Counted from the first letter of the stretch, positions 1-64,000 are shown. The stretch: 64,000 nt of DNA from a virus (IMGVR_UViG_3300028393_004061:14189-78188), one strand, 5' to 3'. Notes: a model not told the origin generated them from the sequence alone. Translations and numbers: made by a program.

Positions 1-2849
1 AAATTTCCATTAATTTCTGCCATAAAATACAATTTATCATTTATATCAATTAAATAATTTTCTTTAAAATGATTGTCTTCTAATGGAACTGCAACCAAAT
101 TATTAAACCCATTTGCAATTTCTAACGACAATTCCAAGTTACTAGAAGCTTGTAATTTCAATCCTTTGTGACTCAGATATCCTATTTGATTATTCACCAA
201 TCTAAAATACACATCTAATAAAACTCCAATTGAATCACCACCAGTGTAATTTTCTATATAAAATTGATCTAGTGTTTCTGGAACAAATCCCATTATTTTA
301 TATTCAGTTAATGATATTTTTTGATAATTACCAACTTTAAATACTTTTCTGATATCTTGTAAGTCACTATTCAAAACCTTAGTTCTACCTCTTGAAATAA
401 CAGATATAACCCCAGAATTACTTGCGAATATGACATTATTATCTTTATCATATGCAGTATAAGATAAACCACTAGCGTTAGATGATGGTAAAGTTCCATT
501 ATCCTGTAATTGTATATTTCCATTTGGCAATATATTTACGATGCCATATGCAGTAGGAGAATACAAAGGTATTAGTATTTTCCAAGATCCTGTAGTATAT
601 CCTTGATTCACATCCCATAATGATTTAAATGATTTAAAACTATTTCCTTTGTCGGAAAATTCATAAAAATTATCTTGATAAATATTACAATTCCCAACAG
701 ATTCTATAATCGGACTTGAAAGATTAAAAGAAAATACTTTTGGGCTTAAAGAAAGCATTGAAGAAAAATAAGTGTTTGTTTCAGATATTGGCTCAGTTAC
801 AGAAATTAATTCTACTGAATTTTTAAATGGGTTTTCAACAAAATATTCACCAGACAAAGAGCCAGTTAAAATATTTAAAATTGTAGATCCATCATTGCTC
901 ATGCCTAAAGAGTCAAAGAAAACATCTCCGCAATAAAGAACTATTTTGTCGTTATATGCGACCCCAGAACTAGTATGTACAGCAACAGAACTTGCTAATT
1001 CATTTCTTAAAACTTTTGCGTCTGTCAATCCTTTTTTCATGGCTCTATTAAAATAGCTTTGAGCCTGTCCACTAATGATAAAATCATATACAGAATAACT
1101 AACAAGAGCTTCTATATTTTCTTGAGGAGATTCAATTAATTCTGTGAATCCACCATAAACATTCATAACATTTAACACAGCATGAAATGGAAGACTTTCT
1201 TTCAAAACTTCAGACGCTTCTATTATTCTATCATCGCTTAATGATTCTATTTCCAAATCAATATTGTATTTACTACTCAAACTACTAAAGCATGGATCTA
1301 AGAAATCTTTGTCTATATCGCATGGATTTTTTGAATTTCTAATAGAACCATTGTACTCATCCATGTTGTAAATATTTTCACTATAAGGAAATTCAGTTCT
1401 TACCTTTCCAAATATAACATCATCATGAAATAAATTTCTTGTTGGAAGAACAACATCAAACAAAGGATCTCCTTCTTCGATTAATCTTATATTCCAATTT
1501 TTCAAAGGATATTCTTGTTGCCTTTCATCTCTCAAATCAGATAATTGTAAGCTTCTAATATAATTTTCTATAGACTGCTCACCACCAGACATAATTTCTT
1601 TGTATTTATATATAACTCTTATTGCATCTCCAACTTTTAAAGAAATTGGAGATATCGATAGTGATTCTCCAATCCATGTAACAGTAGAAAATCCTTCGGA
1701 AAAACCAAATTCAACATAATCAGAAGTTAATTCAATCCATTCATCTGAATCTACTGCCCTGTAATATAATTCGAAATTATCTAAATCTAAAGGCAAAGCA
1801 ATTTTTTCTAAAAACCATGTGTTGCTATCACCGGAATAATCAAATACTTCTTGCCAAGTATGATTTGATATGACTTGCCATAATCTTGTGTATTTTATAA
1901 ACTTTATCCCAGATTGTTCCAATGATTCTTTCAATCCACCAATAGTTCCATTTTTTTTAAATAATGGTATTGCCCTCTTTATTTGTCTTCTCCAAAGATA
2001 TGGATCATTTGATTTTAACTTTAATGAAAACAAATTTGACAAATATGGCAAAAATGATTCGGTTAAAACATTAGCATCAAATAGATCAATAATTTGATTC
2101 GCATAATTTTCCAAAACAGTAAATCCATCAGCAACAGAAAGGTTCAATTTTTCTAAAGTTTCTGGAGTAACATCAGATGGACTCATTCTCATTTTGAAAA
2201 TTTCTGGAGTATACTTTTCAAGGATTGTTTTATACTTTTCTGGTTTAGTAAAATGACTTGGTATTACAGTATTTATTGATGTATCACCAGCAACATAGAA
2301 TTTTTGATGACTTGACAATGAATCCCCAGCAATCATTGGAGTCCAAGTGATACATACGAAATAATCTCCCTCTCTATAACCATTCGTATCCCAAAGATAT
2401 GTAAAACTACCATATATGGTATTACCATTGGGATCTTCTGTTTCATGCTTTATAAGAGCATTATTTTGATCTGTTGATAACCAAGCTGGATATTCTGGAC
2501 TACCTATAATAAGTGCTGGAACAGCTTCTTTGTAGTAAAATTTTTGCTCTAAAGTAGAACTATCGAGTTCTGCTTTGGCTTTTTTGGCAGCAAAAATATT
2601 TAATTCAGTTGGATTTTCACAAGCTAATTTTTCTGCCACAGTATAGGCAGCAAATTTACCCTTGTCATAGAAATTTTCTAAATATTGATTGAAAGTAGAA
2701 TCTATAAAACTTCTTTCAATAAAATATATTATAACTTTATCTACTTTGTATGGATCTTGAAGAAGACAATTTTTACTATCTGGGCATGTAAACTCAAATA
2801 GTATTTGATCTGCTATTGTTGGATTTTGATCTATTTTTTTAATGTTCAT
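1..2849 (-). CDS. Baseplate wedge protein, gp7/P2 gpI-like (3' end runs off the window; absent from the ORF track)
   Basis: Translated by hand: ATG at 2849, 8 nt after the gp6-like stop. Open to the window edge (MNIKKIDQNPTIADQILFEF...YLSNLFSLKLKSNDPYLWRRQIKRAIPLFKKNGT...). The motif and position after gp6 fit a wedge protein. Confidence 0.75.
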   Translation of the reverse strand, partial: MNIKKIDQNPTIADQILFEFTCPDSKNCLLQDPYKVDKVIIYFIERSFIDSTFNQYLENFYDKGKFAAYTVAEKLACENPTELNIFAAKKAKAELDSSTLEQKFYYKEAVPALIIGSPEYPAWLSTDQNNALIKHETEDPNGNTIYGSFTYLWDTNGYREGDYFVCITWTPMIAGDSLSSHQKFYVAGDTSINTVIPSHFTKPEKYKTILEKYTPEIFKMRMSPSDVTPETLEKLNLSVADGFTVLENYANQIIDLFDANVLTESFLPYLSNLFSLKLKSNDPYLWRRQIKRAIPLFKKNGTIGGLKESLEQSGIKFIKYTRLWQVISNHTWQEVFDYSGDSNTWFLEKIALPLDLDNFELYYRAVDSDEWIELTSDYVEFGFSEGFSTVTWIGESLSISPISLKVGDAIRVIYKYKEIMSGGEQSIENYIRSLQLSDLRDERQQEYPLKNWNIRLIEEGDPLFDVVLPTRNLFHDDVIFGKVRTEFPYSENIYNMDEYNGSIRNSKNPCDIDKDFLDPCFSSLSSKYNIDLEIESLSDDRIIEASEVLKESLPFHAVLNVMNVYGGFTELIESPQENIEALVSYSVYDFIISGQAQSYFNRAMKKGLTDAKVLRNELASSVAVHTSSGVAYNDKIVLYCGDVFFDSLGMSNDGSTILNILTGSLSGEYFVENPFKNSVELISVTEPISETNTYFSSMLSLSPKVFSFNLSSPIIESVGNCNIYQDNFYEFSDKGNSFKSFKSLWDVNQGYTTGSWKILIPLYSPTAYGIVNILPNGNIQLQDNGTLPSSNASGLSYTAYDKDNNVIFASNSGVISVISRGRTKVLNSDLQDIRKVFKVGNYQKISLTEYKIMGFVPETLDQFYIENYTGGDSIGVLLDVYFRLVNNQIGYLSHKGLKLQASSNLELSLEIANGFNNLVAVPLEDNHFKENYLIDINDKLYFMAEINGN

Positions 2850-2857
2850 TTTTTACC

Positions 2858-4411
2858 TTACTCATATACAAATCCTAAATCAATAATATCAGGTCTTATG
2901 ATTTCAAAGAATTTAACAGTTATTATATTAGATGCTTCTGCTGCAATATCCGTATTAAATGTTACATCAACTTTTTTAAGTTCTTTAATATCAGACAATT
3001 CTTTTGTTACATCATTGTCTTTAAGGGCTTGTCCGTATTCCCAACGATAAATACTAAAGAATGATGAAATTCTATTTAATATTTTCACTCTAATCTCGTC
3101 TTCGAACTTTTTATAAAATTTGTCAATTGTTACAGATATATTAACATCTACATTTAATATAACTCCATCTTTTATACAAATAAAGTCGGTTATCATTTTC
3201 TTTGTTTCTAGATAATTATATAATTCTGTTTTCAATTGATCACTTGCGATTTCTAAACCATCTACATTTTTTTTGGCAAGAACATAAAGATCTATTATAT
3301 TGGCAGCACAACCATGATTTCTTAAAACAGCTACAGACTTTCCTATTTGCCCTTGATATGGAGTTACAAATTGATCTGTAATAGTCTTATAGTCTAATCC
3401 AGTTACTGCCCTGTCTTGAGTTCTTAAATAAAAAGGTAACTTTCTACGGATATCTTCAATGGTATCTCCATCATATCCATATTGTGCTTTTGTGTAATTG
3501 TTAAAAAATATTGGAACTTGATAGCCTAATCCAGGGACTGTAACAAGTATCGATTGTTGAACAGAATTAGATACTAAATTACCTATTGTTCCTCCACCAA
3601 TTCTATATTTCAAATTGATAATAGAACCCAAAGAAGGAACCATACCAGCAACTCCATTTCCAAAAATAAAATATGCAGAATAGTTTGAGTCATATTCAAT
3701 TCTATATTCCTTGAGTGGCTTACCCTCAGAAAAGAAATCAACCTTATTCCACAAAGAACCATCTATTTCTACACTTGAAGAATCAAATATTACACCTTGA
3801 TATCTTGATTGCAATACTTGATTTCTAGAACCAGTTCCAGAAATATTTTCTTTTCTGGTTTGTCCTTGCAATCCAATTATACTAGCATTTACCAAAGAAT
3901 TTGCTGGTATTATTATGTCTTCATTGAAAAGAGGATTACCCTCTGAATCTGCTGCAAACAATTCCATCGTAACAGATTCTCCGCCACCATTTACTACAAC
4001 TTTTTGTGGCGTGACAATTGAAACATCAGTGGTTATTGCATTTGTTAGTGATGCTGTCCAATAACTTTTTGCAGCAATAGGAGGAAGTGGATTGTAACCA
4101 ACTAATTTGCACAATCTAAAAGCATTATCTATTTCAGTAACTGTATCTATAAATATTTCATTTGCTATCTGATCCATTTTAAATGAAAGAGTATCAGCGA
4201 CAAATGCCCAATTTTCAAGCAACATAACCGCTAAAGATGATTCGACAAAATCTGTGAATTCATTTCCAAATCTCTGTTGAGTAAATTCTACTAATCTTGT
4301 TTTCATGCTCCAAAAATCTTGATTAGTATAATTTAAATTAAATACATTTGGTTTTTTAAGGAGTTCCGATACAGCATACGGCTTTATGTCAAAAGGACAA
4401 TTATTTATCAT
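2858..4411 (-). CDS. Baseplate wedge subunit, T4 gp6/Baseplate J-like
   Basis: Motifs YTNQDFWSMK, FGNGVAG, GGGTIGN and QDRAVTGLDY are typical of gp6; lies next to gp25. Confidence 0.9.
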   Translation of the reverse strand: MINNCPFDIKPYAVSELLKKPNVFNLNYTNQDFWSMKTRLVEFTQQRFGNEFTDFVESSLAVMLLENWAFVADTLSFKMDQIANEIFIDTVTEIDNAFRLCKLVGYNPLPPIAAKSYWTASLTNAITTDVSIVTPQKVVVNGGGESVTMELFAADSEGNPLFNEDIIIPANSLVNASIIGLQGQTRKENISGTGSRNQVLQSRYQGVIFDSSSVEIDGSLWNKVDFFSEGKPLKEYRIEYDSNYSAYFIFGNGVAGMVPSLGSIINLKYRIGGGTIGNLVSNSVQQSILVTVPGLGYQVPIFFNNYTKAQYGYDGDTIEDIRRKLPFYLRTQDRAVTGLDYKTITDQFVTPYQGQIGKSVAVLRNHGCAANIIDLYVLAKKNVDGLEIASDQLKTELYNYLETKKMITDFICIKDGVILNVDVNISVTIDKFYKKFEDEIRVKILNRISSFFSIYRWEYGQALKDNDVTKELSDIKELKKVDVTFNTDIAAEASNIITVKFFEIIRPDIIDLGFVYE

Positions 4412-4414
4412 ATT

Positions 4415-4843
4415 TTACACTCCTAATGGTATTTCTAACTTTAATTCGTTTATTTTTGTGATTTCCATTCTATCAAAGAATGTGATTCTTATAAGAAGAA
4501 CTTGCTGATTGTTTTTGTCTTCTTCTAATTCGTTTGCACTGCTTGAATCTAATTTTGCTTGAATATAAATATTTTCAATAGCAACTCTTGGCTCCCAAGT
4601 TTGTAAAGACAAAGCAATCATATCCTTTGCTTTTCTTACAACAACTGGGTCGCTTGGATCAAAAAACAATTTTCTTAATGGAGTTCCATATTCTGGTAAC
4701 ATAACTCTTTCTCTTGGATTTGTTAAAAGCAAAATAAGCAAATCTGCTTTAATCAAATCAACATTGTTCTCAATATAAAAAAATCCTTTAGGATTTTTTG
4801 TAATTGGATATGGAATGCCTTTAAAATCTCTTGATATTACCAT
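4415..4843 (-). CDS. Baseplate wedge/sheath initiator, gp25-like
   Basis: LLTNPRERVMLPEYGT...WEPRV is the GPW/gp25 signature. Confidence 0.92.
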   Translation of the reverse strand: MVISRDFKGIPYPITKNPKGFFYIENNVDLIKADLLILLLTNPRERVMLPEYGTPLRKLFFDPSDPVVVRKAKDMIALSLQTWEPRVAIENIYIQAKLDSSSANELEEDKNNQQVLLIRITFFDRMEITKINELKLEIPLGV

Positions 4844-4860
4844 TTTTTATTCACTTTTTA

Positions 4861-7008
4861 TTATTTACACTTCTTTTTAGCGAAAGGAAGCAACTGGAAT
4901 ATACTTACACAGGGATCACTCTTCCTGCAAGTTCCCATCACCCTAGTACTTGCTTTAATTGCACCACTAGATGTATCATACATTAATATTAATCCAATAT
5001 TCGGTGCTGGTTTTCCATCAGCACCTGTCGCATCTTTACCAGCTAATAACAAAATATTGTCTTCTGCTATAAATAAATGAGACTTTTCAGTTATATTTAC
5101 ATAGTAACTTTTAGTATATACAAGTTTAAACTTGCTTATAATTTCAATTTTATTTGATTTAGGAGAAGATTCCCCTATATCTCCAATTACCTCAATTTTA
5201 TTATCTGTAGTTAGAATTATATAGTTGCCAGCAACCCTTAAAAGAACTAATCCAGCACCACTAGCAGACTCCTGATATCTATGAATGTGTGGACCTCTTG
5301 GATTGTCATAATGTGGACAATAAATTTGAATATGTTGAGTTTGTGTCTCTAATTGAGAATTATCATCTTTCATCAAAAATTCCAAACCATAACCAGACCT
5401 TATCTTTACATAAGCCTTTTTAGCAAATGGTGTTGGAACTCCACCTTCTCTTCTATCTGGCCCACATTGTTCATTTGTATGATCAATCATTTCAAAACGA
5501 TGAGTGCTGGTTGATTCCATCGTAATTCCACGCTTTTCTCCAGCCACACATTTGGTTTCATCATGATCATTTAATTCAATTCTATTTCCATGAGCAGATA
5601 AAAGTTTTATTGCATTGTATTCACTTCTTACATTTGGAGTTCCCTCTTTCTCCAAATCACTCATTTCAATCATATGCCCAGTTGCAGATTTCATATACAT
5701 TCTGCCATCAAAGTGATCTGTGCATCCAAAATCAAATGGCTTCATGCTCCTTTCCCACTCTGGTTTTCCAGTTGGATCTTCTACTGAATCATCCATCACT
5801 ATCGTATGGCCAGCAACAGACATTAATTGTATTCCAGATTGTGGCAAATCACATTTATTATTTTGAGGTGTGCCTGTTCCTTTGTATGGACGACATTCAT
5901 TTTGATTTTTGAAATAAGCATTTGCACCAATTTGCTTATTGTAATATTTGGATTTTGGATGACCTGTACTTGGATGACCACCAATGATTTTATCACCACA
6001 GACAGGAATTTCTTTTGCTCCTGTTATAATTGGGGCAATATTATGTGACTTCGCAGATTGTTCTGACAAAGCTATAGCTTGTTGTGATAAATCTTTATTA
6101 TCTTTGTTGAATTGTGCATCTGTAGCTATAATTCCTCTATCTATTCCTAATTGTCGTGCCAAGTCTGGATATGGTTGTTCTGAAACACCATCAACACAAC
6201 TAACATCGGCATCTATTAATCCGCATTCTGGATGCGACCATTGACCACAATAATGAAGATGATCATCTTTCATCATAAGCCAATTTCCGGTACTACTCAT
6301 CAACTCTAATCTTTTCCATTTTCGATTACATTTTGGATCACCATCTACCATTTTTAACATATGCTTTTCTGGAGTTTTAAATCCATAAATGTTTGGATAT
6401 GTGATAAGTTTTTGAGCTTCTGGCTTATCTGCAAAGTCTTGAACTGAGGTTAAGTCAAAACCATTGTAACTTTCTGTGTTCCAAGGAGGCAATACTTGAG
6501 ATTCATCATTTGGTCCTACCAAATAACCTTTTCTATGACCTTCTGAAACTTTATAATATTCATCCATGAGTTGTTCACAACCCCATGTATGCTGCCCTTC
6601 TGGGCCTCTATTTCTATACCAAATTGTTCCTATATAATACGCAGCAGCCCTATGACCATTTTCAAAAACTATAGCAACAAATGAACCAGCAGGAGGAACC
6701 CAACTTAATCCAGAATCATCAAATCCTCCCATCGCAGATATTGGATTTGCCCATGGCAATTCTTTTACTGTTGCATTTGGATGATGTAGAATTGGACTGA
6801 AAAATCTAACTCTGTTTTGCTTCCATATGTCTATAGTTTCTAATACCAATCCAATATGCATTCCAAAAAGCATATCTTTCGTATCTGGAAATTTATTTCT
6901 TTGTTCCGATCTTCCTATTGCCATCTTTGTAAAGTCTGAGTCTCCAACTTGACTCTCTAAAGCTTGCAATTTTCTTTCTAATAAATCAATTTTTTCTTGT
7001 AATCCCAT
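4861..7008 (-). CDS. Baseplate central spike, gp5/VgrG-like (OB fold plus beta-helix repeats, no lysozyme domain seen)
   Basis: N-terminal OB motif (GLVLETID...RVRF...PWANP...VPPAGSFVAIVFENG) and repeated S-x-x-G-H-x-I-x-M-x-D units. Confidence 0.85.
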   Translation of the reverse strand: MGLQEKIDLLERKLQALESQVGDSDFTKMAIGRSEQRNKFPDTKDMLFGMHIGLVLETIDIWKQNRVRFFSPILHHPNATVKELPWANPISAMGGFDDSGLSWVPPAGSFVAIVFENGHRAAAYYIGTIWYRNRGPEGQHTWGCEQLMDEYYKVSEGHRKGYLVGPNDESQVLPPWNTESYNGFDLTSVQDFADKPEAQKLITYPNIYGFKTPEKHMLKMVDGDPKCNRKWKRLELMSSTGNWLMMKDDHLHYCGQWSHPECGLIDADVSCVDGVSEQPYPDLARQLGIDRGIIATDAQFNKDNKDLSQQAIALSEQSAKSHNIAPIITGAKEIPVCGDKIIGGHPSTGHPKSKYYNKQIGANAYFKNQNECRPYKGTGTPQNNKCDLPQSGIQLMSVAGHTIVMDDSVEDPTGKPEWERSMKPFDFGCTDHFDGRMYMKSATGHMIEMSDLEKEGTPNVRSEYNAIKLLSAHGNRIELNDHDETKCVAGEKRGITMESTSTHRFEMIDHTNEQCGPDRREGGVPTPFAKKAYVKIRSGYGLEFLMKDDNSQLETQTQHIQIYCPHYDNPRGPHIHRYQESASGAGLVLLRVAGNYIILTTDNKIEVIGDIGESSPKSNKIEIISKFKLVYTKSYYVNITEKSHLFIAEDNILLLAGKDATGADGKPAPNIGLILMYDTSSGAIKASTRVMGTCRKSDPCVSIFQLLPFAKKKCK

Positions 7009-7017
7009 AAAACATCC

Positions 7018-8502
7018 TTATAAAAAAGCACTTTCCCCAGCAAAATTACCATCACCCTGACCATCTGGATTATAGCCACTATCATTATTTCCAAGTGGAG
7101 CATTGGAAGAAAGTTCTGCGTTTCCTGCTGGGAGAGTGACTTTTAATTTTGTAACAAATTTCCCAGCTTCTATTTGATGATCTACACCTTGAACCATCCA
7201 TCTTTTATTAGACAAAACTGGATTCAATGGTGGATCTGCCAACCATACACATTCGCCAGATCCACCAGTAATTGCAAATGGACTTACTACTGCTATTGAA
7301 ACATATCTTCCTGCAACATCAGCAAGAGTAAACCAACTCGGATCACCAATTATTGTCAATTCTGCTTCTATAGTCTTTTTTAATTCAAGGGATTTATTTG
7401 CCGTAATGTTAGCAGCATTAGCTTCTTCGGCATTTGCAGCACGAACTTCTGGTGGTATAGTATTTGCTTCGGCAGGTATTGATATAGTGTTACCAGAACC
7501 GCTTGGTTCAATTGGAAGTGAGTCTAATGGTGGTTTTGCTTTTATAAGATTACCACTTGAAGATCCACCAGCTACACCGCCATGACCACCAGCATCTAAA
7601 ACCCATTCTATATCTGGGGTAAATGATAATACATTAGAGCAATTTCCCCCATTTACTATGTAGCTTGCTTTAATACCAGAACATCCACAATTTTCACCAT
7701 CGCCAGTACAAGCATCATCTTCTTGTATGATTAATTTTACATCTACTGGGTCATATTTAAAATAAACGCCTTTACCTGATAGTGTTTTAACAACACTTAC
7801 CCAATTTCTTATTGTTGAAAGAAGTGGAAGTTCATTCGCTTGCCATGCTGACTTTGGTCCTTTTCCTTCTTTGTCTTCGCTCAATTCAAATTCTAAGTTA
7901 CCACCATCAGCACTCCTAAATTCAACATCAATAACTGGATCATTGTTATCACAAAGCTGTTTTACTGCTTGTTTTAAATCAATAAGATTATCTTCGCTTC
8001 CCTCGTCTTTTTCCACTCTTCTACTAAAACTTCTGATGAGCAAATCAGTACATGTTAATTTTATTTTCGTAACACCAGAATCAATATTTGTACTTAACTT
8101 TGTTGGCAAAATTTTTATATGTGGTGACTCCGAACCAATCTGGGCTGCTTCTCCACAATTTCTTTTAATCCATCCAAATTTAAACCAACATTGATTTATA
8201 TCTTCGGGAGCTTCTTTAATTGATTTGTTTATTACATCTAAAAGCTCTTTATATCCAGTTGCACCCTCTGCAATAAGTTCGAATTCACAAGTTATTCCAC
8301 CCTGACCTTGAGCAAGACCATATTGCATTGACTTTAATGCAACTTTATGAGGATCTTTATCATATGATTCATTTCCACATTTAAATAACATTCCTTTTAA
8401 ATATAATTCAAAAAAAGGAGCAAAAACATGTCCAGCCATTGGTTTTTCTGGTGGCAAACATTTAAGATATTTAGCTGCTTCTTTTCCTACAGTACAAGCC
8501 AT
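7018..8502 (-). CDS. Baseplate hub protein (gp27/gpD-like)
   Basis: Lies between the LysM-like and spike genes; C-terminal AELTIIGDP...QGVDHQIEAGKFVTKLKV is typical of hub proteins. Confidence 0.7.
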   Translation of the reverse strand: MACTVGKEAAKYLKCLPPEKPMAGHVFAPFFELYLKGMLFKCGNESYDKDPHKVALKSMQYGLAQGQGGITCEFELIAEGATGYKELLDVINKSIKEAPEDINQCWFKFGWIKRNCGEAAQIGSESPHIKILPTKLSTNIDSGVTKIKLTCTDLLIRSFSRRVEKDEGSEDNLIDLKQAVKQLCDNNDPVIDVEFRSADGGNLEFELSEDKEGKGPKSAWQANELPLLSTIRNWVSVVKTLSGKGVYFKYDPVDVKLIIQEDDACTGDGENCGCSGIKASYIVNGGNCSNVLSFTPDIEWVLDAGGHGGVAGGSSSGNLIKAKPPLDSLPIEPSGSGNTISIPAEANTIPPEVRAANAEEANAANITANKSLELKKTIEAELTIIGDPSWFTLADVAGRYVSIAVVSPFAITGGSGECVWLADPPLNPVLSNKRWMVQGVDHQIEAGKFVTKLKVTLPAGNAELSSNAPLGNNDSGYNPDGQGDGNFAGESAFL

Positions 8503-8511
8503 ATCGCCTCA

Positions 8512-8835
8512 TTAGAAAATTGAATTTGGTATGTATATGCTAATACCAGATTTGAAATCATATATGTCTTTTATGTTATTTGCTTCCATAATTTTCCACC
8601 AAAATATGGTTGTTCCATAGAAATCAGCAGATACTAAATCTGGTCTATATTCATATGATTTATTTATTACTGTGTATTTGTCTTGACTACTTGATTCTAT
8701 GTCACTTTTTTTATATGTTGGAAATGTTATGTACTTTTGCGCACCATAGTAAATTACTTCTGAGTCATAATACCTACTACCAGAAGGAACAAATTTTTTA
8801 GCTTTTATTTTTGTATACTCTATATTGTTTGCCAT
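8512..8835 (-). CDS. Baseplate wedge gp53/LysM (tail X)-like protein
   Basis: YEYRPDLVSADFYGTTIFWWKIMEANNI...IYIP motif. Confidence 0.85.
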   Translation of the reverse strand: MANNIEYTKIKAKKFVPSGSRYYDSEVIYYGAQKYITFPTYKKSDIESSSQDKYTVINKSYEYRPDLVSADFYGTTIFWWKIMEANNIKDIYDFKSGISIYIPNSIF

Positions 8836-9407
8836 TATTCGGTTTCTCCCCTTACAACATCATCTGCATATGGTAATTTACTAGATTTATATACAGCTTC
8901 AAAAGTCAAAGAAACATCTAATTTATAAGGTATTCCAGTATCTTCATCCCATGGAACGCCTGGATCAAACTTAACATTATAACTTTTTAAAACTACGCAC
9001 AAATCGTTTTTTTCCAATAGATCAAAACATTTTAATTTCATTATTGGAGGAGGAGAATAAAAGCCACCAGTTCCTTTTTCTGGATAGACATGAGCCTCTA
9101 GCCATCTTAATGTTTCTAAAATGGCTTGGGCAGATTGATTTCCACTTTCTTCTTGTACAAACATATGTAAATCTACATTTATAGATCTATTTTCAGAATA
9201 AGCATAGTTTTTAAATGGTGCAGTTCTTCCTATTGCTGATTCATCTGTATAATTTGCTGATTTAGAATCACTTATATCTGGGATATTATCAAAAATTAAT
9301 TTAGTGTTATTACCCATCGAATACATTGGTCCATTTGATTGTAAATCGCTTTCTATATAGCAGTTTTCTATTGGTTGTAAATTGCCACCTTTAAGTGTTG
9401 CTTTCAT
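8835..9407 (-). CDS. Tail tube initiator / CIS-tube-like protein (gp48/gp54-like)
   Basis: IGRTAPFKNY...PPPIMKL...LKSYNVKF...VSLTFE, immediately downstream of the tape measure gene. Confidence 0.7.
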   Translation of the reverse strand: MKATLKGGNLQPIENCYIESDLQSNGPMYSMGNNTKLIFDNIPDISDSKSANYTDESAIGRTAPFKNYAYSENRSINVDLHMFVQEESGNQSAQAILETLRWLEAHVYPEKGTGGFYSPPPIMKLKCFDLLEKNDLCVVLKSYNVKFDPGVPWDEDTGIPYKLDVSLTFEAVYKSSKLPYADDVVRGETE

Positions 9408-9421
9408 GTCATCCTTTTATT

Positions 9422-12400
9422 TTAGATAGTACCAGATCCAATATTGCCAACTTGCTTATTGGCTCCTTGGAAGAACCCACCATAAGGCCATTTTGGATTC
9501 ATTAAAGGCTTATTTCCTACTTTTTTATTCGATGTATCTGGTTGTGGGCCTGTTCCTGTCTGAGTCACATTACTTGACTTTCCCATCGCTGCAACTAACT
9601 TAGTAAGAAGTTCTACCATTTGTTGATTTAAAACAGTTTGCTCATGACTTTCTTTTGCTATATTGGCAAGTTCTGGAGAAGATACCACAGATGAAGATGG
9701 TTCGGATGTTGTTTTATCCTTCTTTACTTTATCTTCAGTTGATCCAGCCATAGGAGGAACAACTGATACGCTTGCTGCTGGTTTGGCTTCGCTCGTAGCA
9801 AAAGAACCGCCACTGCCACTATAAGTAGTATCTTTTGCACCTACAGAATTTACATTCTTTATAAGTTCACTCATCTTGCCAAAATCAACACTCTTGAAGT
9901 CCATTGTTCCAGACAAACCAGACATTGCTTTTTGAATTGATTCCATTACTTGCGTAATCAACTGTATTCTCAACAAAGCTTCGGTCAACTCTGTTGTGTT
10001 GGGAAGATTATTCATAATTGGATTTATAATGCCATCTTTTAAAAATACAGTTATGCTATTCCACCAACCCTTAAACAATTCTGCTTGGCTATCAATTGTT
10101 TGCACTGGTGCTTTTCCAAAAGGCATCTTACTCAACAAAGGACTTATTTTTTCTGAGAAAGCTGTCAAAGTATTACCTACTTCAGAAATTATACTTGATG
10201 TAAATATTATCTTTTTATTTGTATCTTCTAAAACTGAAGTGGAAGGAAGATTATTTATAATAGGATTTATTATCCCTTCAGTTAGAAGTCCAGTTATGCT
10301 ATTCCACCAGCCTTTAAACAGTTCTGCTTGTCTATCAATTTTTTCTATTGGTGATTCTGAAACCCATCCACGACTTAATAGAGGTGTTAGATTTTGCGAA
10401 AATTTATCACAAACATTTTTTACACCAACTATTGAATCTGCAACTAATCCCAATCTTTTATTTACTTCTTCAAGCATTACAGAATCTGGCATTTCCTTAA
10501 TTGGATTTATAATGCCATCTATAATGGCATGAGCAATTCCATAAAACCATGATCCAACCGTTACTGCTGCACTTAAAAGTGAAGGATCAAAAGATGGAGA
10601 TGATATTAGTTCGTAAATTGCAACTGAGAATTTGGCAATGAATTTAGGAACTTCCTTCATTGCAATAGCTATTTGATCTATGGCCAAATATGCCATTTCA
10701 ATTTCTTCTTTTGTAATCATTCCTTCGAATATAGGATTTATAATTCCATTTCTCATGAATGTAGCAACAGTATAAAACCAAGAAGAGAACAATTCAACAT
10801 TTGAAGCTAGTACGGCTATTGGAGAATCTTTGAAACACTTGTCTGGTGTCATCAATCCAAAAGATTTAGACAAATTGTTTATGATCGTTGGTATCAAATT
10901 TATAATTGTATTCATAGCAGACAAAGTTGTAGCTGCTTGTCTAATTGTTTTAACATCAGGAAGTTCAGTTATTATTGGTTTAACTATTCCATCTCTCATA
11001 AATATTGCAACTTGAGTAAGATATTTGGTAAACTCATCTTTTGCTGCCATGATTTTAGGCAATGGAGCTAAATCTTGACTTTCAACCAATGGGATTAAAC
11101 CAGTAGCAGTTCCATTTATAACTTGTGGCAGAGTTCTTATAATGTTATTCATTGCACTTAATATCGTTGATGCATTTCTAATTGCCTTTATGTCCTGTAA
11201 TTCTGTTACTATAGGATTAACAACGCCATCTCTTAAAAATGCTGCGACTTGTCTGAAATAACTTCCAAACCTTTCTTTATTCTTCATGATTATACCGATA
11301 GAAGAATCATCGAAATCTCCTTCTTCTCCCAGTAAATCTATAGATGTAACCATTCCTTTTATTACTTTTGGTATAGAAGTCAGTATTATTTCCAAACTCC
11401 TCATAATGGTTGCAGCTTCAGTTATTTTCTTTGGAGGAGTATCTGCAAAAACTTCTCTTATTTTGTTTACTATTCCATCACGAATAAATTCAGAAATAGA
11501 TTTGAAATAACTTCCAAATACTTCTTTATTCTTATCTATTTTTGGTATCGGAGCTTCGCCAAAAAAATCAGATCCTGCGAACAACATATTTATAGCTGTT
11601 CCAAGATTTGTCAAAACAGGAGGAACAGAAGAAATTGTTTTTGCCAATGCAATCATAATTGTACTAGCTTTAACTATATCTTTTTCATTACCAAATACAT
11701 TATTTATTGGCTCTACAATGCCACTTCTTACAAATGCAGCTATAGCAGCAAAATAAGTGGCAAATAATTCTTTATTTTGATATATCTTTTTCATAGGTGA
11801 TATTTCCCAAGGAGCTTTAGTCTCCAAGAATTGCATCACAGTTCCAAGACTTGTCAATACTCCAGCAGTTCCTCTCAATGCACCAGAAATTAAGCATGCT
11901 TGTTGGGCAGCTTGTTTTAGTTCCTCTGGGTTACCTGCCTTCTTAGCACCACCAACAATTCCAACATTTATAAATTCTGCTATAGAACCAAACCATTCAG
12001 CAAATTGATCCTTATATTTTACTATTTTACCTAAATCCATTCCTTCTTTAAAGAAGCCGGGATCCATGGTCTGCATCACAACGCCTAAACTCTTTAATAC
12101 TGTTCCTGTTTGCGTAATAATGACTGCCATAGCAGCTAATTTTCTAGCAGCATCAGATAAAGACTTTGGATCTGCTATTTGTTTAGATACTGGATTTACA
12201 ATACCTTCCATGATAAACATTGCAATACTTCCAAAGAAATCCTTAAGAGTCTTCATGGAAGCTTCAATGTTTTGTGCCATAGTCTTCTGGTTGCCAACTA
12301 CATCTGCACTTGTCAAAGGAAGAATAACAGTTTTCATTTGTGTAAGAACTGGGCCGACATATTGAATGATGCTCGCCATATTTTTTAATTTATTTGACGC

Positions 12401-15400
12401 ATCTCTCAATTCACTTCCTTTCTTGAATTTTTCTCTTACCTCGTCCACAATACCAGTCTTTATAAAGTCTGCTAATTTGCCAAAGAAACCTTTGAAGCTA
12501 TTTTGCGATTCTTCAAGTCTTGAAATCATTGATGCACCACCAACTATCTTTACATCGGTAAGTGGCATAATTTGTTTTATCATTACATCAACAACTTTAA
12601 CTACTTCTTGAACCAATTTGCCAATATTTGTCATAACTGTTACAAGTTTTGCCGATTGTTTGACACTAGTTTTACCTTCTAAATCTTTAGCTATAGTTAC
12701 TAATTCATTCATAAAACCAATCAAAGGAGGTTTAAGCTTTGAAAATGAAGTTGTAGCTTGTGATATAGATTTAACTTCTTTTTCTGATGATTTTATATCG
12801 CCAAATGAAATTAATTTATCTTTAGTCTTTTTTATATCATCTGCAACTTGACCAGTAGCGGTAAATATAGAAGCTATACCTTTTCCCATACTTACAGCTT
12901 GACTTGGATTTATTATTGTTCCAATTGCTTTGGAAAATTCAACAATTACTGAAACAAATGTTTTTATTGGCTCTATTAATTTTTTAAGTGCTTCTGCTCC
13001 ACTTGTCATGTTATCGCTGACATTTTTTCCCCATCCACCCCATGTTTTATTTGTGACACCAGTAAGTCTATCTCTAGATTTTAAAATCTCATCTGTTACA
13101 GAACCACAAGCTCCAAGAATTTCAGCAGCACCTTTACCCATTTGTATGGCTTTGCTTGGTTCTACCATAGTTCCTATTTTCTTAGAAAATTCAACAACTA
13201 TTTTTATAAATCCATATACTGGTCCCATTAATTGAGACAATGCTTTTGTTCCATTTATCATCTGTTCGCTAACAGATTTTCCTAAGCCCCAATAAGACTT
13301 AGAATTATCAATATTTTTAAGCTTATCTCTAGTTTTCATTATCTCTTCAGTAACAGAACCACTAGCTCCCAAAACCGCAGCTACACCTTTACCCATTTCT
13401 GCTGCCTTTTTAGGTTCGACAATAGTTCCGATTTGTTTGGAGAATTCAACTATAAGACCAACATATTCAACTGTTGGTTCCATCATTTTTCTCAAAGCAC
13501 GATTTCCCTCTTCCATTCTCTTGCTTACTCTCGAACCAAGGAACCAATACTTTTTAGAGTCCTCAATTTTTATAAGCTTATCTTTTATTTTCATTATCTC
13601 GTCTGAAACAGATCCACAAGCAGATAAAATCTCAGCAACATCTCTTCCCATTTGAACTGCTTTTTTGGGATCTACTGTTCTTCCGATTCTTTTTGCAAAA
13701 TCAACAACTGTGTATATAAAATAAATAACTGGTTCCATCATTTTTTTCAAAGCAAATACGCCATCCCACATTGCCTCTGGAATATTATAACTCCAAACCC
13801 AGAATCCTCCATAAAGAGGTATATTTACAAGCCTATCTTTGGCTTTCATTATTTCATCTGTAACAATTCCACAACTAGCAAGAACTTCTCCAACATCTCT
13901 TCCCATTTCTGCTGCTTTTTTAGGATCTATTAAAGAACCAATTCTTTTTGCAAAATCAACAACTGTGTATATAAAATAAATAACTGGACTCATCATATCT
14001 TCCAAAGCAAATATGCCAGCCCACATTGCCTTTGGAATATTATAACTCCAACCCCAAAATCCACCATAAAGAGGTATATTTAAAAGCTTATCTTTTGCTT
14101 TCATTATTTCATCTGTAACAATTCCACAAGCCCCAAGTATATCTGCAATTCCTTGACCCATTTCCTTTGCCGAAGATGGATCTATTACTGAAGAAAGAAC
14201 TTTGTGAAAAGTAGCTATTGCTTCTGCATATAAATAAATAGGTGTCATTAAAAACTTTAATGCCCAATATCCCAATAATAAAAGAGGAGAAAGAAGAACG
14301 GCAGCAATAGCCATAAAACCTAAAACTGAAAGTGCTGCTGCTGCCGAAATAATACTAAGTGATATTCTTGCTGTTGCAAATAATATTCCATCAACTGCTT
14401 CGACAATTTTATCTGCTTCTGATTTATCAAATCCATCTGTTAATTCTGCTGACATTGCTAAAATTGCATTTCCAAGTGTTAGAATTGCTGGAGTTAAGGC
14501 CAATAATGCCACACCGCCCAATATCATAAGGCCTATCAATACTGGCAAGCCCCACCCAAAACCAGCGATTAATGTTCCTAATGATGTTAAGCCCCATGCA
14601 GCAGCTAATACACCAGCAGATATTGCTGCTGCACTAAGCAACACAGCACCTACTGTTTCTCCAATTTCTATAGCTTTATCATAAGACAAACCAAATCCAC
14701 CTATGATTCCATCTGATACAAATAAAATTGCTGAGGCCAATAAAAGAACTGCTGGAGTAAGACCTATCAAAGCTGCTGCCCCACCTAATATTAGCCATAG
14801 GTTTGCCCATATCATTGGAGCCATCAGACCTAAGCCAGCAAGACCATACATTGCACCTATAATTGCACCTGCTATAAATGCGGCACTAATTAACACAGCA
14901 GCAACAGTAAGTCCTACATCCATGGCTTTTTTAGCATCTAAATCAAATGATCCAAGTATCATCTGACTCATTTCTAATATTGTTGCACCTAATAATAAAA
15001 TAATAGGAGTAAGAAATGCCAAAGCTGCTGCTCCAACAAGCATGGTCAATCCGCCATCAGCAAATGCTCCATAAGCTAATAATCCAAGACCCCATAAACC
15101 AGCCATTGCACCTATACAAGCAACAGCTATCATGGCGGCACTTAACAATATTGCAGTAACAGTAAGTCCTACTTCCATAGCTGTTTTAGAATCCAGATTA
15201 AATGCACCAAGTATTGCTTGACTCATTTGTAATACTACTGAACCTAATAATAAAATTACAGGAGTGACAAATAGTAGTGCTGCTGCTCCTAGCAACATAT
15301 TAGGAATAAATTTAGCGGATTCTTTTACAAAATCGCCTAAAACTTTCAATCCTTTCATGGCTCCATATATGCCAAAAGCAATAGCGGTAACAGCAGCAGC

Positions 15401-18400
15401 TATGGCAGCAATTGTTGCAGCGGTTTCACCAATAGTTGATGGATCTAAATTAAAAGCAGATAATATAAGTTGCGACAATTTGATAATAGTGGCACCAAGT
15501 AATACCATAGCTGGGCCAACTACCATCAAAACAGCAATTGGTGTTATAATGTCTTGATAATTAAAGTTCTCAATAAAATCTTTTACTTCTGGTCCTTGTA
15601 TTTGTTTTACAAACTCCATTCCAGCAATAGTAATTGCAGTTGCTGCTGCACCTAATGCTGCTACTATTGCTGCTGTTTCAGTAATTGTTGCAAGATTTAA
15701 ATTTAATTTAGATGTAATTAGTTGTGCCAATGCAATAATTACAGCACCAAATAAAACCATTGCTGGGCCAAGAAGTGCAATTACTTTTGCAGCCTTAAAT
15801 AATTTTTTCCAACTAAATTCATCTACAAATTTTTGAGTATCATCACTTTGAAGTTGTTCTGCTAATTCCATTGCTCCTATAGAAATAGCTGCTGCTGCTG
15901 CTCCTACGGCAGCTATTATTGCAGCAGTTTCTGTCACCTTACCCAAATCAAGATTTAATTTAGATACTAGCTTACTTCCTATGAACATAATTCCGAATCC
16001 CAATATCAATAGACCACCTGCTAGTGCTGCTATAATTCCACCTAATTTTGCTAATTCTTTGGGATTTATTCCTTCTACTTGTTTCAATAATTTTTGAATT
16101 ATATTGTCTTCTGTTTCTGGAGTTTCTACCTTGATTGTCTTTTTTTCTTCTTTAACTATTTGCTTTTCTTGTTTTTGTAACCATTTCTCATGTTTTATTT
16201 CTGATTTTATTTTTTTGTCATATCCTTTTTTCAATTTTGGATCAATGCCTAAATCCATGGTTTGTTTTTTTACCATTAGGCCTTTACCAACTTCTTCCAT
16301 TTTATTTTCTGGTATCGCCTTTCCACCTTTTGCAACTCTATCATCAGACATTTTTCTAGCTTCGATCATGGCCTCTTTTAATTTATCACCATCTGAGCTT
16401 GGCTGTATTCCACTTTTAATTGCCTTCATCTGATCTTCTGTCATTCCACCACGAAGTGCTTCTGTTGGAGCTTTAACTACTGCCCCTTCTCTTTCTGCTC
16501 TTTTTGCCAGTAACTTTTCTTTTAATGCTTGGTTTTTCAACATCTGATCAGCCTTATCGGTTGTCGCTTCAGATGTACTTCCTGATATTACTGGTTTTAA
16601 ATTAGTTGGATCAACTGCTGGTTTGGTTGCAAATTGTTTCAACATCTGATCGGCTTGAGAAGTTTGTACCTCAGATGTTTTTGCAAGTAATGCTTCTGTA
16701 CTAGATGCAGTTTGACTTAACTTTGCTATGATTGGATCAACTGTTGGTTTAGCTTGTGTCAATGAAGCCATTGCATCTGGCTTCTCTGTTGCCATCACAG
16801 GTTTAAGATTCATTGGATCAACTGCTGGTTTGGCTTGTGTCAATGAAGCCATTGCGTCTGGCTTCTCTGTTGCTATCACTGGCTTAAGATTCATTGGATC
16901 AACTGTTGATTTAGCTCCAATTTGTTTCAGCATTGCATCAGTTTTAGAAGTTTGTATCTCAGATGATTTTCCAATTATTGCTTCTGTGCTAGATGCAGTT
17001 TTCTCAAATTTATCTTCCATAACATCAAAAGCTTTGGATGAAGCTCCAGTAACCTTTGACATAAATGATCCAATTATATTTGTGGAAGATGCTCCAATCG
17101 TTGCAAGAAAAGCTTTAATTGGTGCTGCGAAGCCGCCAGCGAATTTGTCTAAAAATGAATTAATCATGTCTGAGATCATATTTGAATTGTCAGCAATCGG
17201 TTCTGCTGGAGGAGCAATATTAGATGCACTTAATTTTGTCGTGTCCATTGCACTAGCTTTTGGAGGAACAATGCTAGATGCACTTAATGCTTTCATGTCC
17301 ATCGCACTAGTTTTTGGAGGAGGAACAATACTAGATGCACTTAATGCTTTCATGTCCATCGCACTAGATTCTACTGGTTTGACTTGCTTCAATGCAGCCG
17401 TTGCATCTGTTTTTACTGCTTCTGGTTTGGCTCCAAGTTTCTTCAACATTTCATTGGCTTGAGAAGTTTGTATCTCAGATGTTTTTGCAATTACCTTTTC
17501 AGTATTGGATGAACTTTGGCTTAATTTTGCCATCATTGGATCGACTGTTGGTTTGGCTGCAAAATGTTTCAACATTTCATTGGCTATTTTTTCCATATGA
17601 ATGTCATGAGTATAGATCGAACCAGGTTCGGTGGCTTCGTCTGTAAGTTTTCCTGATGATTTGCCAACCAATTCAACCCCCATCTGCGTAGCTTCGTTGG
17701 CTTTTACTTGTGATCGCATCATGGCATCTCTACCAACATTGCCTTTCTCGACTTCATCCATATAGGCTGTATATTGATTTTTCCATTTCAATGCCTCTTT
17801 TCTGTCTTCGTTGATCCCAGTATTCCAATCTTCCCATTTAATGCTCCAATATTTCCAAGTTTGGTATGCACTTGAAAACATAGTTCCAAGAACAATAAGT
17901 GGAACTAAAATTGAACCAAGAGCAGAATTGAATATGGAACTTAAACCAGAATTAGATAAATTTCTAAGTGTATCATTAATTTCTTTTAATGATTGTGCAG
18001 CAGCAGTTGCTGGATCTAATTGTGATTTCGCAGCAGTTGAAGCCTCTTGTTCTGCTTTATTTATTTGTGCCGTTAATTCTCTGAAAGCAACTGGATCTTT
18101 TAATGCCTTTTCAATTGAAGATGCATCTATTTTTAATTCTTTTTTACCAGTATCTTTAAGTTGTTTGTTTACACTCGACAATGCATTTGTTATTGCTCCT
18201 CTAGCCACATCCGTTTCATTTGTCCAAGCTATTCCCAAGGCATTTAGATCTTCTTCAAATTCTCCTCTTTTTTTACTAAACTTACCAAGGGCTTCTCCCA
18301 TGTTCTTGGCGGATGAAGCGGCTTTGTCTATAGATGTTAAAACTTCCATGGATTTAGAAAGTTTTAATTTTCTTTCTTCTTCTGCAATACCTGCTTTTTC

Positions 18401-20035
18401 TTCTAAAGTTATATTTGTTTTTTTCTTTGAGTTTAAATCTCTAAGCCTATCTGAAAGAGTTTTACTTGATGCATCTATTGCTTCGAATTGACTAATCAAT
18501 TGGCCAGACTCAATTCCCATTGATGATTCCAAAGCAAGATTTATTTGCATTTTTCTTTCATCACTCAATCCTTCTAAGCTTGCTCGCATTTCTTCTGCAC
18601 TATCACCAGCAATTCCAAATTGATTTGCAATACTCTTAATACCATCCGACATTCCTTTTATACTTTTCTTATTTTTTAAAATACTTCCTCTCAACAATTC
18701 AGATTGCAGACCTGCTCTTCCAGCAGCAATTGCAAGTAAGCTGAACATTTTGCTATCTGCTGCAAGAAGTTTATTTGTGCTTGAAAGAGCTTCAATTATG
18801 CCATCGCCTTCAACCCCTACCTTTTTGAAGTTGGCTTGTAATTCTATGATATTTTTATAAGCACCTGTTGTAAGAGTTCCAGCATTACGCATGATATTTG
18901 CAAATTTTGCACTTGATTTTACAACATCGGTTAATGATGATCCAGTTAATCCTGTATATCTGGCTACATCTCGCATTCCTCTTCCCATATCACTAATTTG
19001 ATTGTTATTCATTTTCATATGCATAAACATATTTTGAAAATCATCACTTAATGCTCCAGCTTCCATGCCTAATTGTTTTTCTGTGTTTAATTGACTTACA
19101 GTTAATTTGTTCGCAGCTTTAGCATCTTTTATTCCAATTTTAAGAGTTTTTAAATATTCTTTAGAAAACTCATCTCGATCAGCACCTGTTAATTGAACTG
19201 TTTTTCCCAAATTTTCAAAAGATCGATTTAATCCATAGCTATTTTTAGTCGCACCTTCAATTTCATAAGATATGGCTCTTGTGTCTTGAATTACTTGTCT
19301 TTCTTTTTTTATAACTCCGTCAAACATTACCTTCAAAGGTTCTTCTATTCCTATAAGACTACTGCTAAACTCTTGCATAGAATCACTTACTAGCTTTGCC
19401 CTCAGTACTAAAAATTTTCTATTTGCTTTTCGAAGTTCTTCATCAGCCTTTTCTTTTCTAGCTTGAACTTGTGCTTCTATTTTTCCAGCTTCAAAGGCAT
19501 CTTTAGCTTTTGTTGGGCAATCACCTCCTGTGTCTGCTGGTGCTGCTGGCGGTGCTGGCGGTGTGATAGTTTCGTGTTTTACAACTACACTAAAATGTTT
19601 TGCGATAGCATCTAAAGTATTTGCTATAGCGGCTAACAGAATTCCCGCTTTCGTATCATGAGTGTAAATCGAACCTTTTTTCAAACCAGCTTGCGTAAAC
19701 TTTTCCATCAAAGATGTAACTTTTTCTTCTTTAGGAGATTTCTTTTCTTCTTTATCTGATTTTTTTTCTTTTTTATCATTTAGAACCTTAATCATTTCAT
19801 TAAGGTATTTTTTTTGTTCATCAACATCTTTTCCAAAACTGTTTGAAAACTTTTGGAATAATTCAGTTATTTTATTTATTGCTGGGTCTTGTGAAGCAGA
19901 CTTTCCAACTGGTTTTGCTGCTCCGACAGGTTTATTTAAGCCTTCTGACAATAGGCCTTTGATTTCGCTTAATGTTAAATTAGCAATGTTTTGCCCTTGT
20001 ATAAACCGACCTAAACTATCAGATACATCAGCCAT
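9422..20035 (-). CDS. Tail tape measure protein (~3,537 aa)
   Basis: Very long Ala/Ile/Lys-rich helical-repeat protein with a central hydrophobic region, directly upstream of the baseplate genes. ATG 20035 has AAGGT upstream (the ORF track starts at TTG 20038). Confidence 0.88.
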   Translation of the reverse strand: MADVSDSLGRFIQGQNIANLTLSEIKGLLSEGLNKPVGAAKPVGKSASQDPAINKITELFQKFSNSFGKDVDEQKKYLNEMIKVLNDKKEKKSDKEEKKSPKEEKVTSLMEKFTQAGLKKGSIYTHDTKAGILLAAIANTLDAIAKHFSVVVKHETITPPAPPAAPADTGGDCPTKAKDAFEAGKIEAQVQARKEKADEELRKANRKFLVLRAKLVSDSMQEFSSSLIGIEEPLKVMFDGVIKKERQVIQDTRAISYEIEGATKNSYGLNRSFENLGKTVQLTGADRDEFSKEYLKTLKIGIKDAKAANKLTVSQLNTEKQLGMEAGALSDDFQNMFMHMKMNNNQISDMGRGMRDVARYTGLTGSSLTDVVKSSAKFANIMRNAGTLTTGAYKNIIELQANFKKVGVEGDGIIEALSSTNKLLAADSKMFSLLAIAAGRAGLQSELLRGSILKNKKSIKGMSDGIKSIANQFGIAGDSAEEMRASLEGLSDERKMQINLALESSMGIESGQLISQFEAIDASSKTLSDRLRDLNSKKKTNITLEEKAGIAEEERKLKLSKSMEVLTSIDKAASSAKNMGEALGKFSKKRGEFEEDLNALGIAWTNETDVARGAITNALSSVNKQLKDTGKKELKIDASSIEKALKDPVAFRELTAQINKAEQEASTAAKSQLDPATAAAQSLKEINDTLRNLSNSGLSSIFNSALGSILVPLIVLGTMFSSAYQTWKYWSIKWEDWNTGINEDRKEALKWKNQYTAYMDEVEKGNVGRDAMMRSQVKANEATQMGVELVGKSSGKLTDEATEPGSIYTHDIHMEKIANEMLKHFAAKPTVDPMMAKLSQSSSNTEKVIAKTSEIQTSQANEMLKKLGAKPEAVKTDATAALKQVKPVESSAMDMKALSASSIVPPPKTSAMDMKALSASSIVPPKASAMDTTKLSASNIAPPAEPIADNSNMISDMINSFLDKFAGGFAAPIKAFLATIGASSTNIIGSFMSKVTGASSKAFDVMEDKFEKTASSTEAIIGKSSEIQTSKTDAMLKQIGAKSTVDPMNLKPVIATEKPDAMASLTQAKPAVDPMNLKPVMATEKPDAMASLTQAKPTVDPIIAKLSQTASSTEALLAKTSEVQTSQADQMLKQFATKPAVDPTNLKPVISGSTSEATTDKADQMLKNQALKEKLLAKRAEREGAVVKAPTEALRGGMTEDQMKAIKSGIQPSSDGDKLKEAMIEARKMSDDRVAKGGKAIPENKMEEVGKGLMVKKQTMDLGIDPKLKKGYDKKIKSEIKHEKWLQKQEKQIVKEEKKTIKVETPETEDNIIQKLLKQVEGINPKELAKLGGIIAALAGGLLILGFGIMFIGSKLVSKLNLDLGKVTETAAIIAAVGAAAAAISIGAMELAEQLQSDDTQKFVDEFSWKKLFKAAKVIALLGPAMVLFGAVIIALAQLITSKLNLNLATITETAAIVAALGAAATAITIAGMEFVKQIQGPEVKDFIENFNYQDIITPIAVLMVVGPAMVLLGATIIKLSQLILSAFNLDPSTIGETAATIAAIAAAVTAIAFGIYGAMKGLKVLGDFVKESAKFIPNMLLGAAALLFVTPVILLLGSVVLQMSQAILGAFNLDSKTAMEVGLTVTAILLSAAMIAVACIGAMAGLWGLGLLAYGAFADGGLTMLVGAAALAFLTPIILLLGATILEMSQMILGSFDLDAKKAMDVGLTVAAVLISAAFIAGAIIGAMYGLAGLGLMAPMIWANLWLILGGAAALIGLTPAVLLLASAILFVSDGIIGGFGLSYDKAIEIGETVGAVLLSAAAISAGVLAAAWGLTSLGTLIAGFGWGLPVLIGLMILGGVALLALTPAILTLGNAILAMSAELTDGFDKSEADKIVEAVDGILFATARISLSIISAAAALSVLGFMAIAAVLLSPLLLLGYWALKFLMTPIYLYAEAIATFHKVLSSVIDPSSAKEMGQGIADILGACGIVTDEIMKAKDKLLNIPLYGGFWGWSYNIPKAMWAGIFALEDMMSPVIYFIYTVVDFAKRIGSLIDPKKAAEMGRDVGEVLASCGIVTDEIMKAKDRLVNIPLYGGFWVWSYNIPEAMWDGVFALKKMMEPVIYFIYTVVDFAKRIGRTVDPKKAVQMGRDVAEILSACGSVSDEIMKIKDKLIKIEDSKKYWFLGSRVSKRMEEGNRALRKMMEPTVEYVGLIVEFSKQIGTIVEPKKAAEMGKGVAAVLGASGSVTEEIMKTRDKLKNIDNSKSYWGLGKSVSEQMINGTKALSQLMGPVYGFIKIVVEFSKKIGTMVEPSKAIQMGKGAAEILGACGSVTDEILKSRDRLTGVTNKTWGGWGKNVSDNMTSGAEALKKLIEPIKTFVSVIVEFSKAIGTIINPSQAVSMGKGIASIFTATGQVADDIKKTKDKLISFGDIKSSEKEVKSISQATTSFSKLKPPLIGFMNELVTIAKDLEGKTSVKQSAKLVTVMTNIGKLVQEVVKVVDVMIKQIMPLTDVKIVGGASMISRLEESQNSFKGFFGKLADFIKTGIVDEVREKFKKGSELRDASNKLKNMASIIQYVGPVLTQMKTVILPLTSADVVGNQKTMAQNIEASMKTLKDFFGSIAMFIMEGIVNPVSKQIADPKSLSDAARKLAAMAVIITQTGTVLKSLGVVMQTMDPGFFKEGMDLGKIVKYKDQFAEWFGSIAEFINVGIVGGAKKAGNPEELKQAAQQACLISGALRGTAGVLTSLGTVMQFLETKAPWEISPMKKIYQNKELFATYFAAIAAFVRSGIVEPINNVFGNEKDIVKASTIMIALAKTISSVPPVLTNLGTAINMLFAGSDFFGEAPIPKIDKNKEVFGSYFKSISEFIRDGIVNKIREVFADTPPKKITEAATIMRSLEIILTSIPKVIKGMVTSIDLLGEEGDFDDSSIGIIMKNKERFGSYFRQVAAFLRDGVVNPIVTELQDIKAIRNASTILSAMNNIIRTLPQVINGTATGLIPLVESQDLAPLPKIMAAKDEFTKYLTQVAIFMRDGIVKPIITELPDVKTIRQAATTLSAMNTIINLIPTIINNLSKSFGLMTPDKCFKDSPIAVLASNVELFSSWFYTVATFMRNGIINPIFEGMITKEEIEMAYLAIDQIAIAMKEVPKFIAKFSVAIYELISSPSFDPSLLSAAVTVGSWFYGIAHAIIDGIINPIKEMPDSVMLEEVNKRLGLVADSIVGVKNVCDKFSQNLTPLLSRGWVSESPIEKIDRQAELFKGWWNSITGLLTEGIINPIINNLPSTSVLEDTNKKIIFTSSIISEVGNTLTAFSEKISPLLSKMPFGKAPVQTIDSQAELFKGWWNSITVFLKDGIINPIMNNLPNTTELTEALLRIQLITQVMESIQKAMSGLSGTMDFKSVDFGKMSELIKNVNSVGAKDTTYSGSGGSFATSEAKPAASVSVVPPMAGSTEDKVKKDKTTSEPSSSVVSSPELANIAKESHEQTVLNQQMVELLTKLVAAMGKSSNVTQTGTGPQPDTSNKKVGNKPLMNPKWPYGGFFQGANKQVGNIGSGTI
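16731..16915. repeat. 81-bp tandem repeat inside the tape measure gene (KPAVDPMNLKPVMATEKPDAMASLTQA)
   Basis: attggatcaactg recurs at 16731, 16812 and 16893, with near-identical units. Confidence 0.9.
17205..17368. repeat. 54/57-bp tandem repeat inside the tape measure gene (SAMDMKALSASSIVPP)
   Basis: tagatgcact recurs at 17221, 17275 and 17332. Confidence 0.9.
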
Positions 20036-20082
20036 CAATTACCTTATTTTAAAAATATATTTTAATAGACTGTTATTTACTT

Positions 20083-20090
20083 TATTTATG
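20083..20090 (-). promoter_or_regulatory. Putative T4-type late promoter (CATAAATA) for the tail operon
   Basis: One mismatch to T4 TATAAATA, ~45 nt upstream of the tape measure start. The same octamer precedes other genes. Confidence 0.5.
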
Positions 20091-20104
20091 TCAGTATCTA
20101 CAAA

Positions 20105-20641
20105 TTATGTTGCAGATGCAGCAGGATTTGTCATCCTTGATATTTGCTCTCGCACAGATTGTCTTATAGCTTCAACTTCTGATGGGCTAATCGCCCTTAC
20201 TGATGCAAGAACATTTAAAAGAAATGCACAATCTAAAACTTTTATTTGTCTTATACCATTACGCTTATATTGCCTAAAAGCCTTAATCAATCCTATATAT
20301 TCTCCCTGCTTTAAAGTATTGTAAGAAAAACCAGTATTATTACAGTTTGGTTGTAAAAGCTTTTTAATGTCATTGAAAGTAAGATAGTGTAGATTTACTC
20401 CACGAATATCCATTCTTCCTTTTGTTGGAAAACCAATATCTGTAATTAAAACTAATGGGTAAGGATCATGATTTGGCTTGTGAAATGTATAATTAAATGT
20501 AACAAGACTGCCTTTTTGGACAATCTGATTCATTTTAACTACGGATGGGCCATACTGATTTGCAGTTATAGCTTTTCCATAAATACCTTTTCCATAAGCA
20601 CTTGCGTCTAATTGTGCTGGTTTAAATAAATTTGCAACCAT
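20105..20641 (-). CDS. DNA end protector protein, T4 gp2-like
   Basis: FNYTF...HDPYPLVL...GVNLHYL...FRQYKRNGIR resembles the gp2 family pattern (FxY...DxxPL...GxNLHYL). Confidence 0.62.
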   Translation of the reverse strand: MVANLFKPAQLDASAYGKGIYGKAITANQYGPSVVKMNQIVQKGSLVTFNYTFHKPNHDPYPLVLITDIGFPTKGRMDIRGVNLHYLTFNDIKKLLQPNCNNTGFSYNTLKQGEYIGLIKAFRQYKRNGIRQIKVLDCAFLLNVLASVRAISPSEVEAIRQSVREQISRMTNPAASAT

Positions 20642-20646
20642 TTTAT

Positions 20647-20654
20647 TATTTATG
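20647..20654 (-). promoter_or_regulatory. Putative late promoter (CATAAATA) 5 nt upstream of ATG
   Basis: The minus strand reads cataaata-ataaa-ATG; no Shine-Dalgarno. Confidence 0.5.
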
Positions 20655-20723
20655 TCTTACTTACGCAAAAATTGTAATATAGTTAAATAGAAGTTTTGAT
20701 ATTCATAAACAAAGGAGAATAAC

Positions 20724-20984
20724 ATGGGTGGTTTATTAGGAGTTTGGAATTGGGTTACTGGAAAAAAGAAGTGTGACAAATGCGGATCGTATGACACTCA
20801 ACAAGTTGAGAAGAAATTACTTGAATCGGAACAGAGATGGGAAACTGATTTTGCTTATATAGATTTTAAAAATAATACAAGACCTCAAGCTGTATTTACT
20901 CGTTCCTATTATGGCATAGTTAGCAAATGTAATGATTGTGAAGATTTATTTTACGATGTTGATTTTGTAAAAAGAAGAGCATAA
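20724..20984 (+). CDS. Small zinc-ribbon protein
   Basis: CDKC and CNDC pairs; AAGGAG SD. Confidence 0.65.
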   Translation: MGGLLGVWNWVTGKKKCDKCGSYDTQQVEKKLLESEQRWETDFAYIDFKNNTRPQAVFTRSYYGIVSKCNDCEDLFYDVDFVKRRA

Positions 20985-21012
20985 TTTTATACATATGATC
21001 AAAGGAGAATTC

Positions 21013-21831
21013 ATGGCAAAGAAAATACCAAGCATAGCATTACAAAAAGGGCCAGATTTATTTTACCCTGGCTCAAGAACTCAAATGACTCATCGTGGAG
21101 TTGGTTCTCAAACATTTATTTATACCAAGTATGCCGACCCCAAAGGCAAAAGAATATTTGTAGCACCAGCTAGTGTTTCGCATGTGAGTTTGATTGAAAA
21201 AAATCCTGATATATTAAAGGCTTTATTTGGCCCTAAACTTGATACTGTGATGCCAGAAATTACAGAAAAAATTAATGGCAAAGTCACACTTGATGGTTAT
21301 GCGATCAGATCAAAAACCATAGATGATAATGTTTATGGAAGAACTGGATACTATCAAGGTCATAAAGTTATTATGTTCTGGTATGTTAAAAACTGGGCCA
21401 TGGCTTTAGAGGCATTAGATCAACTTGATGTTTCTGATGACGATATTATCACTGTTGGAACTAGCGAAGTTGGTTCGGTTGCAAGTGTTAAAAAAAAGCA
21501 CTTTAAAAAACAATCAAAGGTGATAGTAGATAAAAAGGCTGATGATAAACAAAAGGCTTTGGATCTTATAAAATATCATACTGCCACTGGAATTGAAAAA
21601 GAAGCTTTAAGAAAAAAGTTATTTTCTAATGATAGTGGAGTACAGTATCCAGATGTGAGTAAAATGTCGCCAGAGGAAATACAAGAATATCCATGGAAAA
21701 GACAACATTGGAGACAAAAGGCGAAAGAAGAAGGATTACCAGATCCTTTTGATTATGGGGAATCTACTGATCATGACAAAAAGAAAGGTTTTTCACAATG
21801 GATGAAGAAACGATTGAAAAAAGACTCTTAG
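21013..21831 (+). CDS. Hypothetical protein (C-terminal FSQWM motif)
   Basis: Long ORF; AAGGAG SD precedes ATG 21013 (track start 20995). Confidence 0.75.
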   Translation: MAKKIPSIALQKGPDLFYPGSRTQMTHRGVGSQTFIYTKYADPKGKRIFVAPASVSHVSLIEKNPDILKALFGPKLDTVMPEITEKINGKVTLDGYAIRSKTIDDNVYGRTGYYQGHKVIMFWYVKNWAMALEALDQLDVSDDDIITVGTSEVGSVASVKKKHFKKQSKVIVDKKADDKQKALDLIKYHTATGIEKEALRKKLFSNDSGVQYPDVSKMSPEEIQEYPWKRQHWRQKAKEEGLPDPFDYGESTDHDKKKGFSQWMKKRLKKDS

Positions 21832-22070
21832 AAAATGAATTCCTTGCTTTAAAACTTGGGATTAAAGTCGAAAAAGATATATCGACTGAATCTAAGAACT
21901 TTAAATTTAGTGTTAAAGATAAAATTTACAAGATTCGTGGTCGAAAATGTAATATTTTAGAAACAATTTTATTTGATGTGCAAAACGGCACTGGAAATTG
22001 GGTCAAAGATGTTGCTAATGAACTAGGAATTGAAGAATGTCTACTTGGAAAAATAAAGGTAAAGTCATGA
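21798..22070 (+). CDS. Hypothetical protein
   Basis: Overlaps the previous gene and is coupled (ATGA) to the next. Confidence 0.6.
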   Translation: MDEETIEKRLLENEFLALKLGIKVEKDISTESKNFKFSVKDKIYKIRGRKCNILETILFDVQNGTGNWVKDVANELGIEECLLGKIKVKS

Positions 22071-22231
22071 AATATTTAATATTTGTTCTTACTTTGTGTG
22101 TTTTTGGTTGTAGAGTAACAGAAGAGTCGAAGTGGGAAAGTTCTGTTCAATCTAATACAAGAATTTGGACAGATAGACCTCAAGCTGTTGAATACATTGA
22201 TTTGACAGCAACATTAAAAAGAAACTGGTAA
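22067..22231 (+). CDS. Small putative lipoprotein
   Basis: MKYLIFVLTLCVFG-C signal with a lipobox-like cysteine; ATGA overlap start. Confidence 0.55.
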   Translation: MKYLIFVLTLCVFGCRVTEESKWESSVQSNTRIWTDRPQAVEYIDLTATLKRNW

Positions 22232-22246
22232 CATAAGGAGAATGTC

Positions 22247-22645
22247 TTGTCTTTTTTAAAAATTTATAATGGCGAAGAAGAAACTAATGTTTCAACTGAA
22301 GTGTTTAATGTTCCAAACAACAATTCAAACAAAATGGTTGGAACTTCTAAAAGTGTAATCGATACTTCGAAAGAAATTGATCGTACTCAAAGCAAGGTAA
22401 ATAATGCTCGTGTCGATTTTGTTGGAGAGCATGTGATTTTAGAGCCATTCGTAAAAAATGAATGTGAATATGAGACACAACAAGTTGCAGAAAATAAATG
22501 TGAGATGCAACAAGTTGTAGAAAATGAATCATGCCTTAAAAAAGACATTGAAGAATTCTTTGAGTGGAGTCTTAAAATTCAACAAGAAAAAAAAGATAAT
22601 GGTTTAATGAAAAAAATCACATCTTTTTTTTCTTGTGTAGTTTAA
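22247..22645 (+). CDS. Hypothetical protein with a short internal repeat (CE-x-QQV-x-EN)
   Basis: AAGGAG SD; the repeat is visible at DNA level. Confidence 0.6.
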   Translation: MSFLKIYNGEEETNVSTEVFNVPNNNSNKMVGTSKSVIDTSKEIDRTQSKVNNARVDFVGEHVILEPFVKNECEYETQQVAENKCEMQQVVENESCLKKDIEEFFEWSLKIQQEKKDNGLMKKITSFFSCVV

Positions 22646-23133
22646 AGCTTGTTGAATACTAGGCTGCTGTAATCGCTTCCACCAGTTTTAAGAATGTATC
22701 CTTTATCTGGTAAGGTTCCAGCCATATCTTCTTCTGCTTTTCCTGTCAGTTCAAAAAAGCGATTTATTTCTCTTCTGACACTTTCAGAAACTTTTTTAGC
22801 TGCTTCATCTGCATCCATGGTTTCGCCCATGAAATCGGCAAACATTTTGTCTATATTGAGTCCATAAGCTTTTCCAAAAGGCTGTGTCTCTTCTGCATTT
22901 TGAATTCGGAATGCCATAATCTTTCCTCTTGGATATATTCTTATGCCTTCAAATGAAAAGTTCTCATTTGGTGCTTTGACAAACAAATAAGGATCTCCAT
23001 CATTAAACAATTCTTTAACTTCTAACTTTTGACTGCCAGATGTTAAAATTTTAGATATCAAGCTTAGATGTTCTCTATCTTCTCTCTCTTTGTGATTTAT
23101 AAATTCATTGAATAACAACATATCATTCTCCAT
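22642..23133 (-). CDS. Hypothetical protein, N-terminal FNEFI tag
   Basis: Start revised to ATG 23133, just after the upstream stop; co-transcribed with the two upstream genes. Confidence 0.7.
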   Translation of the reverse strand: MENDMLLFNEFINHKEREDREHLSLISKILTSGSQKLEVKELFNDGDPYLFVKAPNENFSFEGIRIYPRGKIMAFRIQNAEETQPFGKAYGLNIDKMFADFMGETMDADEAAKKVSESVRREINRFFELTGKAEEDMAGTLPDKGYILKTGGSDYSSLVFNKL

Positions 23134-23140
23134 AATTTGG

Positions 23141-24466
23141 TTAGCAAACACGCAAGAGACATTCGCTTGCACTAGGAACACATCTCATTAAGACTCTTAG
23201 GTCGCTTGGATTTCCGTTATATGGAATTTCTTGCCACAACAACCCAGTAAATGAAGATGATGCTTCTTTTAGTATTTGTTGCGATGCTGTCAGGTACAAA
23301 ATACCATCAATTCTTTCCATGAAATCATTTTCTTCTATGACAGGCTTTCCATCTTTGTCTAATGATCCTGTATTCTTCAAATAGACAACTTTCATATCAA
23401 CTGCTGGAAGAATCTTACCATCATCATCAATCATGGCTTCTGAATTTTGAGAAAGTATGGTTTTTACCAATAGCTTTCCTTCGGTATAAGCATTTCGAAG
23501 TGATGTGCCTAAATCCCAGCCAATAGAATTTATAGTTCCATCTTTAGAAACAACATGAATTATAAATGCTCTTTTCTTAAATGTATTGCTAATACTTTCC
23601 ATAACAATTCTTCTTCTTAGAACATCTCTTTCTTCTGGACTACCTTCTTCTAGTCTCTTAATTTCTGGTTCGGATAAGTACTTTTCTGGATCTTCTTCTT
23701 TTAAGCACCATTTTCCAATTTCAACTCTTCCCCATTTGTCATTAAATCTTGTTGAAATTCTAATGGAATAATCTTTTTCGTTGTAGATAAGATCTTCTGT
23801 ATTTGCTCCACTTCCAACTTGAACCGCACCAATGAGTGATGATATAAATTTTCTATGCATATCACCTTTAGCACCAAGCAAACCTTTTATTTTTATAAAT
23901 ACATTGTTTAATTCTGGCATTGTTTGCAATGTAGAATTAATGTGAGCAGCCAAAGAACTTGCTGGACTATTTTGATCTAATTCGCCCTTGGTTAATTTTC
24001 TTATTTCTTTAGCAGCCTTATCAATGTTTGCATTTTGTCTTAAAAACAAAATTTGAAGATTGTCTTCAACAAATTTACGAGGATATGATTCAAGATCACG
24101 ATCACGAATTTGATGAATCAGATCAATTAGCTTGTTTACATCATTCTTGGTTGATTCTCTGAAGAATGTATCTTGCCATTCTTCAAATGCCATATCTTTT
24201 TCTTCTTTTGGCATATCGGGAGATTGGGGATCTTGCGATACATCTGGGATTTCCGTATCTTTTTCAATTCCTTTTCCCTGAGTTGGGGAATCTTTAGCCA
24301 TACTAACATTATCTGCTGGAGGATTATTAGGATCTGTGGCATTATTTGTAGTTGGTTGCTCTTGGGCAGGTGGAACTCCTAATCCTACTTGTGGAGGGCC
24401 ACCTGATGGATTAACATTTGGATCACCAACTTCATTCAACCATTCTTCGATTGCGATATTATACAT
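23141..24466 (-). CDS. Hypothetical protein (Pro/acidic disordered N-terminus), possible head-associated protein
   Basis: 441-aa ORF with N-terminal IEEWLNE tag; AAGGA SD. Confidence 0.75.
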   Translation of the reverse strand: MYNIAIEEWLNEVGDPNVNPSGGPPQVGLGVPPAQEQPTTNNATDPNNPPADNVSMAKDSPTQGKGIEKDTEIPDVSQDPQSPDMPKEEKDMAFEEWQDTFFRESTKNDVNKLIDLIHQIRDRDLESYPRKFVEDNLQILFLRQNANIDKAAKEIRKLTKGELDQNSPASSLAAHINSTLQTMPELNNVFIKIKGLLGAKGDMHRKFISSLIGAVQVGSGANTEDLIYNEKDYSIRISTRFNDKWGRVEIGKWCLKEEDPEKYLSEPEIKRLEEGSPEERDVLRRRIVMESISNTFKKRAFIIHVVSKDGTINSIGWDLGTSLRNAYTEGKLLVKTILSQNSEAMIDDDGKILPAVDMKVVYLKNTGSLDKDGKPVIEENDFMERIDGILYLTASQQILKEASSSFTGLLWQEIPYNGNPSDLRVLMRCVPSASECLLRVC

Positions 24467-24968
24467 TTTGTTCCTTTTTATTCTTCGCCTTATTCACAGC
24501 CTCAATCAATGCTCTACGGGAACCAGTTTCACTAATGTTAATTGTGTTATTTTGATTAGCTGCTAAGTATTTAGGGAATGTGTCTTTATCTTTTAACTTT
24601 ACTCTTGTCATTAAATCCGCAACTTTTGACATTTTGTCTGTCATATCTGATTTTATTTTAACAAGATTTACAAGTGCCTCTTTGCTTGAGCTTGTTGCGT
24701 CTCCCTCATTGATAACCATTTCTGCCATAGTATCTATAAATCCAGCAACCTGTTGTCTATCTTCTCTGATACATCCTAAAATTTCAGAGTATATATCAAC
24801 AAGCTGATCATCGGAAACAATATTACTTGGTTCCATTTCAGGAAGTTGATTGCCGACACTTACATTCATTTTTGGCATAAGGTGTTGAAGATTTTGTTCT
24901 TCAATAATGTCAATTGTCGATAATTCTTCCAAATTTTCAATTTCTTCAGTAATGTCTTTGGTCATCAT
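24459..24968 (-). CDS. Hypothetical helical protein
   Basis: 169-aa ORF overlapping the next gene's start. Confidence 0.7.
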   Translation of the reverse strand: MMTKDITEEIENLEELSTIDIIEEQNLQHLMPKMNVSVGNQLPEMEPSNIVSDDQLVDIYSEILGCIREDRQQVAGFIDTMAEMVINEGDATSSSKEALVNLVKIKSDMTDKMSKVADLMTRVKLKDKDTFPKYLAANQNNTINISETGSRRALIEAVNKAKNKKEQNV

Positions 24969-25005
24969 ATAATATATAGTTTATCCATGGAAGAAATGAA
25001 CTAAT

Positions 25006-25341
25006 ATGACACAACAAAAACAAAATTCGAGAGAGATTGAATATTTTCAAATCCAAATAACTGATTCATTACAGAAGTGTATTGAAATAACAACAAGACT
25101 TGATGAAAGAATACAAGTTTTATTTGATGATAGCAGCGAATTTGCTTCGGATATTAAGGAAATGAAAAACAAATTACATGAACTTGATATAAAAACTTCT
25201 AATTTGGCACTTAAAATGGAAAGCCATTCTTCTAAAATAGAAAGCCATTCTGACAAGTGGTCAAAGCTATTAGACTGGACTTTTAAAATAGCATTGACAG
25301 CAATTTCGACATTTGCAGCATATAAACTTGGACTAAATTAA
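25006..25341 (+). CDS. Coiled-coil protein with C-terminal membrane anchor (holin/XhlA-like architecture)
   Basis: Heptad-like region followed by WTFKIALTAISTFAAYKLG. Confidence 0.5.
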   Translation: MTQQKQNSREIEYFQIQITDSLQKCIEITTRLDERIQVLFDDSSEFASDIKEMKNKLHELDIKTSNLALKMESHSSKIESHSDKWSKLLDWTFKIALTAISTFAAYKLGLN

Positions 25342-25391
25342 AAAAAATAGAGATAGAACAGTAAATATTATGATAAACTTTTTTGGGGTAA

Positions 25392-26864
25392 ATGATGAAA
25401 AATAAATTTGCTAATTATATTGCGTATAGAGAACAGAATGAAGACAAGCCAAATAACAATGTATTGTCTAAAATAAAACTTAAAAAGAATGATGGTTCTA
25501 ATGACTTTTTACCATTCTCAGTATCGAAATCATCAAGGCCAAATCTTAGGATTTTGCTTAAGGCTTTTGATATAAGCGATCAAGTTTCTCTTGGCTATAC
25601 AACTATTGAAAAAAATAAAGGCGAAGTAGAGCCAACTCTTAAAAAGAAAGTTATTTATCTTACTGGTGGTGCCGTAAGAGATCACTTGAAAAATAAAACT
25701 CCAAAAAACTACAATCTCGTCACCAATGCTACGGCTAGTGAAATTAAATTAATATTAAAGCACCCAGATAATAGATTTATTGAAATAGCACCACAAAAAC
25801 CAGAAAAAGCATCACTTGAAAAGTACAATCGATTACCAGAAGCATCTGAAAAAAATAAAATGTTTTATGCTTCGAGATGGGATAAAAGCGGAAAAGAAAT
25901 TGAATTCACAATTGTAATCAATGATGAAAAGTTTAATTTGGCAACCATGAGCAAGGCATCTAAAAGTGGAATGGTAGAACCAGAATCGGCAGATAGTACT
26001 GATTCTATTGAAGATGATGCTCACAATAGAGACTTTACAATTAATTCTCTTTACTTGCCTTTGAATAACTCAGATGGAGATAATACAGACTTAATTGATA
26101 TGTATGGTGGCGCACATCACCTTAAAAACAATCAGATTGTTAGCGTAAATGATGATTTCGAATCCAGAGTAAACGAAGATCCAAGTACTGCACTTCGATA
26201 TATTCGAATGATATCAAAATTTGGAGATTCTGATAGACCTTCCAAAAAACATATAAGTATCATCAAGAAAAATGATAAATTATTTGATCTTCCAAAAGAT
26301 GTTTTGAAAAAAGAATTTTTATCTAATCTCGAAGATCCAGATATCGATACAAGAAAGTATTTAAAGTTACTTGATGGTCTTGGTATTCTACATCACATTC
26401 ATCCAGCTTCAAATTTAGATGATATGCCACCAAATCTAGTTGGTGATCGTTGGTTAACTCCAGCTTGGTTGGCAAAAGATGAAGATGCAGAAAGCCTTAA
26501 AGATATGCTTATAGATCATGGTTGGAGCAAACAAGAAGCTTCTGATATTTCACATCTTGTTAAAATGCATCAATGGGCAAAAAATAAATATGATCCTAAT
26601 ATGTTTTATGATTTAAAGAATCACAAGCATGGTATGACATCAAATAAAGTCAAAGAATGGATGAAGATGAGCAATTTCAAAGATCCTCAAGTAGCCGCCT
26701 TCTTTATGCATGATGATTCTGATTTAAAACCATATGTTGATACCAGCATGGGCAAAAAGATTAACCCAGAATATATAAATTCTCTTGGTCGCACTCCACA
26801 AGGTGATGATTTTGAAAAAACAAAAAGACATTTATCAACAAAAAGATTTATGGATAGCTATTGA
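25392..26864 (+). CDS. CCA-adding/poly(A) polymerase-fold (class II nucleotidyltransferase) protein with altered catalytic motif
   Basis: YLTGGAVRDHL, RDFTINSL and EDP..ALR motifs are present, but the catalytic DxD reads NYN. Confidence 0.85.
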   Translation: MMKNKFANYIAYREQNEDKPNNNVLSKIKLKKNDGSNDFLPFSVSKSSRPNLRILLKAFDISDQVSLGYTTIEKNKGEVEPTLKKKVIYLTGGAVRDHLKNKTPKNYNLVTNATASEIKLILKHPDNRFIEIAPQKPEKASLEKYNRLPEASEKNKMFYASRWDKSGKEIEFTIVINDEKFNLATMSKASKSGMVEPESADSTDSIEDDAHNRDFTINSLYLPLNNSDGDNTDLIDMYGGAHHLKNNQIVSVNDDFESRVNEDPSTALRYIRMISKFGDSDRPSKKHISIIKKNDKLFDLPKDVLKKEFLSNLEDPDIDTRKYLKLLDGLGILHHIHPASNLDDMPPNLVGDRWLTPAWLAKDEDAESLKDMLIDHGWSKQEASDISHLVKMHQWAKNKYDPNMFYDLKNHKHGMTSNKVKEWMKMSNFKDPQVAAFFMHDDSDLKPYVDTSMGKKINPEYINSLGRTPQGDDFEKTKRHLSTKRFMDSY

Positions 26865-26962
26865 TAATATTGTGGTAAATAAATTATATAAATTTAATAT
26901 TTTTGTATTAATCAATAATTTAAATATTTATCAATAAAACTTATTTTTAATAAAAATCAATT

Positions 26963-27664
26963 ATGATAATACAATCTTTATGGATAGGAAATAATTTAAG
27001 CAGAATGGAGGTTTCATCCATAAAGTCATTTTTATCTTTAGGATATACTTATCATTTGTATTCTTATTCACATATAAATAATGTTCCCAAAGGCGTAAAA
27101 ATTTTAGATGGAAATGAAATTATAGATAGATCTGAAATTTTTACTTATAATCTTCCAGATCATCTAGGGGGCAATAGCTTTTCTGCATTTTCTAATTTTT
27201 TTAGATACAAATTACTTTATGAAAAAGGTGGCTGGTGGGTTGATACTGATGTTTATGCTTTGAGACATTTGCCTTTAAATGAATATGTTTTGGCAAAAGA
27301 AAATGAAAATAAAATTTCTTCATGTATATTAAAATTTCCTCCAAAACATAAATTTAGTAAGATTTGTTTTGAAAAATGCAAAGAGAAAAATAAAGATAAT
27401 TTAAAATGGGGAGAGACTGGACCATTATTGGTTACTGAGGTTGCCAAACAAATGAAATTAGAAACTTTTAAAGTACAAGAATTTTTTCCTATAAATTATG
27501 ATGAGATTGAAATGTTTTTTAAACCGATAAATATTCCAAGTTCTTATACGATTCATTTTTGGAATGAAATGTGGAGAAGAAAAAAAATATATAAAAATAA
27601 AGTATATGATAAAAAAACTTTGTATGAAAGACTTATTTCTACTTTTGAAACAAAACTTTTATAA
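26963..27664 (+). CDS. Glycosyltransferase, GT32/Gb3-synthase/capsular-synthesis-like
   Basis: SLWIG, FSNFFRYKLLYEKGGWWVDTDV, WGETGP and HFWN motifs. Confidence 0.85.
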   Translation: MIIQSLWIGNNLSRMEVSSIKSFLSLGYTYHLYSYSHINNVPKGVKILDGNEIIDRSEIFTYNLPDHLGGNSFSAFSNFFRYKLLYEKGGWWVDTDVYALRHLPLNEYVLAKENENKISSCILKFPPKHKFSKICFEKCKEKNKDNLKWGETGPLLVTEVAKQMKLETFKVQEFFPINYDEIEMFFKPINIPSSYTIHFWNEMWRRKKIYKNKVYDKKTLYERLISTFETKLL

Positions 27665-28213
27665 TAATAAATTTAAAAAACTTTTTTTACTTTTAATCTT
27701 TAGTAAAAAAGTATAATCTTTTGTCCACAATAAATCATAAATGTTTTGTTGAATTACACGCATGACAGCTTTTTGTACTTGTTTTTTTTGCCAGTCATCT
27801 CCAAGTAATAAACCGTCTTTTTTCAATAGCGGAAAACATTCTAGTAAATCCCAATACACGCTTTCCTCTTTGTGGCAAGCATCCAAATAAATAAAATCAA
27901 TACTTTCTTTTTTAAAATATTTTTTTATATTTATAGATTTATCTTCTATGATATTTACTCTATTCAAAAAATCATATTTAAATAAATTATTTTTAAAATA
28001 TTGTTTTGTTTTATTTGGCCATATATCAAAACAATTCAATTTTATATATTCGTTTTTTTTAAGCATAAATATGGCAGATCTTCCTTTCCAACTTCCAATT
28101 TCTACTATAGTTGATTGAAGATTGTATGAGGCTAACAATTCACTAATTACATTTTCATGTTCTTCAACCATCCAATTTTCATGTAAATCATCATATTTAT
28201 TTGTAATTGCCAT
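27659..28213 (-). CDS. Class I SAM methyltransferase (Methyltransf_24-like)
   Basis: VEIGSWKGRS, DFIYLDACH and LLGDDW. Confidence 0.85.
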   Translation of the reverse strand: MAITNKYDDLHENWMVEEHENVISELLASYNLQSTIVEIGSWKGRSAIFMLKKNEYIKLNCFDIWPNKTKQYFKNNLFKYDFLNRVNIIEDKSINIKKYFKKESIDFIYLDACHKEESVYWDLLECFPLLKKDGLLLGDDWQKKQVQKAVMRVIQQNIYDLLWTKDYTFLLKIKSKKSFLNLLL

Positions 28214-28890
28214 TATATCTCTATTTTTTTGGGCAAATGTTTTTCTATAATTTTTTTATATTTATCTAAATTCAATTTTGGAATATTGTAAATAGACTTT
28301 GTAAGTTTATCATGTTCTGTGAATGGTAAAATGTATTTATCTATCATTTTTTTATCATATGAATCTGCGTATTTATAAGAATTTTTTAAATTTATGCTAT
28401 GATATCTTATAAGCCATAAATAATTTTCTGATAAATATGGTTTTAATTTCATGTATGCAAACTCATCATGATTCCAATTCGTTATACAATTTTTCCAACC
28501 AATATTTTCTTTATGCTCACCAACTATTCCGTTGTCGCAAACAATATTTTCTGGTAATTCATCCGTAAGAAGTAATATTTTTCCAAAATCATGAAGAATT
28601 CCTGCCACAATGAATTCTTCATCAATAACTTTTTTATTTTCCATACTTTCTACAACTTGTAAAGTATGTATCCATTGATTCGTACAATAAAGTTCCTTAT
28701 CGGTAGGATCGATGCACAATGAAAGTTTTTCAATAAGACTCCATGGTTCGACTAATCCAAAAATTACATTTTTATATTTTTTGTTTAAATCTTCTATTTG
28801 ATTGGCACTTTGATTCCAATGAGCCTTTTTGATTTTTCTAGCATTGCCATCGAATTCCATCTGATTTAAATTATTGTTAGACTTTAGCAT
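28213..28890 (-). CDS. myo-Inositol oxygenase-like HD-domain di-iron enzyme
   Basis: IDPTD...HTLQVVE, GILHDFGK, WNHDEFAY, IRYHS and FTEHDKLTK match the MIOX ligand pattern. Confidence 0.8.
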   Translation of the reverse strand: MLKSNNNLNQMEFDGNARKIKKAHWNQSANQIEDLNKKYKNVIFGLVEPWSLIEKLSLCIDPTDKELYCTNQWIHTLQVVESMENKKVIDEEFIVAGILHDFGKILLLTDELPENIVCDNGIVGEHKENIGWKNCITNWNHDEFAYMKLKPYLSENYLWLIRYHSINLKNSYKYADSYDKKMIDKYILPFTEHDKLTKSIYNIPKLNLDKYKKIIEKHLPKKIEI

Positions 28891-28904
28891 TTTTTCTCTT
28901 TGAC

Positions 28905-29597
28905 TTATAAAAGAATATCTTTATATTGTTGGCCTTTAAGCCATATATCATTTTTATAATGAATAATTTTTACATTAGATGGAAAAACTTCTTTAAAATA
29001 GTAAAAATTATAAATATCAGTTGGTACTGTTAAAATTTTCAATTCATTATAATAAATTAAATCATTTCTCTGAAAATCTAAATTTAAAATAATATTTAAT
29101 GCTAATTGATCATTTTTATGTGTTTCAGACATTTTTATCCATTTAGATAAGAAGTTTATGGTTTGTTGTGTGTATTTGAAAAACATAACTCCTGCATTTA
29201 TTTTTCCCATAACGAATCTATGATCTTTTACAGGTTCATTTTTTAATTCTGATTCTCTACGAATTGTTAAACCTATGTCAAAATCTTTTTCTTTTATTTC
29301 GTTCAAAGGTTGATATAGAACTGCGTCTGCATCAAGATAGACTATTGTTTTTTTATATTCCAGCAAAGCATCAAAAATAATTTGTGGTTTATGTATAGCC
29401 TTAGATTTCCATGTGTTGTTTACATGGCAATAAAACCCATCTTTTTGAAATGTTTGATTTTTAACAATATATGACTTTCCATAACCAAGATTTCCAAGAT
29501 CATAAATAACTGGTGTGTAATTTAATTTGATTGTATTTTTAATAGACAATTCAACAATTTTTTTAAATTTTTTATTAGCAGCAGTTAATATAATCAT
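28905..29597 (-). CDS. Nucleotide-diphospho-sugar transferase (GT-A, GT77-like)
   Basis: KPQII, YLDADA, NAGVMF and NDQLALN. Confidence 0.8.
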   Translation of the reverse strand: MIILTAANKKFKKIVELSIKNTIKLNYTPVIYDLGNLGYGKSYIVKNQTFQKDGFYCHVNNTWKSKAIHKPQIIFDALLEYKKTIVYLDADAVLYQPLNEIKEKDFDIGLTIRRESELKNEPVKDHRFVMGKINAGVMFFKYTQQTINFLSKWIKMSETHKNDQLALNIILNLDFQRNDLIYYNELKILTVPTDIYNFYYFKEVFPSNVKIIHYKNDIWLKGQQYKDILL

Positions 29598-29598
29598 T

Positions 29599-30582
29599 TT
29601 ATAAATTCTTTATAAATTTTGCAAAATCATATGTTAATTTATTTATATTCCAAGATTCTATTAATTTATTTTTATTGTCTTCTAAAGTTTCATGAATATT
29701 TTCATAATTTGATAAAACCATTTCTATTTTTTGCTCCAAGTCGCAAAAATCTGGCGAACATGGAATATATCTTTTTCCATTTTCAAATATATCAATAGGA
29801 TAGCAAAAAACATGATTACTATTTGGTTTAATCAAAACTGTTTTGGTATACATAGATTGAAAATCTCTATAATTCCATTCCCCCATACCCCATGGAGATA
29901 AGCAAATTTTAGATTTATTTAATATGTCTTGATATGTTTTTTGATCAAGTGTTATTTTTCCATTTTTTTCTGCATACAAAAAAACATTATATTTTGATTT
30001 CAATTCGTTTAATTTTTTTACAACTATATTACGATGCCAATTCAATATATTTGGTTTACTTATACCATCATAACAAATATTTCCAACAAACATCACATCA
30101 TATTCTTTTTTACATGATGGCAAATTTTTATAAGATAAAAATCTATCTTGTATTGATGTTGGTATTAGACATTTAATTTTTTTTAAATTGTCACAAGATA
30201 TTTTTATATTTTGCTCTTCATTTTCACCTAATTTTGCATAATTATTTAGTAATTTGCAATGGTATCTTCCAGAATACACATCTGAATTATGCAACTTTTC
30301 ATCTCTTAAAGTTGTTGTTTTTATTATAGATAAAACATCATTTCTATCAATTGCCTCCCTAACATGTTTATGATATAATATCGAAGAATCTGCTCTCTCT
30401 ATAATAATTTTAGGTTGTTTGTTTTCAATATATTCAGGATATAATCTGCTATGTATTAGTAAAATGTCTGCATTATTTTTTGTAAAGCTTATTCCATAGT
30501 CCTCTAAATTATATTTAAGTATTGGCGAAGGCTCCGTTTTTTCTGTTCCAATATCACCCAAAATAGGATTTATTCGAATCAT
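29599..30582 (-). CDS. Glycosyltransferase, GT-B-like (paralog of 33318..34298)
   Basis: SKICLSPWGMGEWNYRDF...LIKP. Confidence 0.7.
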   Translation of the reverse strand: MIRINPILGDIGTEKTEPSPILKYNLEDYGISFTKNNADILLIHSRLYPEYIENKQPKIIIERADSSILYHKHVREAIDRNDVLSIIKTTTLRDEKLHNSDVYSGRYHCKLLNNYAKLGENEEQNIKISCDNLKKIKCLIPTSIQDRFLSYKNLPSCKKEYDVMFVGNICYDGISKPNILNWHRNIVVKKLNELKSKYNVFLYAEKNGKITLDQKTYQDILNKSKICLSPWGMGEWNYRDFQSMYTKTVLIKPNSNHVFCYPIDIFENGKRYIPCSPDFCDLEQKIEMVLSNYENIHETLEDNKNKLIESWNINKLTYDFAKFIKNL

Positions 30583-31286
30583 AATTTTATCCTATTTTTT
30601 AAAAACAAATTAAGCTCATTTTTTCTATATCCATGAAAATGTATTATTTTTGTTTTTGAATTAAAATATTCACATATTGGAGCATAAGTATTACCTATGC
30701 TCCAACTTGTATTATATTCTTTATTTAAAATCAATCCATTTAATTTTATACATATAAATGTAAAAATTAATTCATCTAAAAATGTAATACTCAATAAGTT
30801 TTTCTTTTTTTCCCAATATTCTTTAAAAAGAGAAGAAATCAAATTTGAGTTTTGAAAAATACATCCTCCATTTAACTTTTCTCCTATTTCTGGCCATGCT
30901 GCAAAAGTCTTTTGGCCTAATTCTTTTGGCATAGCCATGCAGGTTTCTAAATCATCTATTTCATCTATATTCCTAATAATTAAACAATCTAGATCAAGAA
31001 CTAGGCATCTCCCTAGATAATCAAAGGATTGAGATTTCATCCAACCAACCTTATGCAATACATCACTTTTGTAAGGTGGTTCATGATCAATTATCTTTAC
31101 CACATCATATTTCCATATTTTGGGAATTTTTGTAGTCTCATCGGTCAATAATATTGGTTCCATTTTTGTTTCGCTTCTTTTATAAAAATCTAACCATATA
31201 TTTAAAAGATTTTCCGAAACAGAGTGATGTTTTCTTTTAGTGTCTAACTTTTCATCAAAGTATATAATGCTTATTTTTGTTTTCAT
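30579..31286 (-). CDS. Glycosyltransferase, GT-A (GT8-like)
   Basis: VLDLDCL, LNGG, DE and HFHG; start revised to ATG 31286. Confidence 0.7.
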   Translation of the reverse strand: MKTKISIIYFDEKLDTKRKHHSVSENLLNIWLDFYKRSETKMEPILLTDETTKIPKIWKYDVVKIIDHEPPYKSDVLHKVGWMKSQSFDYLGRCLVLDLDCLIIRNIDEIDDLETCMAMPKELGQKTFAAWPEIGEKLNGGCIFQNSNLISSLFKEYWEKKKNLLSITFLDELIFTFICIKLNGLILNKEYNTSWSIGNTYAPICEYFNSKTKIIHFHGYRKNELNLFLKNRIKL

Positions 31287-32025
31287 AATACAATCCAATA
31301 GTTTTTTCTATAAATGGCTTTGCCCAAAAAATGCAAAAAGGTATATTGACTTTTTTTATGTTTTTGTGAATATATAATATATTTTTTATATTTTTTATAT
31401 TCCTTAAACATGATATAGAACATATTGTTTTATTTCCCACATTTAAATTTTTTTTTATATGTATAAAATTTAGAAAATCAATATGATCATTTACTGATTG
31501 GCTTGTTTTGAAAACTTCTTCCTGTAGCTTAAGAACACCTTTTTTAGTCATGGCAAAATTATTTGAATGAAGTTTTCTTTTTTGTTTGAAATTGAACCAT
31601 GGCTGACTAGGCAATTCTTCGTTTGGATACATGACACTTGTAATAAACTCACAAGAATCCCAATATATCAAATCGTAGGAAAAAATATCTTTCACATTCA
31701 ACAAACTATCAATTAAATCTGGTGAATATAAATCATCATCGTCTGTAAATAAAAAAATAGAATTTGAGTCACAATCTAATACTTCAGACCAAGTAAATAA
31801 TTGTTTAGATGGAATCTTTTTCCAATTATCTAATGCTATATCAACTATTTTTTGTCTAAATTCAAAGTACTTATATAATAATTTTTTATCCCATTCTTTT
31901 ATCAAGTCTAGAATTATTTTCATATCCCATGGTCTATTTTGTTGTAAGAAATTTTCATAATTTAATTCTTTATAATTCACTTTATTGCTTACATAAGTAT
32001 AAACATTGATATTTTTATATGCCAT
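31255..32025 (-). CDS. Putative GT-A glycosyltransferase
   Basis: FTDDDD motif; start revised to ATG 32025 (MAYKNINV) because the track's extension overlaps a divergent gene. Confidence 0.55.
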   Translation of the reverse strand: MAYKNINVYTYVSNKVNYKELNYENFLQQNRPWDMKIILDLIKEWDKKLLYKYFEFRQKIVDIALDNWKKIPSKQLFTWSEVLDCDSNSIFLFTDDDDLYSPDLIDSLLNVKDIFSYDLIYWDSCEFITSVMYPNEELPSQPWFNFKQKRKLHSNNFAMTKKGVLKLQEEVFKTSQSVNDHIDFLNFIHIKKNLNVGNKTICSISCLRNIKNIKNILYIHKNIKKVNIPFCIFWAKPFIEKTIGLYYENKNKHYIL

Positions 32026-32033
32026 GATTTGAT

Positions 32034-32041
32034 TATTTATG
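32034..32041 (-). promoter_or_regulatory. Putative late promoter (CATAAATA)
   Basis: 8 nt upstream of ATG 32025 and overlapping the divergent gene's ATG. Confidence 0.4.
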
Positions 32042-32590
32042 ATTATAAAACCAAAAAATAGAATTGAACTTTTAAACATTTTACCTAAAAATGGCATAGT
32101 TGCTGAAATAGGAGTTAAAAGTGGTCTGTTTGCCAAGCACATTTATGAGATTTCACAACCCAAAAAAATATTTTTGATAGATTGTTGGGAAAGTCAGAAA
32201 GGATCTTACGAAATTGATTCTACAAATAATCAAAATCATGAAAAGTGCTATAAAGATGTATTAAATCATTTTGGTAAATATAAAAACGCAATAATCATAA
32301 AAGATTATTCGCATAATGCTTGCAAATGCTTTGAAAATAACTTTTTTGATTGGGTTTATATTGATGCCAATCATACTTATGATGCAATTTTTAACGATAT
32401 AAATAATTGGTGGCCACTGATTAAAAATAATGGGTACATATGTGGACATGATTATTTTACAGATTATTGGGTCGATGTTGAATTGGCAGTTAATAACTTT
32501 TTAAAATTAAATAAAAAAAATCTATATGCTTTAACCTTATCGAAATATCCTAGTTGGTGCATTAAGAAAAATGAAATTAAATTAATATGA
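32039..32590 (+). CDS. Class I SAM methyltransferase (Methyltransf_24-like)
   Basis: AEIGVKSG, FDWVYIDANHTY and GYICGHDY. Confidence 0.88.
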   Translation: MIIKPKNRIELLNILPKNGIVAEIGVKSGLFAKHIYEISQPKKIFLIDCWESQKGSYEIDSTNNQNHEKCYKDVLNHFGKYKNAIIIKDYSHNACKCFENNFFDWVYIDANHTYDAIFNDINNWWPLIKNNGYICGHDYFTDYWVDVELAVNNFLKLNKKNLYALTLSKYPSWCIKKNEIKLI

Positions 32591-33300
32591 AAGAAATTAG
32601 AATAATAGGCATGATGCGATCTGGACATCATGCAATTGCAAACTGGATTTTCAATCAAGCCAAGGAAACTGTTTTTTTTATAAATAGGATTCAAGGAAAG
32701 AAAATTCACTATACAAATATAGATTTTACCTTTTGGAAACCAGACTATTTTATCTACAATTTTGAAGATGAAAAAATTGAACAGGTTATTGAGGCAATAT
32801 CAAGAATTAAGTTTTTTTATGACTTAGAAGAAAACTATAAATATATAGTAGTAATTAGAGATCCATATAATTTATTTGCAAGTAGAGCAAAAAAAGAAGA
32901 AGATCTTAAAAGTGTTGGCAAGAATACAACTTCTATGGTTGGAAATTTAACTTCCGAAGCAATTGAATTGTGGAAAGAATTAGCCTATGAATATTTAGAT
33001 AATAAATCCATACTTAAAAACAAAATATGTGTAAATTATAATTTATGGTCATCATGTAAAAAATATAGACAAAAATTAGCTAAAAAAATTGGAATTTATT
33101 TTACAGATGAAGGATTTAGAGAGGTACCAGTTTTTGGCAATGGAAGTAGTTTTGATTTCATGAAATACAATGGTAATGCACAAAATATGAAAATACATGA
33201 AAGATATAAGGAATACTCAAACTGTTCTTGGTTCAAATCTATATTCGATAAAGAGACTAAAGAATTAAGTCAACATATATTTAAAATATCTCCATTTTAA
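32587..33300 (+). CDS. Sulfotransferase-like protein
   Basis: GMMRSGHH (PAPS-loop-like) and IRDPYNLFASR. Confidence 0.65.
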   Translation: MKEIRIIGMMRSGHHAIANWIFNQAKETVFFINRIQGKKIHYTNIDFTFWKPDYFIYNFEDEKIEQVIEAISRIKFFYDLEENYKYIVVIRDPYNLFASRAKKEEDLKSVGKNTTSMVGNLTSEAIELWKELAYEYLDNKSILKNKICVNYNLWSSCKKYRQKLAKKIGIYFTDEGFREVPVFGNGSSFDFMKYNGNAQNMKIHERYKEYSNCSWFKSIFDKETKELSQHIFKISPF

Positions 33301-33317
33301 AACACATAAACATTATA

Positions 33318-34298
33318 TTAATTTTTTTGTAAATATTGATTGTATGACTCTATAATTTCTTTTGCCCAAATTTCAGCCAACCAATTTTCATTCCATGAAG
33401 ATAAAATTTTATTTCTAGCTTGGACTCTCATGAATTCTAAATTTTTCCAATTATTTAAAATATAATAAATTTTATCCATTAAATCTGAACAATCAACATT
33501 AAAAGGAACATAATAATTATTTTTAAAAATATTTGGTAATGAAACAACATGGTCACTATTTGGCTTTAGAAGAATTGCACCACAATAAATTGCATCAAAA
33601 TCTCTATAACACATTTCTCCCCATCCCCAAGGAGAAATACAAATTTTCGAATTCAACAAAGAATTTATCCAATCTTTTCTTTTTAAAATTTTATTTACAA
33701 GTTTACTACAATTTAATTGTTCTAATTTTTGACTTATAGATTTTCTATGACAAAAAATTACAGGGGAATCTTGCCACATATTGCAAAGATAATTTACATC
33801 TATTTTTCTTTCTTGTTTGTAATTTATTTTTTGTCTTCTTACTTCATTGAATAATTCTTGACAACAAAGAGGAACCATACATTTTATTTTATTTAATGCT
33901 TTTTCAGACATCGAATTAGTAAAAACCAATGAATCATTCAATTTAAAAGCATTTTTGATTAATTCAAAATGATATCTATCTGTTCCGCAATTATTTATTT
34001 TTTTTGGATCACATATAGATGTTTTAAATATTCCCAAAACATTTTTTTCTTCGGCCATTTCTCTTACACATTCATTATGCACTATGCAAGAATCTGCTCT
34101 TTCTAAAATAATCGTAGGTTTTTTTACTGATAATGCTTTTTTATGATGTGATATAAGTATGTCATAATTAAAGTCGCTAATAGTAATTCCATATTGTGCA
34201 AATTTTTCTTTACATCTTAGTAAAGGAATTATTTGATCTATTGCTTCTTTTCTTTCTTCCAAATTAAATTTTACTTTTATATTTTTATATTTCAACAT
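33318..34298 (-). CDS. Glycosyltransferase, GT-B-like (paralog of 29599..30582)
   Basis: IILERADS and SKICISPWGWGEMCYRDF...LLKP. Confidence 0.7.
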   Translation of the reverse strand: MLKYKNIKVKFNLEERKEAIDQIIPLLRCKEKFAQYGITISDFNYDILISHHKKALSVKKPTIILERADSCIVHNECVREMAEEKNVLGIFKTSICDPKKINNCGTDRYHFELIKNAFKLNDSLVFTNSMSEKALNKIKCMVPLCCQELFNEVRRQKINYKQERKIDVNYLCNMWQDSPVIFCHRKSISQKLEQLNCSKLVNKILKRKDWINSLLNSKICISPWGWGEMCYRDFDAIYCGAILLKPNSDHVVSLPNIFKNNYYVPFNVDCSDLMDKIYYILNNWKNLEFMRVQARNKILSSWNENWLAEIWAKEIIESYNQYLQKN

Positions 34299-34306
34299 AT
34301 GCTAAA

Positions 34307-35152
34307 TTATAACAAATTAATATAATTTTTTCCATGTTTGTTTAAAAACTCTTTTAAGCTTACTTGGTTTGATAAATTGCTTATATTTAATTCTTCTGCC
34401 GAACTCAAAATAGAATCGTGTATTGGTAAATTCCATTTTTTGCAAAATTTTACACCATTGTATAATCCCATCAACCTAACTAAGCTTCTTGAATCGGAAT
34501 AATTATAATCAATATAATTGTGATGCAAATGAAGCTCGTTGCACTCAATTGGAATAAAATTATATTTTTGATTGTAAGCACTCATGTAAAAATCAATGTC
34601 TGGAAATCCCCAACCAACAAAACTACCATCAAATCCACCACTCTTGTAATATCCTTTTTTGGTAAAAGCAACACAACCAGACATAGGATTTTTTCTTCTT
34701 ATGGCATCTATAGGATTTGAATATACTCTTTGATCTTCTATTACAAAATGTTTATTTTCTTTAAAATTATCACGCACACTTTTTATTGTTTTAAAATCAT
34801 GATCTTTCAAAAATTGATATAGATACTTTGGAAAAACAAATGATTTGTCATCAACTTTTGAATAAATTAATTCAAAGTAGTTTTTAGGCAAAATTCTATC
34901 TGAATCAATATAAATGATTTTATCATTATTTGATTTTTCTATACCAGCCTCAATAGAATTTTTCCAACAATAAAAATTATGATTTCTTTTGACCTCTACA
35001 TATTCATAATCACAATTAAAATTAATTTTACCATCAACACTTATTATAATTTGACATGATTCAAATCCATCCATCTCTTTTAAAAAATCTAATGTTTGCA
35101 AAAGGTTTCTTTTTCTGTCAGTAGAATATAAAATTAAAATGCTATATTTCAT
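34307..35152 (-). CDS. Glycosyltransferase, GT2/GT7-C-like
   Basis: YIDSD, GGFDGSFVGWGFPDIDF and HLHH. Confidence 0.82.
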   Translation of the reverse strand: MKYSILILYSTDRKRNLLQTLDFLKEMDGFESCQIIISVDGKINFNCDYEYVEVKRNHNFYCWKNSIEAGIEKSNNDKIIYIDSDRILPKNYFELIYSKVDDKSFVFPKYLYQFLKDHDFKTIKSVRDNFKENKHFVIEDQRVYSNPIDAIRRKNPMSGCVAFTKKGYYKSGGFDGSFVGWGFPDIDFYMSAYNQKYNFIPIECNELHLHHNYIDYNYSDSRSLVRLMGLYNGVKFCKKWNLPIHDSILSSAEELNISNLSNQVSLKEFLNKHGKNYINLL

Positions 35153-35221
35153 TTTTCTTTTTTTAAATTGTGTAAACTTAAACTTATATATCTATAACAA
35201 TTAAAATATTTTTAATCTATT

Positions 35222-35905
35222 ATGAAACCTTTAGTAAGATGGACAATTGGATTTGACAAAGAAGATTCTTATAAAATTTTAAAATTATCAATTTCTAATT
35301 TTTATAAACTTTATGGCGACACATTTGATTATGCGGTTTGTTACAATAAATGTAATGTTGAAAAAATAAAAATGGATATCGATCTAATAACAATAGATCA
35401 AACAAAATATATGGAAACTTTAAAAGTTTTACCATTTTCGACCTCTTGGAAGTTATATCCTCCAAGAATAAGACTTACACAACATGAAATATTTTTAGAT
35501 AATGATGTTGTTATTTATAAAAAAATTCCCTTAATCGATGAGTTTCTTAAAAGCAAAAAAATAACATTTGCTACAGAAGCAAAAAAAAGAAATTATGGAA
35601 GTTTTGATAAAGCCATACCAGAAAAAACACTTATAAATACAGGTGTATTTGGTTTGCCTCCTTATTTTGACATTAAAAGTAAAATAAATGAAATGTTAAA
35701 AGACGGATGGAATAATTGGTATGACGAACAAGGATTAATAGCATCAATATTATTTAAAGAAAATAACTTTAAAATAATATCAATTAATGATATTTTCGTA
35801 TGTTTCGATGAATTAAAATTTGGTCAATATGGAATACATTTTGTTGGTTTGAATATAAATGACAATAAATATTGGACAAAACACTTCAAAAATTTCAAAC
35901 TATAA
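35222..35905 (+). CDS. Putative GT-A glycosyltransferase
   Basis: WKLYPPR, FLDNDVV, NTGVFG, DEQG and HFVG. Confidence 0.7.
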   Translation: MKPLVRWTIGFDKEDSYKILKLSISNFYKLYGDTFDYAVCYNKCNVEKIKMDIDLITIDQTKYMETLKVLPFSTSWKLYPPRIRLTQHEIFLDNDVVIYKKIPLIDEFLKSKKITFATEAKKRNYGSFDKAIPEKTLINTGVFGLPPYFDIKSKINEMLKDGWNNWYDEQGLIASILFKENNFKIISINDIFVCFDELKFGQYGIHFVGLNINDNKYWTKHFKNFKL

Positions 35906-36517
35906 AATAGTCAAAATGTTTTTTTTAATTTTTTTAGAGTTTAGTTTTAAATCGTGGAATCCAAATGATTTATTGTCTTCGTAATTGCCATGTTCTGTTG
36001 AAAACCTATAAGCAATATCAGAAGGAGCATACTTACAACCATGATTCTCAAATTCCTTACGCAAAATATCAGAAAGCATAACATCATCTGGGTTGTCTAC
36101 TTCTAGATCTTTTGTAATTATTTTTTGTGCTTCTAAAAACTTTTTACTTTTTAAACAGAATCCACCATTTCCAACAAGATCGTTTAACCAAGGCCATGGC
36201 GCACCAATATAATCATAATCAAAAAATGTATCATCCCAAGCATTTGGATTTACAACAAAACCATCCCATTGAACAGTAAGACAAAAATCAGAATCTATTT
36301 CATATGGCAAATTCTTCACAATGAAATTATCATAATCTCTTTTTGAATTTATTTTTTCGATTAACTTGTAATTCATGTCAACTGGTTTGTGAGTGAATAT
36401 AATCGTATCATAAAAATCACAATACTTATTGCACATTTTTAATGCATATATGCTTTCTACTATTTTACTAGAAGATACAGAAATACATGTGACATTTTTT
36501 AAATTAATTTTACTCAT
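35900..36517 (-). CDS. DUF5672-like (GT-A-related) protein
   Basis: VQWDGFV, YDYIGAPW, VGNGGFCLKS and FGFH. Confidence 0.8.
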   Translation of the reverse strand: MSKINLKNVTCISVSSSKIVESIYALKMCNKYCDFYDTIIFTHKPVDMNYKLIEKINSKRDYDNFIVKNLPYEIDSDFCLTVQWDGFVVNPNAWDDTFFDYDYIGAPWPWLNDLVGNGGFCLKSKKFLEAQKIITKDLEVDNPDDVMLSDILRKEFENHGCKYAPSDIAYRFSTEHGNYEDNKSFGFHDLKLNSKKIKKNILTIL

Positions 36518-36528
36518 AAACTTAAAAG

Positions 36529-36536
36529 TATTTATG
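36529..36536 (-). promoter_or_regulatory. Putative late promoter (CATAAATA)
   Basis: 11 nt upstream of ATG 36517. Confidence 0.4.
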
Positions 36537-36554
36537 AATAATATTAAAATTTTA

Positions 36555-37970
36555 CTACAAATTATAATATCCCAAGATATGTTTTATTTCATCGGTATTA
36601 AATTCTTCTGTATCAACATATGGTTTATCGTTTTTTTCATCGACTTGCAATAAAATTAGATTTTGCTTTGCAGATGAATCTTTTGGAGTAACCCAACTTT
36701 GTGGATGACCGCTTGGTTTCCACCAAGTTTGAGGATCTTTTACTGAATTTTTTTCTAGTTGGTTCATCAATTGGTAAAAATCAGATATAACTAATGAATA
36801 TTCGATATTATTTTCTAAAGCTAAGTTTTTCTCTTCTTTTGGATCTTTTTCAATATCGTACAATTCAACAATATTATTTTTTAAATGTATTTTGTAATTA
36901 TCTTTTCTTATAACAGCATATGCTGCTATTTTTCTCTTACCGTCAATATATCTTTCAAAATTACCAAAAAACAAATCATAAATGATTGTTTTTCCTTTAG
37001 GACTTTGTTGGTACTCAATAAATTTAGATATATCAGAACCATCTATTTTATCATCATGATTTACGCCAATTAATTTGCATAATGTCGGAACAAAATCAAC
37101 GGCATGATACAAGCCATTATTTATCAATCCATTATTCCAAGGTTTATAATTTATAAAATTTATTGCTTTAATGCCACCCTCATAGTTAGTGGTTTTTCCT
37201 CCACGATATATGCCATTATCACTACCAGCATTTAAAAAGCCACCATTATCACTTGTAAACCATATTAGTGTATCTTCCCTAAGATTATTGTCATCTAAAG
37301 CAACCAATATTTTCCCTATGCAATCATCTAAATGTGTGACCATAGACAACAAATCTAGCCTTTTACCATTTAGCTTATCTTTATAAACTTCTTTGTATTT
37401 TGATGGGTATTGCAATGGAGTGTGAGGGGAATTGTATGCTATATAATAAAAGAAAGGTTTTGTTTCGGTTTTTAAATTTTCTACAATCTTATTCGTAAGA
37501 CAATCAGCATTATGACCCTCGCAATATGTTGGTTCATTATTTTCTAACAAATCATGAATTGCTCCGTTTTTATTTGTCCAATGATCTATATTTCCATAAT
37601 AATTTCCATAATGATAATCAAAGCCACGATTAATTGGTATGTATTTGACATCTGAATGACCTAAATTCCACTTTCCAAACATTTTTGTCGTATAATTTGC
37701 ATCTTTGAAATATTGTGGCAAAAACTTTGCATCTGAATTTATAGAATTTGTATTCCATGGCCAAATAACCCTTTGCATTCCCAATCGATAACAGTACATC
37801 CCAGTCATGAGTGCTGCTCTAGTAGGAGAACAACTACTCTGAACATAAAAATTTTCTAATCTTGTTCCTTCTAAAGCCAACTTGTCAATGTTTGGAGTTA
37901 TAGCATCTGCATTTTTATATCCAACATCACCATAACCCAAGTCATCTGCGATAATAATAATAATATTCAT
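36555..37970 (-). CDS. Arylsulfatase (Cys-type, formylglycine-dependent), no signal peptide
   Basis: ADDLG, CSPTRAALMTG (CxPxR), GKWNLG, SPHTP, SDNG and YEGG. Confidence 0.93.
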   Translation of the reverse strand: MNIIIIIADDLGYGDVGYKNADAITPNIDKLALEGTRLENFYVQSSCSPTRAALMTGMYCYRLGMQRVIWPWNTNSINSDAKFLPQYFKDANYTTKMFGKWNLGHSDVKYIPINRGFDYHYGNYYGNIDHWTNKNGAIHDLLENNEPTYCEGHNADCLTNKIVENLKTETKPFFYYIAYNSPHTPLQYPSKYKEVYKDKLNGKRLDLLSMVTHLDDCIGKILVALDDNNLREDTLIWFTSDNGGFLNAGSDNGIYRGGKTTNYEGGIKAINFINYKPWNNGLINNGLYHAVDFVPTLCKLIGVNHDDKIDGSDISKFIEYQQSPKGKTIIYDLFFGNFERYIDGKRKIAAYAVIRKDNYKIHLKNNIVELYDIEKDPKEEKNLALENNIEYSLVISDFYQLMNQLEKNSVKDPQTWWKPSGHPQSWVTPKDSSAKQNLILLQVDEKNDKPYVDTEEFNTDEIKHILGYYNL

Positions 37971-38013
37971 GTTTTTATATATGATAATTGCAAATGTTTA
38001 ATCTATTAAATTC

Positions 38014-38790
38014 ATGAAGGATTTATTGATAGGTTCTGTTTATTCAACAAGCGATAGAAACAACTATTGGTATAAACTACAAACAGATTTTATAAAAAAA
38101 AACACAACAAATGTAGAATATGATTTTTCTATTTTTTTTAATTGTAAAAAAGAAGAATACGAAGAAGAACAAATATTTGAAAAAAACATTATAGCAAGAG
38201 GATTAAATGGTTATTACTTATCTGAAAATCATAAAAATGGATTAAACCATATCATAAAATATGCAAAAGAAAATAAATATAAGAATTTGCTTTTGCTAGA
38301 TAGTGATTGCTTTCCTATTAAAGAAAAATGGTTTAATGAACTATTGTGGCTAACAAAAGATGTACATTATGCTGCTCCCATTAGATTTGAAAATCTTGAT
38401 AATTTCCCACATCCATGTTGCTTTTTTATAAAAAACATTACTGATAGCAATGTATTTTTTTTATTCCAAGAAATAACCACTTTGGTTGGACAAAAACTTA
38501 ACGAATGCATCCCAAATATTGATAATTTTTATCCATTGATTAGATCAAATTACAATAACCCAGACCCAATTATGTGTGGAATATATAAAGATATGTTTTA
38601 TCATCATGGCTGTGGAAGTAGAATTACAAAATCATCTAGATGTAATGATTTAAATTATTATGGAATGCTCAATAGTTTAAATAGAATCAATAAACATGAA
38701 AACGCTCTATATGAAAAACTTATAAACCATCCAGAAGAATTTATTTCAAGTCTCATGCGTAATAATCAAAATAAAGAAAATTTAATATGA
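38014..38790 (+). CDS. Putative GT-A glycosyltransferase
   Basis: LLDSDCFP and YHHG; lies within the glycan island. Confidence 0.6.
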   Translation: MKDLLIGSVYSTSDRNNYWYKLQTDFIKKNTTNVEYDFSIFFNCKKEEYEEEQIFEKNIIARGLNGYYLSENHKNGLNHIIKYAKENKYKNLLLLDSDCFPIKEKWFNELLWLTKDVHYAAPIRFENLDNFPHPCCFFIKNITDSNVFFLFQEITTLVGQKLNECIPNIDNFYPLIRSNYNNPDPIMCGIYKDMFYHHGCGSRITKSSRCNDLNYYGMLNSLNRINKHENALYEKLINHPEEFISSLMRNNQNKENLI

Positions 38791-40214
38791 CAGTACTATT
38801 AGGATTTTATCTTGGTCATGACAGCAATATCGCAGTTTCTATAAATGGAAAAATAAAATATAGAAAGTCAGAAAGATATTTTCAAAAAAAACACCATAAA
38901 GCAAATTTACAATTCGTATTTGACACTTTGAATGATTGGGGAATTGATAAAGTTGACTATTGTGCATACACAGATGGAAATAGACAAAATTTAGGTATAT
39001 GTCAAAAAAATGAATTTTTTTGCGATGGATCATTGAAACAATTTAAAAGCTATTGTCTAGATCATCATTATGCTCATGCTTTAAGTCTTTGGCCTGTAAT
39101 TGACACAGAAAAAATAAACTATTCCGTATCAATCGATGGAAGAGGAGATTGGAATAGAAGCATGATGGTAATAAAAAACCCAGCTAGAAATCCAACAATA
39201 GTAAAGTCGCAAGATTCCCTTGGCATGGGATATGAGTTTTATCTAATGGGTAAAATGCTTGGGTTTACAGGAATGGAATATGACTTTGCTGGTAAACTTA
39301 TGGGATTACAATCATATTCAGAAGATGATATTGTTAAATTTGGTTTGCCAAAATTGAAAAATACAAGTTATAAAACAAGCCTTCTGTATGGAGATAACAA
39401 TGCTTATTCTACCTACAAAGAATGGCATGAGTATTGGTGGAATTATGTAAAAAATGTATTTGATTTTCCTAAAGATTCTATCATTTCATATACTGGAGGA
39501 TGCGCACAAAATTCTGTTTATAACTATAGATTAAAAAAAATGTTTGAAAATATACATATACCACCACATGCTTATGATGGTGGACTTTCTTTAGGATGTT
39601 TGGAATTCTTAAGAATAAAATATGATTTAAATCAATTTGAAAATACTGATTTTCCATTTTGGCAAGACGATTCAATAGATGAACAACCAACATTAAAAAC
39701 AATAAAATATGCAGCAGAATGCATCTCCAGAGGCAAAATAATAGGTTGGATGCAAGGATCTGGCGAACTCGGCCCTAGATCTTTAGGAAATAGATCGATT
39801 TTAATGAATGCTATAAATCCAAAAAACAAAGATATATTAAACGATAGAGTTAAAAAAAGAGAAATGTGGAGACCATATGCTGGTTCAATACTCTCAGACT
39901 TTACCACACAATATTTCGACATGGATAAAAGTGAATATATGTTATATGCCTGTAATGTCACAAATGGGAACATACCAGCGGTAACACATGTTGACAACAC
40001 TTGCAGAATGCAAACCGTTAAAGGTGGAATATTCGCAGAGCTTATTTATCAATACTACAAATTGACAGGAATTCCATTAGTTTTAAATACTTCTTTAAAT
40101 GTTATGGGAAAACCAATAAAATCCAAAATAGAAAACCCAATAGAACTATTGCAACAATGTAATCTTGATTACCTTTTTGTTGGAAATAAAATATATCACC
40201 AATTAAAACTATGA
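38787..40214 (+). CDS. Carbamoyltransferase (NodU/CmcH family)
   Basis: GHDS, HHYAHA, IDGRGD, AGKLMGL, GGCAQN, ELGPRSLGNRSIL, RPYA and LNTSLN. Confidence 0.93.
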   Translation: MTVLLGFYLGHDSNIAVSINGKIKYRKSERYFQKKHHKANLQFVFDTLNDWGIDKVDYCAYTDGNRQNLGICQKNEFFCDGSLKQFKSYCLDHHYAHALSLWPVIDTEKINYSVSIDGRGDWNRSMMVIKNPARNPTIVKSQDSLGMGYEFYLMGKMLGFTGMEYDFAGKLMGLQSYSEDDIVKFGLPKLKNTSYKTSLLYGDNNAYSTYKEWHEYWWNYVKNVFDFPKDSIISYTGGCAQNSVYNYRLKKMFENIHIPPHAYDGGLSLGCLEFLRIKYDLNQFENTDFPFWQDDSIDEQPTLKTIKYAAECISRGKIIGWMQGSGELGPRSLGNRSILMNAINPKNKDILNDRVKKREMWRPYAGSILSDFTTQYFDMDKSEYMLYACNVTNGNIPAVTHVDNTCRMQTVKGGIFAELIYQYYKLTGIPLVLNTSLNVMGKPIKSKIENPIELLQQCNLDYLFVGNKIYHQLKL

Positions 40215-40921
40215 TACCAGTTATAATAAATAATAGAAACAGATTGACTCATTTTAAAAGTCTTATAAATTGGCTTCAAAAAATAAATTGTAGAATTATT
40301 GTTCTCGATAATGATTCTACATATGAACCATTAATTGAATATTATTCAAATATATCCAATGATGTTGAGATTTGTTTTCTCGGACAAAACTTAGGACATC
40401 AAGCTTTGTATAGTTGGAAATTACATCAAAAATTTAATGAAAAGTTTTTCATATACACCGATTCCGATGTTGTTCCAACCGATCTATGCCCATTGAATGT
40501 TCTTGATTATCTTGTAGAAAATAAAAGCAAATATAGAGATTATCACAAAATAGGACTTTCACTTAAAACTGACGACATACCAGATCACTACCAACATAAA
40601 AAATTAGTTTTAAAATGGGAAAACGATTTCAAGAAAAAAAACTTAAATGATTTTTATATTTGCCCAGTAGACACTACATTTGCCATCTATGAAACAAAAA
40701 GCTTGGCATCTGAAAACCATATTTTATCGCCATGCCTAAGAACAAAAATACCATACGAAGCAAGACATATGCCTTGGTACAATGATACCAATAAATTAAA
40801 TGATGAAGAAGCATATTACATATCTCATGCAAATGCAAGGTTTCAAAACATACATGGAAAAAACATACCAGTTGGAATGTGGACTCAACTAGATAAGAAT
40901 AAAGTTATAAAAGTTTTTTAA
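40211..40921 (+). CDS. Glycosyltransferase family 2-like
   Basis: IVLDNDSTY, YTDSDVV, VDTTFA and ARHMPWY. Confidence 0.8.
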   Translation: MIPVIINNRNRLTHFKSLINWLQKINCRIIVLDNDSTYEPLIEYYSNISNDVEICFLGQNLGHQALYSWKLHQKFNEKFFIYTDSDVVPTDLCPLNVLDYLVENKSKYRDYHKIGLSLKTDDIPDHYQHKKLVLKWENDFKKKNLNDFYICPVDTTFAIYETKSLASENHILSPCLRTKIPYEARHMPWYNDTNKLNDEEAYYISHANARFQNIHGKNIPVGMWTQLDKNKVIKVF

Positions 40922-41738
40922 AACCTTTAACTGCAAAATGACAATCACGAAAGCAAGGCAAGTCAGATGAACAATCTTTTTGTAAATTTATAATTCTTTC
41001 AAAATCAAGAGATGACCATTTGCTTTCGTATAAATTTCCTATCTTCATTTCACATCCATAATCATTAGTACAAGCCAAAGCGGTGCCATCTGGAAGCACT
41101 ACTGGCCTTTTTTTCTCATGAAGCTTATCGCAAGTAACAGGATGTAATGATTTTTTTATATTCAATTGTATTAATCCGACACTTTGCAAATTACCAGACC
41201 TAGAAATAATTTCTTGAAACTTATGATTAAGTTTATGTTTGTTTAATTTTTCATTTATGCTTTCAAAATCTTTTTCATTAAATCCAACTTCTAAAAAACA
41301 TGAATTAGGTAAATACTTTTTTATTAAACCCAACTTTTGCCAAATACTCTCATCGAAATTTGGCATCATTGTTTTTTCTCCAACATGGAAATTGACATGA
41401 ACTTTCTTGCAATTGGCCAAAAAGATTAAATCGTCTTCTGTAATTTGATAACCAGTTGTAAAAATCACATATCTATAAACCAATTCTGTGGCTTCGCACA
41501 AGGAAACTAAATTTCTCCAATCCTTCAAAGCTAACGGCTCACTAAAACCAGCAAAATAAACTTCAATTAAGTGTTTGTCTTCTGTGGCGTTATCGATAAT
41601 TCTTTTTAAGTAATCAACCGATAAAGTTTTATTTTTTCCGTAATCTGATTTTAAAAACTTTGATTGAGGACAATAACTGCAATTTATTGGACATCCAATT
41701 CTTAAATTTAATTCAATAGATCTATAATTATGGTTCAT
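40905..41738 (-). CDS. Radical SAM enzyme with SPASM/twitch domain
   Basis: CPINCSYC, AGFSEP and VLPDGTALAC..DY...IGNL...C..C; start revised to ATG 41738. Confidence 0.85.
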   Translation of the reverse strand: MNHNYRSIELNLRIGCPINCSYCPQSKFLKSDYGKNKTLSVDYLKRIIDNATEDKHLIEVYFAGFSEPLALKDWRNLVSLCEATELVYRYVIFTTGYQITEDDLIFLANCKKVHVNFHVGEKTMMPNFDESIWQKLGLIKKYLPNSCFLEVGFNEKDFESINEKLNKHKLNHKFQEIISRSGNLQSVGLIQLNIKKSLHPVTCDKLHEKKRPVVLPDGTALACTNDYGCEMKIGNLYESKWSSLDFERIINLQKDCSSDLPCFRDCHFAVKGFKKLL

Positions 41739-42372
41739 AAAAAAATTGTTTATTCTCCAACTCTTTTGGGCCATTCGCACCATATTTTGTCACATCGACA
41801 CTTTTATAATAATCGACAATTCTCTGAAATCCTGTTCCATATACATCCATTTTTCTAGTTATATTAAATGATGTTGCGTTGGGATAAAACGAAGGAACGC
41901 AATCAAAAAAATATCCTTCTATTCTAATTCCTTGTAATTTACTTATAAATTTAATATCACGAAGCTTTTCTTTTATACATATCAAATGATTGGTTTGATA
42001 TGCACCCATGTTTGTCCATCTCTTCTCATGAGCCAAAATAACTTTATGTCCTGATACTATTTTTTGAGACAGCTTTTTGAAGTTACTTCCACATGACATT
42101 GTATCATGTAACAGAAAAACATATTCAGATCCTCGATATTCAATTTCAGATAAATGAATTAAGGCAGAATATTCATATGCGTTATAAGGAACGCAATAAG
42201 TCTCAATGTTTTGATATTGAATAACTTCATTACATTTGCAAATTACAATTATTATTTCATTATCTAAAACTCCACAATTGCTTAAACTTTTTATGATCAC
42301 AGGCAAAGTTTTTAAATAATATATTGAATTTGAAGCAACAAGATATTTTATCTTTTTTTGATTCTTTAACAT
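41728..42372 (-). CDS. Putative glycosyltransferase-like protein
   Basis: AYEYSAL and FLLHDT; lies within the glycan island. Confidence 0.5.
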   Translation of the reverse strand: MLKNQKKIKYLVASNSIYYLKTLPVIIKSLSNCGVLDNEIIIVICKCNEVIQYQNIETYCVPYNAYEYSALIHLSEIEYRGSEYVFLLHDTMSCGSNFKKLSQKIVSGHKVILAHEKRWTNMGAYQTNHLICIKEKLRDIKFISKLQGIRIEGYFFDCVPSFYPNATSFNITRKMDVYGTGFQRIVDYYKSVDVTKYGANGPKELENKQFFYEP

Positions 42373-42845
42373 AATTTATACCAAATTGGAATATTTCTTT
42401 TTTTCCAAGTGGCTATGTGAGATTTTCCTTTTATGTAATAGTTTTTATAACCTTCAATTGGATCTTTAAGCTTTAATTCTTCTGGCATCGCTTGGACAAA
42501 TTCAGTCATTTCTATATTGAGTATGCTACAAGCGTTTTTTAGACATTCCTCTATAATAGATCTGCACTTATGATCTTTTTCATATCTATATGAATATTCC
42601 TTGCAAAGCTCCATGCCCAATTCACAAAGCCAAATGAAATTACCCATACTTTTACCAGCCCAAATTGTACATGGATGATTGATATGAGTAGATTTATATG
42701 GAGTCTTTATATCCTTTTGATTTAATACAGTACAAAGAATTTGTGCAGTCTCTAATGACATCTTAACAACATGTTTGTCCATATGCCATTGAGCAGCTTG
42801 CTTTGGATTTTTATCTAATGCAAATATATTCACGATTAAATTCAT
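42366..42845 (-). CDS. Pyrimidine-dimer DNA glycosylase/endonuclease V family protein
   Basis: NIFALD...DKHVVKMSLETAQ...THINHPCTIW...YKNYY..K. Confidence 0.8.
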   Translation of the reverse strand: MNLIVNIFALDKNPKQAAQWHMDKHVVKMSLETAQILCTVLNQKDIKTPYKSTHINHPCTIWAGKSMGNFIWLCELGMELCKEYSYRYEKDHKCRSIIEECLKNACSILNIEMTEFVQAMPEELKLKDPIEGYKNYYIKGKSHIATWKKRNIPIWYKLC

Positions 42846-42860
42846 CCTTGTCTTTGAAAT

Positions 42861-43274
42861 CTAAATAAGTTTGCGGAAACTAATGCCAATACTTAAAAGC
42901 TTTTCTTTTATTTCCATGATGGTCGCATTACCGCAATTTCTTAATGCTCTGATTTCATTTTCAGTTTTTTTAGTTATTTCGCCAACAGTAGCCAATCCAG
43001 ACCTTCTCAAAGCTTTCCTAGCCCTAGTTGAAAAACAAAGCGTCTCAATCGACATATTCATGACTTCATTTATTGCATCAGCAGGAACAGTTTGCATCTT
43101 GCTCAAAAGCCAGTTGTTGATATCTTTGACATGATACATTTCCATATCTGTTAATTTACGATATTTCTCCAAAACATATATAGGTTTAGGAAAACCATCA
43201 CTAGACACCAATTCATCGATATCATTATCATGAACAGATAGCATAATCACAAGATCTTGTTTGCGTATGAACAT
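42861..43274 (-). CDS. AlpA-type HTH fused to an RNA polymerase alpha-CTD-like domain
   Basis: N-terminus DGFPKPI...DINNWL; C-terminus IETLCFSTRARKALRRSGLATVGEITKKTENEIRALRNCG...EIKEKL. Confidence 0.8.
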   Translation of the reverse strand: MFIRKQDLVIMLSVHDNDIDELVSSDGFPKPIYVLEKYRKLTDMEMYHVKDINNWLLSKMQTVPADAINEVMNMSIETLCFSTRARKALRRSGLATVGEITKKTENEIRALRNCGNATIMEIKEKLLSIGISFRKLI

Positions 43275-43285
43275 TTCAAATTTCC

Positions 43286-43831
43286 TTATTTGTTAGATTT
43301 AGATTGACTGATCTGTGGCTTGATAATTATCTTCTTTTTTTCAAGCATAGCCTTATCAAACCATACCTTCCACAACAACCCAATAGAGTTCTTCGTTTCT
43401 TCCTCGTGAATAACCAAAGGGCCAAAATCAACGAAGTTTTTACCACCTAAATACAAGTTACTAATCTGAACAAGACTATATCTAGCACATTGACTAACTA
43501 ATGCATCTTCATCGCTGACAAGTTCAACTAATTCAGTCACATACTTTTCTTGATACTTATGTGCAGCCAAAGCAGCGGCAGCCTTAACCCTTTTGTCGGA
43601 ACGCCCAAGAGATGCAGTAAGCATGACTTCATCGCAACGACATAATTGATTGGCTAAAAACAAAACATATTGCCAATCAGCTATTATCTTTTGCTGCTCA
43701 TTCGAAGGAAGCCTACTCATTCCACCAACTGGAGGAGATTTAGGCGGGGGTAATGGAGGTCAGCCAGCGTAAATTTTGGCATTTAAACCAAGATATAGGC
43801 CTACCAATAAAATAAACATAATTTTTTTCAT
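43286..43831 (-). pseudogene. Signal-peptide + Pro-rich + HEAT-repeat protein interrupted by an in-frame TGA (or readthrough)
   Basis: ATG 43831 (AAGGA SD) gives MKKIMFILLVGLYLGLNAKIYAG*PPLPPPKSPPVGG, in frame with the 144-aa HEAT ORF (43720). Confidence 0.65.
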
Positions 43832-43901
43832 GGAAATCAATCCTTTCTTATATTTAATTTACTGCACTTATCACTAATTTAAAGTAATAAAAGGAGAATT
43901 A

Positions 43902-44762
43902 ATGAAATACTTTGTTAGTGCTACGCTTTCGCCACAAGTGCAATGGCAATTAGAACTTATGATAGAGAGCTTCAAATCACTTGGAATTGAAGATAAATTA
44001 TTTATTTATTTGGCAGTAGATGGAACACCAAATTACCTCGATAATTATTCGAAAAATATCAAATCTCATAAGAATCTTATAAAACATATTAATTATGGAA
44101 GAAAAAAAGGATTCGAACCATTAAATACGGTTTTTAGTATCGTTAATGCAATAAACGATGGAATCATTCAAGATGAATTCGTGTTACTTCCTACCGATTG
44201 CATCATTTATAAAGAACTTGAAGAAATTGAAGAAGTTGATAATATATCTTTTTGTAAGTTCCAAACAGATCCATTGTTTACACCAGAACTAATCAATAAA
44301 GAAATAGATCTTAAAAACTTTGACTTAAATGTTTCTGAGATATCATCAGATTCTTGGCCATATGCTAGTAGCGTTTTTCACTTCAGAAATTTTTCAATAG
44401 ATTTCTTCAATGAACTTGGAATAATAAGTGAAGAATATGTGTTTAATCAAATTAAAAACAAACTAGAACCTTGGAACAAAACAGTTCAAATCGCATTAAA
44501 TGTAGAACTTAAAAAGTATCTTGGAAAATATTCATCATTACAAACAAGTGAAATGACATGTAATCTATCATCCAACAAAGTAAATAACTTTATTCATTAC
44601 GAAAGTGGATACTATCCAATATTTAACAAAAATATGTTTCTATTCAACCCGATTTCTTTCGGCAACCCAATTGAAATACTAGCATACAACGCACCAACAC
44701 TTGCGTTCGCTTATACCAGTGGAATTGCACAAAAATATCTAAAGAAAAACAAAAATGTATAA
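43902..44762 (+). CDS. Putative GT-A glycosyltransferase (WQ..L...SF N-terminus)
   Basis: QWQLELMIESF, LLPTDCII and FIHY. Confidence 0.5.
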   Translation: MKYFVSATLSPQVQWQLELMIESFKSLGIEDKLFIYLAVDGTPNYLDNYSKNIKSHKNLIKHINYGRKKGFEPLNTVFSIVNAINDGIIQDEFVLLPTDCIIYKELEEIEEVDNISFCKFQTDPLFTPELINKEIDLKNFDLNVSEISSDSWPYASSVFHFRNFSIDFFNELGIISEEYVFNQIKNKLEPWNKTVQIALNVELKKYLGKYSSLQTSEMTCNLSSNKVNNFIHYESGYYPIFNKNMFLFNPISFGNPIEILAYNAPTLAFAYTSGIAQKYLKKNKNV

Positions 44763-45363
44763 AAAAGTAAATATAGATCCAAAAATTAAAATAAAAGTGG
44801 AAGACATTATAGAACAACCAGTAATTGTTCGTGTTAGAAGATTTACAGAATCAGCATGTGCCGATTTTACAAATCAATTAAACAAAGCAATAAATACAGG
44901 CCAACCATTTATACCAATAGTTATAGATTCCTATGGAGGTCAAGTCTATAGCCTCATGGAAATGATTAACAAAATACAAACATGCTGCATCCCTTGTTAC
45001 ACTGTCGTTGAAAGCAAAGCTATGTCTTGTGGAGCTATTCTTTTTGGAATGGGCCAAAAAAGATTCATGGCACCAAATGCAACTATTATGCTTCATGAAG
45101 TATCCTCCGCATCTACAGGCAAAACAGAAGAAATTAAAGCAGATGCAAAAGAAACAGATAGACTTAACAAATTAATCTTTAAAATCATGGCAGAAAATTG
45201 CAAAAAAAAATCTGACTTTTTTCTAAGTCTTGTTCACGATAGAAGTCATGCAGATTGCTACTTCAGTGCAAAAGAAGCCAAAAGAATTAATCTCTGTACC
45301 GAAATAGGAATACCACAACTCACCATAAATGTCGATCTTTCATACAAATTAGAAAAGATTTAA
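44755..45363 (+). CDS. clpP: ClpP-family protease proteolytic subunit
   Basis: IDSYGGQV, AMSCGA (nucleophilic Ser), IMLHEV and YFSAKEA. Confidence 0.9.
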   Translation: MYKKVNIDPKIKIKVEDIIEQPVIVRVRRFTESACADFTNQLNKAINTGQPFIPIVIDSYGGQVYSLMEMINKIQTCCIPCYTVVESKAMSCGAILFGMGQKRFMAPNATIMLHEVSSASTGKTEEIKADAKETDRLNKLIFKIMAENCKKKSDFFLSLVHDRSHADCYFSAKEAKRINLCTEIGIPQLTINVDLSYKLEKI

Positions 45364-45370
45364 TTTAAGG

Positions 45371-45399
45371 TTGAAATAGTTTTTCTTTGTGGTATCTTT
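45371..45399 (+). promoter_or_regulatory. Sigma70-type promoter with extended -10
   Basis: TTGAAA-17 nt-TATCTT with TG at the extended -10 position. Confidence 0.6.
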
Positions 45400-45434
45400 C
45401 TCAGAGGTCAACAACAATCACTTGGAGTCTTATC

Positions 45435-45833
45435 ATGGAATCGAAAAAACCTTTATTGGTTGTAGGTGCAGCTTTCATAGCAGCTTTTGGATTTAGTGTG
45501 TATAAACAACTTGAGTTAAACCAATTGCGATATGAAAATACTACTATTCGCTTTGAAAATAGTATGGCTTTAAATCAAATCAGAACAATGGAATCTATGC
45601 CAAATTATGACGATGGATATAGAGACGCAATTGTTAAAATTGGCGGACCACAAAGTGCTGGAAGCTATCAAGATGGATGGGATGCAGCTTTTAAAGTCGT
45701 AGGATCTAGCACCTATTCAGAAGGATATCACACGGCAATCAAACAATTTGGCTATACAAAAGATGGAAATACCAAATGGATCATACAAGAATCTATACCA
45801 GTAAATAACCCAATTAACACACCAAAGAAGTAA
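45435..45833 (+). CDS. Membrane-anchored hypothetical protein with Y-x-[DE]-G-[YW]-x-x-A repeats
   Basis: N-terminal TM; YDDGYRDA, YQDGWDAA and YSEGYHTA; GGAG SD supports start 45435. Confidence 0.7.
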   Translation: MESKKPLLVVGAAFIAAFGFSVYKQLELNQLRYENTTIRFENSMALNQIRTMESMPNYDDGYRDAIVKIGGPQSAGSYQDGWDAAFKVVGSSTYSEGYHTAIKQFGYTKDGNTKWIIQESIPVNNPINTPKK

Positions 45834-45844
45834 AGGATACTTTA

Positions 45845-46096
45845 ATGTTTAAGGAACAAGAATCGAACGAAATACTTGGCATTGGCAATGAAGTTGTAAA
45901 ATTCATTGAAAAGGATAGCGATGATGTGATCTGCTATATCGGAAAGAAAGATGAGAAAGATGTTATCTTCTTCCATAAGCCAATGACACCAGAAATTATA
46001 ATTGCTATCTCAAATATTCTAAGCAAAAAGAAAATGAGAAAAGCCCTTGTGAAAGGCAATTATAAAAAGGCACAAAAAATAGCACAAGAACTTTAA
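45845..46096 (+). CDS. Hypothetical protein
   Basis: AAGGA SD; operon position. Confidence 0.65.
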   Translation: MFKEQESNEILGIGNEVVKFIEKDSDDVICYIGKKDEKDVIFFHKPMTPEIIIAISNILSKKKMRKALVKGNYKKAQKIAQEL

Positions 46097-46200
46097 AACT
46101 AATCAATAATATTGCGAAATAAAATTTTAGTTTTTATTGTGGATAGTAAATAATATAACAAGGATGTTTTATTTTGGCATGGATGCCAATATATATTTTC

Positions 46201-46902
46201 ATGATAAATTATTATAAAAAATTAATTTATATCCATCCTCCAAAAACTGGTGGATCTTCTATTGTTGATCTTTGGGGAGAAAAATCACCCATACCAGAAG
46301 AACAAGGAAAATACGAATCACTTCCAGTACATCATTCAATAAGATTTTATAAAAACTTTAATTTTAATCTAAATAATTACTTCATTTTTGCAACAACAAG
46401 AAACCCTTGGGATAGAATTGTATCAGCATATTTTTGGCTGGTAAAAAATGAGGAAGGAAGATTACCTAAAAATATAGAAGGTAAAGATTGTAACTTTGAA
46501 GAATATGTCGAATGGCTTATGGTAAATAATACCAGTATAAATCATAATAAAAACAATCGACATTGGTCTCACCCCAATCCAGTATGGGATTGGATTACTA
46601 TAGACGATCAAGTGTCTGTAGATTATTTTTGCAATATCCATACATTCAAAGAAGACTTTCAATTCGTTATTGATATTTTAGGCACAAAGAAAATTTTGCT
46701 CCATTCTAATAAATCATCACACGATGATTACAGAAAATATTACACAGATAAATTGGCCGAGAAAGTCGCATTTATCTTTAATAAAGATATCGAATACTTT
46801 AAGTATAAATTTGATGATAAAAATTATTCTGACTTTAATCGAATCGTAAATCTAGAAAAAATAGAAGAATATAAAAGGCTTAAAAAATTTATAAAAATTT
46901 AA
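46201..46902 (+). CDS. Sulfotransferase family 2 protein
   Basis: YIHPPKTGGSS and RNPWDRIVSAY; start revised to 46201. Confidence 0.88.
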   Translation: MINYYKKLIYIHPPKTGGSSIVDLWGEKSPIPEEQGKYESLPVHHSIRFYKNFNFNLNNYFIFATTRNPWDRIVSAYFWLVKNEEGRLPKNIEGKDCNFEEYVEWLMVNNTSINHNKNNRHWSHPNPVWDWITIDDQVSVDYFCNIHTFKEDFQFVIDILGTKKILLHSNKSSHDDYRKYYTDKLAEKVAFIFNKDIEYFKYKFDDKNYSDFNRIVNLEKIEEYKRLKKFIKI

Positions 46903-47708
46903 ATTCCAAATATTTTTTTTACCCAATCATTACCATATTTCTTTTTGACGAATGTACGCAATGGTTCCGCATCAGAAGCAGTCTTGAATTTTTCCAAATA
47001 TTCTGTCGCCTCTTGTTCGTTATTGTAAATCAACATTCCTCTTTCTATATTCCAACGAACAAAAACAGATAAATTTTCAGAATTATAACTCGACTCATTA
47101 GAATCTAAAACCATAAGCAATGTTAGAACATATATATCAAACTCTAACATGTACCTTACAGTTTCTGCCCTACTCTTAATCTGTAAATCCTTTCGCACTT
47201 TACTTCCATTTGTGTAACTTACCCATTCATCCAAAAGATATAAAGATCTATCGCCCCAACTAGATGCCTGTTCCACCAAATAAAGATTATAAACACTTCC
47301 TCGCAAACTTCTTGGAACTTTAGAAGCAACAGTTTCAATTCTAGTCTTTGGCTCATTCAAAATAATCGCACGATCCTCCAAACAATAAAATGCATTAATT
47401 GGAGTTCCATCATAATACTTGTTGCGAATAAAAGAATTTATACCATGCGTAGTCTCATGACCAGCAGTAATTAAATCCGAATCATTATAGTAACCACCAT
47501 CATCTATGTGACACCTAATGTCAGACAAAACACTATAAGATTTTGATTTTTTTATGGCAGGATAAATAATCCATTTTGGTTGCTCATACTTTTCTTCTTT
47601 TTTAATTTCATTTTCTACTACTTTTCCTTCTGGCCTCTCTTTCATACATATGCCAATCGCAGAACCAGCTAAAAAACCTATAATTAACAAAAATATTAGC
47701 TTTTGCAT
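46899..47708 (-). CDS. Membrane-anchored HExxH putative metallopeptidase
   Basis: N-terminal TM/signal; HETTHG plus downstream LDEW. Confidence 0.55.
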   Translation of the reverse strand: MQKLIFLLIIGFLAGSAIGICMKERPEGKVVENEIKKEEKYEQPKWIIYPAIKKSKSYSVLSDIRCHIDDGGYYNDSDLITAGHETTHGINSFIRNKYYDGTPINAFYCLEDRAIILNEPKTRIETVASKVPRSLRGSVYNLYLVEQASSWGDRSLYLLDEWVSYTNGSKVRKDLQIKSRAETVRYMLEFDIYVLTLLMVLDSNESSYNSENLSVFVRWNIERGMLIYNNEQEATEYLEKFKTASDAEPLRTFVKKKYGNDWVKKIFGI

Positions 47709-47718
47709 TTATACCCCT

Positions 47719-48399
47719 TTATTTCCCACTATTTGGAACTATCATCGTATAAGAGTAAATGCCAGCAGATAATATCGCACTTCTATAACCATCCATGTAA
47801 CCATTTCCAAGACATATATCACAAGGCAAATATAAAAAACTACCACTACCTTTGCACAACCAACATAAATTACCAACAGGATTACCTTCCATGTCTGATT
47901 TAAATGACCAAGATCTTAAAAAAACATCTTGTAACATCCATTCTTTTTTACCACTGTCTGGATCTGCTACACATATATCATCCTGTGTGTATCCTATTAC
48001 AACAACATAATGCCATAAATCATTAGCACTTCGTAACAAAACAATCGTAGGCTTATTGTTACTCACATGACATTTAAGCTCATCTATATTGCCTCTTAAT
48101 ATCCTGTTTTTCACATCGTAATGACGCAATCCCTTACTGACACCAGCAGGAAGAGAAAAACCAAATCTTTTACCAGCTAATGTCGCTTTAGATAAAACAT
48201 AAGCCTCTAAATCAGAACAATTTACATTTTTTCCGTAATAACCAACAACCATTGAGGCACATGTTGGGCCACAAGTAATATCGTCAGGTTGCTTTTCAAA
48301 TTTTAAAAAATCTTTCAATTGATGTGAATTAGGATACTCTTTTAAGCCACATCCAGATAGTAATAAACATAACACAAGATATAAGACTCGAATTAACAT
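47719..48399 (-). CDS. C39-like cysteine peptidase lipoprotein with DnaJ-type zinc-finger insert
   Basis: LLSG-C lipobox; QPDDITCG, HYVVVIGY, ADP; CWLCKGSG...CDICLGNG. Confidence 0.82.
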   Translation of the reverse strand: MLIRVLYLVLCLLLSGCGLKEYPNSHQLKDFLKFEKQPDDITCGPTCASMVVGYYGKNVNCSDLEAYVLSKATLAGKRFGFSLPAGVSKGLRHYDVKNRILRGNIDELKCHVSNNKPTIVLLRSANDLWHYVVVIGYTQDDICVADPDSGKKEWMLQDVFLRSWSFKSDMEGNPVGNLCWLCKGSGSFLYLPCDICLGNGYMDGYRSAILSAGIYSYTMIVPNSGK

Positions 48400-49033
48400 G
48401 ATTCAATACCTCGTTACAAACCAAGAAGATGAGTTTTTCCCAAATAAAAAAATTATTGCGGGAATTACAATGCATGAAGAAAATCCAAACTATATATTCG
48501 CTACATACAAAGATATTCTTACCGCAAAGTTTATCCAACCAACATTAGAAAACATTGAAAATCCAAAATTTTGGGCAGTTGAGACATCAAACCTTGTTAA
48601 AAAAAATGTCCTTAGAGAATATCACTCAACATGCAAAGGAATCGAAGTAAAAGAATCAAACATTCCAACAGACGAACAATACTTTAACTTTGCTTCACTA
48701 CTCTGTATGAATTATGTTAAAAACAAAGTTTTCAAAAATTGGATTTTAAAATATCTGAAAAATGAAGATCGCTCGAAAAGGACTGCTGATGCTATGTCGG
48801 AAAAAGTAAGACTTCAAAGCTATATGGATATTCCACATGAAGAAACATATCTAGCACCTACTCACGCTCTGATAAATTCTGTTGTAACTGGAAATTTTAA
48901 AACGAAATGCTCTCACTCAGCACACAAAATGATATTTGATTCTCCTCCAACATTAAATGTTCAAGCATTTGCACATGCTGCCATTACTATGAACACTGAA
49001 GAAATAACAAAACTCATAGAACAATTTGCATGA
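48398..49033 (+). CDS. Hypothetical protein
   Basis: 211-aa ORF, coupled (ATGA) to the next gene. Confidence 0.7.
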   Translation: MIQYLVTNQEDEFFPNKKIIAGITMHEENPNYIFATYKDILTAKFIQPTLENIENPKFWAVETSNLVKKNVLREYHSTCKGIEVKESNIPTDEQYFNFASLLCMNYVKNKVFKNWILKYLKNEDRSKRTADAMSEKVRLQSYMDIPHEETYLAPTHALINSVVTGNFKTKCSHSAHKMIFDSPPTLNVQAFAHAAITMNTEEITKLIEQFA

Positions 49034-49191
49034 AAAAAAATATAGACTTTTATTTTGATGAAAATGGACTTATGGTTTTGACTGAATCATTTCTAAAAAA
49101 AAGAGGACACTGCTGCAAAAATGGATGCAAGCATTGTCCTTATGGATTTGAAAAAGAAAAAAAAGATATAACCAAATCACCTAAAAAATAA
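49030..49191 (+). CDS. DUF5522-like small Cys-rich protein (absent from the ORF track)
   Basis: MKKNIDFYFDENGLMVLTESFLKKRGHCCKNGCKHCPY. Confidence 0.8.
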   Translation: MKKNIDFYFDENGLMVLTESFLKKRGHCCKNGCKHCPYGFEKEKKDITKSPKK

Positions 49192-49203
49192 TCTTTTTTT
49201 TTA

Positions 49204-49941
49204 TTATTCAATTTCTGGATTAGGCATTCTTTTTCGATTATAAAATTTTCCCTTTTTATCTTTTTCATCATTTTGCTTGGATACTTTAGCTGCTAAACCA
49301 CGAGCTTGGTGTCCAGCATCATCGGGAATATCTTTCCCAGTACGAAGATAATCGAATAGAGGATGAAAAACCTTATTTTTATATCTCCATAAATCTTTAG
49401 GCATTATTTGAAGCTCACATTGCATACCATCTATATTCAAATCAATATGATACGATCCACGCCAACCAGTTTTATCTTTTTCAATTTTACCTGTTTTTGG
49501 ATTTTTAATATTTCCGACATCATCTTTAGCCTCATAACCAACAGCAGTTATGTTTTTAGGAAATAAAGGATCATGTTTAAACTTACTATTTAAAAAAGCT
49601 GTAATTTCTTTAGATTGTTCTTTGGTATCCGTTACAATTGTAGCACGAAGAATATCACCTATGCCTTCAACTCCTCTTCCTTTGTCTCTCATTTTTCTTT
49701 CAATTGAACTTTTCGACTTTATGTCCATAATAACTTCACCTTTATCGCCAACGAACCTTTTTTTTACCATATTAAGAATATCTTCAAATTTCATATATCT
49801 ATCTTTTGCCATTTCTATGGCATGATCAGCATCTTTAGGAATCTCTTTAAAAACATCATGTATTTTGTATGGTAATTTTGGTAAAACTGCATCACTTATA
49901 ACTTTTCTGTTCAACCATTCCATAAAAGATAATGTCGCCAT
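49204..49941 (-). CDS. RelA/SpoT-like small alarmone synthetase / pyrophosphokinase
   Basis: KSKSSIERK, DILRATI, GWRGSYH and ELQI correspond to Syn1-4; start revised to MATLSFMEWL. Confidence 0.75.
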   Translation of the reverse strand: MATLSFMEWLNRKVISDAVLPKLPYKIHDVFKEIPKDADHAIEMAKDRYMKFEDILNMVKKRFVGDKGEVIMDIKSKSSIERKMRDKGRGVEGIGDILRATIVTDTKEQSKEITAFLNSKFKHDPLFPKNITAVGYEAKDDVGNIKNPKTGKIEKDKTGWRGSYHIDLNIDGMQCELQIMPKDLWRYKNKVFHPLFDYLRTGKDIPDDAGHQARGLAAKVSKQNDEKDKKGKFYNRKRMPNPEIE

Positions 49942-50033
49942 TATAATCTCCATTTAAACATTTAATTTATATATTATGGTTATAAACATTTTTAATTTCA
50001 TATATAATACATTAATCTTTTATAAGAGGTGTT

Positions 50034-50210
50034 ATGTTTTACGAAGATCAAAAAAAAATCAGTGACGAAAATTGGCTCAATAGTCTAAAAAGACAAATGG
50101 GTCATAAAGAATATATCGATGTACCAGAAAAAAAATCAGGTAAAAAACCAATAATTGAAAATAAAAATAGACAAGATGAAGTAAAGAAAAAATCCATATA
50201 CGATTGGTAA
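50034..50210 (+). CDS. 58-aa protein, N-terminally paralogous to 50380 (absent from the ORF track)
   Basis: MFYEDQKKISDENWLNSLKRQMG vs MYYKDQTKLSEKEWMESVMSQMG; GAGGTG SD. Confidence 0.75.
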   Translation: MFYEDQKKISDENWLNSLKRQMGHKEYIDVPEKKSGKKPIIENKNRQDEVKKKSIYDW

Positions 50211-50379
50211 AAAGTCTAAGGCATAAGCCCCCCAATATTAAAAATTCATGCCTAACTGTAAAAATTGTGAAAATAATCTCTCCAATTTGCAAACAATTTT
50301 GACATTAAGATTATATCTTGAAATTTTATATGATCATTCAATACATAATATAACCTAAAGCAACACAATAAGGATTACA

Positions 50380-50796
50380 ATGTACTATAAAGATCAAACT
50401 AAATTGTCGGAAAAAGAATGGATGGAAAGCGTCATGAGTCAAATGGGATTCAAGACAATAAATGAAGATCCAGCACCTTACCAAAACCAAGGATCTATAG
50501 AGCCACAAGAATATACTCCAAAAAAAATGAAGCCAAGATATGTTATGCCTAAAACAGATCCTATTGTAGCGTTATCAGAAAAATCTGCTTCTATTATGAA
50601 AATTTTAAATAAATCAAAAAATACTATGCCAACAGATATTTACGATTTGTCTTCTTTACTTTCTAATATTAAAGGCATGTTTGAATTAATTCCAACTCTT
50701 AAAATAGAAATAGAAAAAACGAAACAAGAAATAAACTCTTCTCAACAACAACAATCGAACAGCCAAATGTCTGGTATGTTTGATGCAAAGAAATAA
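50380..50796 (+). CDS. Hypothetical protein
   Basis: AAGGA SD; the frame stays open past the TAA to 50907. Confidence 0.75.
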   Translation: MYYKDQTKLSEKEWMESVMSQMGFKTINEDPAPYQNQGSIEPQEYTPKKMKPRYVMPKTDPIVALSEKSASIMKILNKSKNTMPTDIYDLSSLLSNIKGMFELIPTLKIEIEKTKQEINSSQQQQSNSQMSGMFDAKK

Positions 50797-50937
50797 AAAC
50801 CTTCGATTTCGAAACCAACAATGAATGTAAAAACTTTGGATCAGAATGACGATCCTCATGATTCTGTGAAACCTTATGATACTACCGCTTGGCAAGACTG
50901 GGAGTAGAAAATTTTGGACATTAAATTACAAAACAAT

Positions 50938-51333
50938 ATGAAATTCAAGGAATTCTTTGAATATGACATATCGAATATGATCAAAGGCATAGCCAGAAAA
51001 TTCAGCTATGGAACCTATTGTGGACCTAATAAAATAGGAGATATCGTTTCCAAGCCATGCAATATACATGACAACGGAGAAAAATTAAAACCACCCAAAG
51101 ATAAACTTGATTCACTTTGCATGAAACATGATATAGATTATTGTAAGTGCGGAGATGATTGGACTGCTGGACTTATTGGTAACAAAGGATCTGAATGCAG
51201 CAGAGAAGCAGACAAGAACTTTATCGATAAGTTAAATGCAAATATGGAATCAATGGGCAGTAAAGAAAGATTTGTAGCTAACCTAATATTGAGCTACTTC
51301 AAAGTACATGGGAATCTACAAAAAATGATTTAA
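50938..51333 (+). CDS. Phospholipase A2-like protein
   Basis: YGTYCGP Ca-loop, DSLCMKHDIDY catalytic His-Asp and ADKNF; start revised to ATG 50938. Confidence 0.8.
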   Translation: MKFKEFFEYDISNMIKGIARKFSYGTYCGPNKIGDIVSKPCNIHDNGEKLKPPKDKLDSLCMKHDIDYCKCGDDWTAGLIGNKGSECSREADKNFIDKLNANMESMGSKERFVANLILSYFKVHGNLQKMI

Positions 51334-51388
51334 AAAAAACTTATTTATATTTTGCATATTCTTATTTAATAGTGACATGTTGTTTACC

Positions 51389-51610
51389 TTAAGTTTTTTT
51401 TTCTTTAATGTTGCCTGTGTTTTCAATATCAAAAGTAGGATTTGGCAAAAATCTAAACTGAAGACTACGAAAATGACGAAGTTTACCATCAACATTAGAA
51501 ACTATAGCAAATACATCATTTGAAAACACACCTCCATCCCTAACATAAACAAGCATTCCATAACCTAAAGAAGTTTCTACAGGCATTGGATTTCTGAATT
51601 CGTAAATCAT
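51389..51610 (-). CDS. Small phage hypothetical protein
   Basis: Coupled to the upstream HNH gene. Confidence 0.65.
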   Translation of the reverse strand: MIYEFRNPMPVETSLGYGMLVYVRDGGVFSNDVFAIVSNVDGKLRHFRSLQFRFLPNPTFDIENTGNIKEKKT

Positions 51611-52143
51611 TTAATTCTCCCGAATTCACCATGGATTTTCTTTCGTGCTTTTATAGAGACTTTGATAGCATCTTCTAGTTTTTCATGAAGTCCAAAGTTA
51701 CATAATTTTCCATTAAGTCTTATTCTGACTTCCCATTTACCGCTTGCTTTATGCCAAAAGATTCCTTTGTGACCAGAAGTGTTATTTTTTGGTACTTTGC
51801 TGTTGTGCATATTTTGAGAATGGGTAGATTCTCTAAGGTTATCAGGGTTATTGTTTAATGTATCGCCATCTTCATGATCAACTTCTTTATCTGGATCTAA
51901 TTCATTTTGTTTAAGGAGCAATATAATGCGATGAACTATCAGGTCATATCTTTTGCCATTATAAGGAACTTTGATGACCCAATATTTTTTTCCAGTAAGA
52001 ATTCCATTTTCTTTATAAGCCTTCAAAGTGCCAGCTATTTTGGATTTTCTTATCCAAGTTAGACCAGAAGGTGAAGTTGGATTTATTTTAAGGATAGATT
52101 GGATATAGGATAGAGGAATGCCTTTTATAGAATGTAGTTTCAT
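51607..52143 (-). CDS. HNH endonuclease with AP2 domain (copy 1)
   Basis: HR...DHEDGDTLNNNPDNLR...QN plus NNTSGHKGIFWH...W (AP2). Confidence 0.9.
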   Translation of the reverse strand: MKLHSIKGIPLSYIQSILKINPTSPSGLTWIRKSKIAGTLKAYKENGILTGKKYWVIKVPYNGKRYDLIVHRIILLLKQNELDPDKEVDHEDGDTLNNNPDNLRESTHSQNMHNSKVPKNNTSGHKGIFWHKASGKWEVRIRLNGKLCNFGLHEKLEDAIKVSIKARKKIHGEFGRIK

Positions 52144-52289
52144 TTTGTTTTTAGGTTCTGGATTTTTTGTTCTATCGTTTCCATTATCTCTTTGTAGAGA
52201 GGATAATCTTCATTTTTAATTTGTTGTAATATTAAAACTATATGAGGAGTAATTGCAAAGTTCTCAATTAAAGATTCAGAAGTTATCAT
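52140..52289 (-). CDS. 49-aa hypothetical protein between HNH copies (absent from the ORF track)
   Basis: MITSESLIENF...QNLKTK; TAATG and ATGA overlaps at the two ends. Confidence 0.65.
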   Translation of the reverse strand: MITSESLIENFAITPHIVLILQQIKNEDYPLYKEIMETIEQKIQNLKTK

Positions 52290-52837
52290 TATTCATCTCT
52301 CCCAAATTTACCATGAAGTTTCTTTCTTGCTTCTATAGCCACCTTGATTGCATCTTCTAGATTGACATAAAGGCCAAAGTTATAGGATTTACCATTTGCT
52401 CTTATCGTAACTTTCCATTTGCCACTGCCTTTATGCCAATGAACGCCTTTATGACCAGAAGTATTATTTTTTCTTAGTTTGGAGTTTTGACCATTTTGTG
52501 AAATAGTACATTCTCTAAGGTTTTCAATTTTATTGTTTAATGAATTGTTATCTTCATGATCAATACATTTACCTTTTGTAAGATAACCATGGTGTAAAAA
52601 AAAAATAATTCTACTGCATCTTAACTTATATTCTTTTCCAAGATACATAATACCAGCAATCCATGTTTGATATCCACTTTTGGCATTTGTCTTTTTATGT
52701 CCAGCATGGTTGTTATTAAATAAAAATCTTTTATCTTTTCTAGGAAGCCAAGTAAGTCCAGAAGGTGAATCTGGATCTATCTTAAGGATAGATTGAAGAT
52801 ACTTTAAAGGTATGCTTTGTATGGAATGGAGTTTCAT
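52289..52837 (-). CDS. HNH endonuclease with AP2 domain (copy 2)
   Basis: DHEDNNSLNNKIENLR plus AP2 motif. Confidence 0.9.
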   Translation of the reverse strand: MKLHSIQSIPLKYLQSILKIDPDSPSGLTWLPRKDKRFLFNNNHAGHKKTNAKSGYQTWIAGIMYLGKEYKLRCSRIIFFLHHGYLTKGKCIDHEDNNSLNNKIENLRECTISQNGQNSKLRKNNTSGHKGVHWHKGSGKWKVTIRANGKSYNFGLYVNLEDAIKVAIEARKKLHGKFGRDE

Positions 52838-53391
52838 TTATCTCTCCCAAATTCACCATGAAGTTTCTTTCTATTTTCTACAGCAACTTTGATTGCATCT
52901 TCTAGTTTTTCATAAATGCCAAAATAATATCTTTTTTTGTTTATTGATATTCTTACCATCCATTTTTTACAACTTTTATTCCAAACAACATCTGCGTGAC
53001 CAGAATTATTTTTCTTTGATAATCCCTTGTTTTGTTGATTTTCCCAAGAAAACAATTCTCTTAGATTACTAGGATTATTGTTAAGCGAATTGCGATCTAT
53101 ATGATCTATTTCTTTTCCTTCGGTCAAATAACCATTATGTAAAAAAAATACGACTCTGCTCGATATAAAATAATACAATTTTTTGTTGTATATAATTGCT
53201 AATCTAAAGCATTTATATCCATCTTTTTTTGAAATTTGCTTCCACCCAGCCATTTTATTTGCAAATCTGCCATTCCATTTAGTATCTTTTCTAAGAAGCC
53301 AAGTTAAACCAGAAGGACTTTTAGAATCTATTTTGACAATAGATTGAATATATTTTAAAGGTATACCTTTTATGGATTTTAGTTTTTTCAT
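52834..53391 (-). CDS. HNH endonuclease with AP2 domain (copy 3)
   Basis: DHIDRNSLNNNPSNLR plus AP2 motif; start revised by paralogy (MKKLKSIKGIP). Confidence 0.9.
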   Translation of the reverse strand: MKKLKSIKGIPLKYIQSIVKIDSKSPSGLTWLLRKDTKWNGRFANKMAGWKQISKKDGYKCFRLAIIYNKKLYYFISSRVVFFLHNGYLTEGKEIDHIDRNSLNNNPSNLRELFSWENQQNKGLSKKNNSGHADVVWNKSCKKWMVRISINKKRYYFGIYEKLEDAIKVAVENRKKLHGEFGRDK

Positions 53392-53574
53392 TATTTTATC
53401 AATTTTAAAATCGCATTGAGCAGCAATAACAAATTGCCTATTCGGAATCCCCACCTTATGGTAATTCCTCATCCCAATGCGATAAGTGAAAATAACAAAC
53501 TTGAAATTTATTGTCAACACATCTTGCACAACAAAAAAAAATATGTTTCACTAACACCAGAAAGGAATTTTAAA

Positions 53575-53850
53575 ATGATATACCTGTACTCTGGCTTTAG
53601 CTTGCTAATTGGACTTTACTCCCTACCACTCATGATTGATGTCATAAAATCAAAACATGAAACATCACACCTAAGCACAATAAAGAAATTTCTCTACTTC
53701 TTATCGTGCTTCCTTTTCTTGACATTCCCATTCGTAAACTTCGCAGCTTTCCTAGAAGGAGTATTACTACAATCATCATACTCGTCTTATGTCTCAGGAA
53801 TCTATGGGATAATCTTTATATGCTTTTCTTTCATCGATCTTGAAAAATAA
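53575..53850 (+). CDS. Small multi-pass membrane protein
   Basis: AAGGA SD before ATG 53575; three hydrophobic segments. Confidence 0.6.
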   Translation: MIYLYSGFSLLIGLYSLPLMIDVIKSKHETSHLSTIKKFLYFLSCFLFLTFPFVNFAAFLEGVLLQSSYSSYVSGIYGIIFICFSFIDLEK

Positions 53851-53853
53851 AAT

Positions 53854-54369
53854 ATGCCAATAACTCTCGGAACTCTTTCTACCATAAATCAAGACTGTAT
53901 TGTATATTTTCCAAACGCACAAATAACTGTTGGAAACTATTCTGGAATAGCACGAAGAGTTACCTTTCTTTGCGGTGGGCCTATTGACCATGCATCTATA
54001 CACCACCCAACTGTAAGTAACTTTCGATTCAAATCACATTACCCAAATTCCAACTACCCAATAGGAAGAGATAAAGGCCCAATCGAAATAGGATCTGATT
54101 GTTGGATAGGTACAGAATCAATGATATTTGGAGGTACTAATATTGGACATGGATCTATTGTAGGTGCCAGATCAGTTGTAACCAAAGATGTTCCTCCTTT
54201 CGCCATCGTAGCTGGAAATCCCGCTAAAATTATCAGATATAGATTCGAAAAACCAATAATAGATCAATTAATGCAAATACAATGGTGGGATTGGCCTAAA
54301 GAAAAAGTTGAACAAAATATAAATCTACTTGCAGACATAGACCTTTTTTTGAAAAAATATTCTCAATAA
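53854..54369 (+). CDS. Hexapeptide-repeat O-acetyltransferase (CatB/Vat-like XAT family)
   Basis: IGSDCWIG, VTKDVPPFAIVAGNPAKIIRYRF and WWDWP. Confidence 0.9.
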   Translation: MPITLGTLSTINQDCIVYFPNAQITVGNYSGIARRVTFLCGGPIDHASIHHPTVSNFRFKSHYPNSNYPIGRDKGPIEIGSDCWIGTESMIFGGTNIGHGSIVGARSVVTKDVPPFAIVAGNPAKIIRYRFEKPIIDQLMQIQWWDWPKEKVEQNINLLADIDLFLKKYSQ

Positions 54370-54420
54370 AAATACACTTTAGTTGATGATAAATTTTTTT
54401 ACAATAATAATACATAAAAT

Positions 54421-54588
54421 ATGGATACTTTCGAAAACGCATCACCACCACAAGAACAATCTGAAAAAGTTTTAGCTAAATGCTGGAACTGTGAGAAAAA
54501 TATACTATGTACAGAATATATTGTTTGTTGCACTGGAACAATGCTTCATTATTGCGATGTGTGCCTAAATGAAATGATAAAGGTATAA
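54421..54588 (+). CDS. 55-aa Cys-rich zinc-finger-like protein (absent from the ORF track)
   Basis: CWNC...CC...CDVC. Confidence 0.65.
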   Translation: MDTFENASPPQEQSEKVLAKCWNCEKNILCTEYIVCCTGTMLHYCDVCLNEMIKV

Positions 54589-54589
54589 T

Positions 54590-55645
54590 ATGAACTTTAA
54601 AAAATGGCTAATAAAAGAAGAAACTAATTTAGAAAATCCAGATATATGGCATGCAAAATTTCAATCAGGAATCGTCCAACACTTCCTTGGTTTCCTTCAT
54701 GATAACCATATAAACGCCATTAATCCAAATGACATGAAGTTCATCTTAGATGTCATTACTGATAACCCAAAACTCTATCCTCCATCAACTGTAGGCTCAG
54801 GCGAATTCAATAAGGAAACCGCTGCGAGGGATAGCGAAAATATTAAGGCTTTTAACAAAACTAAAGAAAAAATTGCCGAAATAATCTTCAATGCCTACAA
54901 AAGTATGACTCTAGAACAACAAAATCAATACAAGGAACTATTTGAAAATAAATCAAAATCGAATTCATTAAAATCTGCACAAGAAGAAAAAGAAAAAGAA
55001 AAAAACCATACACTTACAATGAAAGAATTGGTCAACATGAGCGACCAAGACTTTGAAGAATTCAAAAAATTAGACCCTAATAAAAAAATGATCATGATGA
55101 AAAAAACATGGCAAAAAAATGCTAACAGAGAAGAATGGAACAACTTAAAAATAGTTCATTGGGCTAGAACAAGTAATGCAATTGATATTATAACTGGAAA
55201 ACTTAAACAAAAAGAATTAAGTGCAACCTATTATCCTCCAAATCAAGATATGTCAAAGATAGGCGGAAACTATTATTCTTTTATTGGTGGATTTGTAGCA
55301 TTTGAACTAAAAGGAAATGTAACTTCTGGATTTTCCATGGATGGAGCAACAGATAATTTTCATGATCCACAAACTAATTCTAGAGTATTTGATATAGTAA
55401 AGTCAAAATCAATGGAAAAAATGGGAGGTAGAGGTTGGACTTTAAAACCTGTGTTCCTAAATGATGGTCATAATGAACTTATCATTCAAGATTATAAAAT
55501 TATAAAGTTGTTAATATATGATTCTAATTTTCATAAGAACATGACAAAACAAGAAGAGCCAGAAGAAGAAAGAAAATCATATGAATATTTAGAAAAATTA
55601 GCTAATGAACAAGGAATACCAGTCGAACATATTAAAACTTCTTAA
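54590..55645 (+). CDS. Hypothetical protein with MNFKKWLIKEE tag (possible distant ART-like C-terminal domain)
   Basis: 351-aa ORF; HW...ELS...HNELII spacing only weakly suggests an ART fold. Confidence 0.7.
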   Translation: MNFKKWLIKEETNLENPDIWHAKFQSGIVQHFLGFLHDNHINAINPNDMKFILDVITDNPKLYPPSTVGSGEFNKETAARDSENIKAFNKTKEKIAEIIFNAYKSMTLEQQNQYKELFENKSKSNSLKSAQEEKEKEKNHTLTMKELVNMSDQDFEEFKKLDPNKKMIMMKKTWQKNANREEWNNLKIVHWARTSNAIDIITGKLKQKELSATYYPPNQDMSKIGGNYYSFIGGFVAFELKGNVTSGFSMDGATDNFHDPQTNSRVFDIVKSKSMEKMGGRGWTLKPVFLNDGHNELIIQDYKIIKLLIYDSNFHKNMTKQEEPEEERKSYEYLEKLANEQGIPVEHIKTS

Positions 55646-55660
55646 AATTAAATTCTAACC

Positions 55661-55668
55661 TATAAATA
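55661..55668 (+). promoter_or_regulatory. T4-type late promoter (TATAAATA)
   Basis: Exact T4 late consensus 5 nt upstream of ATG 55674. Confidence 0.6.
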
Positions 55669-55673
55669 CCTCT

Positions 55674-56531
55674 ATGAAATTTAAAAATTGGCTACTACTG
55701 AACGAAGAAGAAACAAAGAATATTGTTCAAGGACCAATATTGCTTTATCATGCAACCTCAACAGGAGAAGATAATAAAACATTAAATTCTTTTAAAAATG
55801 AAGGTGCTAAACCTATGATGGGTGGAGGATATGGACAAGGTCGTGGACTCTATATGATGTCATTGAAAGGCGGTCCTTACAGTCATGCTAAAAAACTCGC
55901 AGCAGATAAGGTTATTGCAAATGTTAAACATGCAGGTCTTCCTATGGTCGTTTCTATTGAATTCCCATTCATAGATACTAAAGAATGGGATTTAGATCAA
56001 GAAATACATGGTGGTGAGATAATTGAATTTATTCGAAAAATTATAATGTACCAAGGCAGTAAAGGTCTTGCTCCAAAGAATACCATTAAAGTTAATACAA
56101 GTCTAGCTAATGCACCAAAAGATCAGAGTGTGTTGGCTAAAGATACTCCAGATACTGATAGTCGTTATTATCCAACTGCTATAGGCACAAGGAATAAAGA
56201 TGTTAATATCAAATGGAATCCCGGAGTCAAAAGTATGCAGTTTTTAGATAAAGATTCACGAACTATTGATGGAATTGTAAATCAATATGATGACAAAAAA
56301 GGCTATGAAGGTGAAGACGGACATAATGCTGGTAGTGGTGGAATTCTTTCGCCACTGTATCTTAAATACCAAATGGAAAATCCAGAATTTCATCATGCTC
56401 AAGAAGCAAAATTTATCCGAAATAGACTTAAAAGTAATAAAAAAGAACTTGCTATCAAATATGTAGGCAATCAAACTTTCCCAGTCAAATCAATCGAAGT
56501 ATTCAAAGATGGTCAATGGACTACTGTTTAA
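55674..56531 (+). CDS. Putative ADP-ribosyltransferase-fold protein (paralog 1)
   Basis: LYHAT...GQGRGLY resembles the H-G/A-T and G-x-G-x-Y motifs of PARP/diphtheria-toxin-like ARTs. Confidence 0.55.
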   Translation: MKFKNWLLLNEEETKNIVQGPILLYHATSTGEDNKTLNSFKNEGAKPMMGGGYGQGRGLYMMSLKGGPYSHAKKLAADKVIANVKHAGLPMVVSIEFPFIDTKEWDLDQEIHGGEIIEFIRKIIMYQGSKGLAPKNTIKVNTSLANAPKDQSVLAKDTPDTDSRYYPTAIGTRNKDVNIKWNPGVKSMQFLDKDSRTIDGIVNQYDDKKGYEGEDGHNAGSGGILSPLYLKYQMENPEFHHAQEAKFIRNRLKSNKKELAIKYVGNQTFPVKSIEVFKDGQWTTV

Positions 56532-56534
56532 AAA

Positions 56535-57407
56535 ATGAAATTTAAAAATTGGCTACTACTGAACGAAGAAGAAACAAAAAATATTGTTCAAGGACCAATA
56601 TTGCTCTATCATGGAACTTCAACAGGAGAAAATAATCAAACATTAAATTCTTTTAGAAATGAAGGTGCCAAACCTATTGGCGGAGGACATGGACAAGGTC
56701 GTGGACTCTATGTGATGTCACATAAAGATGGTGCGACAACACATGCAATAAAAGTTACGAATAAAGAAATTGATTCAAATGTTGAACATGCAGGTCTTCC
56801 TATGATTGTATCTATTGAATTCCCATCCATAGATACTAAAGAATGGGATTTAGATCAAGAAAAACATGGTGGCGAAATAATAGCCTTTATTCAAAAGTTT
56901 ATAAGACTAAATAACATACAACAAATTCAAAAAGGTATTCCTAAAACAGATACCGCTGCATTTAATACAAATCTAAGTCCAGAAGATAATGCTTATTTAG
57001 ATAAAGATACTTCTGCTGATTCTTATGACTCATCTCATGGAATGAGAAATAAAAATTTAGTTTTTAAGAATAAACGGGGTGGTCAATCTATGCAGATTTT
57101 TAATAGAGGAAAAGTTGAACCTATTGCACCTGCAACTGGAAATTTACCTGCAACTGGGCCTTTTAAAATTATGGCTGGTCCTAATGATTATGAAAGTTGG
57201 TCAAATGTCGATGCTGGTGCAATTCTTTCTCCAGCTTATCTTAGCCATCAAACACAAAATCCAGAATTTCATCATGCTCAAGAAGCAAAGTTTATTCAAA
57301 ATAAAATTAAAAATAAAAAAGATCTATACATCAAATATGTAGGCAATCAAACTTTCCCAGTCAAATCAATCGAAGTATTCAAAGATGGTCAATGGACTAC
57401 TGTTTAA
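56535..57407 (+). CDS. Putative ADP-ribosyltransferase-fold protein (paralog 2)
   Basis: LYHGT...GQGRGLY; ends near-identical to paralog 1, middle divergent. Confidence 0.55.
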   Translation: MKFKNWLLLNEEETKNIVQGPILLYHGTSTGENNQTLNSFRNEGAKPIGGGHGQGRGLYVMSHKDGATTHAIKVTNKEIDSNVEHAGLPMIVSIEFPSIDTKEWDLDQEKHGGEIIAFIQKFIRLNNIQQIQKGIPKTDTAAFNTNLSPEDNAYLDKDTSADSYDSSHGMRNKNLVFKNKRGGQSMQIFNRGKVEPIAPATGNLPATGPFKIMAGPNDYESWSNVDAGAILSPAYLSHQTQNPEFHHAQEAKFIQNKIKNKKDLYIKYVGNQTFPVKSIEVFKDGQWTTV

Positions 57408-57477
57408 AAAATGAAATTAAAATATTCTTATTTACAAAATTGCGATGTGTGCCTAAATAAAATAATAAAGGTATAAT

Positions 57478-57879
57478 ATGAAATTTAAAAATTGGCTATT
57501 AAAAGAAAATTTTGAAAACTTTCCTGAAGGGCCAAGAAAAAAATACGCAATACAAGCTAGTCTTATTTCAAAGTATGATAAAAACATATTGCTAAAAGAT
57601 GATAGTGATGAAGTTGTGGGAATAGCTTCTGTTTGGAAAGAACCAGATACAGCAAATAGTGAAGGTATTCCTGAAGGAAATTACATTAAAATAAGAAACA
57701 TGTCTGTTAAAGAAAAAGGTTTAGGCAAAAAACTATTTCAAATGATTAAAGATTATGCCAAATCTCACAATGCAGGAATTTATTTAAATAGTACTGAAGG
57801 AGCATATGATTTTTACGAAAACCAAGGAATGCATAGGGCAACTGGAGCTAATTATTATTTAACTGCCGATGAAATATAA
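57478..57879 (+). CDS. GNAT-family acetyltransferase with MKFKNWLLKE tag
   Basis: KEKGLGKKL (acetyl-CoA motif A) and AYDFYENQGM. Confidence 0.85.
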   Translation: MKFKNWLLKENFENFPEGPRKKYAIQASLISKYDKNILLKDDSDEVVGIASVWKEPDTANSEGIPEGNYIKIRNMSVKEKGLGKKLFQMIKDYAKSHNAGIYLNSTEGAYDFYENQGMHRATGANYYLTADEI

Positions 57880-58029
57880 CTTTCCCAGTCAAATCAATCG
57901 AAGTATTCAAAGATGGTCAATGGACTACTGTTTAAAAAATGAAATTAAAATATTCCTATTTACAAATTCAATAATTGAAATTATCATGTGAAAATTGAAA
58001 TTATTATTTGAAAAAATAAAAGGAATATC

Positions 58030-59007
58030 ATGTCAATACTACATGGATGTTGTATCGAAATACTCAAAACATTAGAAGAAAAGTCTATCCACTCTTGCGT
58101 AACTAGCCCACCTTACTTCGGTCTCAGAGATTATGGAGTAAAAGGACAGATTGGACTCGAAACAAATCCAGAAGAATATGTAAGCAAAATCTTAGAAGTA
58201 TTCTCCGAAGTCAAAAGAGTTCTTCGTGATGATGGTACGGTCTGGTTGAACTTGGGGGATAGTTATGCACATAATGTTAAAGAACATAACACAAAAAGTA
58301 ACAAGCAATCATCAAATCGTGGAACAAAAGAATTTTTGACTCCACATCGTAATTTTGAAGGCTTAGGAATAAAAACAAAAGACCTAATTGGAATTCCTTG
58401 GATGGTTGCCTTTGCACTTCGTTCAGATGGATGGTATCTGCGTCAAGATATCATATGGCAAAAACTTAATCCAATGCCAGAAAGCGTGACAGATCGTTGC
58501 ACCAAATCGCACGAATATATTTTCCTTATCTCCAAATCTCCTAAATACTACTTCGATCACGAAGCCATCAGAGAAAAAGGCGTTATGTCAAAAGGTGATT
58601 CTGCTGGAAGTAAACAAAAAGATACCAGAATAACACATGGACTAGGTGGCGGTAACTCAGGATTAAATGCAGCTAAACAAAAACTTGCTGCCGAACTAGA
58701 AGAAAAGGGATATAACACTCGCAACAAAAGATCTGTATGGATTGTTAACACCAAACCTTTTAAAGAAGCTCATTTTGCTACATTCCCTATAGATCTCATA
58801 GAACCTTGTATTCTTGCAGGTTGTCCAGAAAATGGTACTGTACTCGATCCATTCTTCGGTGCTGGTACTACTGGCATCGTTTGTATTAAAAATAAAAGGA
58901 ATTATCTTGGCATTGAACTAAATCCAGAATATGTTAAAATCGCCCAAGATAGAATAAACAAATATAATGAAAATCTAAATGGAGTTAAAAATGTCATCCG
59001 ATTTTGA
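58030..59007 (+). CDS. DNA amino-methyltransferase (beta class, N4-C/N6-A)
   Basis: TSPPY before VLDPFFGAGTT...GIELN. Confidence 0.93.
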   Translation: MSILHGCCIEILKTLEEKSIHSCVTSPPYFGLRDYGVKGQIGLETNPEEYVSKILEVFSEVKRVLRDDGTVWLNLGDSYAHNVKEHNTKSNKQSSNRGTKEFLTPHRNFEGLGIKTKDLIGIPWMVAFALRSDGWYLRQDIIWQKLNPMPESVTDRCTKSHEYIFLISKSPKYYFDHEAIREKGVMSKGDSAGSKQKDTRITHGLGGGNSGLNAAKQKLAAELEEKGYNTRNKRSVWIVNTKPFKEAHFATFPIDLIEPCILAGCPENGTVLDPFFGAGTTGIVCIKNKRNYLGIELNPEYVKIAQDRINKYNENLNGVKNVIRF

Positions 59008-59644
59008 ACCGCTTGATGCCCAAAAAATAGAAGAATTGAAAAGTTTACTCGAAAAATATGATTGTAAAGATGAACTTGAAGATATAGAAGACTTGGAAGA
59101 ATGGGAACAAATAGAACAATTGAAAGAACTACTTGAAGAATATGCATGTCAAAAAGAAGATGAACTGATAGAAAAATTAAAAAAATTGCTTGAAGAATAT
59201 GATTGTAAAGATGAAATTGAAGATATAGAAGAGTTGGAAAAATGGGAACAAATAGAAGAATTGAAAGAAATGCTGAGAGAATGTGTAATTATAAAAAATA
59301 TGGACATAAAAATAAAAAAATTAAGATGTTTAGTCACAGAATATAAACATCACCACTCACTTCCTACTTTACCAAAAAACCCTCATGGCTCCTTGTTCGG
59401 TATAGGGTTTATTTATGATGAAGATATGGATGAAAGAGTTTTAATGGCAATAGAACTATTGAAAGACAATAAAAAAATCGTGGCAGTTTATGAGCATAAA
59501 GGTATTATAACAATTTACAGTAAAGATCCTTGCGAAACAAAAAAAATAGAAGTGTGTGGTGATATTTGGCCTGTTTATAATTTTATACATGATAATGGAG
59601 AATGGATTAAAGTAGAAAGAAATTATGGTAAATCAAATCTATAA
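58991..59644 (+). CDS. Acidic repeat-containing hypothetical protein
   Basis: GGAG SD before ATG 58991; a 47-aa (141-bp) unit is repeated in the N-terminal half. Confidence 0.75.
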   Translation: MSSDFEPLDAQKIEELKSLLEKYDCKDELEDIEDLEEWEQIEQLKELLEEYACQKEDELIEKLKKLLEEYDCKDEIEDIEELEKWEQIEELKEMLRECVIIKNMDIKIKKLRCLVTEYKHHHSLPTLPKNPHGSLFGIGFIYDEDMDERVLMAIELLKDNKKIVAVYEHKGIITIYSKDPCETKKIEVCGDIWPVYNFIHDNGEWIKVERNYGKSNL

Positions 59645-60386
59645 CGAAGATTGCCTCGTTACTATGACTAGAATGCCAGATCAATTCGTTGATTTAACAG
59701 TCACTTCGCCACCATATGATGAAATGCGTAACTATAAAGGATATAAATTTGAATTTTGTAAAACAGCCAAAGAATTATATCGCATTACAAAAAAAGGTGG
59801 AGTATTAGTCTGGATAGTCGCAGACTCAACCTCAAATGGCAATGAAAGCGGATCTTCTTTCCAACAAGCACTAATCTTTAAAGAATTAGGATTCAATCTA
59901 CATGATACTATGATCTGGCATAAACCAAATTGCTTTAACTTCGGATCTAATCTAGCATATAGAAGCTCATTCGAATATATGTTTGTCTTTTCTAAAAATA
60001 AAATCAAAACTGTAAACCTGCTTAAAGATGTAGAAACTAAAACTGAAGGACTTATTGTCAAAGGTGCTAGAAAACACTCCAATGGCAATAGAGATAAAGT
60101 TCCAGATTTCAAAGTAGGCAAATATAAAAAAAGAGATAATGTGTGGAATGTGCCTGTCGCTAAAAAAAACTATGGACACCCTGCCATCTTTCCAGAACAA
60201 ATCGCCAATGACCACATTATTAGCTGGAGCAATGAAGGGGATTTAGTCTATGACCCTTTCGTTGGAAGTGGAACTACTGCTAAAATGGCCAACCTAAACA
60301 AACGGAACTTTATAGGTAGCGAAATCTCAAAGGATTACTGCGATATCGCAGAAAAAAGAATTGGGGATATTGTAAATGATAAATAA
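59625..60386 (+). CDS. DNA amino-methyltransferase (beta class)
   Basis: TSPPY...YDPFVGSGTT...GSEIS. Confidence 0.93.
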   Translation: MVNQIYNEDCLVTMTRMPDQFVDLTVTSPPYDEMRNYKGYKFEFCKTAKELYRITKKGGVLVWIVADSTSNGNESGSSFQQALIFKELGFNLHDTMIWHKPNCFNFGSNLAYRSSFEYMFVFSKNKIKTVNLLKDVETKTEGLIVKGARKHSNGNRDKVPDFKVGKYKKRDNVWNVPVAKKNYGHPAIFPEQIANDHIISWSNEGDLVYDPFVGSGTTAKMANLNKRNFIGSEISKDYCDIAEKRIGDIVNDK

Positions 60387-61200
60387 AATACATAATGAAA
60401 GTTGCCTCCTTACTATGGCTAAAATGCCAGATGATTTTATCGATTTAACTGTAACGAGTCCTCCTTATGATAATCTTAGAACATATGATGGAAACATCGC
60501 ACAATGGGGAGAGCATATTTGGAAAGCAGTAATTCAAGATTTATTTAGAATTACAAAACAAGGCGGTGTTGTAGTTTGGGTAGTAGGAGATGCTACCATC
60601 AAGGGTGATGAGACAGGAACTTCATTTAAGCAAGCTCTTTACTTTAAAGAGATTGGATTTAATTTGCACGATACGATGATATATGAAAAAAACGGACAAG
60701 GTGCTGTTGGTAGTAATTATTGTTATTGGCAGAATTTTGAATATATGTTTGTATTTAGTAAGGGTAAATTAAAAACATTTAATCCAATAATTGATAGAGA
60801 AAATAAAATAAAAGAAGGCATTATGTCTTCTAATAGAAGAAGGGCTGATGGTTCAAAAGATAAAACTATTTGTCTCGCAAAACCATTTGGTAAGAGATTT
60901 AATATTTGGAAAATTACCAATTTAACAAAGACCACAAATCATCCAGCACCATTTCCAGAAAAACTAGCCCATGACCATATCATGTCTTGGAGCAATGAAG
61001 GCGATTTAGTCTATGACCCTTTCATTGGAAGTGGAACTACAGCTAAAATGGCCAACTTAAACAAACGGAACTTTATAGGTAGCGAAATATCAAAAGATTA
61101 CTGCGATATTGCAGAAAAAAGAATTGGGGATGTCATAAGTGATAAATTAAATTCACAAAAGGATTTTGTAAATGAGAGCCAAAACAATATTGATGGGTAA
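60376..61200 (+). CDS. DNA amino-methyltransferase (beta class), paralog of 59625
   Basis: TSPPY...YDPFIGSGTT; ~144 bp at the 3' end (60988-61131) are nearly identical to 60225-60368. Confidence 0.93.
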   Translation: MINKIHNESCLLTMAKMPDDFIDLTVTSPPYDNLRTYDGNIAQWGEHIWKAVIQDLFRITKQGGVVVWVVGDATIKGDETGTSFKQALYFKEIGFNLHDTMIYEKNGQGAVGSNYCYWQNFEYMFVFSKGKLKTFNPIIDRENKIKEGIMSSNRRRADGSKDKTICLAKPFGKRFNIWKITNLTKTTNHPAPFPEKLAHDHIMSWSNEGDLVYDPFIGSGTTAKMANLNKRNFIGSEISKDYCDIAEKRIGDVISDKLNSQKDFVNESQNNIDG

Positions 61201-61822
61201 AGATAATGAAGTCATTCCAATTCTATTAGATATTCATTGCAATACAACAGAACCTAAGATTCTTGATTGCACATATAATAATGGAAAAATGTGGAAGGAT
61301 TCACCATTCAAACCACATCGTATGGATATAAACCCACAACTTGAATTGGATACTGTTGGCGATTTTACTAAGATGCCATTTGGTGATAAAGAATTTGATG
61401 TAATTGTATTCGATCCACCTCACCTTCCAACTAATGCAGCTTCAATAAATAGTTCTAAAATTTGGGAATCAAGTTATGGTATAACAGCAGATGAAGGAGT
61501 GGGTCGAGATGGCGATAATGTAACAGGAATGTTCGAACCATTTTTATTGGAAGCAAAACGAGTTCTTAAAGAAGATGGAATTGTCTTAGCCAAAATTGCT
61601 GACTTAATTCATAATCATCGCTATCAATGGCAACAAGTAGAATTCGTCAATAGTGTGCGAAAACTAAAAATGACAGCATGTGACATGATGATAAAATGTG
61701 ATCCAAATGCTGGTAATCTACAATCGAGTAAATGGCAAAATGTTAGACATTTAAGAAAAGCTCATTGCTATTGGATTGTTGTAAGAAATTCATTAAGGTG
61801 TGAATGTAAGAAAAAATCTTAA
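61172..61822 (+). CDS. SAM-dependent methyltransferase, probably a DNA adenine MTase
   Basis: ILDCTYNNG (motif I-like) then VFDPPH (motif IV-like); alternative start 61193. Confidence 0.75.
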   Translation: MRAKTILMGKDNEVIPILLDIHCNTTEPKILDCTYNNGKMWKDSPFKPHRMDINPQLELDTVGDFTKMPFGDKEFDVIVFDPPHLPTNAASINSSKIWESSYGITADEGVGRDGDNVTGMFEPFLLEAKRVLKEDGIVLAKIADLIHNHRYQWQQVEFVNSVRKLKMTACDMMIKCDPNAGNLQSSKWQNVRHLRKAHCYWIVVRNSLRCECKKKS

Positions 61823-61918
61823 TTTTATAAGATGTAAATTTGAAAACCCTATAACAACTATTGCATTTTTTAAAAATTACTATACTATTGTCATAGCCAT
61901 AAACACAAGGAGATAAAT

Positions 61919-62599
61919 ATGTTCTTAGCAAAGCAATGTTCAGATGTCGAAACAGCAATCAACGAAATTTCAAAACATATTAAAGAAAATTATAATGACT
62001 TGTTTTTAAATGTTATACTTACAAACAAATCCAACAACCAAACATCAAGAAAATTTAAATCTTCTGCTACTGACCCATTTCTCTCTGAATCTCTTGAGAA
62101 AAATATAAAAGAACTTGATCAAATCCAAGGTGTATTGAAATTTAGTCAAAATTATAAAAAATTAGCATGGTTTTCTTTTATGGAAGGTCTTGATGGCAAA
62201 CATCATCATCGCCAAAATACTAACTCTGATTTATCTCATGATTTTGTAGACACTGAGAACTTTGAATATAATGGAGAAGATGATTATGATTACAAAACAG
62301 ATCCTGATTATTACTATGATGTTAATGATCCTCTTTGCAGGAGACCTAAATATTTTGGGAATTCTAAACATGTGGCAGTATCCAAAATTAATTCGAAAGA
62401 AGGTATAACTTTACTTTTAAATCAAAACAAAAACCCAAAAATTGGCGAATATATCATCTTTGCATTCAAATCAGAAGTGTATAATAATACGAAAGAATAT
62501 ATCAACGAGGTCTTCTCTAGGTTTGATAATAAAAATAAATTTTATTCCAATCCCCCACTCTTTCCAGCAATGTTTATCAAACGAACCAGAAATGTTTGA
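61919..62599 (+). CDS. Hypothetical protein
   Basis: AAGGAG SD; TTGCAT-16-TACTAT upstream (61861-61888). Confidence 0.7.
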   Translation: MFLAKQCSDVETAINEISKHIKENYNDLFLNVILTNKSNNQTSRKFKSSATDPFLSESLEKNIKELDQIQGVLKFSQNYKKLAWFSFMEGLDGKHHHRQNTNSDLSHDFVDTENFEYNGEDDYDYKTDPDYYYDVNDPLCRRPKYFGNSKHVAVSKINSKEGITLLLNQNKNPKIGEYIIFAFKSEVYNNTKEYINEVFSRFDNKNKFYSNPPLFPAMFIKRTRNV

Positions 62600-62861
62600 A
62601 AACCCATGCCATGAAACGAAAAATATGTCGGGCGATTTTTTTTGCCGAACTATTTTCAGAAATTGTAAGCCTATTGCGGACAATTTGGAATTTACCTATT
62701 CCTAGTTTTGAAAAAAGTTTAAAGACACACAAAAATAAAGAGTAATAGGGGGGTGGGGGGTATCTATTAAAGATATTTTTTGTAGACTTTTTCCTAATTA
62801 ATTTTTGTATTATTTTCTTTGTAAAAATATATTTATACTATCTTTATCTTTGATTACTCGC

Positions 62862-62893
62862 AAAAAAAGGCCGAGATATTTTTTATCTCGACC
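62862..62893 (-). terminator. Rho-independent terminator
   Basis: GGTCGAGATA/TATCTCGGCC hairpin followed by T7, after gene 62902. Confidence 0.85.
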
Positions 62894-62901
62894 ACAGTTG
62901 A

Positions 62902-63120
62902 TTAGGATCGATAACTACTATCTCCTGTCACTTTGTCTAACAGATCGAAAGCATCCTTGTAATGGACTTCCTTTTTAACTGGTGCTTCAAAGCCAGAGGG
63001 ACCCCACCACGCATCGGTAGACGCAATCTGTTGAAGACACTCCTTCTTCGTCTTCGCTACGATGTTGTAGCAAGCGTTGTCTTCGTTCTGCACCGCAACC
63101 CAATACACTAACTTAGCCAT
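62902..63120 (-). CDS. Small hypothetical early protein
   Basis: AAGGAG SD; has its own promoter and terminator. Confidence 0.8.
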   Translation of the reverse strand: MAKLVYWVAVQNEDNACYNIVAKTKKECLQQIASTDAWWGPSGFEAPVKKEVHYKDAFDLLDKVTGDSSYRS

Positions 63121-63161
63121 AGCCTAGTCTCCTTGAGTAAGCGAACCGAACAACCCACACA

Positions 63162-63193
63162 TATAAGGTAAAAAGGTTTGGCCAAAACTCAAC
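63162..63193 (-). promoter_or_regulatory. Putative early promoter (TTGAGT-16-TACCTT), copy 1 of a 32-bp identical repeat
   Basis: Identical to 63674-63705; upstream of a short gene. Confidence 0.7.
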
Positions 63194-63299
63194 CGGATCT
63201 TTTTCCCTTACATATATTGTTCGTCAGTACTCAAGATTTATTTCAAAGAAAGTGAAAAAATATTTTGACTTTGTGTACTACCGTTTGATGTGGGCATAT

Positions 63300-63329
63300 A
63301 AAAAAAGCTATCGGGATTTTCCGATAGCC
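63300..63329 (-). terminator. Rho-independent terminator
   Basis: GCTATCGG/CCGATAGC stem followed by T7, after gene 63339. Confidence 0.85.
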
Positions 63330-63338
63330 TTAAAGAGA

Positions 63339-63638
63339 TTAGAGACCAGATGGATCGTCATTGACAAACAATGGGGCATCCAACCTTTCGCCATACCGAT
63401 CACGACCCATTGCTCGCATCTCCGAAACATAGTCTGGATCGTAGACCTTACGAGCTTGTTGGCCCTGCACAGCGAAGGTGCGTGTGACCCTAGCGGATGC
63501 GAGCAGTTCGCCCAATACGACCCTGCTGCTGGCCTTTTTGAATCGTGTGACCACGACTTCGTCACCGCTGTTTAGATGCCCTTCAGCACCCGAAAGCTTA
63601 ACGACCCATTCGCCATCCAAGTTAGTCCAAGTTGCCAT
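63339..63638 (-). CDS. Small hypothetical early protein (99 aa)
   Basis: AGGAG SD before ATG 63638 (MATWTNLDG); the track's extension runs through the promoter. Confidence 0.8.
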   Translation of the reverse strand: MATWTNLDGEWVVKLSGAEGHLNSGDEVVVTRFKKASSRVVLGELLASARVTRTFAVQGQQARKVYDPDYVSEMRAMGRDRYGERLDAPLFVNDDPSGL

Positions 63639-63673
63639 GGTCAAATCTCCTTTGGTTTGGTTTCCGTTACAAC

Positions 63674-63705
63674 TATAAGGTAAAAAGGTTTGGCCAAAAC
63701 TCAAC
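63674..63705 (-). promoter_or_regulatory. Putative early promoter, copy 2 of the 32-bp repeat
   Basis: tataaggtaaaaaggtttggccaaaactcaac on the + strand. Confidence 0.7.
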
Positions 63706-63739
63706 AGGCATTAAACGGTAGTACACAAACACGAACACC

Positions 63740-63773
63740 AAAAAAAAGGACTGTCGGTTTTCTCGACAGTCCT
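63740..63773 (-). terminator. Rho-independent terminator
   Basis: AGGACTGTCG/CGACAGTCCT stem followed by a T run. Confidence 0.88.
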
Positions 63774-63786
63774 AATTGATTACCAC

Positions 63787-64000
63787 CTAATCATCATTTG
63801 ATCCGAAGTATTCGTCATTGTCGCAACTCTGGTAGTCTTCATCATCATCGTCATTACCCCTTTCCAGATCCCCTTGTTCTTGAACCAACTCATCCATCTC
63901 TTCAGCCCACAGTTCAAATTTTGGTGACCAAGAATCTGGTGCTTTGTCGTAGTGAGCTTTGATCTTTGCTTCGATGGCGATCTTAGCAGCTTCAATATTA
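63787..64000 (-). CDS. 3' end of an acidic-tailed protein (start outside the window)
   Basis: Frame reads NIEAAKIAIEAKIKAHYDKAPDSWSPKFELWAEEMDE...DDDDEDY...GSNDD* and ends just before the terminator. Confidence 0.7.
   Translation of the reverse strand, partial: NIEAAKIAIEAKIKAHYDKAPDSWSPKFELWAEEMDELVQEQGDLERGNDDDDEDYQSCDNDEYFGSNDD

Follow-up and report, generated by a model that had tools for sequence, protein, structure and literature searches.

A T4-like N-terminal tag shared by unrelated enzymes of a huge freshwater phage, a candidate head-packaging signal

Unrelated enzymes of a huge, uncultured, T4-related freshwater phage begin with a common short peptide, which resembles the head-loading signal of phage T4 so closely that the phage probably packs the tagged enzymes into its head for injection. 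The reading that we favour, with better than even confidence though well short of certainty, is that the tag is a T4-type capsid-targeting sequence (CTS) serving a greatly enlarged enzyme cargo, and that the DNA encoding it also acts as a recombination joint. The original prediction, made from the window (the whole 64,000-nt stretch analysed here), had proposed an injected enzyme arsenal behind a shared tag, and is supported in part. All nine N-termini that it quoted are present in the sequence, and they differ in strength. We found no description in the literature of such CTS-like tags on enzymes of huge phages.

Genes are named here by their start coordinates; some, such as 49941, 24466 and 23121, lie on the minus strand. 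The core set consists of four neighbouring plus-strand genes with the common start M[NK]FK[NK]WL..E, which span three protein families: an unknown one, the ADP-ribosyltransferase (ART) fold and GNAT. The first, 54590 (54590..55645; 351 aa; 14.9 bits by the motif matrix described below), starts MNFKKWLIKEET, with the N-terminus MNFKKWLIKEE. Its body matches no family, and a language-model lead from the protein atlas points to a DarT/PARP/Arr-like domain. All 14 of its full-length orthologues, at 52–96% identity, keep M[NK]FK.WL..EET. The second gene, 55674 (55674..56531; 285 aa; 20 bits), starts MKFKNWLLLNEEE. In its AF2 model (pLDDT 80.5), the tag forms a separate helix at residues 3–10, and the domain begins at residue 17. 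Among the best 50 rows of the VIA-align search with this model, nearly all are ADP-ribosyltransferases with Z scores of 5 to 7.6, including TreX (7.6), diphtheria toxin (7.4), PARP16 (7.0) and Tpt1 (6.4). Of the ART residues, His26 is nearly invariant and Asp108 and Glu110 are invariant among 66 sequences, and Pfam gives weak ART-PolyVal/PARP matches on the homologues (ART-PolyVal, 0.019). The paralogue 56535 (56535..57407; 290 aa; repeats D2 to D5) carries the same tag and is 60% identical to 55674 over the full length; the ART fold of both proteins is supported, with ADP-ribosyltransferase activity as a prediction from the model. The fourth gene, 57478 (57478..57879; 133 aa), starts MKFKNWLLKE and encodes a GNAT acetyltransferase (Pfam Acetyltransf_1, 8e-8), the orthologues of which, at 68–98% identity, retain the tag, one of them with an insert between the tag and the body.

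The consensus of the tag is M-(K)-[NKTS]-F-K-[END]-[WFY]-[LI]-x(1-3)-E. Across the six frames of the window, the regular expression M[KNS]FK.[WFY][LIFM] matches five times, each time where a long ORF has its first ATG, and a degenerate DNA pattern of the tag likewise gives five matches versus 1.15 expected, a number reached in none of 100 shuffles. The four core genes are not independent events, as they include the paralogue pair 55674/56535 and the 5′ block shared by 54590 and 57478. Two relatives were included in the analysis: G001, a 251-kb contig that is syntenic with the window at 32–64% amino-acid identity, and LR756511.1, a complete genome of 595 kb. With a motif matrix trained only on G001, five N-termini of the window (the core four and 49941) reach at least 12 bits, versus 1 of 15,676 internal positions. 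With cross-trained matrices, 12 N-termini of G001 reach at least 10 bits, versus 5 of 58,282 internal positions and about 0.4 expected, while LR756511.1 has 22 tagged N-termini versus about 2 expected. The N-terminal enrichment is 10- to 30-fold or more in the three genomes, as a profile scan of ORF termini should find if the predicted tag is real.

An origin by chance or simple paralogy, with the remaining members over-read from AT-rich MK.. starts, is extremely improbable. The paralogy of 55674 and 56535 fits it, as do the failure of 24466 (4.6 bits) and 25392 (−0.8 bits) by the G001 matrix and the marginal scores of 50938 (6.8 bits) and 23121 (6.7 bits). However, BLASTP finds no similarity among the bodies of 54590, 55674 and 57478, and the starts of weak members recur in orthologues. 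The matrix scan of the window, the repeated enrichment in G001 and LR756511.1 with cross-trained matrices, and the separability of the tag in the ART family largely refute it. In that family, the tag precedes the LYHGT motif by 8–15 residues in 29 of 128 stand-alone members, while the others start at the domain itself; since the tag is absent from many proteins homologous in this ART domain, it is a separable module.

Outside the core set, the shared tag holds for 49941 (49204..49941, minus strand; 13.6 bits), which starts MATLSFMEWLNRK, a long-offset form of the tag, with GGAG located 7 nt before the ATG. Its RelA/SpoT-like nucleotidyltransferase label is weak: the Pfam RelA_SpoT match (E = 1.5e-4; 22.4 bits) lies below the cut-off of 27, and the PDB has no sequence match. 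The marginal 50938 (50938..51333, plus strand) encodes a Cys-rich protein that starts MKFKEFFEYD and matches the strict regular expression at its first ATG. Its nearest protein-atlas clusters are Phospholip_A2_4 (score 0.93; 206 shared features), and neither Pfam nor the PDB gives a sequence match; the PLA2 label, drawn from this language-model lead, is weak. YCGPN and HDIDY motifs were noticed by eye in this protein. Thus, among the enzyme labels of the original prediction, GNAT, the CCA/PolyA_pol fold and, by model, the ART fold stand, and RelA/SpoT and PLA2 are tenuous.

Three further genes adjoin or lie near a gp2-like DNA end protector (20105..20641, minus strand; PHROG 429, 2e-7), and starts of this type recur in their G001 and LR756511.1 orthologues, including those of the two genes that fall below the matrix. 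The conserved protein 23121 (22642..23121, minus strand; about 159 aa), with GGAGA before its ATG, starts MLLFNEFINHKE, and its orthologues begin with MYKFFDYINQSE and, at 13.7 bits, MLEFKEFIDKKE. The 441-aa protein 24466 (23141..24466, minus strand), next to the gp2-like gene, starts MYNIAIEEWLNE; its orthologues are 57% identical in G001 (98743-100053; MKINTLNWFNEE) and 55% identical in LR756511.1 (MTDRINLEDWLDQ). The CCA-fold protein 25392 (25392..26864, plus strand; Pfam PolyA_pol, 1e-19) starts MMKNKFANYIAYRE, with MGKFQDYVLYKE in G001 and MRTTFLEFMGLKE in LR756511.1. The catalytic DxD is absent from 25392, which reads NYN there, and the predicted tRNA binding is therefore a guess.

How closely does the tag agree with that of T4? 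According to the account of Mullaney and Black (1996) given in PMC5694885, the T4 CTS is present in IPII/IPIII (MKTYQEFIAE), IPI and Alt. The tag shares with it a length of about 10 residues, the extreme N-terminal position and the attachment to unrelated proteins, as well as, in its T4-form variants in the relatives, the pattern M-K-[TS]-[YF]-x-E-aromatic-[IL]-x-E, and an ART-fold enzyme, like T4 Alt, is among the putative cargo. The literal T4 form MK[TS]F.E[WY]L occurs beside the MNFK.WL form in the same lineages: a regular expression covering T4 IPII/IPIII matches nine times in G001, always at ORF heads, and at six ORF heads in LR756511.1, with no match in the window, where the form M[NK]FK.WL is one residue shorter. 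The tag also differs from the T4 CTS in being known here from sequence alone, in marking about 25–40 genes per genome versus the four T4 cargo proteins (IPI–III and Alt), and in marking many enzyme classes. When the lineage matrix is applied to T4, IPII/IPIII score just 2.4 bits (ranks 10–11 of 261), so the likeness to T4 lies at the level of the pattern.

Moreover, the relatives possess the corresponding head genes. A Gp23 capsid gene (E = 1.9e-90 and 5e-87) and a Peptidase_S77 prohead protease gene (2e-28 and 7e-28) are present in G001 and LR756511.1, respectively, and Gp23 is also present in G003. G001 further has portal-like and scaffold-like ORFs, assigned from position and sequence only; the scaffold-like ORF contains 3.8 [LI]xE per 100 aa versus a median of 0.98. 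The 78-kb contig of the window itself has no head genes, and the protease of its lineage is accordingly deduced from the relatives. A gp21-type [LI]xE-like site follows the tag at the sequence level: a hydrophobic-x-Glu motif is present between +2 and +5 in 77 of the 92 distinct tags versus about 16% of control positions, and Glu accounts for 45% at +5, outside the matrix. With these head genes, the literal T4 form, this site and the conserved, separable N-terminal tag, the predicted comparison with the T4 CTS goes beyond bare resemblance.

Another explanation is that the tag is an address or recognition signal for something other than the head: it might be read by a chaperone or an enzyme that modifies proteins, direct its carriers to some other compartment or assembly, or set the time of their proteolysis as a degron. 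Conservation and separability at the N-terminus would suit such a role too, since the data do not reveal the destination of the tagged proteins. In the relatives, a CCA-adding enzyme, a NIF/HAD phosphatase, a P-loop kinase and SNF2 are tagged; many of the tagged enzymes, including the first three, have cytoplasmic substrates. In G001, the tag is present on about 8% of the ORFs, among them enzymes expected to act in the cytoplasm, and we count so large a cargo against packaging. Another tagged protein of the relatives shows, by eye, an HD-type motif. In addition, the best T4 match of the lineage matrix is gp61.1, which is not known as a packaged protein, so CTS-like starts may occur on non-packaged proteins. 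Nevertheless, we regard a non-head target as rather unlikely, because the motif fits the sole experimentally defined tag of such shape, in phages with matching T4-type head machinery; several small genes tagged in the T4 form flank the G001 head genes; the [LI]xE preferred by the protease comes after the tag; and no co-occurring alternative partner gene was seen.

The favoured T4-type CTS reading also includes the behaviour of the tag at the DNA level. A 69-nt 5′ entry (54551..54619, plus strand), composed of a CTAAATA-like element, an AAAGG ribosome-binding site and the first 10 tag codons, recurs ahead of the GNAT gene (57439..57507, plus strand), and the two copies form the direct repeat D6 (93% identical). 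The repeat family D1, which covers an ART gene 3′ end and the next start (56436..56550, plus strand), is repeated at 57312-57426 and 57840-57954 (three copies at 100, 94 and 78%) and flanks the GNAT cassette on both sides. The 40 nt upstream of the 54590 tag are identical in L052, L054 and L055, while L053 and L055 have different cargo genes behind the same promoter and tag. Lake metagenome contigs match within the roughly 30-nt tag DNA only, and some contigs skip the intervening gene, passing from one tag to the next (54622 to 55719 and 54623 to 55657). This repeated entry, these cassette swaps and these joints lend DNA-level support to the predicted recruitment of new cargo through tag gain. 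In the lineage of the window this DNA hardly varies, so some of the resemblance reflects recent gene conversion, which we count against the CTS reading.

A further explanation is that a mobile 5′ cassette, with a promoter, a start region and the initial codons, is copied between genes on account of the good late or leaderless expression that it confers; the common N-terminus would then be a by-product and the peptide functionless. The near-identity of the tag DNA in the window lineage, the 39 flanking nt that move along and the metagenome contigs whose breaks or joints coincide with the tag would all be expected of such a cassette. Promoter-like elements also abut the ATG, and many tagged genes have no Shine-Dalgarno sequence. 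For the CTS reading, we count a hint of co-regulation: the promoter-like TATAAATA lies 5 nt upstream of the 55674 ATG, a spacing shared by ATAAATA before the gp2-like ATG, and in G001 ATA[TA]A[TA]A ends 2–9 nt upstream of the start codon in 11 of 26 tagged genes, compared with 16 of 321 untagged ones (p = 2.7e-7). Both these motifs and the genome are AT-rich, and the promoter class and late timing are putative. From the transcript side, there is one 212-nt RNA contig, which overlaps a tag only. The cassette explanation is nonetheless quite improbable. G001 and LR756511.1 keep the peptide although codons and upstream sequences differ, and the G001 tags vary at synonymous sites, which we count as support for selection acting on the tag peptide. 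Furthermore, amino-acid replacements in the tag are conservative (W/F/Y, L/I/F and E/D/N), the Glu enrichment extends past the shared DNA block, 81 of 92 distinct tags have the aromatic residue exactly 5 or 6 positions after the Met, and orthologues of 54590, 55674 and the GNAT protein retain the tag down to 40–52% overall identity.

Several known systems resemble this arrangement in part. Repoila et al. (1994) and Comeau et al. (2007) reportedly describe the T-even ipI locus as hyperplastic, with variable genes behind a conserved promoter and CTS 5′ end. As with D6, the swapped cassettes and the joints seen in metagenomes, variable cargo genes there follow a conserved 5′ block that is a recombination site, whereas here several loci per genome carry enzymatic domains in cargo of up to 600–1,000 aa instead of small basic proteins. 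In SPN3US and phiKZ, the prohead protease trims N-terminal propeptides from injected inner-head proteins at a motif ending in Glu, and these propeptides have been proposed to be head-targeting (PMC5694885). They share the N-terminal placement and the Glu-ending protease motif with the tag, but range in length from 20 to over 120 residues, unlike the 10-residue T4-type consensus, and their conservation was noted between two paralogues only, not as a common tag. The polyvalent proteins of phages and conjugative elements are injected and include ART and GNAT domains (PMC7824862). The 55674 ART domain likewise occurs within proteins of 3,000–6,400 aa, but polyvalent domains are fused in one giant protein, whereas here separate genes have their own short tag. 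The Dar system of P1, a phage with a reported virion proteome study (PMC9024508), is a comparable case of injected enzymatic effectors. A tblastn search of 50,697 phage records with the ART-fold and 24466 proteins gave no match beyond LR756511.1.

By analogy with T4 IPI to IPIII and Alt, we infer the following course from docking to injection, along with the effector roles of the tagged proteins. The proteins would be made late, and the short N-terminal helix would dock them on the scaffolding core as the prohead assembles. A gp21-type (Peptidase_S77) prohead protease would then cut off the tag after the Glu of hydrophobic-x-Glu, and the mature proteins would remain in the head until they pass with the DNA into the next cell. 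Meanwhile, the tag-coding DNA, often with a promoter-like element, would serve as the joint at which cargo is swapped, lost or newly tagged. We propose that the cargo has two parts: a conserved part adjoining the gp2-like gene (the CCA-fold 25392 together with 23121 and 24466), and a variable part in plastic loci, which in the window includes the ART-fold, GNAT, RelA/SpoT-like and PLA2-like proteins and in the relatives the CCA-adding enzyme, the HD-motif protein, the NIF/HAD phosphatase and the P-loop kinase.

All of the short N-termini that the original prediction had quoted from unrelated proteins were found in the window sequence. The clear core of the tag consists of four adjacent plus-strand genes: those starting at 54590 (MNFKKWLIKEE), 55674 and 56535 (both MKFKNWLLLNEEE), and 57478 (MKFKNWLLKE). 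A six-frame scan of the window with M[KNS]FK.[WFY][LIFM] gave five matches, each of which is the start codon (first ATG) of a long ORF, and the DNA pattern of the tag has five matches, against 1.15 expected. The four core tags do not represent four independent events, because 55674 and 56535 are paralogues, and 54590 and 57478 have in common a 69-nt block (39 nt upstream plus ten codons) with 93% identity. The bodies of the 54590, 55674, and 57478 proteins show no mutual similarity. A position-weight matrix trained on G001, a related 251-kb IMG/VR contig, reached 12 bits or more at five N-termini of the window—the four core genes and 49941—and at 1 of 15,676 internal positions. The shared N-terminal tag is real, and it goes beyond paralogy.

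The window, which has a low GC content (about 0.30), comes from a huge uncultured phage, and the contig carrying the window is 78,188 bp long. T4-like baseplate wedge genes lie at 2858–8835, a 3,538-aa ORF at 9422–20038, the gene of a gp2-like DNA end protector at 20105–20641, and a very AT-rich ORF block (GC about 0.25) at 26963–42372. In this block, the ORF at 36555–37970 has, by eye, a sulfatase-like motif at its start. Two adjacent minus-strand paralogues (51607–52143 and 52289–52837) both start with MKLHSI(K/Q)(G/S)IPL.YLQSILKI. Among 50,697 phage records, the sole related one is LR756511.1, a complete 595-kb uncultured phage, and a megablast search of 49000–58000 against phage records gave no match. 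Sequencing runs of freshwater or lake samples that contain the segment 54400–58000, whole or in part, number 23 and come from 17 studies, indicating that lakes commonly contain this phage type. The tag was located at ORF starts on large contigs, G001 among them, by an exact-pattern scan of IMG/VR; 24 of the 28 matches were set aside, since they concerned ORFs that are short or internal, copies of a single small 63–70-aa ORF, or small contigs. G001 has an estimated completeness of 50% and is syntenic with window 1870–26864, with amino-acid identities of 32–64%.

The predicted N-terminal enrichment was reproduced when the ORFs of G001 and LR756511.1 were scanned with matrices trained elsewhere. 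The window-lineage matrix reached 10 bits or more at 12 N-termini of G001 (about 0.4 expected) and at 5 of 58,282 internal positions, while both matrices together marked 22 N-termini among the 971 ORFs of LR756511.1, as compared to about 2 expected. The tags of LR756511.1 mostly read MKTF.[EQ]W[LM]E. At least 26 ORFs of G001 are tagged, in two sub-forms. The first, M[NKS]FK.[WFY][LIF], is the same as in the window, and the second, MK[TS][FY].E[WY]L..E, matches the T4 capsid-targeting sequence MKTYQEFIAE nearly residue for residue.

G001 also carries a T4-type head module, including an S77 protease (E 2e-28) and a Gp23 capsid protein (E 1.9e-90), together with portal-like and scaffold-like ORFs assigned by position and sequence; the corresponding protease and capsid matches in LR756511.1 have E-values of 7e-28 and 5e-87. 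Several ORFs of the second sub-form (31825, 34486, 34994, 43776, and 44127) flank the head genes of G001. A regular expression covering T4 IPII and IPIII finds nine sites in G001, all nine at ORF heads, and three in T4 itself, namely IPII, IPIII, and gp61.1. As a positive control, T4 was scanned with the lineage matrix, where IPII and IPIII rank 10–11 of 261, and the matrix was accordingly rejected as a general detector of capsid-targeting sequences. The top T4 match of this matrix is gp61.1 (NC_000866 18966–19130, 54 aa), which begins with MKTFKEFIKED and fits the same regular expression; it is not known to be a head protein.

Next, we examined how the tag is joined to its proteins. It is kept in all orthologues of 54590 (52–96% identity), 55674 (40–97%), and the GNAT protein 57478 (68–98%). 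In some orthologues of 55674 (P0004 and P0006–P0008), an inserted zinc ribbon (CxxC...CxxC) separates the tag from the ART domain, and one GNAT orthologue has a 13-residue insert at the corresponding place. A small zinc-ribbon gene (54421–54588; CWNC...) immediately upstream of 54590 is kept in all relatives. A full-library profile search with the 55674 domain yielded 153 representatives, 128 of them stand-alone. In 29 of these 128, the tag stands 8–15 residues ahead of the conserved LYHGT strand; many untagged stand-alone members start right at this strand, and others are preceded by unlike leaders (for example, MKLL.ENWRKYL.EE or MNWYKI.Q). The domain is also embedded in proteins of 3,000–6,400 aa (P0051, P0054, P0059, P0093, and others). 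The AF2 model of 55674, finally built from 66 sequences (pLDDT 80.5) after an 8-sequence alignment had given an unusable one (pLDDT 43.5), places the tag as a short helix, residues 3–10, preceding the domain. The tag is thus a selected, separable module.

What does this module do? In 92 non-redundant tags, the distance from Met to the aromatic residue is 5 or 6 residues in 81, position −3 is Phe in 97%, and position +5, beyond the matrix, is Glu in 45%. Of the 92 tags, 77 have a hydrophobic-x-Glu motif between +2 and +5, as compared to about 16% of control positions. In addition, the density of [LI]xE motifs is 3.8 per 100 residues in the G001 scaffold, and its genome median is 0.98; such a density is what one would expect of a gp22-like core of the T4 type that a gp21-like protease cuts. 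A tblastn search of cultured phages with the ART family gave no match and thus yielded no virion proteome that could be linked to the tag. The best explanation, and in our view a probable one, is a capsid-targeting sequence of the T4 type that serves a greatly enlarged, enzymatic cargo; this cargo would be packaged, cleaved, and injected. The main rival explanation, in which the tag serves some other partner, seems to us rather unlikely.

The enzyme labels of the original prediction fared unevenly. GNAT (57478) and the CCA fold (25392) were confirmed, and the ART fold of 55674 was supported. A RelA/SpoT match for 49941 was found, below threshold, and the PLA2 label of 50938 is no more than a lead. 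The 54590 protein has no family match and a weak ART-type lead. Pfam and PHROGs gave no match for 54590, 55674, 23121, 24466, or 24459, Foldseek against the PDB found nothing at E ≤ 0.001, and sequence searches of the PDB likewise gave no significant match to the profiles of 55674 and 54590 or to 49941 and 50938. VIA-align matched an ART-like region in the cyanophage A4 pre-ejectosome protein (9k3a_B), with a Z of 5.1.

With the G001-trained matrix, the weaker candidates score about 6.8 (50938 and 23121), 4.6 (24466), and −0.8 bits (25392). Three of them, 23121, 24466, and 25392, are conserved genes adjoining the gp2-like gene, and the start type recurs in the respective orthologues of G001 and LR756511.1: MYKFFDYINQSE and MLEFKEFIDKKE for 23121, MKINTLNWFNEE and MTDRINLEDWLDQ for 24466, and MGKFQDYVLYKE and MRTTFLEFMGLKE for 25392. 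Because the start type is retained, we regard the three as probably belonging to a conserved group of cargo proteins, two of them without support from the matrix alone. Beside the gp2-like gene of G001 lies a 971-aa SNF2-family helicase (101370–104285) with the start MSLFKNYVENQE, a weak tag of 7.9 bits, and a promoter-like element abutting its ATG. The CCA-fold protein of the window (25392–26864) has NYN for the catalytic DxD, NRD for RRD, and EDPST for EDxxR; it probably lacks nucleotidyltransferase activity. All three motifs are intact in the orthologue of LR756511.1 (DYD, RRD, and EDQLR), and that of G001 has NYD at the DxD position. G001 encodes a second, intact, tagged CCA enzyme (123304–124536).

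The cargo behind the tag turns over. At the same locus in close relatives (L051–L055), other tagged genes occur, among them genes with the starts MKKFYEFIKEKN, MKTFYEFLENKN, and MKTFNEWQNEN, one for a NIF phosphatase, and one whose product has, by eye, an HD-type motif (PKHHAEG); an identical promoter-plus-tag precedes unrelated genes. In the window, the GNAT cassette is bracketed by three copies of the 3′ end of the ART gene, and a 5′ entry is duplicated. Lake metagenome contigs match only in the ~30-nt tag DNA, with unlike flanks, and in some contigs the 54590 tag is joined straight to 55674. This turnover mirrors that of the T-even ipI locus. In G001, tag-like peptides (e.g., SFKNWLFNIENI) also occur at the extreme C-termini of some ORFs, just ahead of the next gene (229476–229847, 133030–134313, and 142656–143222), and recombination at tags may have left them behind as scars.

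Promoter-like elements accompany many of the tagged genes. TATAAATA stands 5 nt ahead of the 55674 ATG (55661–55668), and ATAAATA 5 nt ahead of the ATG of the gp2-like gene (20647–20653). Among the G001 genes, 11 of the 26 with a tag and 16 of the 321 without one have an ATA[TA]A[TA]A element ending 2–9 nt upstream of the ATG (p = 2.7e-7), and a similar element lies farther upstream of several structural genes. Where tagged genes have no Shine-Dalgarno sequence, an ATATATA/TATAAATA element in many cases ends 4–8 nt from the ATG, in G001 (L034–L046) as well as at the two window sites. Such proximity suggests leaderless or near-leaderless mRNAs and, for the tagged genes, a shared, possibly late, nearly leaderless transcription; in so AT-rich a genome, these elements fall short of proof. 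Metatranscriptome run X23 matched 43 nt of a tag with less than 90% likeness, which is not evidence of expression. The count of CTAAATA/ATAAATA late promoters by itself is uninformative (127 loose matches in the 64-kb window), and a host without Shine-Dalgarno use was rejected, since AAGGAG precedes many window genes.

We tentatively propose, as a possibility somewhat short of even, that a clade of huge (~500–600 kb) freshwater T4-related phages has made the T4 capsid-targeting sequence into a general loading system, in which dozens of enzymes, each with a gene of its own, are packed beforehand and delivered together with the DNA, and new cargo is gained simply by recombination at the 30-nt tag. 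The delivered enzymes would include ART-fold, GNAT, alarmone-synthetase-like, and PLA2-like proteins, as well as RNA-end repair-type enzymes: a CCA-adding enzyme, an HD-motif protein, a kinase, and a phosphatase. In the open-access literature searched, "capsid targeting" was paired with no huge-phage or jumbo-phage paper. If the tag loads heads, a ten-residue motif would predict, from sequence only, the proteins injected by uncultured huge phages, and candidate enzymes of counter-defence and host takeover could be read off directly. It would also follow that the small internal-protein system of T4 can be scaled up to dozens of enzymes and that cargo can be acquired through a simple recombination route.
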